Virus record (IMG/VR): IMGVR_UViG_3300029267_002377
Location: 44,854 to 108,853 of that record
Length of the DNA stretch: 64,000 nucleotides
Direction: 5' to 3' (one strand)
DNA from: a virus
Positions 1-64,000 of the stretch are shown here, in pieces. The notes below the pieces were generated by a model. It was not told the DNA's origin. It ran no database searches and saw nothing but the letters and a program-made list of their open reading frames with translations. How positions within the stretch are numbered: position 1 is the stretch's first letter; each line of letters begins with the position of its first letter. The position numbers were made by a program, and so were the translations under genes.

Positions 1-1
1 A

Positions 2-2125
2 TCCGCTGGAATTGAAATACTAGATAGTGATGTTCACTCAATACTGTTCCCTTTCCAAAGGGATCTCACCAAATGGGCCGTGAGAAAGGGCCGGGCCGCT
101 ATTTTTGCGGATACTGGTCTTGGTAAAACTTTAATGCAACTAGAATGGGCCAGACTCATTGGTAAAGATACTTTGATTATTGCTCCCCTGACTGTAGCTA
201 GGCAGACTGTCAAGGAAGGTAGAAAATTAGGTTTGAATGTGACCTATGTTAGATCGGAGGATGAGCTAAATGGTAAATTGAACATCACAAATTACGAGAT
301 GGTAGAGAAGTTTGATCCGGGTTTATTTGGGGCGGTTGTTTTAGACGAGTCAAGTATTTTGAAATCTCTCACTGGGAAAACACGTCAAAAAGTAACCGAG
401 ATGTTCGCCCAGACCCCATATAAGCTTTGCTGTACAGCTACTCCAGCTCCCAATGATATTGCCGAGATAGCCAATCATTCTGAGTTTTTAGGAATTATGA
501 CTCGTGTGGATATGATGGCCGCGTTTTTTGTCCATGATGATAAGGGTTGGCGATTAAAGGGTCATGCGGTGGAGCCATTTTATCGTTGGATGGCCAGTTG
601 GGGTATGAGTGTTAAGAAGCCTTCTGATCTGGGATATGATGATGATGGATTCGTTTTGCCCCCACTGGAAATCAAACCAATTTTCGTTGAATCGAATTAT
701 TGTCCCCCGGGCCAGCTTTTTTTCACGGGGCTAAGGGGGATTCAGGATCGTCTGGCAGTTCGCAGAGAAACGATTGACGCTAGAGCTGGGACCGTTGCCG
801 ATTTGATAAATGGATGTAATGAACAATGGATTGTTTGGTGTGGACTAAATGATGAGAGCAAAAGAGTATCTGGTTTGATCTCTGATTCAATCGAAGTATC
901 AGGAAGTGATGATATTGAGACTAAAATTAAAGCCATAGAGGGGTTTCAAGATGGTAAATATAGAGTACTAGTAACCAAACCCAAAATTGCTGGATTTGGA
1001 ATGAATTTTCAAAACTCTCACAAGATGGCGTTTATGGGATTATCGGATTCTTGGGAGAGCTATTATCAGTGTATACGTCGCCAATATCGTTTTATGCAAA
1101 AACACCCTGTTGACGTTTATATTGTTTTGTCAGATGTGGAGGAGGCAATATGGCAAAATATAAAGAGTAAGGAAAATCAGGCGGACCGTATGAGCGAGAA
1201 ATTGATTAACTATGTTAAGGAATTCGAGAAAGCAGAGATTGGGAGGCTACAATTGAATGGCCATTACATAGAGGATACGACAAGTGGTAACGGGTGGAAA
1301 ATGATGCTTGGGGATAGCGTAGAAGGTATGGGAGAGATTGAGGATGGGTCGGTTGACTTGTCTGTCTTCTCCCCACCGTTTCTTTCTCTTTATACGTATT
1401 CCCCAACGGAGAGAGACGTTGGCAATTGTTCATCGGATGAGGAGTTTTTTCAACATTTCTCCTATATTATTGAACATTTGTTAAGAGTAACAAAACCTGG
1501 GAGGCTATGCGCAGTTCACTGTGCTGATGTCGCAGCAACCTTAGTTAAGGATGGGTTTATCGGTGTGAAGGATTTTTCAGGTAACCTAATTGATGCCTAT
1601 CTGGATAAAGGATGGATATATCATGGTCGTGTAACGATTGATAAAAACCCCCAAGCAGTGGCTGTTAGAACTCATGCAAAGGGATTAATGTTTAAACAGC
1701 TAGAGAAAGATAGCTCTTGGTTATCCCCAGCCTTAGCTGATTATATTTTGGTTTTTCGCAAGCCCGGTGAGAACCAAATTCCGATCAAATCGGATATTGA
1801 CCGCGAGACGTGGATTGAGTGGGCACACCCAATCTGGTACAATATCCGCGAATCGGATACCTTACAATACAGGAGTGCAAAAGAACACAGGGATGATCGC
1901 CATATTTGTCCCCTCCAATTAGAAACTATTGAGCGTTGTATCCGTTTGTGGTCAAACCCAGGGGAATTGATTTGTTCGCCTTTTGCAGGGATTGGCAGTG
2001 AGGGTTACGTGGCACTTAAATTTGGGCGTAGGTTTGTTGGGATTGAGTTAAAAAAGAGTTATTACGATCAGGCAGTTGGTAATCTTAGAGATGTTGTTCA
2101 TAAGGTAGGGAACAGGTTATTTTGA
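2..2125 (+). CDS. SNF2-type helicase fused to a C-terminal N4/N6 DNA methyltransferase (5' end lies outside the window)
   Basis: Walker A ADTGLGKT, LDESS, TATP and helicase C motifs, then FSPPF and SPFAGIGS methyltransferase motifs; frame is open from base 2. Confidence 0.9.
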   Translation, partial: SAGIEILDSDVHSILFPFQRDLTKWAVRKGRAAIFADTGLGKTLMQLEWARLIGKDTLIIAPLTVARQTVKEGRKLGLNVTYVRSEDELNGKLNITNYEMVEKFDPGLFGAVVLDESSILKSLTGKTRQKVTEMFAQTPYKLCCTATPAPNDIAEIANHSEFLGIMTRVDMMAAFFVHDDKGWRLKGHAVEPFYRWMASWGMSVKKPSDLGYDDDGFVLPPLEIKPIFVESNYCPPGQLFFTGLRGIQDRLAVRRETIDARAGTVADLINGCNEQWIVWCGLNDESKRVSGLISDSIEVSGSDDIETKIKAIEGFQDGKYRVLVTKPKIAGFGMNFQNSHKMAFMGLSDSWESYYQCIRRQYRFMQKHPVDVYIVLSDVEEAIWQNIKSKENQADRMSEKLINYVKEFEKAEIGRLQLNGHYIEDTTSGNGWKMMLGDSVEGMGEIEDGSVDLSVFSPPFLSLYTYSPTERDVGNCSSDEEFFQHFSYIIEHLLRVTKPGRLCAVHCADVAATLVKDGFIGVKDFSGNLIDAYLDKGWIYHGRVTIDKNPQAVAVRTHAKGLMFKQLEKDSSWLSPALADYILVFRKPGENQIPIKSDIDRETWIEWAHPIWYNIRESDTLQYRSAKEHRDDRHICPLQLETIERCIRLWSNPGELICSPFAGIGSEGYVALKFGRRFVGIELKKSYYDQAVGNLRDVVHKVGNRLF

Positions 2126-3837
2126 TACATATTAACAAGCTTCCGGATTGGTGGCCATCAGTTGTGGGGCTGGATATCGAAGTTGAGGTGGGAGGGGGCT
2201 TTCCTAACCCTTTTGAAAATAAAATCGCTACTATTCAGGTGGGCTGTCCTGACGGGGATGTTTACCTACTAACTGAAGATTTTGAGAGACTTAACACACT
2301 CCTGTATAATACCAGTATTTTAAAGGTAATCCATAACGCTGGCTTTGATGCAAAATGGATAAAACGACAGTTAGGTATAAATGTATCCCCAATCTGGGAT
2401 ACCTTTCTAATGGAACGGATTCTAACCGCTGGGACGTTATTGAGATGCGATTTAGCTTCTACAATCTGGAGGAGAACAGAGATTCTAATTGAAAAGCCAG
2501 AGGTAAAGTTCCGGCTAGGCCAGCAGTTATCTGAGAGGCAGTTGGGTTATGTTGAAGATGATGTGAAGCACTTAGTTGGGATATATGAAGTACAGAAAAA
2601 AGGGGTTAAGAAGGAAGATTTAAGCAAAATCTGTGGGTTAGAGCATGATTTACTTCCTGTTTTAATTGATATGGAGTTGCATGGTGTTCAACTGGATGTG
2701 AATGCTTGGGAGGAAGTAGTTCAAGGTGAGTTAGGGCTTGCTAACGAGGCTGCACAGACTATGTGCAAGGGTCTCAATTTGCCAGCTCATATGGACAGCT
2801 TATTCAGCGGGTTTGTTCCGCCTATCAACTTAGATTCCTGGCAGCAAGTGTTGGGAGTAATGGAGCGGTCTGGTATACGTTTGCCAAACGCTCGAGATGC
2901 TACATTGGAAGAGTACCTTAAAAAACATCCTAATTGTATCCCCGTTAGAGCCTGGAGGAGTTATAAGGAACATAAGAAACTTGCTTCTTGGGATTATCCT
3001 AAATACATTAACAGAGTGACAAGCCGGGTTCACACTAGCTACAATCAGGTTGGCGCTGATACAGGTCGGCTATCAAGCAGAAATCCCAACTTGCAGAATG
3101 TACCTCGAAAATCAAGGGTACGCAGGATTTTCATTCCTAGCAAGGGATATGTGTTTGTTTGTGCAGATTACAGCCAGCAAGAGATGCGGGTTATGGCTGA
3201 GGTTTCTGGAGATAAAGCCCTTAGACAAGTTTGTAGGGAAAGCGATCCACATTTGGCGAATGCCCGGGTCATTTTCAACGATCCAGGTTTGGAGGAACTG
3301 GTAGGTGAAAAACGAACTGTAGTCAAGAACACAGGATTTGCAATGAATTATGGTGCAGGGCCTGAGACGTTTGCTCAAAGTTCTGGTATTAGTATCGGTG
3401 ATGCAAAAGTAATCTTACATATATTGAGATCAAGGTATCCGGATGTTTTCAAATGGGGAGACAGTCAGATCAAGCTCCTGCACAGAAATGGCTATGTCCA
3501 GACGATCTGGGGTCGTAAAAGGTGGTTCCCAGAGGCAACAGAGCTTAATTCTAAAGAGATAGGAAAGTACAGCACACTTGCCCGTAATACCCCTATTCAA
3601 TCATCCTCGGCTGATATGATGAAAAGAGCGATGGTTAGAATCGCAAAAGCGTTAAAAGACTGTGATGCTCATTTAGTTTTATCAATCCATGATGAGGTTG
3701 TAGTTGAGGCCAGGGAGGAGCAGGCACAGGAAGTTGCTCGAATTGTTGAAAATGAGATGGAATCGGCAGCAGGGGAAATGGTTAAATCAATTCCTTGCCC
3801 TGCAGAAGCAAAAGTTGCCCCATGTTGGGTAAAATAG
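2122..3837 (+). CDS. polA: family A DNA polymerase with 3'-5' exonuclease domain
   Basis: Exo motifs LDIE, HNAGFD, YVEDD; TGRLSSRNPNLQN; motif A DYSQQEMR, motif B KNTGFAMNYG, motif C IHDE. Confidence 0.95.
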   Translation: MIHINKLPDWWPSVVGLDIEVEVGGGFPNPFENKIATIQVGCPDGDVYLLTEDFERLNTLLYNTSILKVIHNAGFDAKWIKRQLGINVSPIWDTFLMERILTAGTLLRCDLASTIWRRTEILIEKPEVKFRLGQQLSERQLGYVEDDVKHLVGIYEVQKKGVKKEDLSKICGLEHDLLPVLIDMELHGVQLDVNAWEEVVQGELGLANEAAQTMCKGLNLPAHMDSLFSGFVPPINLDSWQQVLGVMERSGIRLPNARDATLEEYLKKHPNCIPVRAWRSYKEHKKLASWDYPKYINRVTSRVHTSYNQVGADTGRLSSRNPNLQNVPRKSRVRRIFIPSKGYVFVCADYSQQEMRVMAEVSGDKALRQVCRESDPHLANARVIFNDPGLEELVGEKRTVVKNTGFAMNYGAGPETFAQSSGISIGDAKVILHILRSRYPDVFKWGDSQIKLLHRNGYVQTIWGRKRWFPEATELNSKEIGKYSTLARNTPIQSSSADMMKRAMVRIAKALKDCDAHLVLSIHDEVVVEAREEQAQEVARIVENEMESAAGEMVKSIPCPAEAKVAPCWVK

Positions 3838-3846
3838 GAGGTCAAA

Positions 3847-5019
3847 GTGAACCTAACTGTAAGTGCAAGTCAATTAAGAGACGTAGTTAATTTTATGGCT
3901 GGGAACGTCCCGAACCGGCCCATAGAGCCTATCCTAAAGGCAACCCGTTTGAACGCCCAAGGAGATTTGCTCACCCTGTCTGCTACAGATCATATAGTCT
4001 GGGTCCGCCAAGCCATTCCTGCCCAAGTCAAAACCCCAGGAGAGATTTATGTAGATGCTGAGCTCCTCAGCGGTATTGCAAAATCCCTGGGCGAGGGGGA
4101 GGTCAAACTATCCTCCAAGAAGAGATTAACTATCACTCAGTCAGGGAAGCGACGGTCCCTACCACCAATGGATGGAGAGGGGTTTCCAGAAGAACCGTGC
4201 CCGGAGTTCAAGGTAGGTTGGGATCAGTCAGTGCAGTCATTTATTTACCGAGCAGAGCAGGTTGGGTTTGCTGTTTCTCAAGATATGTCTCGGCCCATTC
4301 TCATGGGAATCAATATGGACATGAAGAATCAGCTTATGGTTGGCGCTGATGGCTTCCGTATGGCTATTTACAAAACCGACTTTGGGGACGCCGATCTAAA
4401 ACCTACTTTTTCAATGAGGTTTCTTCAGGAGGTTAAGCGGTCGGGGATGGGAGGGACAATCTTAATTTCTGTATCCGAAACCTGGATCCGAGGATTGAGT
4501 GAGGACGGGCTAATTGCAGTGTGGGCCAAAGGGCTGTCTGGAGCCTACCCCACAGAGGCAGCTCAAATCACCAAAGCTATGTTAGAAAAGGATGGCATAG
4601 AGTTAGAGATTGAGAAGGCGCCGCTTGTGCAATCATTAAGCTTGGCCTGCCTCTACTCAGACCGAGCTAGGAACTCTAGTGAAGATGCAATCCTCTACCT
4701 GGTAGCTGACAAGGGAAAGGTCCGACTGGAGATGACAGTTCCTAGTATCGCGGAGCTTAAGGACAATATTCCGGGAGAAGCTGGTGGAGACCTGATGGTT
4801 AAGTTGGAGCCTCACTACTTCCTAGGGATTGTCAATCATGTGGATGCAGACACAGTTAAAATCCGCTACTTTGATGCAGGCAAGCCTATTCTAATTACAG
4901 ACCCAAACAGTGTTGGCTGGGCCGCTGTGCTGACTCAGATGATTGTCCGAGAGCCTTCGAGCCCAGTTCAGCAAGTTGTAGACAAGTATACTGAGGAGGA
5001 TAATGAAGGAGATTTCTAA
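3847..5019 (+). CDS. dnaN: DNA polymerase III beta-like sliding clamp
   Basis: PIL..LTLSATD, SRPILMGI, GADGFRMA motifs; 390 aa. Confidence 0.85.
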   Translation: MNLTVSASQLRDVVNFMAGNVPNRPIEPILKATRLNAQGDLLTLSATDHIVWVRQAIPAQVKTPGEIYVDAELLSGIAKSLGEGEVKLSSKKRLTITQSGKRRSLPPMDGEGFPEEPCPEFKVGWDQSVQSFIYRAEQVGFAVSQDMSRPILMGINMDMKNQLMVGADGFRMAIYKTDFGDADLKPTFSMRFLQEVKRSGMGGTILISVSETWIRGLSEDGLIAVWAKGLSGAYPTEAAQITKAMLEKDGIELEIEKAPLVQSLSLACLYSDRARNSSEDAILYLVADKGKVRLEMTVPSIAELKDNIPGEAGGDLMVKLEPHYFLGIVNHVDADTVKIRYFDAGKPILITDPNSVGWAAVLTQMIVREPSSPVQQVVDKYTEEDNEGDF

Positions 5020-5788
5020 AGTTCCGCCCCATATCGCCCCGTGTGATTTGTGGGATCTAAAGGCTCAAAAAGAAACTCCGGATTATCGGTTCCTCGGTGA
5101 GTTTATCAAAACTCACGCAGAAGGGGAGAAACTGCATGGAACTGCCTTGGCTTACGCTCTCTATCTCGGTGAATTCTATTGGGCAAAGAGCCCTCCAGAG
5201 GTTGGAAAGCCTTTCAAGTATGACTACGACAAGTGGGCGATGTCGTGGTCTGGCAAACCAGATATCCGTCCCTACGTTCGGGTTGGCGAGCTCCTTTATC
5301 AAATGCGGTACGGGCTACTCCCTATCCCAGATCAGGTTATATTGCGAGATGCAGATGGAGAGGAAGTTACAGCAGTCGATAAGGAGACTCAGGAGGAATC
5401 TCTTGTTGTAGTAGAACCAGACGTATTTTCAACCGGTGTGAATTATACCAAACTACTTTTATCTAAGAGAAAGGCGCAGGATCCAGATACTGGGCTAACA
5501 GACGAGGATTGGGGATTACTGTTAAACCCAGATGTGACTGTTGAGCAGTACCGTCAGCACTTATTGCAAGGCCCGGGGTATGGATGGGATACAGATCCTG
5601 GAAGGTTTCGAGCCAGGCAAGAAGGACCCATGATTCTTGTCAGCGAGGGAGGAAGGGAAGTTGAGTATATAGGTATGGATGGGCTTAATACTCAAGGTTT
5701 AGAAGATAGAGACCCGCTTTTGTTGAAAGCCCACTCAAAGTTGTGTAGATCTTTAGGAATGAGGGATGAATACGCAGGAGATTTCTGA
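5003..5788 (+). CDS. hypothetical protein
   Basis: 261-aa ORF with GAGGAGG RBS, coupled to its neighbours. Confidence 0.7.
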   Translation: MKEISKVPPHIAPCDLWDLKAQKETPDYRFLGEFIKTHAEGEKLHGTALAYALYLGEFYWAKSPPEVGKPFKYDYDKWAMSWSGKPDIRPYVRVGELLYQMRYGLLPIPDQVILRDADGEEVTAVDKETQEESLVVVEPDVFSTGVNYTKLLLSKRKAQDPDTGLTDEDWGLLLNPDVTVEQYRQHLLQGPGYGWDTDPGRFRARQEGPMILVSEGGREVEYIGMDGLNTQGLEDRDPLLLKAHSKLCRSLGMRDEYAGDF

Positions 5789-6125
5789 GTTAGGTTCCGA
5801 CCTAGAGCGCGCCTTCGAGACGCAGGTCAAAATAGCAGGTCTCCCAGAGCCAGTGCGGGAGTACCATTTTCATCCCTTTAGAGACTATAGAGCAGACTTC
5901 GCCTGGCCAGGACATTTGATTTTAGTAGAGTGTCAGGGACTGACTTGGGTGCCTGGAAAAGGTCACGCTAGGGGGTCGCAGTACGAGAAAGACGTCAAGA
6001 AGCACAACTCGGCCGTTCGCTTGGGATGGAGAGTGTTTTGGATTACAACTTCGATGTTAAGAGTAGATCCAGCCTCATTTATGGAGATGCTGGGAGAAAT
6101 GATGGGAGTGGAAACTTATGACTGA
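5766..6125 (+). CDS. DUF559/Vsr-like PD-(D/E)XK endonuclease
   Basis: REYHFHP..YRADFAWP..VECQG..KHNSA..GWRVF. Confidence 0.75.
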   Translation: MNTQEISELGSDLERAFETQVKIAGLPEPVREYHFHPFRDYRADFAWPGHLILVECQGLTWVPGKGHARGSQYEKDVKKHNSAVRLGWRVFWITTSMLRVDPASFMEMLGEMMGVETYD

Positions 6126-6264
6126 GATTCAATGGAGAGCATTCTCACTAATTGTGAGGGCCTTGGGCATATTGCTATTCGAACTAGTAGGGAGGGATGA
6201 TCCCCTTGTGGACACTTGGCAAAATGATATTGTCTCCTTTTTCGAGCAGGAGAGAGACAAATGA
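6118..6264 (+). CDS. small hypothetical protein (48 aa)
   Basis: Read manually; fills the gap and overlaps the stop/start codons on both sides. Confidence 0.45.
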   Translation: MTEIQWRAFSLIVRALGILLFELVGRDDPLVDTWQNDIVSFFEQERDK

Positions 6265-6995
6265 GGTATCTGAGTCATAGCCAGATAAGTTCGTACGAAA
6301 GATGTCCTTTCCAGTGGTACGCTTCCTACGTTTTGAGGTACAGAAGAGAATCCAACGCTGATTTTGCAGAGGGCCGAGCAGTTCACGCTGCGATAGCTTC
6401 TCACTGGCAAGGGAACAAATACTGGGAGAAGACCTTACGGGCTAACTTGGATAAGGAGCTCGAGGGTATCGAATTGGAGCCCCCTCCAGGATTTGGGCAA
6501 GTTGAGAAAGCTGAATTAGTAAACTCTATTTTCACTCGAGACAGTGTTCTGATTCGCAATATGCTTGACTTATTGGAAACAAAGTTCGGAGATGGAGTTG
6601 AGACGATAGAAGTTGAAAGGAAACAGAAGAAAAATGGGTTTGTTGGGGTTATAGACTGGCGAGGCAGGCTCAATTCTGTTGAGTACATTATTGACTGGAA
6701 GACTTCGGGCAAAGCCTACAAGGAAGAACGAGTTCACGAAGATGAGCAGTTGACGGCTTACGCTGCCTTAACTGGGGTTCGGCACGTTGCGTTTGGAGTG
6801 ATGAATAAAAGCGACTTGACGGTTCAATTTCTGACCAGTGCCCGGACCAAAGATGAGTGTACTGCTTATTGGGAAAAGGTTGAGTACATTCGGAGCTTAA
6901 TGGACGCCGAGGGGCCCTACGCTCCTTGTAACGAGGGGTGGTGGTGTAATTGGTGTTCTTTTCAGCGAATGTGCCCGCTATTTGGGGACTTCTAA
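6261..6995 (+). CDS. RecB/Cas4-like PD-(D/E)XK exonuclease with four conserved Cys
   Basis: LSHSQISSYERCP, GVID, IIDWKTS, QLTAYA, CNWCSFQRMCP. Confidence 0.85.
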   Translation: MRYLSHSQISSYERCPFQWYASYVLRYRRESNADFAEGRAVHAAIASHWQGNKYWEKTLRANLDKELEGIELEPPPGFGQVEKAELVNSIFTRDSVLIRNMLDLLETKFGDGVETIEVERKQKKNGFVGVIDWRGRLNSVEYIIDWKTSGKAYKEERVHEDEQLTAYAALTGVRHVAFGVMNKSDLTVQFLTSARTKDECTAYWEKVEYIRSLMDAEGPYAPCNEGWWCNWCSFQRMCPLFGDF

Positions 6996-6996
6996 A

Positions 6997-7086
6997 CAAG
7001 GCTGGGTTGGGCAGGATTTGGCCAGGTAAGGCCGAGTTGGGCCCGGCTTGGTAAGGTGGGGCGAGGCTTGGTTAGGCAGGGCAAGG
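6997..7086 (+). repeat. degenerate 5-bp-period (NNNGG)x18 tandem repeat
   Basis: caagg ctggg ttggg cagga tttgg ccagg taagg ccgag ttggg cccgg cttgg taagg tgggg cgagg cttgg ttagg caggg caagg. Confidence 0.85.
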
Positions 7087-7403
7087 ACAGACTGAGGTTA
7101 AAACAGAACTTAGTAACAGAACGAGGATCTAAATGCGAATGCTGCGGTGAGAATGCGATTTTGGACCTGCACGAGGGCATCGTCACCAGGGCTGATGCTG
7201 GGAGAGACTGGAAGGATCTAATATTTGTTCCTTACAACTGTTTTCTCCTGTGTCGAAATTGTCACACAAATTGGGGTAAAGTCTTTCCTAGGGAGAAAGC
7301 GTGGGAAGTTTCTTGCGAGCGGTATGGAGAGGAGGCAGTGAGAGAATGGTATAAAACTTTGCCGTGGAAAATAGGAGTGCCGAGGAGGTTTTGGGATGAA
7401 TGA
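7056..7403 (+). CDS. HNH-like zinc-binding nuclease
   Basis: CECCG..DLHE..NCFLLCRNCH. Confidence 0.7.
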   Translation: MGRGLVRQGKDRLRLKQNLVTERGSKCECCGENAILDLHEGIVTRADAGRDWKDLIFVPYNCFLLCRNCHTNWGKVFPREKAWEVSCERYGEEAVREWYKTLPWKIGVPRRFWDE

Positions 7404-7740
7404 AGAGAAATTTCGAGATGTTTTAGAATCAACCGTTCCTGTTATAGTCTGCTTCTACACTCCTTGGTGTCACGCCTGCCATCAAATGGATCCAGTCATA
7501 GGAAAATTGGCGGAGGAGTACAGAGGTCGGGTCAGGTTTGCAGTTGTTGATGCTTCTAAATATCCCCAGGCGGTGGCTGAGTATTATGTCAGGGCAGTCC
7601 CAACTTACATTGTTTTTGTTGACGGGAACCCTGAGGAGCGCCGAGTTGGAATCGTTTACGAGCCAGTTTTTAGGGAGTGGATAGAGAAGTGGGCACCTCT
7701 TACCAAACAAAATTCTATCAGGGAGGACCCACAAGCTTAG
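7396..7740 (+). CDS. trxA: thioredoxin
   Basis: FYTPWCHAC active site, cis-Pro motif AVPT. Confidence 0.9.
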   Translation: MNEEKFRDVLESTVPVIVCFYTPWCHACHQMDPVIGKLAEEYRGRVRFAVVDASKYPQAVAEYYVRAVPTYIVFVDGNPEERRVGIVYEPVFREWIEKWAPLTKQNSIREDPQA

Positions 7741-8033
7741 CCGCCTCCACGATCCAAAGCTTGGGAGTTCCTAAATGGGCTTTAAATTATTTATGTCCTT
7801 ATTGGGGGACATTAAAATGTTTAGAGTGTGGGGAGGATTTTCGTTTGGTGAGAGAGTGTAACTCGGAGTGTTGGGATTGTGAAAGTAATTATTTGTGCCC
7901 CTGTTGGCGGTGTGACCGGTTATGTGATTCTTGTCCTGATTTGTCAAGTTGTGAGCATATTAAGCTCAAATCTCAGCGGAGAGCGAATTTAGAGTGGTTG
8001 GCTGAGCTCCTAGGAGACGATGGGTTTTGTTGA
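7677..8033 (+). CDS. Cys-rich hypothetical protein (start uncertain)
   Basis: Multiple CxxC motifs. Confidence 0.5.
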   Translation: MDREVGTSYQTKFYQGGPTSLAASTIQSLGVPKWALNYLCPYWGTLKCLECGEDFRLVRECNSECWDCESNYLCPCWRCDRLCDSCPDLSSCEHIKLKSQRRANLEWLAELLGDDGFC

Positions 8034-8058
8034 AAAAATTCTCAGAATGTGATATAAT
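8030..8058 (+). promoter_or_regulatory. sigma70-type promoter
   Basis: TTGAAA-17 bp-TATAAT with extended -10 TG. Confidence 0.7.
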
Positions 8059-8073
8059 TAAGGGTGAAGACAC

Positions 8074-8463
8074 ATGGATTGGAATACAGATTATAGATAT
8101 GGAATATACATAGATTATACTTGGTGGCCCCACACTACTGATGGTAATAGTGACTATTATCCTCGTTACGTTAAGGAAGTGTATCCTCCAATAGAGGAAT
8201 TGCCGCGGTCTATAAACATCACTACTGTTCTCGATCAGATAGAAAGGAGGGATAAAATGATCTCAAAAAGTGTATTCAACGAAGCTCTGGCAGAAGCTGG
8301 AGTAGCAAAGAATGTTCGTCGGAAAGTTGAAAAGCTTTCCTCGAATGACTTTGAGTTTTTGATTGCTACTCTGCTAGTCAAGGCCTTTGACCCCGAGATG
8401 CTCAAGGTTTTTGAAGAGCCCGTGCAAAAGGTCAAGGTCGTTGAAGAAGAACTTCCGTTTTAG
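8074..8463 (+). CDS. hypothetical protein
   Basis: ORF downstream of the promoter; acidic EEELPF C-terminus; possible internal start at MISKS. Confidence 0.55.
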   Translation: MDWNTDYRYGIYIDYTWWPHTTDGNSDYYPRYVKEVYPPIEELPRSINITTVLDQIERRDKMISKSVFNEALAEAGVAKNVRRKVEKLSSNDFEFLIATLLVKAFDPEMLKVFEEPVQKVKVVEEELPF

Positions 8464-8501
8464 GCTTATCAGGCACAAGGATCGAAACCCACATCGTTAG
8501 G

Positions 8502-8621
8502 AGCAGTGCGGCGGCGTGGCGCTTATGACACGCACTGGCGAACACTTTATGCTTCGCGCTGAGTCAATGGTCACAGGTCGGACGTGAGCCGAAGCCAGGT
8601 GAAAGACTGGCCCGCACTGCT
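8502..8621 (+). ncRNA. tRNA-like structured RNA
   Basis: 10-bp closing stem AGCAGTGCGG/CCGCACTGCT; D-arm-like GCGTG..CACGC; T-arm-like GCCAG-GTGAAAGA-CTGGC; intergenic. Confidence 0.55.
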
Positions 8622-8627
8622 GGAATT

Positions 8628-8840
8628 ATGAGAATTATTTTAGTTTTAATGTTGTTTCTGTGTGGCTGTAGTCCACAGGAACCAAAGTGCTACAACCTAA
8701 CAATTAGTTGCCCTAGCTATAGGCAGACCTACTCAGTCAAGAGTCATTGGGTTAGCTATACCCCAACAAAGACGCTGAACTGGGTCGAGTGTGATGGGGA
8801 CTATGGGAGTGTGTCTATAGCTGGTTGTCAGTATTGGTGA
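8628..8840 (+). CDS. putative small lipoprotein
   Basis: Hydrophobic signal followed by LCGC lipobox. Confidence 0.55.
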   Translation: MRIILVLMLFLCGCSPQEPKCYNLTISCPSYRQTYSVKSHWVSYTPTKTLNWVECDGDYGSVSIAGCQYW

Positions 8841-8858
8841 GAATTTTTAAAAATTTCT
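8841..8858. repeat. palindrome GAATTTTTAAAAATTTCT, copy 1 of 5
   Basis: Core AATTTTTAAAAATT also at 21754, 26751, 35803, 43444. Confidence 0.8.
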
Positions 8859-8968
8859 GGGAGAAAGTTATGGGGGACAAAGAAGGAAAGAAAAAGGTGA
8901 AAAAGCCTGAGAAAAAGAAAGTGAAGTTGGCTCCTCCCACTAAGTGGGGACCTTGGGGGCTGTGCTGA

Positions 8969-9610
8969 TTGGTCACTTGCAAAGAGTGTGAGGCACAAAT
9001 CGGGGAGGGCCCTGGGTCACAGTTTAAGGCGATTACACATAGGCACCTCAAATATGCTCACGATATGACTGTGGATGAGTATACTGCAAAGTGGCCGGAC
9101 GCTCCGCTACGGGATACTCGACTAGTTGTGAAAGATGAGCTTCCACCAGAAGTAGATGAAGATTGTCAAGCTTTGATTGGCCACCTGAGACCGGTGCAGC
9201 AAGAGTATATCGCCGCTAGGCTCCAGTGCAAAACCAAAGATGCGGCTGCCAGGATGGTCGGGTTGTCTCCTACGACGATCTACAACTGGAAAGAGCGCCA
9301 CATTATTGAGGCACTGATTAACCGGATCCAGACAGATCACGTGTTTAAGGCGATGCACATGGTCTTGGAAGCCGCTCCTGAGGCGATACGAAACATTCGA
9401 GATTTACAATTCTCACCAGATGACCGAGTGGCTTTAAGTGCCTCAAAAGACCTAGCAGACCGAGCAGGAATCCAAGCGAGTAAGTCTGAGACGACGATTG
9501 ATATTGCAATCTATAGGGAAATGCCCACTGAGCAACTAGACCAAGAAATTACCCGGATGATAGAGAAGGAGCAAGCGCTAGAGGCACAGTACAAAGAGGT
9601 GGAAGGATGA
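8969..9610 (+). CDS. putative terminase small subunit with N-terminal C2H2 zinc finger and HTH
   Basis: CKEC..HLKYAH zinc finger; AARMVGLSPTTIYNWK HTH; VALSASKDLADRAG pattern typical of TerS. Confidence 0.6.
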   Translation: MVTCKECEAQIGEGPGSQFKAITHRHLKYAHDMTVDEYTAKWPDAPLRDTRLVVKDELPPEVDEDCQALIGHLRPVQQEYIAARLQCKTKDAAARMVGLSPTTIYNWKERHIIEALINRIQTDHVFKAMHMVLEAAPEAIRNIRDLQFSPDDRVALSASKDLADRAGIQASKSETTIDIAIYREMPTEQLDQEITRMIEKEQALEAQYKEVEG

Positions 9611-9801
9611 ATAGGCAACTGGTTATTGTCGAGGGACCCGACCGGGGAGATGTGATTAGTGACTTTTTAGGTATTATAAATCCCCTCCTTCAAGACAACT
9701 GGTGGATCGTTGGGGGGACATTGATCGAGTTTGTAGCGCCGCGGAAGGGCGGTTACAGGTACGCCTGGACAGTAGAGCTGGAGCAAGAGGTTGTTACCTA
9801 A
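9607..9801 (+). CDS. hypothetical protein
   Basis: ATGA overlap with the upstream gene. Confidence 0.55.
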   Translation: MNRQLVIVEGPDRGDVISDFLGIINPLLQDNWWIVGGTLIEFVAPRKGGYRYAWTVELEQEVVT

Positions 9802-10750
9802 TCAGATAGTTGGTGAGATTGAAAACGAACTCAACCTAGAGAAGTGGTTCCAAAAGGGTGGACCCGGCTCTGGTCACTGGGGTCATAGGGGTCGGAAGGG
9901 GAAACGAGGGGGTAGTGCTCCTTCTAGAGGGTTGGCTAAGTTGTCTGCTCCAGTTGGGAACGCTGGTGTTGAGGGTAATAGGGGAGTTGACAAGTTGCTC
10001 ACTGACACCTTATTTCCTGGGGAGGAGGTAGTTACCAAACCAAAACCAGGGGATTGGGAATACGCTACTACCAATGAAAGAGCCAAACTCAAAGCCCAAG
10101 TGGCAAGAGACCTTTCTGAGGTATCTGGGGTTACAGAACAAGAAGCAGCTGACTTTGTGAGGCAGTGGGCGCACTCCTCTAACGACAACGATATGCGCTC
10201 TTTGGCTGTGCAGCAAGATGCGGCGAAGGAGTTTGGCCTTAAGACATCGGAGTTTACTCAAGGTAAGATTGATAACATGAAAGAATACAGACAGAAACAG
10301 CTAAAAAGACTAGAGGAGGGATATACTATAGAGCAACTTGGAGTGCGATGGGCAAGTGTAAATCCTTTGATGGAGAGTGATAAACAGCGAGCCCTCCTGA
10401 GAAGCATGTACAACGAGACACAAGCCGAACTGAAAGCGAGGGGAATTAAGGAGGTTCGGCTGTATAGGGGAGCTAGATTGCCGGATGATGGAAAATGGCC
10501 AGATAGAATCGGTGGTGCTATACCGGTTGAGACAAATGCAGTGGAGAGTTGGTCTGTTAGCGCACGTGTTGCGAGGAATTTTGCTACTCCTCAGAGTGGT
10601 GGTGACATAGGGGTGGTATTTGTAACGGTGGTTCCAGCCAATCGCATTCTGTCAACTCCTGCAACTGGTTTTGGCTGTCTAAGAGAGGGAGAGGTTGTTG
10701 TCTTGGGGGGAATTGATGGAGATAATGCTAGAGTGGCGGGGATAAGATGA
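9791..10750 (+). CDS. GGPGSG-tagged effector 1: R-S-E ADP-ribosyltransferase-like
   Basis: Tag starts at 9857; VRLYRG, VESWS, REGEVVV triad motifs. Confidence 0.75.
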   Translation: MLPNQIVGEIENELNLEKWFQKGGPGSGHWGHRGRKGKRGGSAPSRGLAKLSAPVGNAGVEGNRGVDKLLTDTLFPGEEVVTKPKPGDWEYATTNERAKLKAQVARDLSEVSGVTEQEAADFVRQWAHSSNDNDMRSLAVQQDAAKEFGLKTSEFTQGKIDNMKEYRQKQLKRLEEGYTIEQLGVRWASVNPLMESDKQRALLRSMYNETQAELKARGIKEVRLYRGARLPDDGKWPDRIGGAIPVETNAVESWSVSARVARNFATPQSGGDIGVVFVTVVPANRILSTPATGFGCLREGEVVVLGGIDGDNARVAGIR

Positions 10751-10866
10751 AGGTTATTAAGATAAGTGATACAGATGAGAATGCTGATTGGATCAAAGTT
10801 TTATCTGACGATGTAAAAGTCAGTGAAATGGCCAAGAAGCTCTTAAAAGATTATGTAAAGGAATGA
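10747..10866 (+). CDS. 39-aa protein coupled to effector 1; candidate immunity protein
   Basis: ATGA overlap; MKVIKISDTDENADWIKVLSDD... Confidence 0.5.
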   Translation: MKVIKISDTDENADWIKVLSDDVKVSEMAKKLLKDYVKE

Positions 10867-10876
10867 AAACCTTTTT

Positions 10877-11044
10877 ATGAATAAGGATTATGCAGCGCAG
10901 CTTCTAATTAGCGCATCTCAAGTGGAGGAAGATCCAGAACTCCAACTGGCGATGTTAATGGGAGCGCGGGAACTAACTCAAGACGAGCTTAAATGGATTC
11001 CTGTTGACTTGAGGAAATGGTTTTATCCAGAGTTGGGAGTTTAG
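10877..11044 (+). CDS. small hypothetical protein (55 aa)
   Basis: Read manually: MNKDYAAQLL..WFYPELGV. Confidence 0.5.
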   Translation: MNKDYAAQLLISASQVEEDPELQLAMLMGARELTQDELKWIPVDLRKWFYPELGV

Positions 11045-11045
11045 A

Positions 11046-11300
11046 ATGAAGATTAGACGGATATGTCAGATGTGCTGGCACAATAAGTATGAATTTGACC
11101 CTAGCAAACCAGAAAGACCAGAAGACAAGTTTTGTCCTACTTGTAGACGAAGAATGGGGTTAGGGCCTTCACAACCTGGGGTGGGAGCTTCGGATGGGCT
11201 AGACGTCGTGGGGAGACCGGTTCCAACGGGCCCCAAGAGGTCCATTTCTGAGATCGCGCATAGCAACCCGCCTGAGATTGATTGGAGCCAACTGCAGTGA
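11046..11300 (+). CDS. zinc-ribbon hypothetical protein
   Basis: CQMC..CPTC. Confidence 0.55.
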   Translation: MKIRRICQMCWHNKYEFDPSKPERPEDKFCPTCRRRMGLGPSQPGVGASDGLDVVGRPVPTGPKRSISEIAHSNPPEIDWSQLQ

Positions 11301-11424
11301 CAGTTCACTGTCCACTACACGGCAAACAAAGAGCAGAAGATCGCTCTGGTCAATGCGAAGCCTGTCAATATTCGAGAAACTTGAACGTCAATATAAAGAA
11401 GATTTTAATAAGGAGGGCAAAGAA

Positions 11425-11577
11425 GTGACAGGGGATCCAATCGCTGAGTGGTCTAGAGAATTTCCGTCGAAGTGGTTAGAGGCGGCTGGGTTTATACAGT
11501 TCTTAATAGTACAGGGGATTGAAATCGAGCCCCCAGATTACATGGAGCTCTTTAAGTATTTGGTTGAGAAAGGTTGA
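11425..11577 (+). CDS. small hypothetical protein
   Basis: AAGGAGG RBS before GTG at 11425. Confidence 0.5.
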   Translation: MTGDPIAEWSREFPSKWLEAAGFIQFLIVQGIEIEPPDYMELFKYLVEKG

Positions 11578-11581
11578 GCTG

Positions 11582-11866
11582 ATGTACGATAGTGCAGAGG
11601 GCACAAAAGCCCTAAAAGAGATGGGTCCTGCGCTAAAACACCACTATGAGAACAACCGGCACCACCCAGAGCACTGGACAGCTGGGGTTAACAAGATGTC
11701 TCTATTTGATTTGATTGAGATGTTGGCTGATTGGGCGGTAGCAGTGCAGAGACATGCAGATGGAGATCTAGAAGAGAGCCTAAAGATCAATAAGGAACGG
11801 TTCGAGATCTCAGATCAGCTTTATGAGATCCTAAAGAACACAGCAGAGGATATGGGGTGGATTTAG
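11582..11866 (+). CDS. DUF5662-like HD-related protein, apparently shortened
   Basis: HHYENNRHHPEH..MSLFDLIEMLADW; the N-terminal HD half is not visible. Confidence 0.6.
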   Translation: MYDSAEGTKALKEMGPALKHHYENNRHHPEHWTAGVNKMSLFDLIEMLADWAVAVQRHADGDLEESLKINKERFEISDQLYEILKNTAEDMGWI

Positions 11867-12159
11867 ATCGGTTGCTGTACAAAATCCTTCCACCGGAGTG
11901 GTATCTAAAACTACACGGAATTAAACTGTATTCTGAACCTCCTACAGCGGCTACAGTAACGTATACGCTACACGGAGAAGAGAAAGCAGCTCAAGTTAAA
12001 TTTGGAAGTGCATACGCCGTAGTGAAAATGTTCCCGTTGTGGTTGAAACACGGGTTCCTTGAGAAGGGACCCGGAGATCGGTACTATATTCCTCCACATG
12101 ACATTCTAAAGGTAGAGTGGTGGGACCCTATTTTGGAAGATTATTTCGCTGTTTATTGA
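11857..12159 (+). CDS. hypothetical protein
   Basis: Coupled ORF. Confidence 0.55.
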   Translation: MDLDRLLYKILPPEWYLKLHGIKLYSEPPTAATVTYTLHGEEKAAQVKFGSAYAVVKMFPLWLKHGFLEKGPGDRYYIPPHDILKVEWWDPILEDYFAVY

Positions 12160-12162
12160 GGG

Positions 12163-12423
12163 ATGAAGATGGACTGGATTCGAGTTGAAGATAAATTACC
12201 CAGAAAAACAGACAAAGTGCTAACATACACTAAGAACCGGGGTATACTAATAGCTTCCTTTGAGGCAAACGGGAAGCGGTATGATGACAACTACATAGTA
12301 TACGACATAACTCACTGGATGCCCCTACCAGACCCACCAGGGATTACTGTAAAGATATGTGTTACAGGGGTATCGGAAGGTCTAACTAAGCGAATTGAAG
12401 AGATGGTGAGGGAGGGGTTATGA
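12163..12423 (+). CDS. DUF551-like protein
   Basis: WIRVEDKLP...ITHWMPLPDPP. Confidence 0.8.
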   Translation: MKMDWIRVEDKLPRKTDKVLTYTKNRGILIASFEANGKRYDDNYIVYDITHWMPLPDPPGITVKICVTGVSEGLTKRIEEMVREGL

Positions 12424-12550
12424 GGTACTTCTGGAACTTAGTCACAGGAGACTTAGTGGCAACTAGGGATAGACATACAATCGCAATCCTTAAAATGGAA
12501 GGCTACATTGAGGTCTCATATGAAAGGTACAAGGAGATTGCGAGGGCAAG

Positions 12551-13117
12551 GTGAGCAATAAAGCTTTCTTGATGAGCTATGTGCATAACAAACTAATGGA
12601 AGAGCCACAATGGGGGCCTACTCTGGCAGGTGCAGAGTATGAACCGAAGTGGATGGATTTTGTAGCACAAGGTTATGGGGCGAATAACCCCCTTCCGTCT
12701 ATCTACGATACGTATGTGTACTCCTGGTTACATACTGGTTTATGCTTAGGGGCTATTCTGTATATAAAGATCTATGTAGGCCGAATACCAAAGGGCAACA
12801 AATACATAGAAGCAAACAACAAAGCACTAAACAACCTACCGTACTCATTTAAAGCTACGTTTATTCCAATGAAAGGCAGAGGACATAATACAGACGGCGA
12901 GCTGGTGTGGACTGAGCCAATAGTGCTAGGACAAACACTGCACACAGGTAAGGTAGTAGAGGAAGAGCTACCTCCTGGCCAAGCTCCCCTGGAGGTAGGT
13001 GCTACAGAATCACACAGAACACTCATGCACCTACTAGAGGAGAAGAGACTAGCTAGGTGGGCATATGGGGATAAGTACATAAAGCTGGTCTATGTAAGGG
13101 ATGTGGAGTGGAAGTAG
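12551..13117 (+). CDS. hypothetical protein
   Basis: 188-aa ORF. Confidence 0.6.
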   Translation: MSNKAFLMSYVHNKLMEEPQWGPTLAGAEYEPKWMDFVAQGYGANNPLPSIYDTYVYSWLHTGLCLGAILYIKIYVGRIPKGNKYIEANNKALNNLPYSFKATFIPMKGRGHNTDGELVWTEPIVLGQTLHTGKVVEEELPPGQAPLEVGATESHRTLMHLLEEKRLARWAYGDKYIKLVYVRDVEWK

Positions 13118-13389
13118 CGATTGCTTTGACAGCTCTCATAGTGAGTGCGTGGGTGGCGGTGTGTAGCTGGTTGGACAAAGCTGTGGAATCTACTGAAGTT
13201 CTACTTCGGCGGAAAGGTGAGGCATTAAGTAGATATCCTCCAAGCACAATGTACGCAGCTAGAGAGGAGGCTAAGGTGAGGATGGAGAAGTATAGGGAGG
13301 AGATGAGGTTGAGCCGTGATAGTTATAAGAAGACAGAAAGGAGGCTTAAAAAGCTCAAAGGGTTGAGGAGATACTGCTGTGGGAGGTAA
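13108..13389 (+). CDS. N-terminally anchored basic coiled-coil protein
   Basis: Hydrophobic N-terminus, R/K-rich helix. Confidence 0.5.
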   Translation: MEVAIALTALIVSAWVAVCSWLDKAVESTEVLLRRKGEALSRYPPSTMYAAREEAKVRMEKYREEMRLSRDSYKKTERRLKKLKGLRRYCCGR

Positions 13390-13673
13390 CAGAAGGTCAC
13401 CCACCACCCCTCTGGCCCCCGCCCCGGATAACTCTGGTGTTATGTATGGGCGCTGAGGCGTAGAACAAACATATACATGTTCAGACTATGTATGTTATGT
13501 CAACAAATATGCAGTTTATGGGGCGTTTAGGCCAGGTAGGTGTAAAGATTGTAAAGGATGACAGTGGGTAGGCAGGAGTTGGAAAAAATTAAAACCAAAC
13601 GCGAAGGCGCTGCGGGCAATGTCACCTAACTTTTTTATAAAACCCATCCCCAGAATAGGACCTTACATAAATT
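13390..13673. other. non-coding segment at a strand-composition switch (possible pac/origin region)
   Basis: Long intergenic gap in the packaging module; G/A-rich upstream, C-rich downstream (judged by eye). Confidence 0.3.
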
Positions 13674-13828
13674 ATGACTAACGAACTACACCCAACACAC
13701 TCGGATGATTGGTGCTTAACCTGCAGTAAGCCGCCCACTTACTTAGTCCGTCACGAACCCTACCCACCTGTTCCTACAACTGCAAAGGACAATGTGGTTG
13801 TAGAAAAGGACTTCTTAAGCGAGGATAG

Positions 13829-14131
13829 ATGAACTACATTATAGGCCACCTAGTTGGAGATGTTTTATTCCAAAACAAATGGTTAGCCACCATAAAGCGA
13901 CAGCACATCTGGGGTATGTGTTTGCACTGTTTCATTGTAACGACGTTTGTCTTCCTGTTTACAAGTTGGAACCTACTCCAGCTTTCGTTGGCTTTTGCTT
14001 CTCACTTCATCATTGATTGGTTTCAGTTTAAGAAGCTTTGGCCCAAGTTTATTGACCAGTATGAGGGCGTTGGTCCCACGGACGATCAAATCTTCCACAT
14101 CTTATCTCTATACTTAATAAACTTACTATGA
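13829..14131 (+). CDS. DUF3307-like membrane protein
   Basis: HLVGDVLFQ..K..H..HFIID..DQIFH. Confidence 0.75.
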   Translation: MNYIIGHLVGDVLFQNKWLATIKRQHIWGMCLHCFIVTTFVFLFTSWNLLQLSLAFASHFIIDWFQFKKLWPKFIDQYEGVGPTDDQIFHILSLYLINLL

Positions 14132-14383
14132 AGACATACACTGTCATCGGCTCAACTGACAATTACGAAATAAAAGCGTCTAACGAGAAGGAAGCTTGGA
14201 GACAAGCTATAGTTAAGAACTTAAAGCCACCTTTCATTAGAGAGAAGAAGTGATCTACTACAAGTGTAAGAAATGCAAAGGCTGGTTTACCAAGCCATAC
14301 GGGTGGTTTACTAGAGTCGCTAAACCTAAAGTCTGGACGACCGTCATTGAATTTACTTGCCCATCTTGTGTAAAGGAGAAAAA

Positions 14384-15316
14384 ATGAACGAAGTAAGATC
14401 TATCAAGTCCGCATACGCTAGCCACTTACTAGCCAAAAAGAACGTCGTGGCTGTAGGAGTTGGCTACAAGAGAGTCGGAGGAGAGCGGACCGACGACCTA
14501 GCTGTCATCGTCTCCGTAGTCCAGAAACAAACAAACCCCGTAGAACCTGTCCCCAAGTACCTCAATGGAATCAAAACAGACGTCCAGGAAGTTGGTGTCT
14601 TGAGAGCGATGCGAACGAGCAAGCACCGCCCCGCTCCTGGTGGAGTGTCTATTGGTCACGTCGACATCACGGCTGGAACACTTGGTTGCCTCACCTCCGA
14701 AGGGTATATTTTGAGCAACAACCACGTCTTGGCCAACTCGAACGCGGGAGAACCAGGAGACTACATCGTCCAGCCCGGTCCCCACGACGGCGGAACGGTT
14801 GATGACCTCATCGCTACGCTTTACCGGTTTGTTCCGGTTGAGTTCAGTTGTCCCATTTTGGATGGAATCATCGGTGCCGGGAACTTGATTGCCCGAGCCA
14901 TGAAGTCTCGCTACCGCCTCCGAGGAGTCAACAACTCGGAGAACCTCGTAGACGCCGCCCTAGCCACTCCACTGTCATCTGACCTCGTCACCCCCGAGAT
15001 CCTCGAAATCGGCGAACCCGCTGGAGTAGCCGAAGCCGAACTCGGCATGAGTATTCAGAAGAGTGGCCGCACAACTGGCCTTACCCACGGAACTATCGAG
15101 CAAATTGACGTGACGGCCAACGTTTTGTACGGCTATCAAATGGCCACTTTCACCGATCAAGTTATGGCTGGCTACATGTGCGAGGGCGGAGACAGCGGTT
15201 CGGCTGTTCTAACCGGCGACCGCGAAGTGGTTGGTTTGTTGTTTGCTGGATCTGAGTCGACTACCCTATTCAACCGGATCGCCAACGTCACGGACCTGTT
15301 AGGAGTCACCATTTGA
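14384..15316 (+). CDS. trypsin-like (S1) serine protease with prodomain
   Basis: Catalytic triad SNNHVL, VDAALA, GGDSGS; KSGRTTGLT. Confidence 0.9.
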   Translation: MNEVRSIKSAYASHLLAKKNVVAVGVGYKRVGGERTDDLAVIVSVVQKQTNPVEPVPKYLNGIKTDVQEVGVLRAMRTSKHRPAPGGVSIGHVDITAGTLGCLTSEGYILSNNHVLANSNAGEPGDYIVQPGPHDGGTVDDLIATLYRFVPVEFSCPILDGIIGAGNLIARAMKSRYRLRGVNNSENLVDAALATPLSSDLVTPEILEIGEPAGVAEAELGMSIQKSGRTTGLTHGTIEQIDVTANVLYGYQMATFTDQVMAGYMCEGGDSGSAVLTGDREVVGLLFAGSESTTLFNRIANVTDLLGVTI

Positions 15317-16068
15317 CAGACATTGCTATCCAGATCATAGACAACTACATAGAACTCGGTGGCCCCGGATCTGGGAATTGGGGACACGCAGGCAGAAAAG
15401 GAAAAAGAGGTGGGTCCCTCCCGCGCTCTAGAGCTATGTCTAGACGAACAGGCAAGGACTGGAGAAAGCGTCAAGCAGCAGCTAAGAGGATTGCTGCCAA
15501 GGGTCACACTCCCCCAACGGATTCGGCTATGCATGAAGACCGTTTGCACTCCTCTTTAACTGAAAAAGACAAAGGAGTGATAAGGCGTGCTGTAGCCAAT
15601 CTCCCCCAGGAGCACCTAGACAAGGTCTATGGGATTGAGAAACGCCATATCCCTGGAGCAGAGGGACGGTGCAGAGGGAACTACATCGAGCTAAATAGTG
15701 AGACTTATGGAGCTCATAATAGGCGGATTTGGCATAAGGCCACTGTGGTGCATGAGATTGGTCACGTGGTTCAAAATCATAACTCACAGTATGGAGACCG
15801 GCGTTACGTTGAAGATTTTGGAAAGTTCTATAGGGAGAAGAAAGGTCGAGTCGGAATACACCCCAGTGCACTACGGGCGGAAGCGACAAAGGCAGGAGGT
15901 CCGAGGAAGGGATTTCCTTCCCGATACTCTCAGAAAGATCACAAGGAGTTATTTGCCGAAAGCTACCAAATGTATACAAGCGCCCCGAAGACCTTACAGA
16001 AGCGAGCTCCGGAGATTTATGAGTACATGCGAGATGACGTGTTTGGTGGGGTGGAGTACATAAAATGA
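15313..16068 (+). CDS. GGPGSG-tagged effector 2: lethal-factor-like zincin metallopeptidase
   Basis: Tag starts at 15358; HEIGH, YSQKDHKELFAESY, APEIYEYM. Confidence 0.75.
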   Translation: MTDIAIQIIDNYIELGGPGSGNWGHAGRKGKRGGSLPRSRAMSRRTGKDWRKRQAAAKRIAAKGHTPPTDSAMHEDRLHSSLTEKDKGVIRRAVANLPQEHLDKVYGIEKRHIPGAEGRCRGNYIELNSETYGAHNRRIWHKATVVHEIGHVVQNHNSQYGDRRYVEDFGKFYREKKGRVGIHPSALRAEATKAGGPRKGFPSRYSQKDHKELFAESYQMYTSAPKTLQKRAPEIYEYMRDDVFGGVEYIK

Positions 16069-16325
16069 ATATCCTTAGCGGTGTAACAGGTAAGCAGGTT
16101 GGGACTATGGATCGGCTGGGTCGAGTTACTACTTCAGATCGAGGACTCAAAGGTATTATGGCTGCAGTTAATAAAGATCGGTCTGTGGTTATACCCAGCC
16201 GCTCAGACGTCGTAGGTGAGGATAAAATAATAGATTTCGTGGAGATAGTATCAGATACAGATCCGGATTTTGTCAACGCGCTCATTATCTATCTCCTCCG
16301 AGAAGGCTATGAGGTTGTAGTATGA
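16065..16325 (+). CDS. small protein coupled to effector 2; candidate inhibitor/immunity protein
   Basis: ATGA overlap; 86 aa. Confidence 0.55.
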   Translation: MNILSGVTGKQVGTMDRLGRVTTSDRGLKGIMAAVNKDRSVVIPSRSDVVGEDKIIDFVEIVSDTDPDFVNALIIYLLREGYEVVV

Positions 16326-16437
16326 AAGAAGTTACTAAAGGCAAAAACTGGCCCGTCCGGATTGAAGTCACCAAAGACGGATCCGGGAAAGTAATCAAAC
16401 AGAAATCTATTCAAATTCCTAAACTAAGGCGTCTTAG

Positions 16438-16992
16438 GTGATTGAGATTCTGGTAGCTTTAATCTTATACACTAGTATCCCACTCCGCATGCCAGATATG
16501 GTTGGCTTGGCCACTCCCTACGGTCCTCCAGCTTTTTGTCAGGGTGATAGAATGCGCAGCGGCCAGGAGTTGGATCTAGCCGCTCCGACTATGGCAGTCA
16601 ATGATTGTAGGAAGAACAGTACTGGGCAGTGTGTGTACGACTGGGACATCAGTTACTGGCCGCAGTGGGCGAATAAGAGAGCAATCGTATTCATTCCAGA
16701 GTGTGAGAAGTTACTTATTGTAGATATTAAAGACACAGGTCGTCTACGGTCTGCTGGTCAGAGACGGTTGGGTATCCGAGATGGAGTGAAGCACTACTGG
16801 GGGCTGCCCCTGCCAGAGGAGGAGTACGAGTTGGCCACTAGAGTGCTGGACGAGCCCGTCTTGGAGCCGAATACAACTTGGTTGGAGGATGAAGTTTATT
16901 GGGTAGTAGCTGACTTTCCTGTTGAGTTTTATGAGAGAGAGGTTTTATGTGGTTTGCTATGGCCCAAAGTGGCTATTTGGGTTGAGGAGTAA
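16438..16992 (+). CDS. exported RlpA/3D-like double-psi beta-barrel protein (putative lytic transglycosylase)
   Basis: Signal-like N-terminus; GLATPYG..MRSG..MAVN..IKDTG. Confidence 0.5.
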   Translation: MIEILVALILYTSIPLRMPDMVGLATPYGPPAFCQGDRMRSGQELDLAAPTMAVNDCRKNSTGQCVYDWDISYWPQWANKRAIVFIPECEKLLIVDIKDTGRLRSAGQRRLGIRDGVKHYWGLPLPEEEYELATRVLDEPVLEPNTTWLEDEVYWVVADFPVEFYEREVLCGLLWPKVAIWVEE

Positions 16993-16995
16993 GAT

Positions 16996-17160
16996 ATGGA
17001 TAAAGTAAAAATATACAATAAGTTGGGCCAACTCGTCGGGTGGTACATCAACGGGGTGGTGCAAGTCTACTCCCCCGACCTCCAGAAGGCGAAAAAGGGA
17101 TGTCCAGAAGGCGCAGACCTTGTAGAATTTCTGAAGAGTCGGGGGTTTCGTTTTGAGTAG
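16996..17160 (+). CDS. 54-aa protein, duplicated copy A
   Basis: MDKVKIYNKLGQLVGW..EFLKSRGFRFE; near-identical to 18733-18888. Confidence 0.7.
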   Translation: MDKVKIYNKLGQLVGWYINGVVQVYSPDLQKAKKGCPEGADLVEFLKSRGFRFE

Positions 17161-18505
17161 AGACCTCTTTGCCGAAGTAGGCGCCATACTAACTGAGATG
17201 GGCGGCCCCGGTTCTGGCCACCATGGTCACAAAGGCCGCAAAGGTAAGCGCGGTGGATCGGCCCCTTCTAAAGCTGGTGGGATTTCTAGCCCTCAACCGG
17301 TAGGTGGTGCTTGGTCTTCTTGGCACGCATTCGAGGTGGATGTTATTCAGGGGAATATAGACCCTGATTTCTCGATACAGGCTGAGGTGGATAACACTTT
17401 GTACGAGGTTAAGCTTGAAAGCTGGTGGGAAGGATGCATGGAGTCTCGAGGGTTGGGTAAAACTTCTTGGGGATCTATAGATAGGAGGTTTGAGGAGTTA
17501 ATGGCAGCGGAAGCTGGTTGGGATAGGGTTGATATATCGGGTTTTATAGATAATACCCACATAGCTCCATATGGTGCCACATACATCGGAAGAAAAGTCC
17601 TGCGGGTAAAAAGCGACTTTATCATTTCTCAAGTCGAATCCCAACTCGTTCTCAGCCCCGAAGGTGGATGGGTAGAGAAAGGCGGACCAGGAAGTGGCCA
17701 TTGGGGTCACGCTGGTCGAAAAGGAAAGAGGGGAGGGAGTTTGCCGGGGGCAGTCGGCGTTCTTGGCGCTGCGGTTGTAAGCCAGTTGGAGAAGGATGGT
17801 TACGATCCGGGTATACTGGTGTCTATAGGTCGAGATGCCCGCGACCGGGGTTTTACCTCCCTTCTGGGGGATCTGCATGATGAGGTACCCGAGAATGAGT
17901 ACATGAAGTATGCAGATGCCTACGCAGAAGCAAGGTTATTCACCAGCGGGGGATTTAGTGGTCAAAGCGACCCAGGATTTAGGCATGTGTCTCTCAAACG
18001 TTTCGAGAGGGACTTAGCAAATCCAGAGCGTCGGTGGATACCAAAGCAATTGGCAGCAGCAGCTATAATCAAAAGTATGGTAGAGCAAGATTTAAGAAGT
18101 ACTCCTCGTTTATACCGCGGTTCAGATTGGGAGGGCTCTCTATCTGTGGGAGACAAGGTAGATTTTGGGACCTTGGGGCGTGAGTTTTCGAGCCTTAGTC
18201 CCGCTGGTGGGGCTTTTGGGGCTCGTAAATATACGTTTATTTTGGATAACCCACAGAGAGGAGCAAACCTTAAGAATTTTTCTAATCACCCCGAGGAGAA
18301 ACCTTGGTTGATAAAAGGAAACTATAAGGTATCTTCTATCAAAGGTAAAAATATTACTATAGTACCGGGTGGGGTATCTAAGAGTGATTTTATCATTTCT
18401 CAAATCGAATCCCAACTCGTTCTCAGTCCCGAAGGTGGGTGGGTGGAAGACGTGCTTGTTTCCGAACAACGGGTGGCAACATCTCTATCGAGCTTATTTG
18501 AGTGA
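17153..18505 (+). CDS. GGPGSG-tagged polyprotein: tag + unknown domain + tag + ART-like domain
   Basis: Tags start at 17201 and 17681; RLYRG, FSSLS; repeated linker KSDFIISQxESQLVLSPEGGWVE. Confidence 0.7.
   Translation: MSRDLFAEVGAILTEMGGPGSGHHGHKGRKGKRGGSAPSKAGGISSPQPVGGAWSSWHAFEVDVIQGNIDPDFSIQAEVDNTLYEVKLESWWEGCMESRGLGKTSWGSIDRRFEELMAAEAGWDRVDISGFIDNTHIAPYGATYIGRKVLRVKSDFIISQVESQLVLSPEGGWVEKGGPGSGHWGHAGRKGKRGGSLPGAVGVLGAAVVSQLEKDGYDPGILVSIGRDARDRGFTSLLGDLHDEVPENEYMKYADAYAEARLFTSGGFSGQSDPGFRHVSLKRFERDLANPERRWIPKQLAAAAIIKSMVEQDLRSTPRLYRGSDWEGSLSVGDKVDFGTLGREFSSLSPAGGAFGARKYTFILDNPQRGANLKNFSNHPEEKPWLIKGNYKVSSIKGKNITIVPGGVSKSDFIISQIESQLVLSPEGGWVEDVLVSEQRVATSLSSLFE
17611..18447 (+). repeat. 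~66-bp direct repeat (17611-17676 and 18382-18447) encoding the linker
   Basis: tttatcatttctcaa(g/a)tcgaatcccaactcgttctcag(c/t)cccgaaggtgg in both copies. Confidence 0.85.
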
Positions 18506-18720
18506 GGGAGACTTGTATTATGCTTACTAGTGAACTAATCGATCATCTAGAAGAGATTCGAAAGCAGCATGGAGACTTACCTATCTATATATTTACTGAT
18601 GGGACGGGCCCATCAACTTGCATGGATCTCGAGCGAGTAGATGTAGGTGAGGCTTGGTTCGCGAACAGTCCCGAGACGGTACGAAGTGCAGTGATTCTAA
18701 GTTTGTATGGAGTGGATTAG
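18502..18720 (+). CDS. hypothetical protein, paralog of 34207-34431
   Basis: TSELIDHLEEIRKQHGDL vs TSELIYQLEEIRSIHGDL. Confidence 0.65.
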   Translation: MRETCIMLTSELIDHLEEIRKQHGDLPIYIFTDGTGPSTCMDLERVDVGEAWFANSPETVRSAVILSLYGVD

Positions 18721-18732
18721 AAAGGTAGCAGT

Positions 18733-18888
18733 ATGGGCAAAGTAAAAATCTATAACAAGCTGGGCCAGCTCACTGGCTGGCTTGTAGTACAAGTCTACTC
18801 CCCCGACCTCAAGAAGGCGAAAAAGGGATGTCCAGAAGGCGCAGACCTTGTAGAATTTCTGAAGAGTCGGGGGTTTCGTTTTGACTAG
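18733..18888 (+). CDS. 51-aa protein, duplicated copy B
   Basis: MGKVKIYNKLGQLTGW..EFLKSRGFRFD. Confidence 0.7.
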   Translation: MGKVKIYNKLGQLTGWLVVQVYSPDLKKAKKGCPEGADLVEFLKSRGFRFD

Positions 18889-20650
18889 GGCTCCCGACTG
18901 GCTAGATTCTCTCCCACCAAACTGGGAGGAAAAATACGACCGAAGACTTGTCGCAATGATTAGGGAACGGATGAACCGGGACAAATCCTTGGCCGTTCCT
19001 AAGAAGTATGCGAAGTACGTCGAGAGCATCCAAGAGTACGCCCGGGAAGTTCTCAAAGTTGAGTGGTGGGACAAACAAGTGGCGGTTGCTTTGTCATTCC
19101 AGATGAACAAATATACAATCGTCCCAGCATCGTTCGGTGTGGGCAAAACGTTCATTGTGGGTGGGCTTATCAACTGGTGGTTCGATGTTTTTGATCCTTC
19201 GATTGCACTGACAACCGCTCCCACCTGGCCCCAAGTCGAGAAGCTTCTGTGGGGCGAAATCCGAGATCAGCGCCCAGAGGGATCTGTCGGAAAAACTTAC
19301 TCTACGGAAATTAAGCACTCTGCTAAACACTACGCCCTAGGATTGTCAACCGACCGAGAGAACCGGTTTCAGGGGTTCCATGAGGAGAGGATATGTGTGG
19401 CACTCGACGAAGGTCCTGGTATCCGAGCGCCGATTTGGGACGCCGCAGTTGACAACATCCCAGTTGGACCTGATAACCGAGTTATTGCTATTGGAAACCC
19501 CCTAGAGAGATCTGGACCATTTTACGACGCTGCGAACGATCCTACCTGGCATTGTATACACATTGGTGCACTCGATCACCCCAATATACTGGCAGAACTA
19601 CAAGGAGAGGATCCTCCCTTCCCAAAAGCTGTCCGGTTGGAGTGGGTGCAAGAACGAATAAGGAAGTGGTGTGCGAGAGTCTTTGACCCGCTACCAGAGC
19701 AAAAGGTAGAACTTTTTCAATTTCCTCCGGACTCGGACCAGTGGTGGAAGCCCAATCCCCTCGCAGAGTCCAAGGTCTTAGGCTGGTTCCCAAGCGAGGG
19801 GGAAGATCAAATCATTCCCATGTCTGCCGTGGACGCCGCAGTCAAACGAGTTGAGAAACCAGGCCAGCCTGTTCGGTTCGGAATAGATGTTGCCTTCGGT
19901 GGGGGAGATGAGTCAGTGATTGCTGGGATTTTCGGACACCACGCCGAAATACTATGGACTTTTGAGGGAGCAGATGTGATGACTGTGGCTGGCCAGGCGG
20001 TTCGTCTGATTAGAAAACATCACCCTCAGGAGGTTCGGGTAGATATTATTGGAGTAGGGTCTGGTGTACACGACAGGCTGAAGGAACTTAGTGAGCTTGG
20101 AGATCTTCCGGAAGGAGTCAAGATTCTCGAAGTCCATGTCCAGAAACCACCTATCAATGAGAAAGACTACACGGAGGAGTTTTGGTCTTTGAGAGATCAG
20201 CTCTGGTGGATGATGCGTTTGGGTATTACGGAAATGGACTTGCCAGATGATGAAGTTTTGCAGTCACAGATGATTGCACCAAGGTGGGGGGTGACTTCCC
20301 GGGGTAAAATTATTGTCGAGCAGAAGGACAAGATGAAGGACCGGGGAACTAAGTCGCCAGACCGAGCAGAGGCGGTCATGTTAGCCTGGCCCGATGTGGG
20401 ATTTTTCGATGGGAAGCGGTGGAGAAAATTAAAATTCTTAAGCCCGGGCATGATTGTTTCTGCTGACCGAGGAGACAGGTTTGAGCTGCGGTATTTACTT
20501 CAGCCACCCTTTACAGTTCGAGGCCCAGCTTCTGGGAGAACTTATCACATTTTAGATAAAAAGCCATTCCCAGTGAACGAGGAAGATTTTCAACCCATGA
20601 AGGAGATGCGTTATCATACAGTTGACGGCTTCTACCCAATGTTCCGCTGA
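18881..20650 (+). CDS. terL: terminase large subunit
   Basis: ASFGVGKT Walker A, ALDEG Walker B, IGNP, nuclease motifs GIDVA..DES and SPDRAEA. Confidence 0.92.
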   Translation: MTRAPDWLDSLPPNWEEKYDRRLVAMIRERMNRDKSLAVPKKYAKYVESIQEYAREVLKVEWWDKQVAVALSFQMNKYTIVPASFGVGKTFIVGGLINWWFDVFDPSIALTTAPTWPQVEKLLWGEIRDQRPEGSVGKTYSTEIKHSAKHYALGLSTDRENRFQGFHEERICVALDEGPGIRAPIWDAAVDNIPVGPDNRVIAIGNPLERSGPFYDAANDPTWHCIHIGALDHPNILAELQGEDPPFPKAVRLEWVQERIRKWCARVFDPLPEQKVELFQFPPDSDQWWKPNPLAESKVLGWFPSEGEDQIIPMSAVDAAVKRVEKPGQPVRFGIDVAFGGGDESVIAGIFGHHAEILWTFEGADVMTVAGQAVRLIRKHHPQEVRVDIIGVGSGVHDRLKELSELGDLPEGVKILEVHVQKPPINEKDYTEEFWSLRDQLWWMMRLGITEMDLPDDEVLQSQMIAPRWGVTSRGKIIVEQKDKMKDRGTKSPDRAEAVMLAWPDVGFFDGKRWRKLKFLSPGMIVSADRGDRFELRYLLQPPFTVRGPASGRTYHILDKKPFPVNEEDFQPMKEMRYHTVDGFYPMFR

Positions 20651-21749
20651 TATTATCAATTTAATAGACGAGTCCCTTGGTGAGTACAAGGAGATGGGTG
20701 GGCCCGGTTCTGGACACTGGGGCCACAAAGGGCGGAAAGGGAGGCGCGGTGGTTCCGCTCCCAGCAAGGCTGGAACTGTGGCCAAATCCCCATATTTGAA
20801 TTCTGTGCTCGAGGGGAGGGTCGACACGTATGTCCCACCCAGCAGCCGAACGGATCCTATTGCCAATGAGATTATCAAAGAGCAGGGGTTCGATGGCAAA
20901 CCGGATGTGGTGACTGCTTCTGAGCTAAATGAGTTTGTGAATTCTGGGGAGAGGGAGCTTTACCGTGGAGTATCTAGGGGGGAGTATGCCGAGGAGTTGA
21001 TGTATGGAGATTCGTTTGAGACGGGGACCGGTATGCATGGCGCAGGGTTATATACAGTTTACGGCGAGAATGCAGATAGTACTGCAATGTACTTTGGAGC
21101 TAAGCAAGGAGAAAACGCAACTATAATTCGGATGTCTCTGAAAAAAGATGCTAACGTTATAAGTGAGTCTGCGCTTAAGGAGGAGATGGAAGGATGGCTA
21201 GCAAGCCGGGAGAGCGTAAAAGTAGATCCTGATACTCTGAGGACCCAAGCCTTTGCTGCTGCGAATCGTGGCGATAATAAGACTGCGAATAATCTTATGC
21301 AGGCCTCTTACATAGCAGAACAGCATGGAGATGTCGTAGGACACATAGCGACAGGAGATCGGGGGCGGTTTGCTGCTGCTAGCGGTTATGATGCAATAGA
21401 TGTATCGGAGCAGGGCTACATGGTGGTTTTAAATAGATCTGCACTGCGAATAGCAGAGAACCCAATGAGTGCAACAGCACCTAAACGAGGTTCCATAAAG
21501 TCTCCTCGAGTACTGCCGTCGCAACAGGTGGATGTGAGCAAAATTGTCCCAAGTGCTGTTTTGCCGAAGCATCGAGTTAGCTGGCTGAGAAATCAAATAG
21601 AGAGTAAGCGTCAGCAGGCAATCGCAGCGGCAGAGAAGGTAGCAACATCCAAATCGCCGGGGACAGTTAAGAAATGGCATACGCGGAGGAAATACTTAGA
21701 GCAGGATATGCACCATCTTATTGCTGTTCTGGAGGGACGCGTTGAGTAG
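20622..21749 (+). CDS. GGPGSG-tagged effector: PARP-like/ART-fold domain
   Basis: Tag starts at 20697; ELYRGV, GTGMHGAGLY, GYDAI, VVLNR. Confidence 0.65.
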   Translation: MTASTQCSADIINLIDESLGEYKEMGGPGSGHWGHKGRKGRRGGSAPSKAGTVAKSPYLNSVLEGRVDTYVPPSSRTDPIANEIIKEQGFDGKPDVVTASELNEFVNSGERELYRGVSRGEYAEELMYGDSFETGTGMHGAGLYTVYGENADSTAMYFGAKQGENATIIRMSLKKDANVISESALKEEMEGWLASRESVKVDPDTLRTQAFAAANRGDNKTANNLMQASYIAEQHGDVVGHIATGDRGRFAAASGYDAIDVSEQGYMVVLNRSALRIAENPMSATAPKRGSIKSPRVLPSQQVDVSKIVPSAVLPKHRVSWLRNQIESKRQQAIAAAEKVATSKSPGTVKKWHTRRKYLEQDMHHLIAVLEGRVE

Positions 21750-21800
21750 GGGGAATTTTTAAAAATTTCTAGCACCTGATGCTTATTAAGGTGTAATTAT

Positions 21801-22694
21801 ATGGCAAAAGATATGGGCGTGGAAGGAATAGATTACATAGTTTGTAGGGTATGCGGTGCCAAGGCAAGGCGTTTAGATAACCGCCATCTACCGTTTAAGC
21901 ATGGGATATCTTCGGTAGAGTATCTGGAGAGGTTTCCTGAAGCACCGCTAATGTGCAGTGAGACGAGGAGGAAATATTCCAAGACCACTAAGGAGGCGTG
22001 GAGTCGGGGAGACCACAGTAGTGGTGAAACAACTCGGAAAAAATCTAGAGCAGCAACTGCAGCGTGGAAGGATCCTGATAGACATCATGAGATGTCGGGT
22101 AAGATAAAGGAATCTTGGGATAGGGGCGATCACGAGGGAGCATGGACGGAGGAACTCCGAGTACGGCAATCTAGGAAGATAAGGCAGTGGTGTGAGAATA
22201 ACCCGGATGAGGTACAGGCTAATATGCGGAGAGCCCGAGAGGCTAAAGTTCTACTTGGAAACCGGGCGGTGTATACCGACGAAGTCCGTGCAAGGATGTC
22301 TGAGAGCGTAAAAGAGGCTTGGCGGAGAGGCGACTACGATGGAGTTTTTGACTCCCCTACTTCTATAGAGATTGATGTATCTCGGGCTCTGGATGAGAAG
22401 GGGATTAGGCACATATCTCAGTATAGGCCGAAGGGGTATTATAGGATCTACGATGAGTTCGTGCCTCCCAGGACACTAATTGAGGTTCAAGGGTCCTACT
22501 GGCATACTCTCCCTGACATGCAGGAGCGAGATATAGAAAAGGCTAGGTGGGCGCATCAGAATGGATACTTTGTGGTTGCAATCTGGGATTTTCAACTGGA
22601 GGAGTACGGAGCAGATTTTTTAGTTGAGAATTGGATTCTGCCGCTAAGTTCTACCAAGGGTGTGGGGGCTCCTCATATGGAGAGGTTATTCTAA
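21801..22694 (+). CDS. free-standing endonuclease (zinc finger + NUMOD3-like repeats + Vsr/DUF559 nuclease)
   Basis: CRVC..HLPFKH; repeated MS..KEAW.RGD; YDEF..IEVQGSYWH..RD..IWD. Confidence 0.75.
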   Translation: MAKDMGVEGIDYIVCRVCGAKARRLDNRHLPFKHGISSVEYLERFPEAPLMCSETRRKYSKTTKEAWSRGDHSSGETTRKKSRAATAAWKDPDRHHEMSGKIKESWDRGDHEGAWTEELRVRQSRKIRQWCENNPDEVQANMRRAREAKVLLGNRAVYTDEVRARMSESVKEAWRRGDYDGVFDSPTSIEIDVSRALDEKGIRHISQYRPKGYYRIYDEFVPPRTLIEVQGSYWHTLPDMQERDIEKARWAHQNGYFVVAIWDFQLEEYGADFLVENWILPLSSTKGVGAPHMERLF

Positions 22695-24160
22695 TGGCAG
22701 CAGAACCGAAGAGAAGATCAGTAGCATATCTGGATGTAAACACAAGACCATTTTTACAGCCGTCTCGTGTGCCTTCTATGTTCTCAAGCACGCAGTGGCG
22801 GTATCTGGCATCAGAGCCTGTAAACCTTTCGTACCAGACACATCTTGTGAGATCCTTGAAACTTGAGTATAAGTTTACTCCAAAGAAGGGGGTGGACCCA
22901 AAGAGCGATGAAGTATTAGAGATAACTGAGTATTATGAGGAACTTTTCGAGCATGTTAGGTTCGATCTCCTAAAGGTTATGTGGGAGAAAGATAGCTACG
23001 ATCTACCTTTTGGGGGTTCTTTAGAGATTATGTGGTGGCCAGATGGTGCGTTTGGTGGGAAGTTCCCTGCTGGTTACCCTGCTGGAATAGTGCACGTGGA
23101 TGCTGGTACGATGTATATCAATCAAGGCAACCCAAACTATCCATACGTCCAGATGGATCCGAATGACAATCAGCGGCCAATCGCGTTTAAACGTCGAGAA
23201 ATTGCTCGACTTATGTACCTTCCGCAGACGAGCATAAAGCTCTTTGGGTATCAAAAAAGCCCTGTAGAACAAAATTATCAAGTGATAGAAGCGTTGGCAA
23301 GGCTTTATACTTATGATTTGAAAAGTTTATCGGATACCCCCATTGCAGGAATCTTGGATTTAATGGATTTCTCGGAAGCGGACGTGACAGAGTGGAAAAA
23401 AGGTTTCGAAGAAATGATGATGGGTGTGAATCCCATTAAGATTCCTTTGCTGTATGAACACGAGACTCCTGCCAAATTTGTTCCTTTTGGTCAACCTGAG
23501 CTGAATGTTAGCGAAAAATGGAAGCATTACGCGGAGAAATGTGGAACACCATATGGTTTGACCATAGGTAGCCTTGGCCTGGCGGAGCACGATAGGACGC
23601 TTGCTGGAGCTCGTGTACAGAGGTTAACTACCCAACGCACTGGCGTGGGTGGGTTCGCCTACGACGAGAAGCGGGCGATCAACCGGCAGTTCTTCCCGCC
23701 AGATTGCCCAATCATGTTCGATTGGGACGTTCCTGAGATTGAGGACGTAGTCAAACGGCGCCAGGCTGAGGGTTTGCGAATTGCTTACCTGGGTCAGATG
23801 GTAGGAGCTGGGGCACTGGCAGCAGAGGATATGCTAGAGCAGGCAGTTGAAGACGGAATATTTTCAATCCCTGTTAAACCGGGAGCAATACAAGAAGGAA
23901 TCCAGGGTCTGCCCAAACCTCCTGCCCAAAAGGAAGTTCCACCTAAGGCTCAAAAACCAAAAGGAGAATATCCTGAGTATCCTCCCGCAGTGAAAGCTGC
24001 CCATATAGTCGAGGAAACCCTCCTGTTGAAGCAAGACGTAGGAGATGACCTTGAACAAACCAAAGCTTTTAAAATGATGCAAGATGTCCTAGCGGATCAG
24101 TTGTATGGAAAGGCAGTAAAGGGAAGCATCGAGAACATTTTCAATCAGCTAAAGGAGTAG
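22694..24160 (+). CDS. portal protein
   Basis: Position after TerL, size, HVDAGT..YVQ, FGYQKSPVE patterns. Confidence 0.7.
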   Translation: MAAEPKRRSVAYLDVNTRPFLQPSRVPSMFSSTQWRYLASEPVNLSYQTHLVRSLKLEYKFTPKKGVDPKSDEVLEITEYYEELFEHVRFDLLKVMWEKDSYDLPFGGSLEIMWWPDGAFGGKFPAGYPAGIVHVDAGTMYINQGNPNYPYVQMDPNDNQRPIAFKRREIARLMYLPQTSIKLFGYQKSPVEQNYQVIEALARLYTYDLKSLSDTPIAGILDLMDFSEADVTEWKKGFEEMMMGVNPIKIPLLYEHETPAKFVPFGQPELNVSEKWKHYAEKCGTPYGLTIGSLGLAEHDRTLAGARVQRLTTQRTGVGGFAYDEKRAINRQFFPPDCPIMFDWDVPEIEDVVKRRQAEGLRIAYLGQMVGAGALAAEDMLEQAVEDGIFSIPVKPGAIQEGIQGLPKPPAQKEVPPKAQKPKGEYPEYPPAVKAAHIVEETLLLKQDVGDDLEQTKAFKMMQDVLADQLYGKAVKGSIENIFNQLKE

Positions 24161-24163
24161 TTT

Positions 24164-25561
24164 TTGGCCAATAAGCGCTGGACCCAAGACGAGACAAATC
24201 TACTAATCTCTATGGGAGACAACATCGAAGCATCTGGGCAGTCCTGGAGAGAAGTGGGGGAGATGTTTGGTGTCTCTGAGAGCTCTGCTCGGCAGAAGTA
24301 TATTCGAGAGAGAGAAAAAAGAGGCAGGAAAGATCGGCAAACTGTCAAAAGAGATGAACGGGTTAACACTATGGTTGTTGAGGCACAGTTTGCTGGAATC
24401 AAAACTCTCGATGAGATGCTTGAAGTTTGCCAGGTAGATTTAAATGTCTGGAAGGTTGACCGGTACCTTGTAAACAAGTGGCCCGTTGGTGCTAAGGCAG
24501 CCAAAAAGGATCTTACTTGGGATGAGGGGCGTCTAACTGGTTCTGTATACGAGGACGGACTTGTTATTGCTCCCCTGTTCCAAGTCAAAGTTTGGTTATC
24601 ACGTATTGAGCCGGAACCGATCTTCCCAGTCCTCCAGCCGGTTGAGTGCAAGATTTTCAAACTTCCACAGGCATATAAGGCACGAAAAGGGGAACTGCGC
24701 AGAACGCTTATATTTTCAGATCCCCATTTTGGATTTATTCGTGATATTACAACAGGTGAGCTTACTCCTCTCCATAACCGTGCAGTTCTAGATGTTATCC
24801 TCCAAGTAGCTCAAATAGCTGAAGTGGACCGTGTGGATGTTTTGGGGGATATGTTAGATTTGGCTGAGTGGTCTACAAAATATACAAAATCTCCAGAGTT
24901 CTGCGAAACGACTCAGCCTTCTGTACTGGAAGCTCACTGGTGGTTGTCTCAATTTCGGCAATGTTGTGAGGAGATGACTGTTTACGAAGGGAACCACGGT
25001 AAAAGGTTGCAAGATGCCATTGTCACTCACTTGAGAGCCGCTTATGACCTCCGGCCCGCCGATGAGATGGAGATGCCACCAGCTATGAGTGTGCCCCGTC
25101 TACTAGGGTTGGACAGTTTAGAGATAGAATGGGTTGGAGATTACCCGAGTGGGGAGGTATGGTTAAATGAGTTTTTACGCTTGACCCACGGCGAGATAGC
25201 GAGAATTCCCGGAAATACTGCCAAAGCAGTTATTGAGAGTGGAGACACGAATGAGATTTTCGGCCACACTCACAAGGTGGAGTGGGGAAGCAGAACGATA
25301 CACCGCGCTAAGGAGATAAAGCAGGTTGTTGGGTTCTCACCTGGGTGTGCCTGCTGGATAGATGGCCGGGTACCTGGGTTTAGTTCAGGTCCACAGTGGC
25401 AGAATGGGTGCGCTATAGTTGATTATGAAGTCGGGGGAGAATTATTCTGGGTTTCCCCTGTTCTGATTTGTGAGGATAGGGCGATTTTCAATAAAGAACT
25501 AATTGTGGCAAGGGATCAGGTAAGTAATTTGGGGAGTAGTTATCCTGATTGGAAATGGTAA
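24164..25561 (+). CDS. HTH + calcineurin-like metallophosphoesterase
   Basis: SDPHFG, GDMLD, EGNH, THG, GHTH. Confidence 0.85.
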   Translation: MANKRWTQDETNLLISMGDNIEASGQSWREVGEMFGVSESSARQKYIREREKRGRKDRQTVKRDERVNTMVVEAQFAGIKTLDEMLEVCQVDLNVWKVDRYLVNKWPVGAKAAKKDLTWDEGRLTGSVYEDGLVIAPLFQVKVWLSRIEPEPIFPVLQPVECKIFKLPQAYKARKGELRRTLIFSDPHFGFIRDITTGELTPLHNRAVLDVILQVAQIAEVDRVDVLGDMLDLAEWSTKYTKSPEFCETTQPSVLEAHWWLSQFRQCCEEMTVYEGNHGKRLQDAIVTHLRAAYDLRPADEMEMPPAMSVPRLLGLDSLEIEWVGDYPSGEVWLNEFLRLTHGEIARIPGNTAKAVIESGDTNEIFGHTHKVEWGSRTIHRAKEIKQVVGFSPGCACWIDGRVPGFSSGPQWQNGCAIVDYEVGGELFWVSPVLICEDRAIFNKELIVARDQVSNLGSSYPDWKW

Positions 25562-26409
25562 TGGCTGACTTGTCTGCAGGTATTGTCAATCTAATAGAAT
25601 CTTCTCTTGGTGATTTTCGGGCGATGGGAGGCCCTGGCTCAGGTCATTGGGGACATCGAGGACGAAAGGGCAAAAGAGGTGGGTCGGCTCCCTCTAGAGC
25701 TGGAAGACTTACGCCGTTGGCGGATCTGGTTTCTCCTACCGGTTTTACGGATATTGGTGGAATGATAGGTCGTTTAGGAGAGGAAGGCACAAAGGAGGAG
25801 ATCACAGGAAGACTGTTCGCCGAGATTGGTTATAATTCACTGCCGAGTGTGGTAACGGAGAAGGAGCTAGACAGCGTTATCGGTTCTGGTGGACTGGAGA
25901 TGTTTAGGGCGGAGGGAGGAGCCCGAGCGGCAGAGTACGCCGAACAGTTTAGGTCAGGTAGATTGCATACTGGGAGTGGATTTTATGCCAGCGGGGTTCA
26001 TGCTGCACATGGTAGGGATGCCGAAAGCCATGCTAAACATTTTGCGAAAAGCGAGGGCGGAGTTGTCACTAGGATGGCTCTTAGTAAAGGGGCTAAAGTT
26101 GTTACAGAGGCAGAAGTTCATAGATTACACGACCAGTTTAGCAAGTTGAGAGATACCGAACTTAATAAGTTATCTGTTCGTCTTGCTAAGGACCCAACAA
26201 ACAAGGATTTGGTAAGGGATATAACAGAATATTCTCGGATTTCAAATGATGTAGCGGAGTTTGCGCGACACGATATGGCTCGGCTCCCGGCGTTGTTGGG
26301 TTATGATGCTATTCAAGGTTTAGATGGGCAAGGGTTGCCTGAGACGATTATATTGAACAGGGGCAAGGTATATGTATCTGATACAAGTACAACGGTGCCG
26401 CGAGAGTAG
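25549..26409 (+). CDS. GGPGSG-tagged effector, paralog of 20622-21749
   Basis: Tag starts at 25627; PSVVTEKELD, GSGFYASGVH, RMALSKGAKV, GYDAI, IILNR. Confidence 0.7.
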   Translation: MEMVMADLSAGIVNLIESSLGDFRAMGGPGSGHWGHRGRKGKRGGSAPSRAGRLTPLADLVSPTGFTDIGGMIGRLGEEGTKEEITGRLFAEIGYNSLPSVVTEKELDSVIGSGGLEMFRAEGGARAAEYAEQFRSGRLHTGSGFYASGVHAAHGRDAESHAKHFAKSEGGVVTRMALSKGAKVVTEAEVHRLHDQFSKLRDTELNKLSVRLAKDPTNKDLVRDITEYSRISNDVAEFARHDMARLPALLGYDAIQGLDGQGLPETIILNRGKVYVSDTSTTVPRE

Positions 26410-26421
26410 GAGACTTTTTGA

Positions 26422-27024
26422 GTGGCTGACGAAGAACTGTGGGACCGAATAGATGAGATCCTAGACGACTCAGAAGAGTTTTGGTCAATAGACGTTTCTG
26501 ACGAACTCATTGCAGCGTTAACTCTGGCTTACTTAGACGGGCTAGAAGGGGCAGCAGAGTACATCGGAGAGCTGGCTGGGGTAGCAATTGAGTTGGCTTT
26601 TGACCTGGTAGATCCTGTTGCTCTGGAATTTATTCAAGACAGAGCAGCAGAGATGGTTCGAAACGTCAACAGAGGAACCAAACACTACCTCCGCACTATG
26701 ATCTACAACGGTCTCCAAGAAGGGATCCCCGAACAAGACCTGATAGACGGAATTTTTAAAAATTTATTCGAGCAGAGCGAGTTTAGTGAGCAAAGGATCC
26801 GCTCGATCACTCGGTTTGAAATTGCTCGTGCCCAGTCTTCTGCTTGGGAAAAGCAGATGGACGAAGTCGGCCTTGAAACAAAGCGATGGGTGACCATTGG
26901 AGCGGACGCATGTGAGGTCTGTAAGGCTAATGAGGCGATGGGTCCCCAGCCGGTTAACTCGAAGACCTTTGATAACGTTTTTGGAGAAAAGTGTGGTGGG
27001 CCGCCAGCTCACCCGAACGTCTGA
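26422..27024 (+). CDS. MuF / SPP1 gp7-like head morphogenesis domain (extends to 27813 if the UGA is recoded)
   Basis: RIRSITRFEIARA, KRWVT, CEVC, PPAHPNV-UGA-RC. Confidence 0.85.
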   Translation: MADEELWDRIDEILDDSEEFWSIDVSDELIAALTLAYLDGLEGAAEYIGELAGVAIELAFDLVDPVALEFIQDRAAEMVRNVNRGTKHYLRTMIYNGLQEGIPEQDLIDGIFKNLFEQSEFSEQRIRSITRFEIARAQSSAWEKQMDEVGLETKRWVTIGADACEVCKANEAMGPQPVNSKTFDNVFGEKCGGPPAHPNV

Positions 27025-27033
27025 AGGTGCCAC

Positions 27034-27813
27034 TTGGCAGCGACTCCGTCGGAGATCGCAGGGTTAGGAAAAGAGATTGAATTCTACGTAGGCAAGTCAG
27101 AGGTTGAGAAAGGCGGGCCTGGAAGTGGTCATTGGGGTCACAAAGGGCGCAAGGGCAGGAGAGGGGGAAGTGCTCCCAGTAAGGCGCCCGCTGTTGTGGG
27201 AAAGGTTAGTACTGTTGATTGGACTGATGACAACTATAGGAGTAAGTTTGAGGAGGCTACTGGTGGGCACCGTGTGGGTTCGCGTGTTACAAAGAACCAA
27301 GCTACTGAGATAGCATACAGTCTGCAAGGGATGCCTCAACCCGATACTGAGGTTACTTTTATCACAACAAAAACCCAAGAAGAATTCGATCGCGTATATG
27401 GAGGTTCGGCTAGGGGTTGCGCTGGATTTTACAGGGTGTACACAGATGAAATTGTTTTTGGGCCGCAAACATCTGCTAACCTAGACACACCTCAGGGGTT
27501 TGCCAGTTATGGCACAGTTTGGCATGAGTGGGGACATGCGCTGGATTACACACTGAGTGAAACGAAGGGAGTGGCTAAGTCATCCAAGGTGATTCGGGCA
27601 AAAGATAATCCGTACGACCGAGCCTGGCTTTTTGATCGGTTTCCTACGAACTATGCAAAGAAAACAGAGCGGGAATTCTTTGCAGAGAGTATAGAATGTG
27701 TGAAAAGGTACTCGAATAAAAGGGAAGTGGGTTTCTATAAGCATTATTTTCCGGAATCACATGAGATGGTGGGAGCTGTCCTTGGTGATAGAATGCCGGA
27801 GGAGTGGAAGTGA
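27034..27813 (+). CDS. GGPGSG-tagged effector: zincin metallopeptidase, in frame with MuF
   Basis: KSEVEK then tag at 27112; HEWGH, NYAKKTEREFFAES. Confidence 0.75.
   Translation: MAATPSEIAGLGKEIEFYVGKSEVEKGGPGSGHWGHKGRKGRRGGSAPSKAPAVVGKVSTVDWTDDNYRSKFEEATGGHRVGSRVTKNQATEIAYSLQGMPQPDTEVTFITTKTQEEFDRVYGGSARGCAGFYRVYTDEIVFGPQTSANLDTPQGFASYGTVWHEWGHALDYTLSETKGVAKSSKVIRAKDNPYDRAWLFDRFPTNYAKKTEREFFAESIECVKRYSNKREVGFYKHYFPESHEMVGAVLGDRMPEEWK
27040..27059 (+). promoter_or_regulatory. bacterial SECIS-like hairpin
   Basis: GCGACUCC-GUC-GGAG(A)UCGC; loop begins GU, 23 nt after the UGA at 27022. Confidence 0.5.
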
Positions 27814-28055
27814 AGGTATATAGACTAGATGGTGAATATGCTGCAACTGTGGATATCGCCCCAGATCAGGTTGTGGTAACTGGTCCTTTTGAGGAGGATG
27901 TAACTGAGATTATCAATACATCCCGCGAGGTTACTTCTGAGGTTTTGGAGTCTGAGGAGGGGCTAGGGGATAATATGTTGTGGTTGGAGGGGGGCTCTCT
28001 GGAGAACGCTGAGGAGTTTTTGCAGAATCCTGGCAGGTGGGGGTATAAGGTGTGA
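27804..28055 (+). CDS. acidic small protein coupled to the metallopeptidase; candidate immunity protein
   Basis: GTGA overlap; 83 aa, Glu-rich. Confidence 0.55.
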   Translation: MEVKVYRLDGEYAATVDIAPDQVVVTGPFEEDVTEIINTSREVTSEVLESEEGLGDNMLWLEGGSLENAEEFLQNPGRWGYKV

Positions 28056-28133
28056 TTTTGATTTCTCCCTCTTCTATGTTACAATAAAGAGGAAAATGAT
28101 ATAATTCTTGAGGCCAAGGCAGTAAGCCAACTG

Positions 28134-28180
28134 GAGCCCAACTGGAAAGGTCAGAAGACCTGGAAAGTTGGGTTTTGTTT
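28134..28180 (+). terminator. hairpin with GGAA/GGAA internal loop and U-tract in the leader of the protease gene
   Basis: CCCAACT-GGAA-AGGTC-AGAA-GACCT-GGAA-AGTTGGG-TTTTGTTT; TGATATAAT at 28107 upstream. Confidence 0.55.
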
Positions 28181-28226
28181 TGTGTTAATGACATTTTAAT
28201 ATATTGTCTCAATAAGGAATATAATT

Positions 28227-30368
28227 ATGCCAGATATTAGTCTCTACTTTACCAAAGCTTCTTTGCACGACGACGGCACCATGCACTGGGCTGCTACTGT
28301 TTCAGATACAGGAGAAGACAACCACAAAGAGCGAGTGGACCGAGCTTTTTTCGACAATGCTGTTGCTCATGCCGAAGAAATGGATATGATGCCGTATGCT
28401 TGTGTTTCGCATTATGACTTCGCCGGTAAGGGAATTCCTGACGAAGATTGGATAGCTGGGCCTTCCACTGTGATTTACCCGGATGGCGAGAAGTTCAAAG
28501 CAAAAGGTACTTTCTGGCCGACTGAACTGGGTAAGGCGGCCTTTACCGCAGTTCAGGAGGATATTAAAAACGATGTTCCGCATGATGAGAGAGTCCGTAT
28601 TTCGATGGGCTTCTATGATAGAACCAAGGAAGAGGAAAAGTCAGAGGCTACCGAGAAAGGCTCTCGGCGTGTTTATAGAGATGGGATTATCAAACATTTT
28701 GCATTAACTCGAGTTCCTGTTCTACCGCGGACAGAGATCGAGGCCTGGAAGGAGAAAAGTATGGTTACAAAGAAAGAAGACGCTGCTTCGATCGTTGGCG
28801 ATGAGTGGGCTGAGAAGTTAGAGCAATATTCCAGTCAAGTCGGCAAGTCTGAGGCAGGAGAGGAGGGGCTAGTCTTTAAGGGTGAGGATGTTGAGAAGGC
28901 AAAGCGCAAGAAGGTGGATAAAGACTTTGAGTACGAAAAGGAGGAACCTGGCAAGGAGACAATGGCCGAGGAAATGTGGACAGAGACTCCGGAGGAAGCC
29001 GAGGTTCCCGGACTAGATCAAGAAGCTAAGAAAGAGAATGAGGAAGAGCTTAAGAAACGAAAGAAACAGAAGTCCGAAGTGGAAAAGGCCCGGGGAGAGG
29101 GACAAGGAGTAGGTGGTCCAAAGCAAGGCGACGGTGGACCTGCTGAATGCGTTTGCCCAGAGTGCGGAGCCACAGCTCCTCACGAAGCAGGAACTCCTTG
29201 TACGAGTGTCACCTGCCCTGAGTGCGGTGCTAAGATGAGTGGAGTTGAAAAAGCTGAACTCATCGAGCTGATGATAAAGGAAGAGGATGGGGAGGTTGTC
29301 CTTTATTCAAGTAAGGGGGACAAAGTCCTAGGTAGGTTTCCTTATGGTAAGGGCAAAAAATATAAAGATAAAAAGGCCGCCCGAGCAGCTGCACACAAAC
29401 AAGAGGGAGTGGTCCAAGCCATTAAGGCTGGGAAATTCCGAGGCAAAAAGTCCGAAGCTGAGGACGGGGCGCCTAGTTTGGATGAAGCTGTGGTTGAGGA
29501 GGCTGAGGAACAATCTGAGGCAGTTGAGAAAGCAGGCCGCAAGGTTTCAGACGCTCGTCTAAAGGCTTTCGAGGATATGCAACGGCGTCTGAGTGAGCTG
29601 GGCGGGATGGTTACTTCACTGAACGAGGATATGGAAACTTGGTACAAAGACGCTCAGTACACCCCAGAAGCAGTTGTCGGTACAAGCACGGAAATGCAAC
29701 CACTTCCTGAGAACCCAGCTATTTCGATTTTAGAAGAAACTCCAGCCACTGGAGGAGAAGTTATGGCAGCAGATTTTGATGATAACATGACAAGGTTCGC
29801 AGAAGGCGTCTACAACGCAGTTACTGAAGGTGATTTGTCAGTGGCACAAGACGCGTTAAATCAGATCGCAGAAGCAATTAAATCGGAGATTACATCTATG
29901 GCAGAAGTCGGCGGTTCGGAAGCCGAGCCTGAGGAACGTGTTAAGGCTGAAGGAGTAGAGCCACCTGCCACCACACCTCTAGATGTTTTCAATATAAAGG
30001 TCAAAAGTGTGCTCGGGAGCGAGGAGCTAGACCGGAGGGGCAAGTTACAAGCCTGTCAGGAAGCGCTCGGAGATTTGGGGAATTGGATGCAGCAATCAGT
30101 CATCCAAGAGACCCCACCTTCAATGGGCGACATCCGGGAGGTTATTGTAGCTGCAGTAAATGAGGGCACAAGGCCGCTAGTGCAAGAGAATGCAACCTTG
30201 AAGGCGGAACTGGAGGATCTGAGAAACCAAATCAGCAAACCGGTAGCTGAGGCGGCGCCAATCAGGAAATCTATGTACCGCTCGAGTGGTCCTGCTCCAG
30301 AACCGAAGGAAAGCTACTCTGCCAAAGAGATCGCACGGATGACCACACCACCTGGTGTAATATACTAG
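28227..30368 (+). CDS. prohead protease-scaffold fusion
   Basis: N-terminal protease-like domain (VSHY, ISMGF, HFALTRVPV), long acidic/coiled-coil region with CPECG zinc ribbon; directly precedes the capsid gene. Confidence 0.7.
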   Translation: MPDISLYFTKASLHDDGTMHWAATVSDTGEDNHKERVDRAFFDNAVAHAEEMDMMPYACVSHYDFAGKGIPDEDWIAGPSTVIYPDGEKFKAKGTFWPTELGKAAFTAVQEDIKNDVPHDERVRISMGFYDRTKEEEKSEATEKGSRRVYRDGIIKHFALTRVPVLPRTEIEAWKEKSMVTKKEDAASIVGDEWAEKLEQYSSQVGKSEAGEEGLVFKGEDVEKAKRKKVDKDFEYEKEEPGKETMAEEMWTETPEEAEVPGLDQEAKKENEEELKKRKKQKSEVEKARGEGQGVGGPKQGDGGPAECVCPECGATAPHEAGTPCTSVTCPECGAKMSGVEKAELIELMIKEEDGEVVLYSSKGDKVLGRFPYGKGKKYKDKKAARAAAHKQEGVVQAIKAGKFRGKKSEAEDGAPSLDEAVVEEAEEQSEAVEKAGRKVSDARLKAFEDMQRRLSELGGMVTSLNEDMETWYKDAQYTPEAVVGTSTEMQPLPENPAISILEETPATGGEVMAADFDDNMTRFAEGVYNAVTEGDLSVAQDALNQIAEAIKSEITSMAEVGGSEAEPEERVKAEGVEPPATTPLDVFNIKVKSVLGSEELDRRGKLQACQEALGDLGNWMQQSVIQETPPSMGDIREVIVAAVNEGTRPLVQENATLKAELEDLRNQISKPVAEAAPIRKSMYRSSGPAPEPKESYSAKEIARMTTPPGVIY

Positions 30369-30405
30369 GTGGAAACACTTTAAAAACTAAATAAGGAGGT
30401 GCAAC

Positions 30406-31667
30406 GTGGAACTCTTGGTTCCTACGATTACCGATATCGTGACCAAGAGTGCCGCCGACATCGCAGGTCGTCGTGAACCTGCCGAAGGTCCGAACATCGA
30501 GGACATTGTTGCTAGGGCCGTGTTACAGGTGCGAGAGGCTAAGGGCGGCGAGGACTTGACCATGACCGAGATGCAGCAGGTTGCTCAGTCTGTTTATGAG
30601 AACCTGAACCAGCCGGAGCCGGAAGGCGATCCCGCTGTGGAAGTCATCAAGGGAATGGTTGAGAAGACCCAAACCGACCCAAATATCCTGCCTCAGCCCT
30701 ATACGCAGCCCGCAGACTTCTCTAACCAGTATCCTCAGCCTCTAGATCCGACTGAGGTTTTGGACATGTGTGAGGAGATCACAGTCTGGAAGACGTTGCC
30801 TGAAGTGGTGACCGATTACAACTCAGATAGCTGGCGAGAGATGACCAGCCTGAGCTTCGACACCACGGGGGAGGCGTCCCATGGCTTCTTCACTAAAGGA
30901 GCTTGTCCGGACGAGACCACGCATGAGGGTGAGACGACTACAATTGCCCGCAAGTACATCGGCAGTTATGAGTCTATCACCTACGAGGACTTACGTCACT
31001 CGATAGCAGTCGCACGCGCGCAGGGATTGGGGATCAGCCGACTTTCTCTAGACTCTGGAATCGAAACAGTGATCGGAGTCAAAGAGAAGATGATGAAACT
31101 CCAGGAAGTGACTGTGCTGAACAAGTGGGACCTCGCCCTGGTCAAGGGAGCAATCGCTACAGTTGCGAACGCTTTCGACGGGATCGAGACCCAAGTCACA
31201 TCTGCAAACGGTGCGCGGACCAACAGCAACCCGACCGGGACCTATGACGAGGAAGAGTTCGACAACTTCCTCGCTGCTGGGTGTGCAAGACCCACCCACA
31301 TCTTCGGTCACCCCAAAGCTCTCCGAGCCATCGCTATCGGCTACCTGAGCTTGGGCGCCACCGGAGGGACACAGCCCGTCCAAATGATCCAGATCAACCA
31401 GGACCGCGGAGGCATCGTGGCTGGCTTCACGCTAGCTCCGAGAATCCAGACGTTCGTAGGAGAGTTGATCCTGGTTCCGGACTTCCGGTTCACTGCCACG
31501 ACGACGGGGGCAGATATATTTAGCTCGACGGTGTATCCATTAAGAGTTTATCATAATGGAGAACCTATTGTGTATAAGAGTACACAAACACCATTAAGTT
31601 ATGTAGATCTGCCAAGAGGCTGTACAGCTTTTGCCTTTGAAATCTACGCGGTGACTGCACTAGTGAT
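30406..31667 (+). CDS. major capsid protein, exon 1
   Basis: Strong AAGGAGGT RBS, position after the scaffold, AFDGIETQV motif. Confidence 0.75.
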
Positions 31668-31909
31668 AAACGCTTTGTCACTTAACTCCGTGAATTCGGC
31701 GAAACTCCCACTGGGACAACGCCGAGCCAAGCCAGAAGGGAAACTTTTTGGTGGGTGTAGAGACTAGGAGTGCGCCTGAACCGAGAGGTATGGCAATAAT
31801 TCTCCCACGAGCGCGGGGCGTTCAGAAATGAGCGAAGACATAGTCCGAGCTTACTGGTAACAGTAAGAAATAGAGGGTTAAACACCTTTATGATAACAAA
31901 GATATTTAG
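31668..31909 (+). mobile_element. ORF-less group I intron (242 nt)
   Basis: P GAATTCGGCGAAAC, Q AACGCCGAGC, R GTGTAGAGACTAG, S AAGACATAGTCC; P1 GTGAT/GTCAC with U-G pair at the splice site; terminal G; P10 GCTTT/AAAGC. Confidence 0.9.
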
Positions 31910-32003
31910 AAAGCATATGTGTGCGCAAGCCGCCTACACGGCAAGCTTTGCAGGTCACCTTGGCACCGGCTGCAGCATCGTCGGGGGCACTTCATTCACC
32001 TAG
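31910..32003 (+). CDS. major capsid protein, exon 2
   Basis: Splicing restores the frame: ..TALVIKHMCAQAAYTASFAGHLGTGCSIVGGTSFT* (451 aa total). Confidence 0.85.
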
Positions 32004-32058
32004 AGGTTAAGATTCTAATCGTCTTTAGGACGTGTCGCAATATCAAGGGGAGATTCAG

Positions 32059-32976
32059 TTAATGAATCTCCCCTTCTACTTTATCTTCCATGTATAGAGA
32101 TAATGCTAGTTCCCATTGATCCGGGAGGCATGTCGTCTTGGAGTGACAGTTTCTACACAATGCTATCAAGTTTTGGGGGTCATTATTTTCTTTGTCTCCA
32201 TCTATGTGGTGAACGGATAATGCTTCTCCGTTCTCTTCCTCAGTCTTTCCGCACATCTGGCAGGTTTGATCTCTCTGACGGATCTGAAATTTCAATCTCT
32301 CATCGAATTCCCCACCATACTCGCTGTCTAGACAGGAACCATCTCTGTACCAGTGGTGCTCTTCTCCTGATACGACTTCTCTGGACTCGTAAAATTTTTC
32401 TTTTCTTTCTGGGTCCTGGATAAATTTTCTATGACCCGCCCGTAACTTTTGTACTTTCTCGGGCTGCTCCTCGAACACTTTCTTATGTATCCCGCTCAGT
32501 TTCTCTCTGAACTCTGGATCTTTGTATCTTTCTTCATTCCTTCTTTTAGCTGCACAACTTCTGCATCGAGGACTTGTTGGGGATAGTTTCTCTCCTTCAC
32601 AATCTGGGCAGATGTAGTCCTTTGGTTTATACTTGTTGGGACGCTTGGATCGTATATACTTAGCGTGTTTCGAGTACTCGGGAGAATTTTGATATACTTC
32701 ATAGCAGGTTTTGCATCTTTCTCCCTGGCACGGCTCCCCGCAGTCCTTACAGAACTTTTGGTTTCTTTTTACTCCGGTTCTGCGGGCACGTGATATAGCA
32801 GATCCAGATTTCCTGCTGGAATGTTTACTAACTGTTCGTGCATGTGGAAACTGCAGTTTGAAGGCACTCATTGTCATTTGGTGCCTAAACTTTAGATGTT
32901 TCCAAGTGATTCTGGACATTTGCTCACCACAGATTGGACATACTACATAATCGGTTTCTTCGTTTTTCATTCTCAA
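32059..32976 (-). CDS. free-standing HNH endonuclease with zinc fingers
   Basis: CQMCG..LSVHHIDGDKENNDPQNLIALCRNCH. Confidence 0.9.
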   Translation of the reverse strand: MRMKNEETDYVVCPICGEQMSRITWKHLKFRHQMTMSAFKLQFPHARTVSKHSSRKSGSAISRARRTGVKRNQKFCKDCGEPCQGERCKTCYEVYQNSPEYSKHAKYIRSKRPNKYKPKDYICPDCEGEKLSPTSPRCRSCAAKRRNEERYKDPEFREKLSGIHKKVFEEQPEKVQKLRAGHRKFIQDPERKEKFYESREVVSGEEHHWYRDGSCLDSEYGGEFDERLKFQIRQRDQTCQMCGKTEEENGEALSVHHIDGDKENNDPQNLIALCRNCHSKTTCLPDQWELALSLYMEDKVEGEIH

Positions 32977-33836
32977 TCTTCCTCTGGCTTCTCAAATACC
33001 AGTACATATTCATGGGTTCTTATTAACCACCTGTTACCTTTTTCAAAGTTTCCGACTCGCATAGTTGCCTGAGTTCCAATGTGGTTGACCACAATCTCTT
33101 CTCTCAGTTTAAACCCCACCTCTTTGTGGAGTCTGGCTATATCATGGTTCATTGCCAGTAGTTCACCGTCTGTATTTCTATGAAGCCCCACAACCCAGCA
33201 TGATAGAGATCCTGGGTTCATTACTCCAAAGCAACCAGTTATGACTTGGCGAAGGGCGGCCAAGAATTCATCGTATGTCTCCAGCATGGATAGATCCTGA
33301 AGTCCCCCTTTGTACTGCTCCAGGTTCCAGTAAGGTGGGCAAGTTATTAAGAAATCTCCAAAGTTGTGGCCAACAAGCTCTAGACAATCTCTCGCATCAC
33401 CTTCTATAATGTTTAGCCCTTCTGTTAAGTTTTTTACTCTTTCCGCTTCTTCATGGCGTAATTCAATGCCTGTATACTTGAGTCCGTGTTTTGCAGCTAG
33501 TACGGCTCTAGTTCCGCCACCTGCGAAAGGGTCAAAGCATATCCCTGATTGAGGAGCAAAACAATTAAGGATCCAGACGCATAGTTGTGGGTTAAATATA
33601 CTTTCTGTGTGTTTACCGCGATACCAACTTTTGCTTTGAGGATCGGGTTTCGATAGACATCCTCTTCTTGCCTGTCCTGTGTCTCCTATCTCTTTTTTCA
33701 ATCTCCTATATAAAGGATCTTGATGGTCACAAGGCCAAACAGTCAGGGGCCAGATCCCAAAGCGTTCTTTGGCTGTTTTAAATATCTGGTTGTCCCAATC
33801 ATCCTCCCACAAGTATGGCATCTCATACTTAGACAT
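32973..33836 (-). CDS. N4/N6 DNA methyltransferase
   Basis: DPFAGGG, TCPPYW, HEYVLVF. Confidence 0.85.
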   Translation of the reverse strand: MSKYEMPYLWEDDWDNQIFKTAKERFGIWPLTVWPCDHQDPLYRRLKKEIGDTGQARRGCLSKPDPQSKSWYRGKHTESIFNPQLCVWILNCFAPQSGICFDPFAGGGTRAVLAAKHGLKYTGIELRHEEAERVKNLTEGLNIIEGDARDCLELVGHNFGDFLITCPPYWNLEQYKGGLQDLSMLETYDEFLAALRQVITGCFGVMNPGSLSCWVVGLHRNTDGELLAMNHDIARLHKEVGFKLREEIVVNHIGTQATMRVGNFEKGNRWLIRTHEYVLVFEKPEED

Positions 33837-33856
33837 TTTCAATCCCCCTATAAAAC

Positions 33857-33983
33857 AACAAACCCCACCAGCCTTTGTCAGCACAACGACATCCGTTGTA
33901 AGGTGGTGGGATTTGTTTGCTAATTATTTAGATGTCGTTTACGCTGACACCTTTACTCTATCACACCTTCGCTACCTTGTCAA
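33857..33983 (-). promoter_or_regulatory. promoter plus structured (pseudoknot/switch) 5' leader
   Basis: TTGACA-17-TAGAGT on the minus strand; helices 33876-33894/33930-33949 and 33857-33870/33904-33917. Confidence 0.6.
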
Positions 33984-34234
33984 TCCTGATCGTTTGAGTA
34001 GTCTTTTTTCGCTTTAGCTAACGCCCAGCCCGCCTGGAACATGGTGGGGGCCAGATCTTTGCAGGAGAATTCTTTGATTTTAAATAGATCCCAGGGTGAT
34101 TCCATTGTTAGTATTTCTGGGTGTTTGGGAATAAGTAGAAGTATTCTTCTGCTCAGCTCATCGGCAGTGTCTATGTAAGTTTCTACACTCATCGGGGGCC
34201 TCCTTTCTAAGGTTTCCGCATCTCCATATCCCAA
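33980..34234 (-). CDS. hypothetical protein (start probably MSVET)
   Basis: ORF in the leftward operon with GAAAGGAGG RBS. Confidence 0.55.
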   Translation of the reverse strand: MGYGDAETLERRPPMSVETYIDTADELSRRILLLIPKHPEILTMESPWDLFKIKEFSCKDLAPTMFQAGWALAKAKKDYSNDQD

Positions 34235-34431
34235 TCTGGCTCCTCAACTTCAATCCAAGGGTTCTCCTCTAACTGGTCTGTAATAATAGTCAGCAGCTCA
34301 TATTTAGGCAGGAAACAGACCAGTTTTGGAGAGTAGAGCAAGTTATGCTTGGTACCTTGTACACAAACAAGCAAATCCCCGTGTATGCTCCGGATCTCCT
34401 CTAGTTGGTAGATCAGTTCTGAGGTTTTCAT
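34207..34431 (-). CDS. hypothetical protein, paralog of 18502-18720
   Basis: MKTSELIYQLEEIRSIHGDL. Confidence 0.6.
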   Translation of the reverse strand: MKTSELIYQLEEIRSIHGDLLVCVQGTKHNLLYSPKLVCFLPKYELLTIITDQLEENPWIEVEEPDWDMEMRKP

Positions 34432-34616
34432 TCTGCCATGCTCATGATTAAGTAGAGCATTTGGGTTACATCCTTGAGTATTTCCTCATCTCTACCCTCA
34501 GGACTCTTGGCGATCCTTTGGTCAAAGAATGCTACAGCTTTGTCAATTCCGAGAGCTTCCGCGTAATCACGGTAAGTTCCCAATGTACTGGGGCTCCCGT
34601 CAGATAAGGTTCTCAT
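34428..34616 (-). CDS. hypothetical protein
   Basis: MRTLSDGSPSTLGTY with AAGGAG RBS. Confidence 0.55.
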   Translation of the reverse strand: MRTLSDGSPSTLGTYRDYAEALGIDKAVAFFDQRIAKSPEGRDEEILKDVTQMLYLIMSMAE

Positions 34617-34900
34617 TGTTTTCTCCTTTCTATTTCCTCCCTCCCTGGGATCCTCCTTTGCCTCCTCCCTTCCCGCCACCTGCCGGCTTAGAACCACCTT
34701 TTGGCTTTGTCCTGGTTTCTTTCCCATTTAAATCACCTCCATTCTCGTTATTTTTTGAATCCGCACCCAACCCCAGTCCGCCCAGCTCATACACTTTGGA
34801 CAGGTCATCTCTTCCTTCTCCTCTTGGACTTTCGAATAGGTTTAGTACATTTTGGCGCGGGCCTTTTCTTCTTCCCATCGGGTCCTTGGCTTTCCGGCCA

Positions 34901-35113
34901 TCACTTCCTCCAGAGATACAGATTACGAATTTGAATAATTAGATTTACAGCGCAAGGTAGTAGTAGAGGCCATTGGTTATTGAGTATGTTGTATAGTATC
35001 CATACTGCTGTGGCTAGCATTGAGATTACTGGAGCCCACTTATGTTTGTTTCCATATAACCAAAAGCCAATGTTAGCGATGACAGTACCAGTAACAGATA
35101 GTGCCCAGCTCAT
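34901..35113 (-). CDS. small three-TM membrane protein
   Basis: Three hydrophobic segments; ends RNLYLW. Confidence 0.6.
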   Translation of the reverse strand: MSWALSVTGTVIANIGFWLYGNKHKWAPVISMLATAVWILYNILNNQWPLLLPCAVNLIIQIRNLYLWRK

Positions 35114-35331
35114 TATTTCCTCCAGCTCTTCGAGGAGTTCGGTTTTCTGGTACCTTGGTATCCTCTCAATTTATGCCGCCGATTATTCTTGGTGGTTTGG
35201 GTTGTTTTGGCTATCTTCCTCAACCGGCGGTTCTTGGCTTTCTTCTTCTTCCGCCGGATGATAGACTCGATAATCCACTGAGGCGTAGGTCCACAGGGAT
35301 CGTTGTAAATGCTAACCTCTGCTATTTTCAT
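35113..35331 (-). CDS. basic hypothetical protein
   Basis: K/R-rich; coupled to its neighbours. Confidence 0.45.
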   Translation of the reverse strand: MKIAEVSIYNDPCGPTPQWIIESIIRRKKKKAKNRRLRKIAKTTQTTKNNRRHKLRGYQGTRKPNSSKSWRK

Positions 35332-35497
35332 TTTCGACCTCCTCTAGTATGAACGAGATTAGCTGAACAGAATAGTTTTGAGGATCGAGAGCTAATAAAG
35401 AAGTCAGCCGCTCTTTACTGTCTCCCTCACTCATTCCGTTCTGCCTATAAAACTGATAGAGTCCATTAGCTATTTGGATTGGGCTTTTGAGATCCAT
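35312..35497 (-). CDS. hypothetical protein
   Basis: ORF in the leftward operon. Confidence 0.5.
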   Translation of the reverse strand: MDLKSPIQIANGLYQFYRQNGMSEGDSKERLTSLLALDPQNYSVQLISFILEEVENENSRG

Positions 35498-35594
35498 ATC
35501 TTCTTTTTGTACCTTGGGCAGTTAGGGTTAACACGCATATAATAAATTCCACTCCTGGTTCGAACAGTTAGCGGTTCATCACAGACTGAGCACC

Positions 35595-35786
35595 TCACGT
35601 CTGATTCTCTACTCCTGCTCGGGACGGGAGGGCTGTCTCATCAGTGAAGTCTTCTCCGCAGTCAAGGCAGCGATGATTGCCATGGTTGTCGCTTGTGAAC
35701 TGAGTGCTTTCACAGTGAGGGCATCGTTTTGAGTAGTAGTTTATAAACTTGATGATCTCTTCTCGTTGTTCTAGACTAATAGCCAT
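35595..35786 (-). CDS. zinc-ribbon protein
   Basis: CPHC..CLDCG; GAGGAG RBS. Confidence 0.55.
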   Translation of the reverse strand: MAISLEQREEIIKFINYYSKRCPHCESTQFTSDNHGNHRCLDCGEDFTDETALPSRAGVENQT

Positions 35787-35817
35787 GCTAATCTCCTCAA
35801 AAAATTTTTAAAAATTC

Positions 35818-36234
35818 TTATACCGGCCAAATATACTCAATCTTGGGCTCCTCACTCCACCCAAACTGCCCGTACCACTCGGGGTCCTTAGCCAGCAGAG
35901 CAGCGCGGTGGCTGGAGTGAAAATCTTCATCTCCAAGCCAAGGTGGATTGTACAACTGGTCGGGAAACTTTCCTATTGACTTGAGTATCTTTGAGTAACA
36001 GGTATCCTTGTATCCCCGGATCTTCCACCAAATGCAGATGGTAAGTCCATAGTCTATGAGCGCGCTACCATACCCCCTCCACATCTTCACTGCAGGATGA
36101 TTCTGCCAACCCACAGTTGGGTCAGTGAGAGCAGTTAGGATGGATAGTACTTCCCTTCTCTGGTTGCCAAGTCTCTTATTATCAAGGCACCTGGCTGATT
36201 CGATGAAACTCGGGTAAGGTAAAAAAGTCTGCAT
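35818..36234 (-). CDS. pyrimidine-dimer DNA glycosylase-like protein (MSMEG_6728 family)
   Basis: MQTFLPY..LDNKRLGNQR..HPAVKMWRG..PPWLG..SHRAALLAKDP. Confidence 0.85.
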   Translation of the reverse strand: MQTFLPYPSFIESARCLDNKRLGNQRREVLSILTALTDPTVGWQNHPAVKMWRGYGSALIDYGLTICIWWKIRGYKDTCYSKILKSIGKFPDQLYNPPWLGDEDFHSSHRAALLAKDPEWYGQFGWSEEPKIEYIWPV

Positions 36235-36373
36235 AGCTAGGATTGGCTTTTATTCCTCCGGCCAGTACGCCTCACTTTTTCAACTTTTTGGCGCTTCCTA
36301 AGCCGATCTCCCCTTCCAGATTCGTTCTGTGTGCTTCTTCGAACTCGTTGTTTTGACATTGTAACCTACTAAA

Positions 36374-36451
36374 CGCCAGAAGCAGGATTCGAACCTGCAC
36401 GCCCGTATTCAGGCACACTCTCGTGCTCGTCTACCGTTCCGACATTCTGAC
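36374..36451 (-). tRNA. class II (Leu-like) tRNA-like gene without an anticodon loop
   Basis: Acceptor GTCAGAA/TTCTGGC, D loop GGTAGAC, long variable arm, T arm GCAGG-TTCGAAT-CCTGC; anticodon arm is only CAC-GAGA-GTG. Confidence 0.7.
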
Positions 36452-36454
36452 GTT

Positions 36455-36795
36455 GCCTGCCCACCGCGCCCCCTTCCGCTAAGGCGTGGGTCTCCACGAC
36501 CCTGACCCGTCAGTCAAGCGGCACTCCCCCAGCGCTTCGAGTGCTTTCCCTAGAAGGTCGCGGCCACAGGCTGGACGGTGTTGGCAGAGGTTCGCCATTT
36601 TCTCTTTGCCCGATTGCACCCCCAGTGAATTAAGAGGCTGGCCACCTCGGGCCAAGCGGGTGGGGCCTAAGGCCTTGCCCTCTGCTTGGGTGTGTTAGTT
36701 AGGTAGGCTGGAGACGCTCAAACAATTATGGGAGGTTGCAATCTCACAGAGGTCTAGCCTCCAGTTCTGACCCATACACTACCAGATCCTAACAC
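36455..36795 (-). ncRNA. large structured RNA(s) of unknown class
   Basis: Begins just after the leftward promoter; many nested helices and possible pseudoknots; no credible ORF. Confidence 0.6.
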
Positions 36796-36801
36796 AATAC
36801 A

Positions 36802-36829
36802 ATTATAACATAGAATCTACATTTGTCAA
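36802..36829 (-). promoter_or_regulatory. consensus leftward promoter
   Basis: TTGACA-16-TATAAT with TGn. Confidence 0.85.
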
Positions 36830-36860
36830 GAGGTCGAACCTTAAAATTTTCAGTTGCCTC

Positions 36861-36889
36861 TTGACAAAAACTGAATTCTGTGTTATAAT
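36861..36889 (+). promoter_or_regulatory. consensus rightward promoter
   Basis: TTGACA-17-TATAAT with TGn. Confidence 0.9.
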
Positions 36890-36916
36890 GTAATCAAATA
36901 CAATGAAAGGAGCTGC

Positions 36917-38404
36917 ATGATGGCCGAGTTTCTGAAAGTCAATGGCAAGAAGTACAGGTTTGACCGCCAGATTTTGACTAACATCAGCCTTGAGTACCTC
37001 AATGACGAAGCTTCCAAGTGGGGTCCGTGGGAGATGGTTCGTGAGTGCATGCAAAATATCATGGATGAGGCTGACTACCAAGCAGATCAAAATGGCGGCC
37101 ACCTCTCAGAGTACATGGAGATCTGGAAGGACTACAAAGTCAACGGCCAGCAGTATTGGAGAATCTGGGATGAAGGCCGAGGAGTTGACCTGGAGGACAT
37201 TTTATTCCTAGGGATCTCGGGTAAGCGGGGTACCCATTACCGTGGACAGAAGGGTGAGGGGCAATTGATGGCTTTTCTGGTGGCAGTTAGAGAGGGCATT
37301 GGGCTTTATATGACCTCTCGTGACTGGGCCATCGAGCCGGTCATTATCAAGGACAAATATGAGGTCCTGGCCTTAAACGTCTACAAGCACCGAAGTACGC
37401 ACCCCGGGACAAGGATTTTCATTGAGTGGAACACTGCTGCTGATGAATACCTCCAGTATGCCAAGGATTACTTCCCAGATTACAAAAAACTTCGGAAGCG
37501 AACAGCTCGGGTAACGAGTAGCGGTGGTCGAAAAACAAAAAAGACTCGAAGTCCCTCGACAAAGGCAATCTTTGAACCAAAGAGTTGGCAAGGCGCTCGG
37601 CTGTTCGTTAAGGGGATCTTTGTTAGGGAGATTGACGCTGTGTTCTCCTATAACCTTGATATTCCTCTCAACCGAGACCGAAATATTGTGGATGACAATG
37701 ATCTCATTCCCGAGATTACCAGAGAGTTGTCAGAGCTCAAGACCTTCAGCAAGATCCGGCAGATCATCAGGGAAGTAGTTATCCTCGATGACCGACGCAA
37801 ATTGGAAGGTCGAGTTCAGCGCCTTGATCCAGAAGACCCAAAGCGGTGGGTCTCAGCCCTAAGAAAGGAGACAGGAGGGTCTCGAAAGACAGTTCTGTGG
37901 TCAAATGATATTGTAGCCGCAGAGGCGAGAAGGAGAGGATACACTGTAGTTCGAGTAGATAACCCAGTATACCAACGAGTTTTTGTAGACGGGAATATTA
38001 GGTATGACGAAGACGTTGCTGATATTCCAGATCCTTATAGGGAACGCAAGACACTCGACACAAAAGCCAATAGGAGAAAAAGGTTTCTGGAAAAAGTCCG
38101 AGATCACATGGGTTGGCCGATTTTCGTTAAAGTGTTTGTCCCTAAAGGTTCACATGCCGAAACCCGCAATGGGTTCTATGAAGATCAAACTTGCTGGTTG
38201 AGGCATGACCATTTGAGAGATTCAGACCTACTAGCAGTTTTGAGAACATTTGTCCATGAGTATGGGCATCAAGAATCGAGTGCACAGGATTGTACGAGGG
38301 CGTTTGAGAATTGGGCTTTCCAGTTGTGCGCAGAGCTGATGGTTGCAGACAATGGAAAAATTGCCAAGGAATACAACAAAGTCCTCAGGAAGGAAGCGCA
38401 GTGA
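36917..38404 (+). CDS. GHKL (Hsp90/MORC-like) ATPase with C-terminal HExxH motif
   Basis: RECMQNIMD, DEGRG, GISGK, GQKGEG, GTRI; HEYGH. Confidence 0.75.
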   Translation: MMAEFLKVNGKKYRFDRQILTNISLEYLNDEASKWGPWEMVRECMQNIMDEADYQADQNGGHLSEYMEIWKDYKVNGQQYWRIWDEGRGVDLEDILFLGISGKRGTHYRGQKGEGQLMAFLVAVREGIGLYMTSRDWAIEPVIIKDKYEVLALNVYKHRSTHPGTRIFIEWNTAADEYLQYAKDYFPDYKKLRKRTARVTSSGGRKTKKTRSPSTKAIFEPKSWQGARLFVKGIFVREIDAVFSYNLDIPLNRDRNIVDDNDLIPEITRELSELKTFSKIRQIIREVVILDDRRKLEGRVQRLDPEDPKRWVSALRKETGGSRKTVLWSNDIVAAEARRRGYTVVRVDNPVYQRVFVDGNIRYDEDVADIPDPYRERKTLDTKANRRKRFLEKVRDHMGWPIFVKVFVPKGSHAETRNGFYEDQTCWLRHDHLRDSDLLAVLRTFVHEYGHQESSAQDCTRAFENWAFQLCAELMVADNGKIAKEYNKVLRKEAQ

Positions 38405-38425
38405 AAGCAGACAAAGTTTCTGCTC

Positions 38426-38638
38426 GGCCGCTTTTTGGTGCACCCAACACCCGGAACCTGGGAGCCAAAATAATAAGGCTGGTGAATTGGCATTCGCCTT
38501 CTGTTGGGTGTAGCAAAGAGCGGCCAAACAATCAGACTTTCCCAAGCCGTGACGAGCACACGTCGGCGGGGGAGGGAGAGTCGGCAGTGGCTGTGAGGCT
38601 ACACTGTAGAATTCCTATAAAGTGAGTTGTTTGGCCGC
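38426..38638 (+). promoter_or_regulatory. intergenic RNA element with mutually exclusive helices
   Basis: 38426-38449 pairs with 38502-38525; 38520-38531 pairs perfectly with 38627-38638. Confidence 0.5.
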
Positions 38639-38661
38639 CGGAATAATAAAAGGAGGGTAAA

Positions 38662-38931
38662 ATGTATAACGCACCAGGTTATGGAGATCCTTGCATACTC
38701 GGAGTTACCCAAGCAGTTCGAGACGCAGCTAATGCAGCAGAGGATGGAGTATTCACCTCGCAAGATGTTCACTCTCTGCTGGTTGAGCGGCGTGCGTATG
38801 ATCCTGACGACTGGTGGGAGAGCTACATAGCTCCTAAACGAGTTCACGTGGAAATGACTCGTGCTTGCGACAGGGGACAGATAGAGCGCATTGGTTGGGG
38901 GATCTACAAAAGAGTACCCAGTGATGTATAA
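38662..38931 (+). CDS. winged-helix-like hypothetical protein
   Basis: AAGGAGGG RBS; GQIERIGWGIYK wing pattern. Confidence 0.6.
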   Translation: MYNAPGYGDPCILGVTQAVRDAANAAEDGVFTSQDVHSLLVERRAYDPDDWWESYIAPKRVHVEMTRACDRGQIERIGWGIYKRVPSDV

Positions 38932-39277
38932 ATGTACCTACTGTTTTAAAGAGTGGCCAAAGAGTAAACTCAAACCAGACCCACTCCGACCCCAGACTTT
39001 GATCTGCCCCAAGTGTGAGTGGCCCTGTGCTCCTGAAGATTCTCGGATCTTTGTTCCCGAGGGTAAGAAAGTTGTGGTTCCTGAAGATGGGTTATCAATC
39101 TCCATAGAACCAAAAGTTGACTTGTCTGAGGGGATGAAGAAGGCACTGATTGCACTCAGTCAAGGAGAGAAGGCGCACGGGGCCAGCGTCAAGGCTTTGG
39201 AGCGCCGGGGGTTGGTTGCTGAGGGAGAGCTAACAGAAGAAGGTTTCAATCAACTGAAAGGAGAATTACAATGCTAA
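38924..39277 (+). CDS. zinc ribbon + wHTH-like protein
   Basis: CTYC..CPKC; ALERRGLV..LTEEG. Confidence 0.55.
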   Translation: MYKCTYCFKEWPKSKLKPDPLRPQTLICPKCEWPCAPEDSRIFVPEGKKVVVPEDGLSISIEPKVDLSEGMKKALIALSQGEKAHGASVKALERRGLVAEGELTEEGFNQLKGELQC

Positions 39278-39519
39278 TTTATCTTTATGTGTACGAGCTG
39301 GGTGGATTGATTGCAGAAGTTCATAGAAGTAGGGCAGGTGCTGGATTCCGCAGGTATATGCAGGTTACTCCTTCTTCTTGGAGGCGGATTATGTATCTCG
39401 TTGATAAGTACAAGAGCCATATGGATCCTTACTGTATAAGATTGTCAAATGAAGTCAAAAGTCCAGACAAGCCCTGGTGTGTATTCATCAGTATAGAGGA
39501 GGATGAAAATGAAAGGTAG
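39271..39519 (+). CDS. hypothetical early protein
   Basis: AAGGAG RBS, coupled. Confidence 0.55.
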   Translation: MLIYLYVYELGGLIAEVHRSRAGAGFRRYMQVTPSSWRRIMYLVDKYKSHMDPYCIRLSNEVKSPDKPWCVFISIEEDENER

Positions 39520-39772
39520 GTTATCGTACGAGAAATGGGCTGTTTTCAACACCGGCGGGGATTTCTACCTAGCTGAACGCAAGACAAAAGATGGTTGGGA
39601 GCGAAAAGAAATTAAAGCTCATTGTCTGGCTTGTGCCAAAGCGGAAATTCTCGCTCAGTACGGAGGTGAGGTAGATCTTCGTGGTTGGCATCTTAGTGGT
39701 ATTTGTGGATCGTTTCTCAAGTCCATGGCTATAGCAGTTAAACAGGAGGAGGAAGATGCTGAGGACAACTAA
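39503..39772 (+). CDS. hypothetical early protein
   Basis: GAGGAGG RBS. Confidence 0.55.
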   Translation: MKMKGRLSYEKWAVFNTGGDFYLAERKTKDGWERKEIKAHCLACAKAEILAQYGGEVDLRGWHLSGICGSFLKSMAIAVKQEEEDAEDN

Positions 39773-40025
39773 TGGCAAGCAAGAATCTTTGTGGACAAGA
39801 GACAGGTGGACGGGGGATATGATCTGTGCTGTCTGCGGGGGAAAGTGGACTGGTAAGAAAGTTTGTTGCCCCGTCGCCCCACACTTGTCGTTTGACGAGT
39901 TCGTGGAGCAGTACTGGGGTAAGGAAGATGTTCCCGTAGCAATCGCCAAGGAGTTCTATGATGACTACCTACATAGTGATTGCAAAGATTTGAAAGACTA
40001 CATTGAGGACACGAGAGGAGATTAA
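39756..40025 (+). CDS. hypothetical early protein
   Basis: GGAGGAGG RBS; CAVC..CC. Confidence 0.55.
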   Translation: MLRTTNGKQESLWTRDRWTGDMICAVCGGKWTGKKVCCPVAPHLSFDEFVEQYWGKEDVPVAIAKEFYDDYLHSDCKDLKDYIEDTRGD

Positions 40026-40026
40026 G

Positions 40027-40197
40027 ATGGAGATCAAACTGAGAAACTGGAAAATCACGTCATACCATGGTAACCATCGGCTTTACCGCAATGGGTGGAT
40101 GATTGCCTGCAAGCAGCCTGGCCAAAGGTTGTGGGCAGATAAGATTCATCGGTATCGTTGGGGTCGGTTATCATTCTTGATCGAGAGAGGGGGCTAA
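40027..40197 (+). CDS. hypothetical early protein
   Basis: GAGGAG RBS. Confidence 0.5.
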   Translation: MEIKLRNWKITSYHGNHRLYRNGWMIACKQPGQRLWADKIHRYRWGRLSFLIERGG

Positions 40198-40199
40198 AA

Positions 40200-40370
40200 A
40201 TGTCGAACTGCCGAGAATGTGGGAATCCAGATGGTCGCTGGCGGCCGGATGTTGGGAAGTACTTGTGCAACGAATGTTACGCTAAGTGGTTAGCCAAGAC
40301 CAGGCCTTCTGGTACCTACCCAGTTCCAGACATCGTGCGAAGAGGATATTTTGTAGACAATACCAGTTAG
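40200..40370 (+). CDS. small zinc-finger protein
   Basis: CREC..CNEC. Confidence 0.55.
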   Translation: MSNCRECGNPDGRWRPDVGKYLCNECYAKWLAKTRPSGTYPVPDIVRRGYFVDNTS

Positions 40371-40379
40371 TTGTTGGTA

Positions 40380-40716
40380 CCGACGCCTGAGCGGTTCTCA
40401 GGCTCTCAAGAAGGGAGAGGGAAAAAATGTTTATGAGTCCAATGGGATTAGAACAGATTCAATTGAAATTGGAGAAAGGGTCTGATAAAGGTCCTGACCG
40501 GGATGTGTCTATCGGGGGTGTAGCCGGCTTGTTAGTGCATGGCACTGGCAGCCGCTACTGGGCGATTCGCCAATTCACCAACGTTCTGCCGATTGAGGTG
40601 AATTGTCATCAGAGAGGGGAAATGTTGGATATTGTATATTTTTTCCCCGGTATTTCTCTGGTCAACTTTCCGCCCCAATAGAATGGTTGCCCGACGCCTG
40701 AGCGGATCTCAGGCTC
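40380..40716 (+). repeat. 26-bp hairpin direct repeat (40380-40405, 40691-40716) flanking one gene
   Basis: CCGACGCCTGAGCGG(T/A)TCTCAGGCTC. Confidence 0.8.
40427..40681 (+). CDS. hypothetical protein
   Basis: GGGAGAGG RBS. Confidence 0.55.
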   Translation: MFMSPMGLEQIQLKLEKGSDKGPDRDVSIGGVAGLLVHGTGSRYWAIRQFTNVLPIEVNCHQRGEMLDIVYFFPGISLVNFPPQ

Positions 40717-40740
40717 ACCACTGGGCGATCCCCTGCACCA

Positions 40741-40956
40741 GTGGACTCTGAAAGGATAATAAAAATGGCACAGCAATGTATGGGAACGACAGAAGAAGTG
40801 GACAGGAATACTCTCGATATGACGGCTACACGGCGAGACGGGCATCGTTTCTTGAGAAGCTTGACTTATGATGACGGTTCCTACGAAGCGCGATGCCTAA
40901 AATGCGGGCTTTTTGCTCGCATCAAGGATGCCAAGATCCTTGAATCTTGGCAGTAA
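40741..40956 (+). CDS. hypothetical protein (start probably MAQQ)
   Basis: Last ORF before the terminator; GH..CLKC. Confidence 0.5.
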   Translation: MDSERIIKMAQQCMGTTEEVDRNTLDMTATRRDGHRFLRSLTYDDGSYEARCLKCGLFARIKDAKILESWQ

Positions 40957-40994
40957 CCCCACCGGCAGCACGACGGGGCGACAAGGCGCACAAC

Positions 40995-41028
40995 AGCCCC
41001 GACCAGCAATGGTCGGGGCTCTTATTTT
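40995..41028 (+). terminator. rho-independent terminator of the rightward early operon
   Basis: AGCCCCGACCA-GCAA-TGGTCGGGGCT-CTTATTTT. Confidence 0.85.
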
Positions 41029-41054
41029 GATTATCTCCCTATCTGTGATATAAT
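41027..41054 (+). promoter_or_regulatory. extended -10 promoter
   Basis: TTGATT-16-TATAAT; TGTGATATAATT identical to 8048-8059. Confidence 0.65.
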
Positions 41055-41062
41055 TGAGTGTG

Positions 41063-41130
41063 AGGGATGGGATTTGAGACAACCCTCCTTTCAGCTCCAC
41101 TTCATTTTCAGTCTCAATCCCATCCCTTTT
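41063..41130 (+). ncRNA. hairpin RNA exposing an anti-Shine-Dalgarno loop
   Basis: 17-bp stem with one bulge, 30-nt pyrimidine-rich loop containing CCCTCCTTT, T-run. Confidence 0.5.
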
Positions 41131-41143
41131 AAGGAGATTTTCA

Positions 41144-41365
41144 TTGGTTTACCAATACCGTTGCCAAGAGCATGGTCTATTCGATAGTTATGAGGAGTTG
41201 TTTAACCCCTCTCCAACTGCTCCCTGTCCCAAGTGTCACCGGCTTTGTCCTAAAATTATTTCTACTCCTATCATTCGCTTTGTTGGGGCAGGGTGGACTG
41301 TCAAAGACAAATCCCATGAGTTTGAGCAGCGGTTCCCTGACTTGGCTAGGATGGCGGGAGACTAG
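41144..41365 (+). CDS. FmdB-family zinc ribbon protein
   Basis: YQYRC..CPKC..IRFVGAGW. Confidence 0.8.
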   Translation: MVYQYRCQEHGLFDSYEELFNPSPTAPCPKCHRLCPKIISTPIIRFVGAGWTVKDKSHEFEQRFPDLARMAGD

Positions 41366-41366
41366 G

Positions 41367-41606
41367 TTGACAGAATTAAGTCCGTTGACTGCACTGTTTG
41401 TTTATCAATCGGGCGCTGTTGTTATCAGTGTAGTCTACGCATATATCTTCTATAAAGTGGTTGTTATTATTATAGAGCGGTTCGCCCCGCTGTTGGAGCG
41501 GTATCTGGATCAGATGGCCGGTATCTCCCAAACTCAGGGGGAAATTCTAGAAGTTTTGCGAAGGCTTAATGGTAAGGCAGTAAAAAAGAAAGATGAGGAA
41601 AATTGA
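41367..41606 (+). CDS. single-TM protein with coiled coil (holin-like)
   Basis: Hydrophobic helix followed by a charged tail. Confidence 0.45.
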   Translation: MTELSPLTALFVYQSGAVVISVVYAYIFYKVVVIIIERFAPLLERYLDQMAGISQTQGEILEVLRRLNGKAVKKKDEEN

Positions 41607-41823
41607 CATCGCATACCTTTGGGGGAGCGGGAGGCAGGAGTACGGCCCCGTCACATACACGCTTTACATTTTCAATCCTTGGGCGGATGTCTGGGATGTA
41701 GATGCTGAGCAGATGCTCGGGTTGACAAAGAAACGGAAAGGCTGAGGGGATAATTCGGACCGAGTTCGGCTCTACGGGACACAAGAAGAAGTTGAATCTG
41801 GTGAGGTAGAATGGCAAAACTAG
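41593..41823 (+). CDS. 76-aa protein with in-frame UGA (candidate selenoprotein); resembles the TerL C-terminal extension
   Basis: MRKIDIAYLWG..YGPVTYTLY..KKRKG-UGA-GDNSDRVRLYG..WQN*; read-through form overlaps the next start codon. Confidence 0.5.
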
Positions 41824-42146
41824 CAATCACAACTAATCGAATCAAGATATGGGGGCACGGAAATATCACAACTGGAGATCCGGAGCCTATTGATCCCAAT
41901 GGCCCACAAGTAAACGGAGTGCCTACTGGGTATCCAACAAAGAGAGTGGTCCTTAAGGCGTGGACACAGAATACTGCTGGTCAATGGATCGCCGTTTGGG
42001 ACCAGAGTCGGCAATCATATTATCCTCTTGGTCCTGGAGATGAGCTGGATTGCCTTGTAAATAATACAAATCTTTTTCGTGTGAATGCTTCAGCAGGAAA
42101 CCAAGGTCTAAGTGTGTACATGGAGTTGCAAACAGGCGAGACCTAG
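41811..42146 (+). CDS. beta-rich protein, possibly a virion/decoration protein
   Basis: VVLKA..N..YPLGPGD pattern. Confidence 0.5.
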   Translation: MAKLAITTNRIKIWGHGNITTGDPEPIDPNGPQVNGVPTGYPTKRVVLKAWTQNTAGQWIAVWDQSRQSYYPLGPGDELDCLVNNTNLFRVNASAGNQGLSVYMELQTGET

Positions 42147-42168
42147 TTCTGAGGGAAGGAGAGGGGCT

Positions 42169-43248
42169 GTGATCTCCGTCGTAGTTCCAACCTACAATAG
42201 AAAAGAAAACCTAGAACTTTGCCTCGCAGCGCTGGGGATGCAAGAGTACCGAGAGTTTGAGATTATCGTTGTAGACGACGGCTCAACTGACGGCACTTTC
42301 GAGTGGTTGCGAGGTAAAACTGATGAAAATGGAATTCCTCTTAAGTACCTGAGTGCGGGGCCCCATCAAGGCTTCCGCGCACCCCGGGCGCGCAACTTCG
42401 GTGTAGCGAACTCCAACCCCGATTATTCTCTCGCCTTATTCATTGACTCAGACAACCTAATGCCATCTCATATCCTCGGCACGTACGCTGACCTTCACAC
42501 GCAGCATCCTGACTGTATTATCGTCGGGTTGTACCATTTCCTCCTGAGAATGGAGTATGGGATTGAAAACCTTAAGAATGACAAAGACTTCTGGTTCCGC
42601 TTGGAGTCAATGAACTACCCCAAACTCCCCATGCCTCCTGACGCCTCGTTGAAAGGCAGAAAAGATCCTCGGTACAATGATTTTCCGGATGAGGTAGAAC
42701 CTGAGCTCTGGCCCGCTACTCCTGTTGGGCTAGCTGCTGCGATGGGTTGTTTTTCGGGTAACATTGCTTATCCTAAAAATATTTTTTGGGATTGTGGGGG
42801 ATTTTGGGAGGAGTTAATTGGGCATGGCGGGGAGGACTGTGACCTAGCAATGACTGCGGTTGAGAAGCGCCACAAGTTTCTCCGAGTCAAAAAACTAATT
42901 GGGTACCATATGTGGCACGCTCGTTATGCTCCGGAACAACAGATGCGGGAAGAACTAAACTGTAATATTGGCAAGATTGACCAAAAACATAAGATCGGAA
43001 AATACGCTGAATACGCCGAACATGCAGCCATAGATTGTGCTGATTGGACAGATCCTAGACACTACCACAAAGAACGTGGATCGCGCCTTGTGAGTGATGA
43101 GTCGAATACATATTGGGTAGTGATAGGAAAACACAGGCTAGGATTATCAAACCCAGCAGCCTTAGCACGGGTTGGGTTTGATTGGGGAGACGCAGATCCT
43201 ATCACGAAAGAGGCTCTTGCAGAATTCAAGGTGGAGGGTGTTTTGTGA
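42169..43248 (+). CDS. glycosyltransferase family 2
   Basis: ISVVVPTYNR, VVDDGSTD, ARNFG, FIDSD, GGEDCD. Confidence 0.92.
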   Translation: MISVVVPTYNRKENLELCLAALGMQEYREFEIIVVDDGSTDGTFEWLRGKTDENGIPLKYLSAGPHQGFRAPRARNFGVANSNPDYSLALFIDSDNLMPSHILGTYADLHTQHPDCIIVGLYHFLLRMEYGIENLKNDKDFWFRLESMNYPKLPMPPDASLKGRKDPRYNDFPDEVEPELWPATPVGLAAAMGCFSGNIAYPKNIFWDCGGFWEELIGHGGEDCDLAMTAVEKRHKFLRVKKLIGYHMWHARYAPEQQMREELNCNIGKIDQKHKIGKYAEYAEHAAIDCADWTDPRHYHKERGSRLVSDESNTYWVVIGKHRLGLSNPAALARVGFDWGDADPITKEALAEFKVEGVL

Positions 43249-43775
43249 GGGGTCTAATTGAGGCGATTTGGCCAGATAACATTGAAAGCATTATAGACCT
43301 CGGTTGTGGAGACTTATGGCACACCGCAGGGCTTCCCGGGGTAGTTAAGCATATTGGAGTTGATTTGTGGAAAGAACAGTTAAGGTTAGCTTGGGAAAGG
43401 CGGCCTGTTACGGGCTGGATTCCTGTCTGCAAAGATGCCTTAGAATTTTTAAAAATTTCTCCAGACAACTCAGTAGACGCTGTTCTTGCAGTTGACATTA
43501 TTGAGCACCTTGAGCAAGAAAGAGGACTAAAAATTCTTGACGATGCAGAAAGAGTTGCCAAGAAACTTGTGATTTGCTGGGCGCCGTTAGGGATGTTGGA
43601 AAGAGGACCAACCAACCCAGACGGAACTCCTAATCCTTACCAGGTTCACAAGTGGGGACCACAACCAGAGGATTTTCAATCCCGAGGTTGGCATGTAGAC
43701 CTTTACCCAGAGCAGCACCAAGATGGGGGAGCTATTTTCTCCTATAAGTTCTTGGGCAAGAGAAAATATGAATAA
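43245..43775 (+). CDS. class I SAM-dependent methyltransferase
   Basis: IIDLGCG, VDIIEHL. Confidence 0.85.
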   Translation: MRGLIEAIWPDNIESIIDLGCGDLWHTAGLPGVVKHIGVDLWKEQLRLAWERRPVTGWIPVCKDALEFLKISPDNSVDAVLAVDIIEHLEQERGLKILDDAERVAKKLVICWAPLGMLERGPTNPDGTPNPYQVHKWGPQPEDFQSRGWHVDLYPEQHQDGGAIFSYKFLGKRKYE

Positions 43776-44085
43776 CAAAATTCCTATATGCTGCCATCCT
43801 GAGTTGATACCTACTCAGTGGAACCAACCCAAACCAGAGCCATGTGAGATGATAACGTGCGAGTGCGGGCAAAATGCTTACTGTCCAGTTTGTGGTTGTG
43901 GTTGGGGATCTGTGCCGTGTGGGTGTGATAGGGAGGAGGATGAGATGTTAACCTCATCCAGAATCCTCCCAAAGTTGGTGGAAGAAGCTGTTAGTACTCC
44001 TTATGATGAGAAGTCTTGGGATGAGGTACTAGACAACATATTTGAGGAGTATTCTGATGCTTGGGAGCAGTTGGCAGAGTTATGA
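43768..44085 (+). CDS. Cys-rich hypothetical protein
   Basis: CECG..CPVCGCG; acidic tail. Confidence 0.5.
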   Translation: MNNKIPICCHPELIPTQWNQPKPEPCEMITCECGQNAYCPVCGCGWGSVPCGCDREEDEMLTSSRILPKLVEEAVSTPYDEKSWDEVLDNIFEEYSDAWEQLAEL

Positions 44086-45593
44086 ACAAATTCGGGTTCT
44101 TCATACAAACTCCTGGAGCGGGATTAGATTTAATCGAGCGGTACAAACCTAAGGCAGTCCTCCTAATGGACGCCGAGAGCCAACATATCGCTCAGGTTAG
44201 AGAAGCTTCTCCAGATACGACTGTCCTTTATTGGATGCACGAGGGAGACAGAGACTGGAGGACAACAGATCCTGAGTGGTGGGCGGGACAGATTTGGAAT
44301 AAAGTCTCAGAGAATCCCCCAGATATAACAACTTACTGGAACGAGCCACTTTGGCAAGGAGATTATCAATCTTTCCCTGAGTTTGACGCTCGTCAGGCTG
44401 AGTTTATCCGGGTGATGCGGTCTCATGGAGTCAAAGTAGGGGCATTTCGGTTTGCTGAAGGGAATTTCACTCAAGATGGGCCACGACTTGACGAATACTT
44501 TCCCGAAAGCGTAGAGGAACTAGATTGTATTTTCATTAATGAGTATTGGTTCCCACACTACTGGTCAGATGGAATGCAAGGTTGGCACTGCGCCCGATGG
44601 CCCTACTGGTTGCAGTGGCTAGAAGAAGCTGGGAAACCTAATGTAGATGTTTATGTCACTGAGTGTGGAATCACGAGTGCTATAAATGGAGCTGGCCCTG
44701 ATGAGGGTTGGATGGGTCAAACAGCAAAAGACTATGGAGTGACAGATGAGACATACCTGCAAGGATTGAGGGAGTATCACGAACTTTGTTGTCAAGATTC
44801 ACGGGTCATGGCGGTTCTCCCCTTCATCTGGTATCCCTGGCCGGGCCAGTGGGGGACGTTTAGACATGATAACCGGCCAGAAATATACGGCCCAATAATG
44901 GAGATGGATGCTCCTGGGCCACCCAATGGAGGCGATATGTTAACAGTTTACGACTTAGATGGAAACGCTCTTACTGGAGCAGCAGCTGCGGAGGAGATGG
45001 CTAAGTACGGGGTAGCGATTTCTCCTCCCTCTGGGTTGCAAGATGGTGACCACTATTATCAAATTACTACGTTGTGGGTTAAAACTGGGCATGCTAGTTT
45101 TGTCTCAACGGTAAAAGACATCAGCGGTAACCCTGTCGTCAATCCTCAAGAGACGCTAGATTTAACAAAATCTCACCGAGCTTTCTGGTGGACAGATGCA
45201 CCTGAGTTGGATCCTCAGTATACAACAGACAGAGAAGATCGAGCAGATGTGGGTGGGTTGGATCAGAACGGTGCAGGTGGGAGTGGTATGGGGACAGGGG
45301 CCTACACCGACTATTATCAAGATCCTTGGACGGGCCCTCATCGGGCGTGGATTCGGGATCCCAACCTCCCATCAGATGAGCTTGTGGGCATTCGTATGAT
45401 TGGAATGACGAACCATGACCATGTGGATGCGTTGTGGGAAGAGAAGATCTACCAAGGCGGGGAACCCCCAGTACCCCCAACCCCAGGAACGATTGGTCAG
45501 ATTATCGCCAATATGCGACTGGAACTGACTCAGATCGAAACGATTCTATCCGAGTACGATGAGCTAGCGGAACAACTTGCAGACATGATATAG
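44082..45593 (+). CDS. TIM-barrel glycoside hydrolase-like protein (candidate endolysin)
   Basis: Clan GH-A-like WNEP and VTECG; C-terminal accessory domain; followed by a 2-TM gene. Confidence 0.6.
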   Translation: MNKFGFFIQTPGAGLDLIERYKPKAVLLMDAESQHIAQVREASPDTTVLYWMHEGDRDWRTTDPEWWAGQIWNKVSENPPDITTYWNEPLWQGDYQSFPEFDARQAEFIRVMRSHGVKVGAFRFAEGNFTQDGPRLDEYFPESVEELDCIFINEYWFPHYWSDGMQGWHCARWPYWLQWLEEAGKPNVDVYVTECGITSAINGAGPDEGWMGQTAKDYGVTDETYLQGLREYHELCCQDSRVMAVLPFIWYPWPGQWGTFRHDNRPEIYGPIMEMDAPGPPNGGDMLTVYDLDGNALTGAAAAEEMAKYGVAISPPSGLQDGDHYYQITTLWVKTGHASFVSTVKDISGNPVVNPQETLDLTKSHRAFWWTDAPELDPQYTTDREDRADVGGLDQNGAGGSGMGTGAYTDYYQDPWTGPHRAWIRDPNLPSDELVGIRMIGMTNHDHVDALWEEKIYQGGEPPVPPTPGTIGQIIANMRLELTQIETILSEYDELAEQLADMI

Positions 45594-45604
45594 AGGAGGA
45601 AAAC

Positions 45605-45793
45605 ATGAGTGGCAATTTGAAAGAACTGCTCAAAGAGGTGGTGATTCCGGGTATAATTACAGTGAGTCTGGTTGGGGCAGTTATCTACCTGGCGGTAACT
45701 GGTCAAGACATTCCCGAGCTGCTTTCTGCATTTGCTGGTACGGGCATAGGCTACTTCCTCAATTACGCCACCACATCTCGGTCGAGAAAGTAA
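45605..45793 (+). CDS. two-TM holin-like protein
   Basis: Two TM helices, basic C-terminus, GAGGAGG RBS. Confidence 0.6.
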   Translation: MSGNLKELLKEVVIPGIITVSLVGAVIYLAVTGQDIPELLSAFAGTGIGYFLNYATTSRSRK

Positions 45794-46467
45794 TGGAAGA
45801 ACTCGTCAGCGTTGTCGTCCTTTGCTATGGCAAGTGGTATCTAACCTCCGCTTTCCTCGACTCCTTCTTCTCATGGTTGGATTACCCGAGTGAGTTGATA
45901 ATCCTCGATAACGGATCCCCAGATGGCGGAGAGACTTGGGAAGAACTACAGAGAGTCTCTGAGGGCTGGAATCATGTCTGGCTCAAGGATTTTCAAATTC
46001 TCCAATCTGAGGAGAATTTGGGGGTGCCTGGTGGGTGGAACTTTGGAATTCGCCACTCAAGGGGCGACTACATCTGCTTGATAAACAATGATATGGTCAT
46101 CCAGGGCCCCGTTTTGACTCCCATGCTGGTTACTCTAAAGGAGAATCCCAACTGTGGGTGTACTGGTATGCAGCACATGGTTTGGGCTGGAATTCCCTTT
46201 ATCGAAGGAAGTCTGTGGATGTTTTCGAGGGGGGTTTGGGAAGAGGTAGGAGAGTTTGATGAGAGCTACTGGCCCGGCACTTGCGAAGACGTTGACTGGC
46301 AAATTCGAATGAGGGAGAAGGGATGGGTTGAAAAACCTACTTTTGGGTTGAAAGTGTTCCACCACAAGCACCAGTCACGCGAAGGCGTGCTAGGTCCGTT
46401 AGAGGTTCACAGGAACAAGTTGTACCTTTGTGGCAAGTTTAACCTTGATGTATCAATTATAGACTAA
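45793..46467 (+). CDS. glycosyltransferase family 2
   Basis: LDNGSPD, ENLG..GWNFG, LINND, EDVDW. Confidence 0.9.
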   Translation: MEELVSVVVLCYGKWYLTSAFLDSFFSWLDYPSELIILDNGSPDGGETWEELQRVSEGWNHVWLKDFQILQSEENLGVPGGWNFGIRHSRGDYICLINNDMVIQGPVLTPMLVTLKENPNCGCTGMQHMVWAGIPFIEGSLWMFSRGVWEEVGEFDESYWPGTCEDVDWQIRMREKGWVEKPTFGLKVFHHKHQSREGVLGPLEVHRNKLYLCGKFNLDVSIID

Positions 46468-46468
46468 T

Positions 46469-47908
46469 ATGGAACTACTAGACCTATATCACACGTGCGC
46501 GGAAGAGAAACGGCAGGGCAAGAAAATTGTCCTTTGTCACGGTGTTTTCGATGTAGTACATGCGGGGCATATTCAGCACCTAAAAGAAGCAAAAAGCTGC
46601 GGCGATATACTGGTTGTTACTTTAACACCAGATGAGTTTGTACGAAAGGGTCCCAGCCGCCCGGTTTTCAACCAACAAACGAGAGCTTCTGTCGTAGAGG
46701 CGATTAGGTATGTAGATTTAGTCGCCGTAAATGAATCCCCAGATGCTATGGATGTTTTGGAAGCGATTCGGCCAGACGTCTATTGTAAAGGAGAGGAAGT
46801 TTTAGATTGCCCTTCCAACCATATTATCAAAGAAAAAGAGTTTGTAGAAGGTTACGGGGGACGAGTTGCCCTTCTGAGGATGATAGGTGACTTTTCATCT
46901 TCGAAAGTAATCAACCAAACATCTCTTGGCCCAGACCTTGAGAGACTTATTGCCAAAGTAAAGAATCTCGTTAGTTATCGCGACATTGAAAATTATTTTA
47001 CAGAACTTAGAGATCTCAAGGTTTTGGTTGTTGGAGAATACATTCGAGATGAGTATGTGCTCTGTAGGGCATTAAATCGCTCCTCAAAAGATGTTATGGT
47101 TCCGATGCAGCATCTAAGTGAGGACACGTACGCAGGAGGGGCAGCAGTAGTTGCACGTAATTTAGCTCAGTTTTGTGAAAATGTTTCTTTGGTTACTTGC
47201 GGCGATAACCTTGCCTTACAGGGAATCACCACACACCTATGCTCGCACCCAACCATCCGCAAACGGCGGCTGATAGAAAAGGGGACAAGTAGCAAGGTCG
47301 CAGAAGAGATACATCTCGATGAAGACTACCCAGAGACCATTCGCAGAGACTTAGAAAACTCCGTTGGTGCACTTCTTGGTTCTGTAGATGCTGTTATAGT
47401 TTGCGATTATGGTCATGGGCTGTTTACAAAAGATCTAATTGGTTACATTATCGGAGAATCTCCCTTCTTGGCAGTCAACGTTCAAACCAATTCAGCCAAC
47501 TATGGTTATAACCTAGTTACCAAATGGTATGATGTAGACTATGCTGTTATTGATGAGAAAGAGCTTAGATTGGCTTGCGGCGATAAGAAAGGAGCTATTG
47601 GGGATTTAGCAGCCAACCTAGACGTGGCAAATATTTTAGCAGTTACTCTCGGGCACGAGGGATCTGTCACCTACCAAGGAGGAGGATTCGTTGAGTATTT
47701 TCCTCCAGTGGCATCCTCTGTTGTAGACACAGTAGGAGCAGGGGATGCGTTTTTATCAATCACTGCTCCTTTGGTCGCTTTAGGACTTCCGCTGACTGTA
47801 GTTGGGCTCCTAGGCAACGCCTATGGGGCAATGAAGGTGTCAATATTTGGAAACAAGCCGGTTGACCCAATTGAATTTAAGAAGTTTATCAAAGGATTAC
47901 TGGCATGA
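46469..47908 (+). CDS. nucleotidyltransferase + PfkB sugar kinase fusion (HldE-like, reversed domain order)
   Basis: HGVFDVVHAGH; DYGHG; VDTVGAGDAF. Confidence 0.9.
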   Translation: MELLDLYHTCAEEKRQGKKIVLCHGVFDVVHAGHIQHLKEAKSCGDILVVTLTPDEFVRKGPSRPVFNQQTRASVVEAIRYVDLVAVNESPDAMDVLEAIRPDVYCKGEEVLDCPSNHIIKEKEFVEGYGGRVALLRMIGDFSSSKVINQTSLGPDLERLIAKVKNLVSYRDIENYFTELRDLKVLVVGEYIRDEYVLCRALNRSSKDVMVPMQHLSEDTYAGGAAVVARNLAQFCENVSLVTCGDNLALQGITTHLCSHPTIRKRRLIEKGTSSKVAEEIHLDEDYPETIRRDLENSVGALLGSVDAVIVCDYGHGLFTKDLIGYIIGESPFLAVNVQTNSANYGYNLVTKWYDVDYAVIDEKELRLACGDKKGAIGDLAANLDVANILAVTLGHEGSVTYQGGGFVEYFPPVASSVVDTVGAGDAFLSITAPLVALGLPLTVVGLLGNAYGAMKVSIFGNKPVDPIEFKKFIKGLLA

Positions 47909-48861
47909 GAGTTCTGGTTGTTGGTGGGGCAGGGTATGTGGGGCATGTTTTGGTTCCTACATTAGTCAAGCGTGGCCACGATGTCGTAGTAGCTGATTGG
48001 TTACTGTTCGATGAGTGGCCAGAGGGCAGTATTGAAAACATCCAAGTTGACATTCGGGAGCCGACTGAGGGGTTTACCAAAGCTCTCAGAGATGCAGATT
48101 GCATAGTCCACTTAGCAGCTATCAGTAATGACCCCTGCTCAGAGCTAGATGCTGATCTAACTTGGACAACCAATGTAGGTGGAACACTCAACGTCGTCAG
48201 AGGCTGTGGCTGCCAGCGGCTAATTTACGCTAGTTCATCCTCTGTCTACGGTATATGTGAAGAGAAAGCTACAGAAAATAGTCCATTGAAACCACTAACG
48301 AGGTACTCCGCCTCCAAAGTTTGGGCGGAGCGGGTTGTAGAGCCCGAGATTCCAGATGTGGTTGTTGTAAGGCCAGCAACTCTGATGGGATACTCTCCTC
48401 GGATGCGGTTTGATCTCATGGTTAACGGGTTTACAGGACAGGCAGCAGAAGACGGTCAGATAGAGCTTTGGGGCGGGCAACAGTACCGCTCTCTTCTTCA
48501 CATTCAAGACATGGTCAATTTCTATTGTACACTTGTTGAGTGGCCTGGGCTGATAGTACATCCAGAAGCCAATATTTTCAATGTCTCAGCTGTTAGCATG
48601 ACCACAGGAGAAATTGCTCAACTGGTTAGTGATTGCACCGGGGCCGAGATCAACTTGATCGAAGAGTGCAGAGACAACAGATCCTACCAAGTTCGTGGGG
48701 ATAGGGCGGAAGAGTATTTTCAATGGAAACCTCAGTATACCGTTGAAGACGCTATTATGGAAATCTTAGAGGCCATCCACGAAAGCAAAACGAGTCAAAA
48801 TGACCCAAGAACCATCAATGTCAAGTGGATGAGAAAGAAGGGCTATGGATCCTCTTATTAA
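47905..48861 (+). CDS. NAD-dependent sugar epimerase/dehydratase
   Basis: GGAGYVG, YSASK, RMRFDLMVN. Confidence 0.92.
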   Translation: MRVLVVGGAGYVGHVLVPTLVKRGHDVVVADWLLFDEWPEGSIENIQVDIREPTEGFTKALRDADCIVHLAAISNDPCSELDADLTWTTNVGGTLNVVRGCGCQRLIYASSSSVYGICEEKATENSPLKPLTRYSASKVWAERVVEPEIPDVVVVRPATLMGYSPRMRFDLMVNGFTGQAAEDGQIELWGGQQYRSLLHIQDMVNFYCTLVEWPGLIVHPEANIFNVSAVSMTTGEIAQLVSDCTGAEINLIEECRDNRSYQVRGDRAEEYFQWKPQYTVEDAIMEILEAIHESKTSQNDPRTINVKWMRKKGYGSSY

Positions 48862-49720
48862 AGATATGTTGCGTATAAGGCGGTTTGAGGAGGAAGTCTC
48901 AAACCGCTATATGTCTGAGCTGCTGATGCGTTGTCCGATCCACCTCTGCAACGGGCAAGAGGCAGTAGCTGTCGGTGTCTGTTCTTACCTTAAACAAACA
49001 GACTGGGTATTTCCTTCTCATAGAAATCATCATTGGTACCTGGCCAAGGGCGGAGATATACGAGCCTTGGCCGCTGAGCTGTACAGCAAAAAAACTGGCT
49101 GCTCAGGCGGCATGGGTGGTTCAATGCACGTCGTAGATACGGAAGTTGGGGTCAGTCTTTCCTCATCAATCGTCGCCTCCAACATTCCAGTAGCTGTCGG
49201 TGCCGCCTGGGCCTTCAAAATGAAAGGAACAGGACAAATCGCGGTCGCTCCCTTTGGAGATGGGGCTCTCGATGAAGGGGTTTTTTGGGAGTCTTTAAAC
49301 TTTGCGGCATTGAAAAAGCTTCCTGTTCTATTTGTGCTGGAAGACAATGGGTATGCCACACACTCTCCTACTGAGAGCAGGTTCTGCGGGTCTGTCAAGC
49401 ATAAGGTTGAGAGTTTTGGTGCAGTATATGGATTTGTGAAAGGCAACGATCCGTTTAAGGTAAAAGAGAAGATAGAATTCTTAGTCCGGTCGGTTCGAGA
49501 TAATCATCCAGCGCTTCTTCACTGCAAAGTTTGTAGGTGGATGGAGCATGTAGGACCGGGGGAGGATTTTCATTTAGGATATAGGGACGATGTAGCTATT
49601 CGATTGGATCAAGAATTGGATTTGTTGCGGGGAGTAAAAGATACTACGGTGAACGAAGAAGTTAAAGATGCCTTTGAGTTTGCTAGGGTTTCGGAGTTCC
49701 CAGAGAGCTGTTTCGTATGA
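48845..49720 (+). CDS. TPP-dependent dehydrogenase E1 alpha-like subunit
   Basis: HLCNGQEA, GGSMH, FGDGA..EDN. Confidence 0.92.
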   Translation: MDPLIKDMLRIRRFEEEVSNRYMSELLMRCPIHLCNGQEAVAVGVCSYLKQTDWVFPSHRNHHWYLAKGGDIRALAAELYSKKTGCSGGMGGSMHVVDTEVGVSLSSSIVASNIPVAVGAAWAFKMKGTGQIAVAPFGDGALDEGVFWESLNFAALKKLPVLFVLEDNGYATHSPTESRFCGSVKHKVESFGAVYGFVKGNDPFKVKEKIEFLVRSVRDNHPALLHCKVCRWMEHVGPGEDFHLGYRDDVAIRLDQELDLLRGVKDTTVNEEVKDAFEFARVSEFPESCFV

Positions 49721-50637
49721 AAACGTACAAAGAAGCAATTCACGAGGCGCTGAAGATTGCACAAGAAGTTAACCCAACAGTTTTTGTTATGGGTGAGGGG
49801 GTTGATGATCCCAAAGGAGTGTTTGAGACTACCAAAGATCTTCCAAGGGCTTATGATATGCCACTCTGTGAAGAAGGATTCACTGGGTTTGCAATTGGAG
49901 CCGCTCTAATGGACATGCGACCCGTAATTGTACACGCACGCGTGGATTTTATGCTGGTTGGAATGAACCAGCTAGTCAACATGGCCGCTAAAATCCACCA
50001 CAGTTCGGGTGGCAAACAGCATGTGCCAATAGTGATCCGAGCTATTATCGGAAAAGGCTGGGGGCAGGGCTCTCAACATTCTCAATCTCTTCTCTCAACG
50101 TTTGCCCACATTCCTGGACTAAAAGTAATTGCTCCCAGCAATGCTTACGATGCAAAAGGCATGCTCCTGCACGCGATATTTGAGGAGCAGGATCCAGTTA
50201 TTTTTATTGAGCACCGTAGACTCTATGATCTGGAGGATGAAGTTCCAGATGGGTATTACACAGAGTTTCCTGGAGTTAAGGTCGTTCGTTCAGGAGCTAC
50301 AAAAACTATAGTTGGGATGTCTTACACAACCCCCCTAGCAATACACGAAAATCATGTGGCAGAGATTGTGGATGTCTCATCTCTGAGGTCTCTTTATGGT
50401 AAGGAACTTATTCTTAACTCTCTTAAGAGAACTGGATACATTGAGATTTGGGAGCCGGATTGGATTGCTTGTGGTATATCTGCTGAAATCGCCGCCTGGG
50501 TAGCAGAGGAGTATTTAGGTGTGAGAAGAAAAGGATTTGCTGATTGTCCTTCTCCTACTTCCTGGAAATTGGAAGAGGATTTCTATGGAACAAAAGGTCT
50601 TCCTGGAGAGTGTATCCCTGGTGAAGGACCATTTTAA
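49717..50637 (+). CDS. TPP-dependent dehydrogenase E1 beta-like subunit
   Basis: MGEGV, DMPLCE, GSQHSQ, DPVIFIEH. Confidence 0.92.
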   Translation: MKTYKEAIHEALKIAQEVNPTVFVMGEGVDDPKGVFETTKDLPRAYDMPLCEEGFTGFAIGAALMDMRPVIVHARVDFMLVGMNQLVNMAAKIHHSSGGKQHVPIVIRAIIGKGWGQGSQHSQSLLSTFAHIPGLKVIAPSNAYDAKGMLLHAIFEEQDPVIFIEHRRLYDLEDEVPDGYYTEFPGVKVVRSGATKTIVGMSYTTPLAIHENHVAEIVDVSSLRSLYGKELILNSLKRTGYIEIWEPDWIACGISAEIAAWVAEEYLGVRRKGFADCPSPTSWKLEEDFYGTKGLPGECIPGEGPF

Positions 50638-52163
50638 TGCTAGAAAGTTGGGTAATTGTTTCGACTATACGGTTGAACAGCGCGATAAAAATAGCAGAAG
50701 AAGTACTAAAAACAGAATGCAACCTCGCAATAGGAGTTAACGGAGACAAAAGTATTTTCAAAGGATTACAAGAAATCCAAAGAAAGCACCCTCAACAGTT
50801 CTTACTGAGGCTGGGAAATTGGCGGCAATCTGTTGAGGTTACTAACGAGTTATACGGCATTCTAAGAACCCGCAATCCGAGCAAAAATATCCTTGCGTTT
50901 CCCCTGCCGGACGACATGAGATTGAATGCCGGTTGGTATGAGGGGTTTGCAAAGGGGTATAATGACGCCGGTCAGCCCGGTGTGGCTGTTTTGGCGGGGA
51001 ATGATGGGCGTACCAATTGTAACGTAGCCGGGTTTGCTGGGCTCACCGCTGAGTATTGTGACATCCACCAAAATGGGTGGCTTCTGTGCCCTGAGTATCT
51101 TCATTGGTATTTGGATTTTGAGATAACCAGGGTAGCGTTGAGGCTCGGTTTGTTCTACAAATGTCCTGCTGCGCTGGCTGTTCACCAAATGCTAGACCAC
51201 AGTAGTAACATACACACTGACGATTTTGACATTGACCACACTGTGTTTGAAAAGAGAAACAAGTTGATGTTTTCGTACAACGGTATTCCAGAAGCACCAT
51301 GGAGATACTACAAATCTGTGAAACCGCCCACCAAAAAGGCTAGTAAAGAGAAAAAGAGCGTGGTTTCAACACCTCCTGCTGCAGTGAAAGACGCTCCCAA
51401 AAAGAGTGCTAAGAATGTCAACTCACCCATTAAAGCAAATATCGATAAGCACGCTGACGCTAAGGCAATAATGTTTTGCGCCACACACGGAAGATTAGCT
51501 CATGCCAAGAGAACTGTACAGAATGTCCTAGATACATCGGATTGCCATATTATCATGATCGTAGGTCAGTCCCGTCCAGAATATGAGGAGCTCTCACAGT
51601 ATGTAGAATCCCTGCCCCACAAATCTAGGGTTAGTGTCGTGTTCTATGAGGAGAGCAAAAGTTTCTCAGACGCAATTAACACGGCTTGGGGACTAGTAAG
51701 ACAGACCTGGCCTGGTGAGAATATCTTAGGCTTAGCCACTGCGGATGATATGGAGTTCAAACCAAAATGGTTTACCCATGCAATGATATGCTACGATAGG
51801 TACCTCCCTGAGCGGGATGGGCTAATGTTTCTAAATGACTTAAAGGCGCCCGAGATGAACGTACCCAATGTCGGAGCAAACGGTTTGTGTATGGTTTCTG
51901 CTAAGTTTTGTGACTTGTATATGGCTGGGTGGTTAGTGAGTCCTTTCTACCCATGTAACTGGATAGACATAGAATATGCGGAAGTTGCAAAGAAACACAA
52001 TAAGATGTCGTATTGTCCAGATGCCAATGTATACCATCTTCTTATAGGTTGGGATGAAACATTTAACAGTCAAGAATTTAGGGACGCAAAGGATACATAC
52101 TATAGGCGTTTAGAAGAGGGATTTCCGTATCCCGAAGCGGCGCCCTGGAGACACTGGAGGTGA
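50637..52163 (+). CDS. tandem two-domain GT-A glycosyltransferase-like protein
   Basis: Two similar halves (PDDM..W..ND..Y..D.E / ADDM..W..ND..Y..D.E) joined by a K/P/A/S linker. Confidence 0.65.
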   Translation: MLESWVIVSTIRLNSAIKIAEEVLKTECNLAIGVNGDKSIFKGLQEIQRKHPQQFLLRLGNWRQSVEVTNELYGILRTRNPSKNILAFPLPDDMRLNAGWYEGFAKGYNDAGQPGVAVLAGNDGRTNCNVAGFAGLTAEYCDIHQNGWLLCPEYLHWYLDFEITRVALRLGLFYKCPAALAVHQMLDHSSNIHTDDFDIDHTVFEKRNKLMFSYNGIPEAPWRYYKSVKPPTKKASKEKKSVVSTPPAAVKDAPKKSAKNVNSPIKANIDKHADAKAIMFCATHGRLAHAKRTVQNVLDTSDCHIIMIVGQSRPEYEELSQYVESLPHKSRVSVVFYEESKSFSDAINTAWGLVRQTWPGENILGLATADDMEFKPKWFTHAMICYDRYLPERDGLMFLNDLKAPEMNVPNVGANGLCMVSAKFCDLYMAGWLVSPFYPCNWIDIEYAEVAKKHNKMSYCPDANVYHLLIGWDETFNSQEFRDAKDTYYRRLEEGFPYPEAAPWRHWR

Positions 52164-53623
52164 GAGTTCTTTTTGTCGCGCATGACCTGGGTTTTATTGC
52201 TCCCATTGGCGTGCAGTATCTTTCTGCCGTTGCGAAAACCTTAGGTTGGGAAACTCGCTTAGCAGTCATCGCAAGCCAACACGTTTTGGACGTTATCAAC
52301 CAGTGGGAGCCTGACATGGTGGCCTACTCCTCCTGCACAGGTGAGCATAAATATTATCATCAGTTCAACAAAGTTGTATCCGAGCTGCATCCCGAAATAT
52401 GGACAATTATGGGGGGACCCCACCCGACGTTCTTCCCTGATGCTCTTGGGCACGACTCGCTCGATGCTGTTTGTGTGGGGGAAGGAGAGGGAGCTTTTGG
52501 TGATTTCCTCCTAGCAGTTGAGAATGGGTCAGTAATACACGATATTCCGAATCTTAGGACCAAAGATGGGTACAGCCCTCCCAGACCTCTTGTTCGCGAT
52601 TTAGACACTCTTCCAGTTCCGGATGTCTCAATATTCTATGGGCCCCCGGACAGCTGGACAACTATGGGGGGAAACAACCTCAAGAGTTTTATAACTGGTA
52701 GGGGGTGTCCTTACAACTGCTCCTATTGCTTTAACCATGCTTGGAAGAAATTATACTCCGGCAAAGGCAAGCTGGTTAGAAGACACTCAGTAGATTATAT
52801 CTTAGATTTGTTGAAGTATGTCAAAAAGAATTACCCACTAGCCGTTGTCAAATTCTATGACGATGTTTTCGCATTTTCCTTGGATGACTGGCTGGTTGCG
52901 TTTGGAGACAGATATCCAATTGAGATTGGGTTGCCATTTTACATTTTGACCCGCGCAGACCTCTTAACTGAAGATATTATCAAGGTTCTGAAAGAAGCTG
53001 GCTGTACTACAATCTCAATGAGCATTGAGCACGGCAGAGAGTCAATCAGAAATGACCAACTAAGGCGCAATATGTCAGATCAGCAGATACTTGATGCGTT
53101 CGCCTTGTGTAAGAAGTATGGGATCATGACGTTTTCAAACACCATAGTTGGGTTGCCTGATGCTACAATCGCGGACGACGTCTATTCCGTGAAGTTTAAT
53201 ATTAAGGCGGGCGCCGACTATGCGGAGTTCCCAGTGTTCCACCCATATCCTGGAACTGACCTAGGTAATAGTGTGATCGAACGAGGCTTATATGACGGAG
53301 ACTTTAACGCTATTCCAAAGTTCTATATGGGCAGGAGCCCTCTTAATAGTTTTTCAGAACAGGAGAAGGATGTCCATAGCAATATCGCCCTTCTCGGTAT
53401 GATTGCTGTCGTCATCCCGAGGGCTTGGCCCGCTATCCGGCGGCTAATTAGGGTAAGGCATACTCATTGGGTAAATAAGCTCTACACTGTTGTGTATCAA
53501 ATCATCAAGACTTTTATGATTAGAAGGATTTATCCAACCAACACTCCCTGGAGAGAGTTCTTGCCTATATTGTGGGAGTCGTTTAGACAGGAGTTCTTAA
53601 AGCACGAGGTGACAGATGGGTAG
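52160..53623 (+). CDS. B12-binding radical SAM enzyme (class B methyltransferase-like)
   Basis: GGPHPT, GEGE, RGCPYNCSYC, YPGT. Confidence 0.92.
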   Translation: MRVLFVAHDLGFIAPIGVQYLSAVAKTLGWETRLAVIASQHVLDVINQWEPDMVAYSSCTGEHKYYHQFNKVVSELHPEIWTIMGGPHPTFFPDALGHDSLDAVCVGEGEGAFGDFLLAVENGSVIHDIPNLRTKDGYSPPRPLVRDLDTLPVPDVSIFYGPPDSWTTMGGNNLKSFITGRGCPYNCSYCFNHAWKKLYSGKGKLVRRHSVDYILDLLKYVKKNYPLAVVKFYDDVFAFSLDDWLVAFGDRYPIEIGLPFYILTRADLLTEDIIKVLKEAGCTTISMSIEHGRESIRNDQLRRNMSDQQILDAFALCKKYGIMTFSNTIVGLPDATIADDVYSVKFNIKAGADYAEFPVFHPYPGTDLGNSVIERGLYDGDFNAIPKFYMGRSPLNSFSEQEKDVHSNIALLGMIAVVIPRAWPAIRRLIRVRHTHWVNKLYTVVYQIIKTFMIRRIYPTNTPWREFLPILWESFRQEFLKHEVTDG

Positions 53624-54062
53624 CAGTAGGTGGGGAGATGGTCAGTTAGTCGTAAGGCAACAGGGCCGAGAAGTTAGCCCTCAGATACTAAACCAGCCAT
53701 CCGGCCTTGATCTAGAAGAGGGGGTCACTTGGACAGACTTTAACGATTGCTTTTTCAATATCCCTCCAGGCAGTCACGTACATATCGGCAGAGATATTAA
53801 AGTAGGTATGGGGGTACATATCACAACTGCCTACCACCCCATACACCCAGATCACCGGAAAACAACCAAAACAAAAGATATATTCATCGGTAGAAATGTT
53901 TTTATCGGCACGGGCGTGATTATCATTGGTGGAGTTACAATCGGAGACAACTCGGTTATAGGCGCGGGGGCAGTCGTAACAAGAGACGTACCTGCCGACA
54001 CGTTTGCCGCCGGTGTACCGGCTAGACCAATCTGCAATGTCTACGAGTGGAAAGATGACTAA
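53616..54062 (+). CDS. hexapeptide-repeat sugar O-acetyltransferase
   Basis: IGDNSVIGAGAVVTRDVP..GVPAR. Confidence 0.9.
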   Translation: MGSSRWGDGQLVVRQQGREVSPQILNQPSGLDLEEGVTWTDFNDCFFNIPPGSHVHIGRDIKVGMGVHITTAYHPIHPDHRKTTKTKDIFIGRNVFIGTGVIIIGGVTIGDNSVIGAGAVVTRDVPADTFAAGVPARPICNVYEWKDD

Positions 54063-55242
54063 AAATATAGTTTTACTAGCGTGGGATTGTGCGAGACGAG
54101 ATCATTGTTCTCTTTATGGGTATGATCGGGAAACTACACCATTCTTAGATTCGATCGAGCCAAAGCTGGTATATGACCAAGCTATTAGCCAGTCCTTTTG
54201 GTCACTGCCTGTGGCATACACTGTTTTTACTGGAAAATATCCTTGGCAGCACGGCGCGACAATGCGTACCGCAGGAGGTCCCCACCGCGCCCAAACATTT
54301 ACAGACTGGAGGCGGAATAAGCTTCTCCCACAAATGCTGCAAGAGGTGGGCTACTCAACTTGGTGCTATTCTGATAACTCATGGATAGACCCCGCTACTG
54401 ATATAAGGGGATTTGACCATTTCTACGACTACCGTCTTTTTCAACAATCGCCTGAAGGCCGTGGGGGCCGAGTTGTAGACAAGGTGATTGACACTTTCAG
54501 ACCTGAAAAGCCCTTTTTCTTCTTCTCCCATTGGTTAGACGCGCATGACCCTTACCACGTGCCAGAACAGTTTTTTCAATGGGCGTCGGATCGCTCTCTT
54601 CACACAAATGTAAATCTATACTTCACCGAAAGATTACCCTGGGGGGAGAAGGAGTTTGGTCAGCTTCGAGATAGGTACGACGAAGCTATGGTCTACATGG
54701 ATTACCAACTAAAGAGATTGGTAGAGTGGCTTAGTGCAGAGGATTACGCAGAGGATACTATTTTCATTCTATACGGAGATCATGGAGAGTATTTCGGTGA
54801 GCACGGTTTGTACCATCATACGTGTATGCTATACGATGAGGTTCTAAGAGTTCCCTTAGTAGTATGGGGAGAGGGAATTAAATCGAAAGTAAACTATGAC
54901 CAAATCGAACTCCGGTATGTTTTTAATATGGTAGCACACGAGACCGGGTTATCTGAAAGGTCGGTTGGATTAGATCCCTACGCCGTGTCTTCGGTAGATT
55001 TTCCTAATCTTATAATGCAAGACTATTGGATGGTGGATGCTTTATATGATAACCCAAAACTATTCTCGCCCAAAGTTTCGGTTCGGACGCCGGAGTGGAA
55101 GTACATTCGGAGCCTGCGCGGGGACGAATTTTACGACCTAACACAAGATCCCAGAGAGCAGAATAATATCTATCACCCAGACCACCGAGCTAACGGTCCA
55201 GTTTGGGATAGTCTACATCTTCTAGACGGGTTAGGTATATGA
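54055..55242 (+). CDS. sulfatase/alkaline phosphatase superfamily enzyme 1
   Basis: WDCARRD, WSLPV..TG, HDPY, GDHGE. Confidence 0.88.
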   Translation: MTKNIVLLAWDCARRDHCSLYGYDRETTPFLDSIEPKLVYDQAISQSFWSLPVAYTVFTGKYPWQHGATMRTAGGPHRAQTFTDWRRNKLLPQMLQEVGYSTWCYSDNSWIDPATDIRGFDHFYDYRLFQQSPEGRGGRVVDKVIDTFRPEKPFFFFSHWLDAHDPYHVPEQFFQWASDRSLHTNVNLYFTERLPWGEKEFGQLRDRYDEAMVYMDYQLKRLVEWLSAEDYAEDTIFILYGDHGEYFGEHGLYHHTCMLYDEVLRVPLVVWGEGIKSKVNYDQIELRYVFNMVAHETGLSERSVGLDPYAVSSVDFPNLIMQDYWMVDALYDNPKLFSPKVSVRTPEWKYIRSLRGDEFYDLTQDPREQNNIYHPDHRANGPVWDSLHLLDGLGI

Positions 55243-56441
55243 GAAATATCATATTAGTGGCATGGGATGGTCTGAGATACGATCACTGTTCGATATATGG
55301 GTATGAGAGAAAGACAACTCCTTTCCTTGACTTAATAGCTAAGCAGGGCTGGATTTTCAATCAAGCAATCTCTCATTCTTATTGGTCACTACCATCACAC
55401 TATTCTGTTTGCACTGGCAAGTATCCTTATGAGCATGGTGCGCTTATGGAAAATACAAAATTAGATGGAACAGTAACTCCTTTGCCCAACCAACCGCTGC
55501 TAGCTGAAACTCTCAAAGGGATGGGATACTCAACATGGTCTTACATGGACGGAAGTTGGGTAACAGATCGGTCTGGATTATCAAGGGGGTTTGACCACTT
55601 TTATGAGTATACATTATTCAGAGATCCGCCTATCGAGGGTTGGGGCGGCAGGCTCCTGAATAAACTTTTCGATACATTCGAACCCCAAGAGCCTTTCTTT
55701 TTGTGGGTGGGAACAAGGGATAACCATGTTCCTTTCAATGTGCCCAAAGAGTTTGAGGTTTATGCCAAATCCCGAAGGTTAGAAACTAGACCAGATCAGT
55801 ACTACACTGGCTCAGTTATATGGGGGGAAGAGGAATGCCAGGAGGCCAAAGATAGGTACGATGAGGGGGTGCACTATCAAGATCATAACCTTAACCTTCT
55901 ATGGGCCTGGCTAGAAGAAAAAGGATACTTAGAGGACACTGCATTTATATTCTACGGAGATCATGGGGAGGCAATGTGTGATAGGTGGATGGGAGATCGC
56001 TACTTATTTGAGCATACCTGTGTTTTCTATGATGAACTCCTTCATGTTCCACTAATTGTTTGGGCCCCTGACTTAGCCCCTCAGCAGATAGATTGCCAAG
56101 TAGAGCTAAAGAAGATCTACAACATTGTTTTAGATCTCGCTGGCCACAAAGAATCAGATCCTGCGGATTATCATTCACCATACGCGATCTCACAAGCATC
56201 ATATCCTAAAATTATATCCTACATTTGGAAACAGAGTAATCCTGAGTACGATAGCCCATATATATTTTCAGAAAAGGTTTCTGTTCGGACATCAGAGTGG
56301 AAGTACATTCACACGAAGCGGTGGGGGGAAGAGTTGTACGACCTGACAGCAGACCCCAAGGAACGCGAAAATATTTTCAATCCAAACTCCCCTGAGGTTA
56401 AAGTAGCAAAAGCACAACTGGAGGATATTACATGCAAGTAG
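55239..56441 (+). CDS. sulfatase/alkaline phosphatase superfamily enzyme 2 (paralog)
   Basis: WDGLRYD, WSLPSH..TG, HVPF, GDHGE. Confidence 0.88.
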   Translation: MRNIILVAWDGLRYDHCSIYGYERKTTPFLDLIAKQGWIFNQAISHSYWSLPSHYSVCTGKYPYEHGALMENTKLDGTVTPLPNQPLLAETLKGMGYSTWSYMDGSWVTDRSGLSRGFDHFYEYTLFRDPPIEGWGGRLLNKLFDTFEPQEPFFLWVGTRDNHVPFNVPKEFEVYAKSRRLETRPDQYYTGSVIWGEEECQEAKDRYDEGVHYQDHNLNLLWAWLEEKGYLEDTAFIFYGDHGEAMCDRWMGDRYLFEHTCVFYDELLHVPLIVWAPDLAPQQIDCQVELKKIYNIVLDLAGHKESDPADYHSPYAISQASYPKIISYIWKQSNPEYDSPYIFSEKVSVRTSEWKYIHTKRWGEELYDLTADPKERENIFNPNSPEVKVAKAQLEDITCK

Positions 56442-56824
56442 GTTATGCTTATGTTGTCGCAGATATTTTACATATTGGCCACTTACTCCATCTGGAGAAT
56501 TGTAGATCTTTTTGTGATAAACTTGTAGTTGGGGTATTAACTGATGAGGCAGCGATGGAAAAGAAACCGAGGCCCACCATGCCATTTCAAGATCGACTTA
56601 GATTGGTTAGTGCTCTGCAATGTGTAGACATGGCTGTAGCTCAGAAAAAGTACATACCCCTCGACAATTTGCTCGAGATCAAACCAGATATATTATTTGA
56701 GTCTACAGACCACGAGGTAAGACAGTATCCAGAGTTCAGCGGTAGAGTTATAGTTGTACCGCGATACCCCCATCCGTTAAAATCTAGCACAGAAATCAAA
56801 GAAAAGATTAGGAGAGCCCAATGA
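56432..56824 (+). CDS. cytidylyltransferase (HxGH family)
   Basis: ADILHIGH, VGVLTD, SSTEIK. Confidence 0.9.
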   Translation: MQVGYAYVVADILHIGHLLHLENCRSFCDKLVVGVLTDEAAMEKKPRPTMPFQDRLRLVSALQCVDMAVAQKKYIPLDNLLEIKPDILFESTDHEVRQYPEFSGRVIVVPRYPHPLKSSTEIKEKIRRAQ

Positions 56825-57174
56825 CAAAAACACAAATTGTAGATACTATCTGGTGGGTTCTGATTGCCTACACTACCTTCATACGCATGAAATACGTATG
56901 GCTGGGTACTAAAGTTCGTAGACGCAGGTCCTGTCAAGATGTTTCTACTAAGGCTATTTTGCATACCCATATTGAATATTGGATTATGTTTGCTCACAAC
57001 CTTAACATTGCCGACACCAAAGACCAGTGCTTCTGGGCGTTTGGTATTTTTACCACTGCGTTTACCGCTGTTATGCTTTGGAAGTACAGGGAGGACAGAT
57101 CCAACAACGTGCTCCAATGGCTCTGGAAGGGGTTACGAGGTCGTCTAAAAGATGAGGGCGGGTTACTCTGGTGA
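56821..57174 (+). CDS. PQ-loop/SemiSWEET-like small membrane protein
   Basis: Three TM segments, RRRSCQDVS loop. Confidence 0.5.
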   Translation: MTKTQIVDTIWWVLIAYTTFIRMKYVWLGTKVRRRRSCQDVSTKAILHTHIEYWIMFAHNLNIADTKDQCFWAFGIFTTAFTAVMLWKYREDRSNNVLQWLWKGLRGRLKDEGGLLW

Positions 57175-57593
57175 TAGTGGTTTACACGAACGGTTGTTGG
57201 GATCTTTTTCACGTTGGTCATTTGCGGTTGCTAGAGAGAGCCAAACTCGAAGGCGATTTCTTGATCGTGGGAGTAAACACAGACGAGTGGATGCTGAAGT
57301 TTAAACACGTTCCTACTATACCTTGGGAACAGCGAGCTGAGATAATTGGATCGCTTAAGTGTGTCGACCGTGTTGTTCCTCACTCTGGTATTCCGACCTT
57401 CGAGACTTTACAAGAGTATGGGGTGGACAAAATTATCATTGGATCCACGTGGTACGATTCAAGTTGTGGGACAGTAAAGTGCTTTGAGCATCTAATAGAG
57501 AGGGGGATCGAGTTCGGAATACTAGAAGCTACACCTAATGTATCCACGTCACAAATAAGAGAAACAATAAGAAAAGGAGATAAAGATGCTTAA
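57171..57593 (+). CDS. TagD-like cytidylyltransferase
   Basis: GCWDLFHVGH, VGVNTD, STSQIR. Confidence 0.9.
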   Translation: MIVVYTNGCWDLFHVGHLRLLERAKLEGDFLIVGVNTDEWMLKFKHVPTIPWEQRAEIIGSLKCVDRVVPHSGIPTFETLQEYGVDKIIIGSTWYDSSCGTVKCFEHLIERGIEFGILEATPNVSTSQIRETIRKGDKDA

Positions 57594-58428
57594 AAGATTA
57601 AGCGTGTTACTACTGTTGGTTGTTGTTCTTGTTGGCTGTGTGGGGCAAGAAACCGGTGCTGTGACTATGGCGGTTATTCCACTGGAGGATGCTGACACCT
57701 GCAAAGTGATTTACGCGCCGTTTGCAGAGTATATGACTGAGTGCCTAGACAGACCGTTTGAGATTAAAACGGTCTCCGACTATACTGCTACGATTGAGGC
57801 AATGAAGTATGGGCATGCTGAGTTAGGCAGGTTGGGGGCGTACAGCTATGTGCTAGGTGTGGATTCGGGCGCTGAGATTGAGGCTATTGTCTATGCTGTT
57901 GACGCTAAGTCTGGCAGTGATGTCTACTATAGCGTTATCTTTGTTCGCACTGATAGCGGTATTACATATGTCGAGCAGCTAGAAGATAAAACACTATCTT
58001 ATCTAGACCCTGCCTCAACCTCTGGACATCTTATGCCTCGCAAATACTTGGAGAAGAATAACATTACTCCCAAAGATACTATCTTCTCTGGTAGCTATGA
58101 TGCGGCTTTCAACGCGGTCAAGAACGGAACAGTTGATGCTGCTGCTTCGACCAAAGCGCGCGTTGGAATAGCTGAGGAGTTGGGAGTTATCGGAAAAGAT
58201 GAGATGACTATCATTTGGGTATCTGATCCCATTCCCAATCCACCTATCGCTGCAGTGAAATCCATGGATCCGGAGTTGAAAGAGCAGGTAACAGAGTGCT
58301 TAGTCAACATTCCTGGCGAGATGATTGAAGCGTGGAAGTTTGGGTGGAGTGGGCTGGCCAGGTGCTCAGATGAGGAGTTTGATGGTATCCGGAGTGCAGC
58401 GGGCATGGAAATTCCTGAAAGGGACTAA
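57586..58428 (+). CDS. phnD: phosphonate/phosphite ABC transporter substrate-binding lipoprotein
   Basis: LVGC lipobox, DYTATIEAM, YYSVI, DPASTSG, SDPIP. Confidence 0.88.
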   Translation: MLKRLSVLLLLVVVLVGCVGQETGAVTMAVIPLEDADTCKVIYAPFAEYMTECLDRPFEIKTVSDYTATIEAMKYGHAELGRLGAYSYVLGVDSGAEIEAIVYAVDAKSGSDVYYSVIFVRTDSGITYVEQLEDKTLSYLDPASTSGHLMPRKYLEKNNITPKDTIFSGSYDAAFNAVKNGTVDAAASTKARVGIAEELGVIGKDEMTIIWVSDPIPNPPIAAVKSMDPELKEQVTECLVNIPGEMIEAWKFGWSGLARCSDEEFDGIRSAAGMEIPERD

Positions 58429-59179
58429 CGCATATCTTGTAGTTCTGCTAGCGATTTTTCTAGTAAGTGTCTCAGAAACTGTTGTAGATTTACCCAAAGT
58501 TGTTAGTGGACTTCCATTTGCTGTAGATTATGCGTTAGGGATGTTTCCCCCAGAATGGAGCATCCTGCCAGAGTTGTGGCTTCCTCTGTTGGAGACAGTA
58601 CAAATGGCGGTGTCTGGGATTACTTTAGCAACTATGGTGGCCCTACCTTTGTCTTTTTTGGCTGCCAAAGAAACTACAGTATCTCCTCCATGCTATTACA
58701 CAGTTAGGCTTGTCGCCGATATTCTACGATCTGTTCCCGTTCTAGTGTGGGCGCTTCTTTTCGTGTGCGCGACAGGGTTAGGACCCCTGGCGGGGGTTTT
58801 GGCTATGTCTCTCCACTGCTCAGGAGCCTTAACAAAACATTTCTCGGAAACAATCGAGACAATGTCCACACACGCAAAAGAGATCTTGGAAGCAATGAGA
58901 GTAGATGGGGCAAACGAAGTGCAGGTGCTGTTTTACGGAATGCTGCCCCTTGTCCTCCCGCTGTTTATAAGTCGCATTCTGTACTACCTAGAATCCAACA
59001 TACGAGACGCTGCTATTATGGGCATGGTGGGTGCTGGCGGTCTTGGATTGAAGTTAATCGAAACAACCCGGCTATTTAGGAAACAGGAAACCCTCACGAT
59101 TATCATTGTGATACTAGTCGTGGTTGTAGCCGTAGACTTGGGTAGCAGGTACGTGCGGAAGGGACTGGTGCAGGGATAA
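58325..59179 (+). CDS. phnE: phosphonate ABC transporter permease (start uncertain)
   Basis: MFPP, ETVQMA, LRSVP..WALLFV..GLGP, ESNIR..GMVGAGGLG. Confidence 0.9.
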   Translation: MKRGSLGGVGWPGAQMRSLMVSGVQRAWKFLKGTNAYLVVLLAIFLVSVSETVVDLPKVVSGLPFAVDYALGMFPPEWSILPELWLPLLETVQMAVSGITLATMVALPLSFLAAKETTVSPPCYYTVRLVADILRSVPVLVWALLFVCATGLGPLAGVLAMSLHCSGALTKHFSETIETMSTHAKEILEAMRVDGANEVQVLFYGMLPLVLPLFISRILYYLESNIRDAAIMGMVGAGGLGLKLIETTRLFRKQETLTIIIVILVVVVAVDLGSRYVRKGLVQG

Positions 59180-59880
59180 TGTTATCTGAAAGATACGGGC
59201 CACCGTTTGAGACTAACCCAGAGCTTCCTCAGCAACTACTGAATGCGTTTATGGAAGATGATCCCACACACCAAGGTGTCAAAGTGCTAATGGCAGTACA
59301 AGATCGCTTCCGTCTTTGGTATGTGGTTTGCAAAATGTTAAACGCTCTTCCAACTCCTAAGGTATTTGTAGATATTGGTACATGGGAGGGCGGGTCTGCT
59401 TTGCTCATGTATTCCGCCATGAAGCGAACGTTCGGTGACAACTTTCGAGGGTACACAATTGACCCCGCTCCGCAATTCGTTCCTTTTGATAGAGTCTACT
59501 CTAGAATACAAGATCGAGTTGCGCATGTCAGTATGCCCTCACATGAAGCTGCTAAGCGAGTGCGGGGGGAGCAGGAGGGGTTGGATTTAGTATTTGTAGA
59601 TGGAGGACACTCCTACGAATGTGTGAAGCAAGATATACTGGATTACTACCCAATGCTACGGAAGGGTGGAGTTATTGTGTTTCATGACTGGGTGCTGCCC
59701 AGTGTAAAGCTTAATAAACCTGTCAGTTCGGGAGTATACTCAGCCTGTACGGAAATTATGGAAAATACACACTACTGCGAACCAATGGACATACCACTAT
59801 TGTCCGAATCATGGCAAAAACCTCCTGGCTATAACATTGTAGACGTTCCAACACTACTTCGAGGTTACAGGAAGCCATGA
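59179..59880 (+). CDS. Methyltransf_24-like SAM methyltransferase
   Basis: DIGTWEGGS, FVDGGHSYE, GGVIVFHD. Confidence 0.88.
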   Translation: MLSERYGPPFETNPELPQQLLNAFMEDDPTHQGVKVLMAVQDRFRLWYVVCKMLNALPTPKVFVDIGTWEGGSALLMYSAMKRTFGDNFRGYTIDPAPQFVPFDRVYSRIQDRVAHVSMPSHEAAKRVRGEQEGLDLVFVDGGHSYECVKQDILDYYPMLRKGGVIVFHDWVLPSVKLNKPVSSGVYSACTEIMENTHYCEPMDIPLLSESWQKPPGYNIVDVPTLLRGYRKP

Positions 59881-60911
59881 CTAAAGTCTTGCATTTTACA
59901 CAAAGCTCAGGTTTGGGGGGTGTAACAGACTTATCCTTAGATCTCATTAAATACTCTAAAGATTTTCAATTTGTAGTTGCTAACTACCACAACGATGATA
60001 GAACAGAAGTTGAGTTTAGAGAATTAGGAGTTGAGTATCACAAAGAAGTCTCCTTTGATGAGTTAAGGGAGATTATCAAAACTGTTGACATTGTACACGC
60101 CCAACCTGGTGCGAATGCAAAATGTGATAGTTTAGACACAGCACTCAGTTTAGGAGTTCCAGCCATTGCTACTGTAGGAACCGCAGGACCCATACACCGT
60201 GATTACGAGGGTTTAGTAGCTGTTGTGGCAGGAAGCCAATCATTGCTTAGTAAACAGCCAGTCGGTGCAAAACTTATATATCATGGAGTAGATATAGATC
60301 GCTTGCAGTGTGCAGACAGAAGGGCAGCCAAAAAGCACTGGGGGTTAAACCCAAACCAGTTCGTAGTCGGTTGGATGGGAAGGTACATCGCTTTCAAATG
60401 CCCGGGGACTACTATTGGGATCGCGAAGCGGGTTCAGGAAGTAGACTCAAACATCCAGTTTATCATGTTCGGCGATAAAGATGGCTATGAACCCGCGAAA
60501 GAGTTGGCCAAGGAACTCGGAGCTGAGGTGGTGTTTGCTGGGGGTACACGAGAAAAGGATCTAGCCTACGGAGCAATGGATGTGGGGCTATTTCCAACCT
60601 TTGGAGAAGCGTTCGGCCGAGTGGCTGCGGAAATGCTTGGCGCCGAAGTTCCAATGATCTGCTCACATTGTTCAACCAATGTTGAGATTGCTCGGGACTA
60701 TGCAATCTACCTCCCATCTCCAAACTACTGGAACGACAACCACAAAGCAGATTATCATTGCCAAACATGGGCTCATACGATTTTGGCCTTACTGGAGTGT
60801 GAACAACCTAGGTTGGATATGGCTAAAGCAGGAAAACAACGAGCGTTAGATTTATTTGATGCGAGGATAATGGCTAAGAAGTACAACGATCTGTACAGAG
60901 AGTTAGCATGA
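59877..60911 (+). CDS. glycosyltransferase family 4
   Basis: GLGGV, EAFGRVAAE. Confidence 0.88.
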   Translation: MTKVLHFTQSSGLGGVTDLSLDLIKYSKDFQFVVANYHNDDRTEVEFRELGVEYHKEVSFDELREIIKTVDIVHAQPGANAKCDSLDTALSLGVPAIATVGTAGPIHRDYEGLVAVVAGSQSLLSKQPVGAKLIYHGVDIDRLQCADRRAAKKHWGLNPNQFVVGWMGRYIAFKCPGTTIGIAKRVQEVDSNIQFIMFGDKDGYEPAKELAKELGAEVVFAGGTREKDLAYGAMDVGLFPTFGEAFGRVAAEMLGAEVPMICSHCSTNVEIARDYAIYLPSPNYWNDNHKADYHCQTWAHTILALLECEQPRLDMAKAGKQRALDLFDARIMAKKYNDLYRELA

Positions 60912-61987
60912 TAACTATTCTACAATACCTCCAAGGCTCCGGATTGGGCGGGCCTACGGATCACGTTCTCGATATTATCAAATACTCTGATAGAAGCAAT
61001 ATCCAGTTTGTCTATGCCGATAAGCACCACGACGAGAGGACAGACGCTGAGTTCGAGGCACTGGGAGTTCCTCACATCGTTGTAAGTAATGAGAAAGAAG
61101 ACATAAAAAAGATATTTCGATCTTTTCATGTTGACGTTGTCCACGGGCACCCAGGAGCAAACACTGGCTGTGCAGCCATAGATGCTGGGTTAGAAAAAGG
61201 TATCCCTTGTGTGGCAACTATTGCTACAAGAGGACCTGTGCATTGGGACTACCGTAACGAAGTGTGGGTGGTTTCGCCTTGCCAGATGCAGGCCGACTAT
61301 CACCATAATATCCCCGAGGATAGGCATAGACTCATCTACTACAGTGTAGACGTGGATCGGCTCCAGTGCAGTGATAAACGAGCAGCAAAGGAGCACTGGG
61401 GGTTGGATCCTGACAAACCTGTCGTCGGGTGGATTGGTAGGTTTATTGTTTGGAAGGGGCCGGGAGCGTTTATCGGCATAGCAAAATACACTCAGGAAGT
61501 CAATCCAGAGGTCCAATTCATTATGTTTGGGGATAAAGACGGTTACGAGCCCGCCAAAGACTTGGCAAAAGAGATCGGGGCGAATGTCCTGCTTCCTGGA
61601 GGCATTCGGAGAAAAGATCTGGCCTACGGAGCTATGGACATCGGTTGCTTCCTTACCTGGGGATTCTTTGAAGGATTTGGCCGAGTTGGTGCTGAGATCA
61701 TGGGAGCAGGGGTGCCTATGATTGGGTCTCTATGTGCAACCAACCTTGAGCTGGGCGGGCCTTACGCTATTTATTTGGTTCCTCCTCAGTATTGGGAAGA
61801 CCGATGGGATGCGGAGTATCATGGAAAGATGTGGGCGTATACTATTTTGGCTTTGTTGGAAAACAATCCACTTAGAGAGTATATGGGCGAGAAGGGGCAG
61901 GCACGAGTTCGGGAGCTATTTGATGCTCGAGTAATGGCACAAAAGTATAACAAACTCTATGGAGAGATTATGGATGGAACAAATTGA
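60908..61987 (+). CDS. glycosyltransferase family 4 (paralog)
   Basis: GLGGP, EGFGRVGAE. Confidence 0.88.
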   Translation: MITILQYLQGSGLGGPTDHVLDIIKYSDRSNIQFVYADKHHDERTDAEFEALGVPHIVVSNEKEDIKKIFRSFHVDVVHGHPGANTGCAAIDAGLEKGIPCVATIATRGPVHWDYRNEVWVVSPCQMQADYHHNIPEDRHRLIYYSVDVDRLQCSDKRAAKEHWGLDPDKPVVGWIGRFIVWKGPGAFIGIAKYTQEVNPEVQFIMFGDKDGYEPAKDLAKEIGANVLLPGGIRRKDLAYGAMDIGCFLTWGFFEGFGRVGAEIMGAGVPMIGSLCATNLELGGPYAIYLVPPQYWEDRWDAEYHGKMWAYTILALLENNPLREYMGEKGQARVRELFDARVMAQKYNKLYGEIMDGTN

Positions 61988-63023
61988 GGAACGAGAATCA
62001 CTTATTATCAAAAAGTTCGACGAAGACGAACGCAAGGCCAAGGTTCTAACCCCTCTTGTTTGCATGGGAGAGATCATCCCCTGGTTTCCTGCTGTTTACT
62101 TTACTGAACTCCAAGATGCGATTATCAACGACAAACGCCTTGTCATAGTAACTCCCACCCGCTACGAGCCCCTCGTAGAGCGGTTCCCTTGTTCCTGGCG
62201 GATTCTCATTAAAGACCACTACCACCTCAGCATGATAGCACACCGCCACGCACGGCTAAACGATGACTGGCGGCGGTACCCAAGGCCAGAGAACTGGTCA
62301 GAATGTGCCCAAATTCTTATTAGAGAACTCAAACCACTATTGGGAGATATCGCCTGGGGCATGACTGTTGGTGTGTTTATGACCGACATCCACACCTACT
62401 CCCCCGCCCTCCCTACTCTCTGTGGCCATTGGGCGGTGAACCACTTTCAGACAAAAGTCAACCCCACGAATGCCGTAAACTGGTTGGCTTTTACTCCTTC
62501 AGAAAGTGTTCTCCAGTCATTCCCTTATGACTGGGGGCAACACCAACGACCCTTTGTAGCTATTCACACTCATGCTGGGACGCAAGATCGCCAAAAGGCT
62601 TGGCCGTATTGGAACGCTTTCCTTGAGATTATGGAAGAAGAATTCGAGGGGACTGTTTTCCGCTTAGGGGGTATGGATGACCTAGAGGTAAAACTGGAGC
62701 CTCAGAAGAACTTTGTAGATTTGGGGTGGACTCACAACTCGGTCGCTCCCCTGATTAGTCAAATGGCACAGATGGACTATTTTCTGGGGGCAGTTGGGGG
62801 TATGATGTACTTAGCGTTGTCTCAAAGAGTCCCAACCATAGCCTTCTTCGATCAGCATACACGAGAGGCTTATAGCGATTCTCATATCAACTACGACGGC
62901 ACTGAGTTAATGCGGGGCTGGGGAGTATTTGACCTAGATTATTTTCTGGGGGATAATTTTAGTGACTTTAGTCCTGAGAAAATTTTCAAAAAGTTTTGCG
63001 CGCTAAAGGAGAAATACAGTTGA
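61959..63023 (+). CDS. GT9-like (heptosyltransferase-like) glycosyltransferase
   Basis: MGE, VAIHTHAG..KAWP, DYFLG..GG.MYLA..VPTI. Confidence 0.7.
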   Translation: MERLWMEQIEERESLIIKKFDEDERKAKVLTPLVCMGEIIPWFPAVYFTELQDAIINDKRLVIVTPTRYEPLVERFPCSWRILIKDHYHLSMIAHRHARLNDDWRRYPRPENWSECAQILIRELKPLLGDIAWGMTVGVFMTDIHTYSPALPTLCGHWAVNHFQTKVNPTNAVNWLAFTPSESVLQSFPYDWGQHQRPFVAIHTHAGTQDRQKAWPYWNAFLEIMEEEFEGTVFRLGGMDDLEVKLEPQKNFVDLGWTHNSVAPLISQMAQMDYFLGAVGGMMYLALSQRVPTIAFFDQHTREAYSDSHINYDGTELMRGWGVFDLDYFLGDNFSDFSPEKIFKKFCALKEKYS

Positions 63024-63754
63024 TTCCGTATTCAATCATGGTCGTCTGCTTTAACCTGTGGGATAGTTTAACAGAACCGTTTCTACGAACTTTCTTTGAG
63101 CACATTGGGGCAGATTTTCAATATGAGTTTTGGTTTGTGGACAATGGGTCTATTGATGGCACACAGGAGAAAGCTCAGGAGCTAATCCCTAATTTAGTTA
63201 CTCAAAATTGTGTAGGTTTTCAATACCACTTCTGGGATAGCCGAGGTCAGGAAGGGGTTATGCCCAAAGCACGAAACACAGTGTATCCGCTAACTGTGGG
63301 TGAAAGGGTGATACTATTTAACAACGATATTCTGTTCCACAAGACAGGATGGCTAAATATCTTAGACGCGGCAATGACCCCAGATGTAGGTATGGCTGGG
63401 CAAGATTGGATGCAAGAGACCTGTGTTCCGTTCATAGGTGGTGGCTGGGATTGCATACCGAGAAGAGTTCACGACGAAATTATTAAGAGCAGAGGATATT
63501 TTTCAGATGAGCAATTCTCTTTGGTAGCCGATGATGTAGACCTAAGTGGAATGGTCCAGAAATTGAGATATAAAATTGAGCGCATACCAGAACTAAAAAA
63601 TACTTACATCGAGCACTTGCTACATAAAACTATGGATGCTTTCATCTCTATCCCGGAACAAACTCAGAGAGCAGCGAAGGACCGGGCACTGATAAAGAGG
63701 CGGTGCCAAACAGGATATTATGAAAATACAGATCCCAGTAGCAGCTTACATTAG
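62996..63754 (+). CDS. glycosyltransferase family 2
   Basis: VDNGSIDGT, ARN, FNNDI, DDVDL. Confidence 0.88.
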   Translation: MRAKGEIQLIPYSIMVVCFNLWDSLTEPFLRTFFEHIGADFQYEFWFVDNGSIDGTQEKAQELIPNLVTQNCVGFQYHFWDSRGQEGVMPKARNTVYPLTVGERVILFNNDILFHKTGWLNILDAAMTPDVGMAGQDWMQETCVPFIGGGWDCIPRRVHDEIIKSRGYFSDEQFSLVADDVDLSGMVQKLRYKIERIPELKNTYIEHLLHKTMDAFISIPEQTQRAAKDRALIKRRCQTGYYENTDPSSSLH

Positions 63755-64000
63755 ATATAACCCAGCAACATACCTCGAGAAGGCGCTAAGAGAACTGGGG
63801 CACAACGCTTTTATCACTCAAGGTCAAGTTCCTGAAGATGACCCTTCCGTCGACCTATACTTGTGTGTAGACAGCGGCGGCCCTTTGGTTGTACAGGATA
63901 GTTGGGCGTCCAGATGCGCTTTTTGGTTTATTGACTCAAGGAGAAACTGCAATCCTGATGTTAGGCAACCAGATGATGATTCCCAGGCTGAAAAGATTTT
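63720..64000 (+). CDS. probable glycosyltransferase, truncated by the window end
   Basis: YLEKALRELGH, DLYLCVDSG, AFWFIDS. Confidence 0.55.
   Translation, partial: MKIQIPVAAYIRYNPATYLEKALRELGHNAFITQGQVPEDDPSVDLYLCVDSGGPLVVQDSWASRCAFWFIDSRRNCNPDVRQPDDDSQAEKI

Follow-up and report, generated by a model that had tools for sequence, protein, structure and literature searches.

A recurrent Gly-rich header on head-module effector genes of a phage, a candidate loading and processing signal

What function is served by a 23-residue peptide that recurs ahead of different enzyme-like domains in the head module of a virus? The window, a 64,000-nt stretch of IMG/VR record IMGVR_UViG_3300029267_002377 (positions 44,854 to 108,853), carries the tag GGPGSG[HN][WH]GHxGRKG[KR]RGGS[AL]P at sites that start, in a six-frame scan, exactly at 9857, 15358, 17201, 17681, 20697, 25627 and 27112. 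All seven copies lie on the + strand and are spread over six genes between the terminase small subunit (TerS) gene and the prohead protease-scaffold gene.

The tag array and the head genes around it

The tag-bearing genes and the head genes among which they lie are as follows (window coordinates).

8969-9610, + strand: terminase small subunit, upstream limit of the array (phrog_2538, E 1.8e-11)
9791-10750, + strand: tagged gene 1; leader 9791-9856, tag 9857-9925, R-S-ExE ADP-ribosyltransferase (ART)-like cargo
14357-15316, + strand: trypsin-like serine protease, untagged (phrog_20754 protease, E 3e-61; Pfam Trypsin_2, E 1e-7)
15313-16068, + strand: tagged gene 2; leader 15313-15357, tag 15358-15426, HExxH zincin of lethal-factor (ATLF) type
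17153-18505, + strand: tagged gene 3; unit 1 with leader 17153-17200, tag 17201-17269 and an unassigned domain
17609-17749, + strand: gene 3, start of unit 2; leader 17609-17680, tag 17681-17749, then a YRG...SSLS...EE cargo, by guess a candidate ART
18881-20650, + strand: terminase large subunit (TerL; phrog_2, E 6.9e-27)
20622-21749, + strand: tagged gene 4; leader 20622-20696, tag 20697-20765, ART-PolyVal/PARP-like candidate
22631-24160, + strand: portal protein, of a type fused to MuF in relatives L014 and L015
25549-26409, + strand: tagged gene 5; leader 25549-25626, tag 25627-25695, cargo paralogous to that of gene 4
26422-27024, + strand: MuF-like head protein (PHROGs head morphogenesis/portal families, E 4e-13)
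27034-27813, + strand: tagged gene 6; leader 27034-27111, tag 27112-27180, HExxH zincin (HEWGH ... FAES)
28227-30368, + strand: prohead protease-scaffold; residues 1-200 of assemblin/S78-S77 type, then an acidic scaffold-like region and a zinc ribbon
30406-31767, + strand: major capsid protein; N-terminal propeptide of about 87 residues, 41-44% identity to the capsid genes of L015 and L023

The six-frame scan of the 64,000 nt returned no further copy in the window. An eighth copy lies outside it in the same genome (G000:C1:6211), within an ATG-started gene (L001:6157-6645) that sits in the neck module, flanked by a head-tail adaptor gene and a Neck1-type gene. The alignment of the eight copies contains 17 invariant columns; over the 23 codons, the copies are on average 88% identical in protein and 67% in DNA. 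In pairs of copies, 69% of the codons for the same residue differ, and serine alternates between TCN and AGY. Judged from this alignment, the eightfold recurrence cannot be chance, because a 23-residue peptide occurs eight times with saturated synonymous sites; by the same codon comparison, selection on the tag is at the protein level and strongly purifying. Each of the eight proteins has a leader of 15-26 residues ahead of the tag, and the leaders are weakly alike (E from 1e-9 to 0.06). The seven sites and their six genes, the divergence of codons under a kept peptide and the short leaders had all been described in the initial annotation and are confirmed here; its statement that the tag occurs nowhere else holds for the window and fails for the genome.

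Within the head genes, an alignment of 389 residues (30% identity, E 6e-43) pairs the portal with the N-terminal half of L015:2894-5359; the match of the portal to PHROGs portal families is weak. The MuF-like protein has homologues in L014 and L015, where it corresponds to the MuF half of portal-MuF fusions, and it stops at a TGA where relatives have the first Cys of an HPNVCHC motif; gene 6 starts nine bases past this TGA in the same frame. The array had been proposed to work without MuF, a proposal contradicted by this MuF gene directly before gene 6. The prohead protease has Peptidase_S78, S78_2 and S77 as its Atlas feature and structure neighbours, with H62, S126 and H157 invariant with L015 and L023. 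A candidate maturation site of the capsid protein, MVEK↓TQTDPNILPQPY (the arrow marks the bond), is located at about 30655-30666. The trypsin-like protease at 14357-15316 is a rival candidate for cleavage after K/R; no homologue of it was found in related loci.

Cargos of the tagged genes

The cargos were initially read as R-S-E ART-like (gene 1), HExxH metallopeptidase (gene 2) and PARP-like (genes 4 and 5); the first two assignments stand, and the third is kept as a candidate. In gene 1, the motifs YRG (R226), SWS (S253) and EGE (E299, E301) follow in order and are invariant in 27 homologues. The AF2 model has pLDDT <50 for residues 1-42, corresponding to leader and tag, and >90 beyond about residue 50. 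Its 29 best structural matches are all ARTs (C2-I, iota Ia, CDTa, VIP2, C3, Vis), each of them weak (Z 5-6.2, rmsd about 4.6 Å over about 160 residues; Foldseek E >=8.6e-3). The leader and tag are predicted to be disordered, and the cargo, modelled with confidence, is predicted to adopt an ADP-ribosyltransferase-like fold. Among the 31 homologues found for this cargo, one carries Pfam DRAT and one is fused directly to MuF without a tag. The same ART is known in three settings: behind a leader and tag, inside polyproteins, and in a tagless MuF fusion.

Gene 2 scores above the Pfam ATLF cut-off (E=1.1e-6, 29 bits vs 27.4) and carries HEIGH followed further downstream by FAES, which would supply the Glu ligand; its start codon, TTG, overlaps the stop codon (TGA) of the trypsin-like protease gene. 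Gene 6 aligns with gene 2 through HExxH and FAES. Genes 4 and 5 are paralogues (33% identity), and a word search returned no homologue of gene 5 besides gene 4. The nearest Atlas cluster of gene 4 (score 0.94, 188 shared features) has ART-PolyVal on 22% of its members, and among the structural neighbours are MuF-fused capsid proteins (TM 0.64) and PARP (TM 0.45). The start of gene 4 overlaps the end of TerL by 29 nt. The public gene call places this start at the Met directly before GG, which, if right, would leave gene 4 without a leader, yet the leader is conserved with that of gene 5.

In gene 3, for which no homologues were found, the single-sequence AF2 model is unusable (pLDDT 32). A further copy of its second leader, this one lacking a tag, lies at 18380-18447 (repeat D4, 90% over 68 nt), and the whole gene is flanked by a 165-nt repeat. 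Small ORFs lie 3' of several cargos, for example at 16065-16325, 18502-18720 and 27804-28055.

Spread of the tag and the residue before it

At E<=1e-3, a profile built from the eight tags matches 2,854 representative proteins. The best matches are proteins of 1,000-3,000 residues with 4-10 tags, 150-300 residues apart, one before each domain. Most often the tag lies between one domain and the next in polyproteins that carry a fusion to portal, MuF or protease; portal fusions are many, and a portal-NUDIX or portal-2H arrangement followed by the tag is present on at least seven viral contigs. In 60 multi-tag proteins the cargos include ADPrib_exo_Tox (12), ART-PolyVal (4), ART (3) and zeta toxin (2), together with S78_2, NUDIX, 2H, ATLF and MuF. 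Neighbouring genes encode terminases, portals and capsid proteins of several families; the portals are of four or more types (Portal_T4, Portal_Mu, Phage_portal_3 and that of the window), the capsid proteins of three or more families (Gp23, Phage_capsid, Phage_capsid_4). Of 166 tag-bearing proteins, 101 have their first tag no more than 45 residues from the called N-terminus, with a median leader of 21 residues. Twenty header residues are nearly invariant even where hosts and head types differ greatly between phages; the window variant (GRKGKRGG) is basic, unlike the general consensus (GRPGEVGGS). No cultured phage with the tag was found, nor any published description of it. By profile similarity, the header is common to thousands of uncultured phages. 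The proposed tie to head modules and variable enzymatic cargo thus extends to more than 2,800 other representative proteins, and the tag is not special to free-standing effectors, as had been supposed, its commonest setting being the fused polyproteins.

These polyproteins belong to the polyvalent proteins (Iyer et al. 2017, PMC5512222), with which they share a repertoire of ART-PolyVal, ADPrib_exo_Tox, zincin, NUDIX and 2H domains, as well as zeta toxin, ParB and GNAT domains, together with portal or MuF fusions and a location among head genes. The window genes display effector domains of the same kind: an ATLF-type zincin, an ART-like domain and an ART-PolyVal candidate. Polyvalent proteins are defined by 2-15 unrelated domains, a description that suits the tag-bearing relatives with 4-10 units; in the window, five of the six genes have one cargo and the sixth has two. 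On these domain assignments, the window is best read as a polyvalent-protein system unbundled into single-cargo genes. In the main text of PMC5512222, no mention was found of a header that recurs or of a protease site ahead of the header. MuF polymorphic toxins (Jamet et al. 2017, PMC5576092) likewise link a head protein to variable C-terminal toxins, and one cargo family of the window is also MuF-fused (P0177); they differ in that none of the six tagged ORFs contains a MuF domain, gene 6 following MuF across a TGA. No mention of a linker, conserved motif or cleavage was found in the main text of PMC5576092.

The residue directly before GG was compared across 117 non-redundant phages or proteins, each with at least four tags. 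Its entropy is 2.49 bits overall and 0.20 bits within a phage, tighter within a phage than at every variable position inside the tag, and it is uniform over all tags in 93 of the 117 groups (79%). The classes are K (47), R (24), L (20), D (11) and E (7). In the seven E groups, L, I, V, M or F stands two residues earlier in 33 of 33 tags, L or I in 27, so that this site, (L/I)-x-E↓GG, matches in sequence the cleavage rule of phage T4 gp21. E-class L002 and L034 encode Portal_T4, Peptidase_S77 and Gp23. In E-class L018 and L074 no recognisable protease was found and the capsid family differs; the link between class and protease therefore stands on one T4-type lineage and one three-phage comparison. 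In the latter, the aligned capsid site reads IAR↓QNDP in L015 and VGR↓ATDP in L023, and R also precedes all tags of these two phages. In the window the pre-GG residue is mixed (K3, M3, L1, R1); VEK stands before two tags, at four places in the scaffold (as VEK↓A) and once at the boundary between capsid propeptide and core. This comparative evidence marks the bond directly before the tag as a putative protease site. As a candidate for the loading signal, the leader is therefore no weaker than the tag, and the stand-alone packaging signal of the initial annotation is not supported in the form given.

A candidate processing mechanism and its alternatives

The distribution of the tag, its disorder, its place before domains, its head-module context and the phage-specific pre-GG residue are established computationally. 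The reading we prefer, at a probability of roughly 0.55, is that leader, cut site and header form a loading and processing signal resembling the T4 capsid-targeting sequence (CTS), with cutting by the prohead protease and ejection of the cargo. Cleavage before GG, head loading and ejection are steps that we infer. The precursor would consist of the leader (15-26 residues here, 5-45 elsewhere), a scissile X↓GG, the disordered header GG(P)GSG(N/H)(F/W/H)GHxGR(P/K)GxxGGS, a Gly/Ser/Pro-rich linker and the enzyme. The leader would take the precursor into the assembling prohead, a role taken over in polyproteins by the portal, MuF or protease to which they are fused. A cut directly before GG would follow, made by the prohead protease that the phage itself encodes (in the window, the N-terminal domain of 28227-30368). 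Each enzyme would thereby be released with a new N-terminus formed by the header, and the ADP-ribosyltransferase-like, zincin-like and other enzymes would remain in the head and reach the host along with the DNA.

In T4, a short N-terminal propeptide is likewise shared by unrelated proteins (IPI-III and Alt; Mullaney & Black 1996, PMC9026906), an ADP-ribosyltransferase among them, which are loaded into the head and injected after gp21 removes the propeptide at its consensus. A 10-residue CTS is reported to be enough for loading, and gp21 to cleave after Glu (PMC9026906); the CTS ends in FIAE (10.1101/2021.01.19.427310), and the leaders of T4-type tag-bearing phages end in (L/I)-x-E, with an S77 protease present. 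T4 differs in having no conserved header after the cut, whereas the 20-residue header of the tag system is common to phages with unrelated head proteins and recurs within polyproteins. In the giant phages phiKZ, 201phi2-1 and SPN3US, too, propeptides are present on many head and ejection proteins, and gp21-like proteases that cleave after Glu remove them at a short motif specific to the phage (PMC9026906, PMC7411985); a common header is undescribed there, and the tag system adds K, R, L and D classes to E.

A protease site normally needs fewer than 20 invariant residues. As a cleavage site alone does not account for them, the header must have a role beyond the cutting model; our guess is a protease-docking or an exit/threading element. 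It is possible, though doubtful, that the header is a universal portable head-cargo element, for which each phage adapts only the preceding residue to its own protease, and which has a second common job after the cut. Such a Gly-Gly-started header may, for example, engage the exit channel and let the enzyme accompany the DNA out of the capsid. If so, the same header would serve thousands of phages whose portals, capsid proteins and proteases are unrelated, and one peptide would be a general handle to load and deliver proteins using many different phages.

Alternatively, the tag itself could be the packaging or ejection signal, each cargo loading independently by binding a conserved partner inside the capsid (scaffold, capsid protein, portal or DNA), with the leader incidental and cutting unneeded. 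The tag is the sole element common to all cargos while leaders vary, and it is retained on eight free-standing genes under strong purifying selection, where a mere domain separator should vanish after gene fission; the MuF fusion that substitutes for leader and tag on the same ART and the basic window variant also fit. This version is nevertheless unlikely, as the tag recurs before every polyprotein domain despite tethering to portal, MuF or protease, its general consensus is not basic, and the phage-specific pre-GG residue is left unexplained. The diversity of portal types and capsid families occurring with the tag therefore makes a fast-evolving structural partner improbable. Somewhat less likely still is a header that works at exit or after injection, as an element threading portal and tail or as a target, inside the host cell, of a host factor or of co-delivered zincin peptidases, which Iyer et al. 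favour as processing enzymes of polyvalent proteins (PMC5512222). Near-invariance across hosts and head types is consistent with a universal partner or a physical constraint. The header is disordered in the AF2 model, two window cargos are zincins, and MPTase-mediated processing is proposed in PMC5512222; zincin domains were, however, rarely detected in the 60 multi-tag proteins (ATLF 1, DUF6782 1), and this candidate role is compatible with the CTS-like reading rather than exclusive of it.

The CTS-like reading, with its external protease, also compares with two explanations to which we give very little weight. The smallest share goes to a motif that self-cleaves by an N-O acyl shift at G↓S or skips a peptide bond in translation like 2A peptides. 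A short invariant Gly/Pro-rich motif with conserved H, R and S between polyprotein domains would suit such chemistry, but the folded context is absent in the AF2 model and the phage-specific pre-GG residue suggests an external enzyme with a specificity pocket; we know of no bacterial precedent for 2A-type skipping. Hardly better placed is a flexible linker or a conserved joint for recombinational cassette shuffling, comparable to the VENN and PxxxxDPxGL toxin joints. Signs of cassette exchange do exist in gene 3, in its leader repeat and the flanking 165-nt repeat, but a linker has no need of invariant H, R and S, and recent repeats are found in leaders and flanks and in none of the tags, which, at 67% DNA identity and with no long identical run, could therefore not drive homologous recombination.

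Tagged genes in the head and neck modules

The tag is a Gly-rich peptide of about 20 residues, GGPGSG[HN][WH]GHxGRKG[KR]RGGS[AL]P, that follows a short leader. It starts at 9857, 15358, 17201, 17681, 20697, 25627 and 27112, all on the + strand, and a six-frame scan of the window reveals no copy beyond those seven. The contig totals 108,853 bp, of which the window covers bases 44,854-108,853, and carries an eighth copy at contig base 6211, outside the window; the statement of the initial annotation that the peptide occurs nowhere else thus holds for the window but not for the contig. Across the eight copies 17 columns are invariant, and mean identity between copies is 88% for the peptide and 67% for the DNA. 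Codons for the same residue in two copies differ in 69% of cases, Ser swapping between the TCN and AGY families, and selection on the tag peptide is therefore clear. Scan and codon comparison bear out the seven sites and their differing codons as first annotated.

Tagged genes and their neighbours (window coordinates unless marked)
8969-9610, + strand, TerS
9791-10750, + strand, tagged gene 1
14357-15316, + strand, trypsin-like protease, its stop overlapping the start of tagged gene 2
15313-16068, + strand, tagged gene 2
17153-18505, + strand, tagged gene 3 (two copies)
18881-20650, + strand, TerL
20622-21749, + strand, tagged gene 4
22631-24160, + strand, portal
24164-25561, + strand, metallophosphoesterase
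25549-26409, + strand, tagged gene 5
26422-27024, + strand, MuF-like gene
27034-27813, + strand, tagged gene 6
28227-30368, + strand, 713-residue protease-scaffold protein
30406-31767, + strand, major capsid protein
L001:6157-6645 (the source contig), eighth tagged gene, 162-residue ORF starting with ATG, cargo small and very basic

With a head-tail adaptor gene on one side and one of Neck1 type on the other, the eighth tagged gene belongs to the neck rather than the head module. Its small, very basic cargo has no family match and recalls the basic internal proteins of T4. All six tagged genes of the window (9791, 15313, 17153, 20622, 25549 and 27034) have TTG as their earliest in-frame start, with a Shine-Dalgarno-like GGAG or GGGGG seven bases 5' of the TTG in three of the six. 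Public gene calls differ: the product of 25549 begins four codons later, and that of 20622 at the Met right before GG. Such weak starts would fit a low-copy cargo. An alternative genetic code is rejected, as ORFs are long under table 11 and stops are mixed (TGA 63, TAG 45 and TAA 36 in + strand frames of at least 60 codons).

The nearest neighbours of residues 1-200 of the 713-residue protein, by features and by structure, are Peptidase_S78, S78_2 and S77 clusters, and H62, S126 and H157 are invariant between this protease part and two relatives. Beyond residue 200 comes an acidic, scaffold-like stretch that includes a zinc ribbon. The ribbon (CxxC...CxxC, window 29170-29265, residues 316-346) is 65-80% identical to short ORFs of two unrelated viral contigs (L020, L021), and a ribbon of the same type immediately precedes a tag in two other loci, L066 and L076.

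The MuF-like gene ends at a TGA (27022-27024) that reads HPNV-TGA-RCH, and its frame continues into the leader, tag and zincin of 27034. In the closest related contigs, L014 and L015, portal and MuF form one fused protein; at the TGA position these read HPNVCHC and HPRVCHC, respectively, a single base turning the conserved Cys codon into TGA. Read-through, selenocysteine or a recent nonsense change could explain the stop. Because the MuF frame runs on into 27034 and the relatives fuse portal and MuF, the earlier proposal of effectors loaded without MuF is inaccurate for this locus. Further upstream, the portal stop TAG is followed at once, in the same frame, by the metallophosphoesterase ORF, whose first start lies one codon on (window 24158-24166), a shared frame that has a chance probability of 1 in 3. 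Since portals are fused to NUDIX or 2H enzymes in other tag-bearing phages, a portal-metallophosphoesterase fusion made by low-level read-through is conceivable. The ORF that separates tagged gene 4 from the portal (21801-22694), Ros/MucR-like plus HNH/REase-like, is a possible homing-type endonuclease inside the head module.

The second leader of gene 3 (17609-17676) recurs with 90% identity at 18380-18447, the match ending exactly where a tag would start. A 51-54-codon ORF (MDKVKIYNKLGQL...) and its flank are present twice, at 16995-17160 and 18732-18888, as a direct repeat with 78% identity over 49 nt followed by 96% over 105 nt. The first copy overlaps at its 3' end with the start of tagged gene 3, the second with that of TerL. 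Direct repeats thus enclose the whole 17153-18720 block immediately 5' of TerL, and this 1.7-kb block looks like an inserted cargo cassette. Leader repeat and flanking repeats suggest that cassettes have been exchanged; no long stretch of identical DNA is shared among the tags.

Cargo domains

The cargo of 9791 has 31 homologues, one with Pfam DRAT and one fused to MuF without a tag, and their alignment keeps R226, S253 and E299-x-E301 invariant. The AF2 model built with this alignment (mean pLDDT 85, pTM 0.82) places the cargo above pLDDT 90 and residues 1-42 below 50. Its best Foldseek matches and top 29 VIA matches are all ADP-ribosyltransferases, at middling scores (Foldseek E at best 8.6e-3; Z 5-6.2, rmsd about 4.6 Å over about 160 residues), in agreement with the R-S-E ART-like domain first proposed. 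The metallopeptidase assignment of 15313 is likewise upheld, its product scoring above the Pfam ATLF cut-off. The product of 27034 aligns with that of 15313 through HExxH and FAES, with an E-value inflated by the shared tag.

The products of 20622 and 25549, first read as PARP-like, are 33% identical, the nearest Atlas cluster of 20622 (score 0.94) has ART-PolyVal on 22% of its members, and the structural neighbours of 20622 include MuF-fused capsid proteins and, at TM 0.45, PARP; the ART-PolyVal/PARP-like assignment is a lead, not a proof. The homologue search returned none for the cargo of 25549 or for the second half of 17153, and AF2 of 17153 from single sequence gives pLDDT 32; neither of the two domains of 17153 receives an assignment.

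The tag in other phages

A profile of eight leader-plus-tag segments, searched against 1.84 billion representative proteins, yields 2,854 matches at E<=1e-3 and 568 at E<=1e-10. The best-scoring proteins have 1,000-3,000 residues and as many as ten matched stretches each, and in such long proteins a tag stands every 150-300 residues, one ahead of each domain. The general consensus is [KRL]-GG(P)GSG(N/H)(F/H)GH(A)GRPG(E/K)(V/R)GGS(A/L)P, followed by a Gly/Ser-rich run; the GRKGKR form of this phage is a minority variant. All ten matches checked are metagenomic singletons. A scan of IMG/VR gives 75 loci with 276 tags, both in rows of single-cargo genes and in polyproteins. Detailed analysis covers the best 150 of the 2,854 matches and the 75 loci, which were picked with a narrow pattern; this narrow variant is present in assemblies of Oscillospiraceae, Lachnospiraceae and others, those of the two named families including candidate prophage regions.

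In seven of eight large ORFs tested, the order is portal (Phage_portal_3), NUDIX or 2H, tag, then further cargo such as ADPrib_exo_Tox. Pfam assigns, among 60 multi-tag proteins, ADPrib_exo_Tox (12), ART-PolyVal (4), ART (3) and zeta toxin (2), and once each S78_2, NUDIX, 2H, ATLF, glutamine deamidase, MuF, RadC, ParB and GNAT. Untagged neighbours of the tag loci include Terminase_6N/6C, Portal_T4, Portal_Mu, Gp23, Phage_capsid and Phage_capsid_4. The tabulation of downstream domains thus finds tags together with head genes and variable enzymatic cargo, as the initial annotation had anticipated. In the T4-type phage locus L002, the 1,274-residue tagged protein (L002:7703-11524) contains an intein with a DUF559/REase endonuclease, HEAT-like repeats and a DRAT-type ART after the tag.

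The tag-bearing polyproteins belong to the phage-type polyvalent proteins that Iyer et al. described (PMC5512222), and no mention of the repeated peptide was found in the main text there. A literature search for the motif strings brought up no relevant paper, and no Pfam, PHROGs or NCBIfam model covers the tag. Against 50,697 phage records, tblastn with a tag segment and a five-tag protein gives no match, although the low-complexity filter may hide the tag; blastn with 5.3 kb of the window gives no match to phage records. Only one cultured phage, Faecalibacterium phage FP_Brigit, was found to encode a related portal-NUDIX protein, and the 26 kb of it that were scanned lack the tag.

Head cargo with a propeptide and protease site is an established kind of system, as are polyvalent proteins; the header, as the tag is also termed, and the phage-specific cut rule before GG are undescribed as far as the literature search reached. 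The advance lies in breadth and rule-finding, not in a new kind of system, and the window contributes the fully unbundled form, the neck-module copy (on its contig) and a rule, valid across phages, on which residue precedes GG. Phages deliver proteins besides DNA, and we know of no rules for protein loading and release except in T4 and a small number of giant phages. The tag marks cargo in thousands of uncultured phages, and from it a predicted injected arsenal of ARTs, peptidases, nucleotide-signal hydrolases and kinases can be read from sequence.

The residue before GG and the role of the tag

The conserved block starts sharply in every phage. Entropy was compared overall and within phage for 117 non-redundant phages or proteins, each with at least four distinct tags.

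Entropy around the start of the tag (z against shuffled labels)
Residue just before GG: 2.49 bits overall, 0.20 bits within phage, z 52.6
Two before GG: 3.78 bits overall, 1.66 bits within phage, z 16.0
Three before GG: 3.40 bits overall, 1.38 bits within phage, z 21.7
Variable positions inside the tag: 0.2-1.0 bits within phage

The residue preceding GG is uniform across all tags in 93 of the 117 groups and falls into classes K (47), R (24), L (20), D (11), E (7) and a few others; class L is usually R/K-x-L and class D often R/N-x-D. Gene conversion fails to explain this pattern because it should homogenise the tag interior at least as much. In the seven E-class groups (33 tags, e.g. LFE↓GG, LLE↓GG and ILE↓GG), the residue two places earlier is hydrophobic in 33/33 and L or I in 27. 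T4 gp21 cuts after Glu, with residues 8 and 10 of the ten-residue capsid targeting sequence (CTS) governing processing (PMC9026906), and the T4 CTS ends in FIAE (10.1101/2021.01.19.427310); the E-class sites follow the same rule as established for gp21. Two E-class loci, L002 and L034, encode Portal_T4, Peptidase_S77 and Gp23, the S77 protease of L034 lying at L034:16392-17774 and the leaders of that locus ending in LFE↓GG; Pfam detects no protease in two others, L018 and L074. From the phage-specific residue and the gp21 rule in class E, we conclude that the X↓GG junction is probably the cutting site of each phage's own head protease (probability about 0.55), and the residue before GG would then predict the cutting rule of that protease.

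This phage has K, L, M, K, M, M and K ahead of GG in the window and R in the eighth copy, within the triplets VEK, IEL, TEM, VEK, KEM, RAM, FQK and IER, most with E before the final residue. Orthologues of gene 1 on other contigs keep the entire leader (...ELNLE[KR]WF[QAE][KM]); the leader is therefore translated and K/M a true alternation. VEK↓A occurs four times in the scaffold part of the protease protein, and the capsid protein has one V-E-K, at MVEK↓TQTDPNILPQPY, the point from which it resembles other capsid proteins; the genome-wide rate of V-E-K is 0.62 per 1,000 residues. The aligned capsid position reads IAR↓ in relative L015 and VGR↓ in relative L023, and all tags of both are preceded by R. 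This match of capsid-site and pre-tag residues, a small comparison, points the same way as the putative cut site. The [KRML]GG sites in relatives' capsid N-termini were set aside, as they show no co-variation with tag class whereas the VEK/IAR/VGR position does. The capsid segment VREAK-GG was dropped as leader-like since a leader-only HMM missed the capsid N-terminus; the same HMM finds no further leader in the genome. A phmmer search of the loci with S77, S78 and XkdF seeds returns the seeds only, and the predicted complex of protease domain and leader-tag scores 0.40 against 0.34 for the control and is not counted as evidence.

Leader, cut site and header together would form a signal for loading and processing like the CTS of T4. 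Of 166 tag-bearing proteins, 101 have their first tag no more than 45 residues from the N-terminus (median leader 21 residues); proteins without a head-protein fusion thus begin with a leader. In polyproteins cut site and header alone recur, which would fit release of each domain. Eight separate genes keep the unit, and in the homologous protein P0177 a direct MuF fusion stands in its place; both would fit cargo entry into the head. A cut site alone does not account for 20 invariant residues. The header is disordered in the AF2 model of 9791 and accompanies at least four types of portal and at least three capsid families; the partner of the header would therefore be the conserved protease fold, the exit path, DNA or a host factor. 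That the tag itself is the packaging or ejection signal, as first proposed, is rather unlikely, and a header role after injection or during exit is slightly less probable still; these two models and predicted processing at X↓GG by the head protease overlap. Disassembly of polyvalent proteins and capsid addressing of free-standing effectors become testable questions, and the header may serve as a general tag for packaging foreign proteins in phage heads, as the CTS does for T4. In three class D phages (L065, L072 and L039), an extra conserved GGG-x-HNR lies a few residues past the tag and may define a header subtype.

Follow-up and report, generated by a model that had tools for sequence, protein, structure and literature searches.

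An in-frame UGA at a cysteine column of a phage MuF head protein, a candidate selenocysteine codon upstream of an effector domain

Introduction

The question raised by this locus is whether a TGA codon inside a phage head gene only ends the head protein or is also read as an amino acid, joining the head protein to an effector in one polypeptide. The DNA analysed, here called the window, is a stretch of 64,000 nucleotides (IMG/VR record IMGVR_UViG_3300029267_002377, positions 44,854 to 108,853). Its source is a single phage-like contig of 108,853 bp, assigned to an uncultured phage of about 109 kb from sediment. The initial annotation had proposed a phage structural selenoprotein. Decoding of the UGA at 27022, most likely as selenocysteine (Sec), rather than its use solely for termination, is here given a probability of about 0.5. 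The features concerned are as follows.

26422..27021, plus strand: MuF (SPP1 gp7 / Mu F-like) core of 200 codons, with the CxxC cysteines C164 and C167 and the PPAHP histidine H197.
27022..27024, plus strand: in-frame TGA at the first Cys column of the HPxx-C-x-C motif, placed by alignment with relatives.
27025..27033, plus strand: AGG TGC CAC (R-C-H), with the second Cys of the motif; AAGGTG is a weak Shine-Dalgarno-like sequence.
27034..27036, plus strand: TTG, the sole candidate start of an independent 259-aa tag-cargo protein.
27040..27059, plus strand: hairpin GCGACUCC-GUC-GGAG(A)UCGC, a SECIS candidate by folding and the bSECIS criteria.
27094..27111, plus strand: KSEVEK linker, delimited by the distribution of KSE[VA].
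27112..27171, plus strand: tag GGPGSGHWGHKGRKGRRGGS; the genome has 8 copies, spread over 7 ORFs.
27172..27813, plus strand: cargo, an HExxH zinc-peptidase-like domain, with HEWGH at 27523–27537 followed by EFFAES; ends in an ordinary TGA.

Interrupted frame and MuF core

The plus-strand frame 26422–27813 comprises 463 codons and is open except for the TGA at 27022–27024, as first annotated. Read through, it gives ...PPAHPNV-U-RCHLAATPSEIAGLGKEIEFYVGKSEVEK-GGPGSGHWGH..., and HEWGH is reached at 27523–27537. The residues after HPNV and the UGA position are RCHLAATPSEIAGLGK. After RCHLAATPSEIAGLGKEIEFYVGKSEVEK the same frame runs into the tag GGPGSGHWGHKGRKGRRGGS and then into the HExxH domain, to 27813.

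The upstream part is matched by the PHROG head-morphogenesis and minor-head families (E 4e-13 to 5e-15), and the PHROG score rises from 49.8 to 56.1 bits once the TGA is read through. A HMMER search with the MuF yielded 1500 relatives at E values up to 0.001. In Pfam the window's own protein was without a match, the PF04233 model included; P0172, 68% identical to the window MuF, has a precomputed PF04233 match. The AF2 model has pLDDT values of 92–98 for residues 150–210 and is confident through residues 201–215; Foldseek found no match to the MuF model in the PDB.

The motif pair CxxC ... PPxHPx(x)CxC is present, as CEVC at residues 164–167 and as PPAHPNV-[UGA]-RC. Alignment with Cys-bearing relatives places the UGA on the first Cys of HPxx-C-x-C, downstream of CEVC, where the initial annotation had put it. 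Stand-alone MuFs naturally terminate about 25 aa past CxC, at hWxG[DN]; the UGA therefore interrupts the MuF domain itself instead of marking a domain border.

Persistence of the codon

Runs X1 and X3, possibly the source samples themselves, show no difference across the whole stretch. In X7 record 5, from an independent marsh sample of 2025, the contig is identical over 26948–27060. The JGI contig L001 (89% DNA identity) keeps the TGA, the frame and the hairpin and carries a different cargo. Differences between L001 and the window fall on third codon positions in 69 of 85 cases, upstream and downstream of the TGA alike. The initial annotation had allowed for a TGY>TGA error in the reads; the TGA is unchanged in X1, X3, X7 record 5 and L001. 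Sequencing or assembly error is ruled out by the same codon in L001 and in the independent X7 record 5. Products of 200 aa and 259 aa are on record from at least 11 contigs (7 JGI, 4 Logan or ENA).

Around the UGA, 50 nt (27013–27062) are identical to L001. This identity is not counted as evidence of an RNA element, because it is only the second-longest identical run, the longest being 64 nt (26840–26903). The assembly graph has a branch point at 27031–27060.

The column in related MuF proteins

Among proteins of similar length, a search turned up nine more lineages (59–82% protein identity) in which the MuF ends exactly at the window's UGA column. Lineages are 90% clusters, and the range is 59–96% with P0014 (96%), the protein of L001 itself; those named are P0166–P0170, P0016, P0173 and P0175. 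The stop-bearing lineages are known from their protein ends; the TGA itself was read in the window, L001 and X7 record 5. Their MuFs are 199–202 aa long, with PPAHPxx as the last residues, one before the column. C164, C167 and H197 are invariant in 10/10 stop-bearing lineages.

Sense codons occupy the column in other relatives. The sister lineages P0171 and P0172 have Cys (Y-C-RCHL), and P0003 and P0174 have Glu (E-RCHL); the RCHL that follows is identical in the window, the Cys lineages and the Glu lineages. In P0003, the nearest fused homolog, MuF, linker, tag and cargo run on in a single protein. The column is Cys in 64/64 canonical MuFs; further out in the subfamily, Cys was counted 45 times and Asp 5 times, and some outgroups have Gly or Glu. 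The alternation of Cys and UGA expected from the initial annotation was thus recovered in part: two sister lineages have Cys and ten lineages a stop, but the closest fused homolog and its partner have Glu. The column as a fixed Cys did not hold up. Its acceptance of Asp, Glu and Gly is easier to reconcile with a metal ligand than with a redox Sec site.

On a tree from which the column was left out, P0175 (stop) separates first and the Glu pair second; the group that remains holds two paired stop lineages, the Cys pair and seven further stop lineages. Stop-bearing lineages do not form a single clade on this tree, and at least three changes at the column are required. A distant MuF, P0163, also ends at the column and has lost one Cys of CxxC; it was found in neither the phage nor the plasmid collection. 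Set against the invariant CxxC of the window's clade, this loss weakly suggests decoding in that clade.

Pattern scans of IMG/VR gave no second intact MuF in which the column is TGA, and its protein-pattern scans found no relative. Degenerate DNA scans of IMG/VR for TGA at the column gave chance matches and one decayed MuF remnant, L140. All MuFs found beside the tag in IMG/VR have TGC or TGT at the column.

Hairpin downstream of the UGA

The hairpin at 27040–27059 has 8 bp, one 3' bulge and a folding energy of −9.0 kcal/mol; the G of the loop is 23 nt past the UGA. The bSECIS consensus (Zhang and Gladyshev, restated in PMC13188914) comprises a loop of 3–9 nt, a stem of 4–16 bp, a G in the first two loop positions, a position 16–37 nt downstream of the UGA and an energy of at most −7.5 kcal/mol (PMC13188914). 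The hairpin, with its GU-opening 3-nt loop, falls within all four bSECIS constraints, in agreement with the fit first noted from the letters. In an exhaustive count, 4.5% of random positions of this genome pass the bSECIS criteria, 2.6% at the strength of this hairpin and 0.7% with GU also demanded. A 'canonical' SECIS of like build, with a triloop and a 3' bulge, is printed in BSepDB (PMC13326102). No Rfam family matches, the SECIS families included.

No base of the hairpin differs in L001 or in two X7 variants that diverge downstream of it, all of them near-identical DNA. Its 3' arm contains GGAG, and codon 27064 is TTG in L001 and aligned with the initial Met of P0006; the hairpin could therefore instead mask a Shine-Dalgarno sequence.

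TTG 27034 and the gene junction

TTG 27034 lies 3 codons past the UGA, behind AAGGTG with a spacer of 4 nt. The Shine-Dalgarno pairing is −3.9 kcal/mol versus a genome median of −6.7, among the weakest 12% or so of predicted starts. The region −4 to +30 folds at −10.5 kcal/mol, more strongly than at 44/44 well-supported starts, and the −9 kcal/mol hairpin begins at +7. TTG and GTG make up 46/96 of the predicted starts in this genome. The genome is compact, and junctions within one frame at a single stop are common in it, with stop, Shine-Dalgarno sequence and start within about 10 nt; TGA-AAGGTG-CCAC-TTG resembles other such junctions, e.g., at 3835 and 24158.

Linker, tag and cargo

KSE[VA] occurs here and four times in the ORF 28227–30368; only one other copy is present on the plus strand of the genome. 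A KSE[VA]-type motif precedes the tag in P0003, P0004 and P0007, where the tag follows another domain. KSEVEK is possibly a cleavage site of the maturation protease. The tag is also present in 99 IMG/VR stretches. On this genome 7/8 tags sit in six stand-alone ORFs, with leaders of 18–28 aa; the leader from TTG 27034 would be 27 aa.

The cargo shares 31% identity with the second module of P0004, a module matched by the Pfam families ATLF and Peptidase_M90; the window's own cargo is without a Pfam or PDB sequence match. Cargo varies among relatives: a zincin in the window, an ART domain (PF03496) in L001, a PI3/PI4-kinase-like domain in P0006 and a different HExxH domain in P0003. P0006 is probably the next gene after the MuF P0168 and starts at an ATG within the linker.

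Proposed decoding as selenocysteine

The hairpin would recruit host SelB and Sec-tRNA to the UGA. Termination at the UGA would leave a MuF core of 200 aa, without the second half of the Cys cluster and without the C-terminal tail of about 25 aa that normal MuF proteins have. Decoding would give a protein of 463 aa with the complete MuF, U-R-C, the tail, the KSEVEK linker, the GGPGSGHWGH tag and the HExxH peptidase. The long form would become part of the head, beside the portal, and be delivered along with the DNA. With the UGA placed upstream of the effector, the complete MuF and the injected effector would be made only if host selenium and SelB allow, and partial recoding may set the ratio of short MuF to MuF-effector. 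The invariance of CxxC and H197 in the ten stop-bearing lineages is expected under Sec decoding, because the partner Cys would still be made.

The selenoprotein proposed at first annotation stands in some respects and is weakened in others. In its favour are the exact position inside the domain and the motif, the stop kept there in ten lineages, the alternation of Cys and stop with Cys in the sister lineages, the frame that continues with RCHL, a hairpin of bSECIS type and the poor alternative start; the TGA and hairpin kept in L001 despite its ART cargo point the same way. Against it are the Glu of the nearest fused homolog, the Asp, Glu and Gly accepted at the column, an ordinary-looking junction with TTG, the stand-alone tag genes, the negative Rfam search, the phage genome free of tRNA genes, a hairpin that could mask a Shine-Dalgarno sequence and the lack of a further example in IMG/VR. 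The wider proposal, in which a clade of sediment and marsh phages puts a selenoprotein into the virion, with Sec replacing a metal-binding Cys of MuF and gating the loading of the virion, is held tentatively, at slightly less than even odds.

Alternative explanations

The codon may instead separate two genes, an ancestral MuF-cargo fusion having been split by a TGY-to-TGA change into a 200-aa MuF and a tag-peptidase translated from TTG 27034; translation from this TTG could be re-initiation after termination, with AAGGTG as the Shine-Dalgarno sequence. Such a split is unlikely on balance, and it is a serious rival because stand-alone tag-cargo genes are the rule in this phage. The junction is like other same-frame junctions of the genome, TTG and GTG starts are common, the 27-aa leader falls within the range of the stand-alone tags, gene callers give the 200-aa and 259-aa proteins on at least 11 contigs, and P0006 starts at an ATG in the linker. 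A start as good as TTG 27034 within 4 codons is found at only 7.6% of random in-frame positions, and the TTG therefore counts for two genes; the location of the split at this codon would be explained by the R-C-H-L codons, which by chance offered both a Shine-Dalgarno sequence and a start. P0163, which ends at the column with a CxxC Cys lost, would be a tolerated truncation. The split would, however, lie inside the MuF domain and remove CxC and the conserved tail, yet CxxC is invariant in ten lineages. RCH, which would be non-coding after a split, does not vary among the stop, Cys and Glu lineages, and the start is poor on three counts (TTG as the codon; Shine-Dalgarno pairing of −3.9 kcal/mol at a spacing of 4 nt; the −9 kcal/mol hairpin beginning at +7). 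The tree would demand either in-frame re-fusion to sense codons or three independent nonsense changes at one codon.

Leaky termination that needs no selenium is a fairly improbable explanation. A near-cognate tRNA (Trp or Cys) would read UGA-A at a few percent, as for A1 of Qbeta, and the output would be mostly short MuF with a small fixed share of the MuF-effector fusion. UGA is a stop that is read through in Qbeta. The conserved frame and RCHL across the stop and the retained fusion-type KSEVEK linker are consistent with such leakage, no special host machinery is required, and the inserted residue may not matter at a column that takes Cys, Asp, Glu and Gly. Left unexplained are the stop on a Cys codon in every lineage and the SECIS-consensus hairpin; to our knowledge, stimulation of read-through by a hairpin is not established for bacteria. 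Insertion of Trp in place of a metal ligand would also weaken a site whose CxxC half is conserved. As in Qbeta A1, where UGA is read by tRNA-Trp, the gene is a phage structural gene and occasional decoding would add a C-terminal extension at a fixed low ratio; it differs in belonging to a dsDNA phage, in having its stop on a conserved Cys column with a SECIS-like hairpin after it, and in being known from sequence. An assembly error or a recent inactivating mutation (pseudogene) is scarcely credible: TGY and TGA differ by one base and the MuF remnant L140 has TGA at the column, but the codon is identical in independent samples and in the strain of 89% identity, third codon positions account for 69/85 of the L001 differences on both sides of the TGA, and a stop is kept at the column in ten lineages.

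Comparison with known systems

Decoding as Sec would place the gene beside bacterial selenoprotein genes (in-ORF SECIS, SelB; prototype E. coli fdhF). Shared with these are the in-frame UGA at a Cys of homologs, the conservation of coding on both flanks and a small G+C-rich hairpin with G-U opening a 3-nt loop. Different are the phage origin of the gene, its product, a virion structural protein fused to an effector, and the position, which accepts Asp, Glu and Gly and looks like that of a metal ligand, not of a redox centre; the UGA is confirmed here only in the window's own close relatives. Phages and viruses are unmentioned in the BSepDB database paper (PMC13326102) and in a review of prokaryotic selenoproteins (PMC13188914), both of 2026. 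The recoding mechanism, if real, would be the known bacterial one, and the novelty would lie in a selenoprotein of the phage virion by which an effector fusion is gated.

MuF polymorphic toxins and polyvalent virion proteins (Jamet 2017, PMC5576092; Iyer 2017, PMC5512222) likewise have a MuF N-terminus with a swappable C-terminal effector, and the gene likewise lies among late head genes. Here, in contrast, the stop lies inside the MuF domain, between the two Cys pairs, and a GGPGSGHWGH...GGS tag is shared with six stand-alone cargo genes of the phage. Decoding of the UGA would be needed here for a single MuF-effector polypeptide; in P0003 the two are truly fused.

Reading of the UGA as Sec would mean that bacteriophages make use of the Sec recoding of their hosts, that selenium can be part of a structural virion protein, that the amount of effector loaded into capsids can be set by recoding, and that gene callers systematically split such genes. 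If the gene is split instead, it is an unusual fission within a conserved domain, long kept.

Genome and host

TGA is the commonest ordinary stop of this genome and ends 32/73 long plus-strand ORFs, in accordance with the initial annotation of UGA as a normal stop elsewhere; genetic codes 4 and 25 are therefore excluded. No tRNA genes were found on the 108,853-bp phage contig. A suppressor tRNA of the phage is ruled out, none having been found in its genome.

The contig encodes a family A DNA polymerase (PolA), a bacterial-type beta clamp (DnaN) and an HldE-like enzyme. The host is therefore a bacterium; nothing narrower is indicated. A search of Atlas with DnaN gave no clue to the host. In the phage collection the MuF, the putative portal and the putative capsid protein were without a match; TerL has matches there only at about 30% identity. 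The one distant MuF from a scan of genome contigs, on a Dehalococcoidia MAG contig of 1.7 kb, was uninformative as to the host.

Tag copies and their cargos

The GPGSG[HN]xGH...GGS tag is present in eight copies across seven ORFs of the whole genome. Each copy in this genome is preceded by an amphipathic leader of 18–28 amino acids and followed by a different cargo. The tag also occurs in 99 IMG/VR stretches, in many cases several times per contig. Positions of the copies in the window are:

9860, tag copy
15361, tag copy
17204, tag copy
17684, tag copy
20700, tag copy
25630, tag copy
27115, tag copy, in the reading frame of MuF, downstream of the in-frame TGA
upstream of the window, eighth tag copy

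Apparent cargo exchange after the hairpin

At 27031–27063 of the window (positions 1109–1804 of L001, a related JGI contig), exchange of the cargo seems to begin directly 3' of the SECIS-like hairpin. Two contigs of a marsh run are identical over 27031–27060 and divergent afterwards. From 27063 on, nearly all third codon positions differ between L001 and the window, and the L001 cargo is an ART domain in place of the window's peptidase. L001 is 89% identical overall; 64 nt at 26840–26903 are identical in it, a run longer than that around the UGA.

KSE[VA] motif and the putative portal protein

Four copies of the KSE[VA] motif lie in a 713-aa ORF (28227–30368) that neighbours the gene for the putative capsid protein, and a fifth lies in the linker between MuF and cargo (27094–27111). 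Beyond these five sites it was found just once more on the plus strand of the whole genome. In relatives carrying the tag downstream of another domain, the motif sits before the tag. KSE[VA] sites may be cleaved by the maturation protease. The start of one related protein, P0007, is closely similar to the C-terminal end of the ORF for the putative portal protein (22631–24160); in P0007 it is followed by GKSEVEK, the tag and an ART domain. By this layout, some relatives join cargo to the putative portal protein as well.

Other MuF sequences ending at the Cys column

P0163 is a distant MuF, about 30% identical, ending in ...PLAHPA immediately before the same Cys column, with SxxC instead of CxxC. 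It occurs on seven contigs, one of them an NCBI record and the longest 37.8 kb. Among phages, Methanoculleus virus Blf4 is closest to P0163, at 34% identity. A short C-terminal MuF remnant, PPAHPN-TGA-ACVMVLS-stop, lies at 5900–6085 of the prophage-like IMG/VR contig L140. It is probably a decayed copy, because stops occur upstream in the same frame.

Other features of the window

An in-frame TGA also interrupts another small ORF (41593–41825, TGA at 41743), which has been proposed as a further Sec candidate. Translated across the TGA it reads ...KKRKG-U-GDNSDRV...; no additional evidence for Sec was found. In the product of the gene at 46469–47908, a cytidylyltransferase-like domain precedes a PfkB kinase domain. 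The two form an HldE-like pair, in the order opposite to that of E. coli HldE, and may point to a Gram-negative host.
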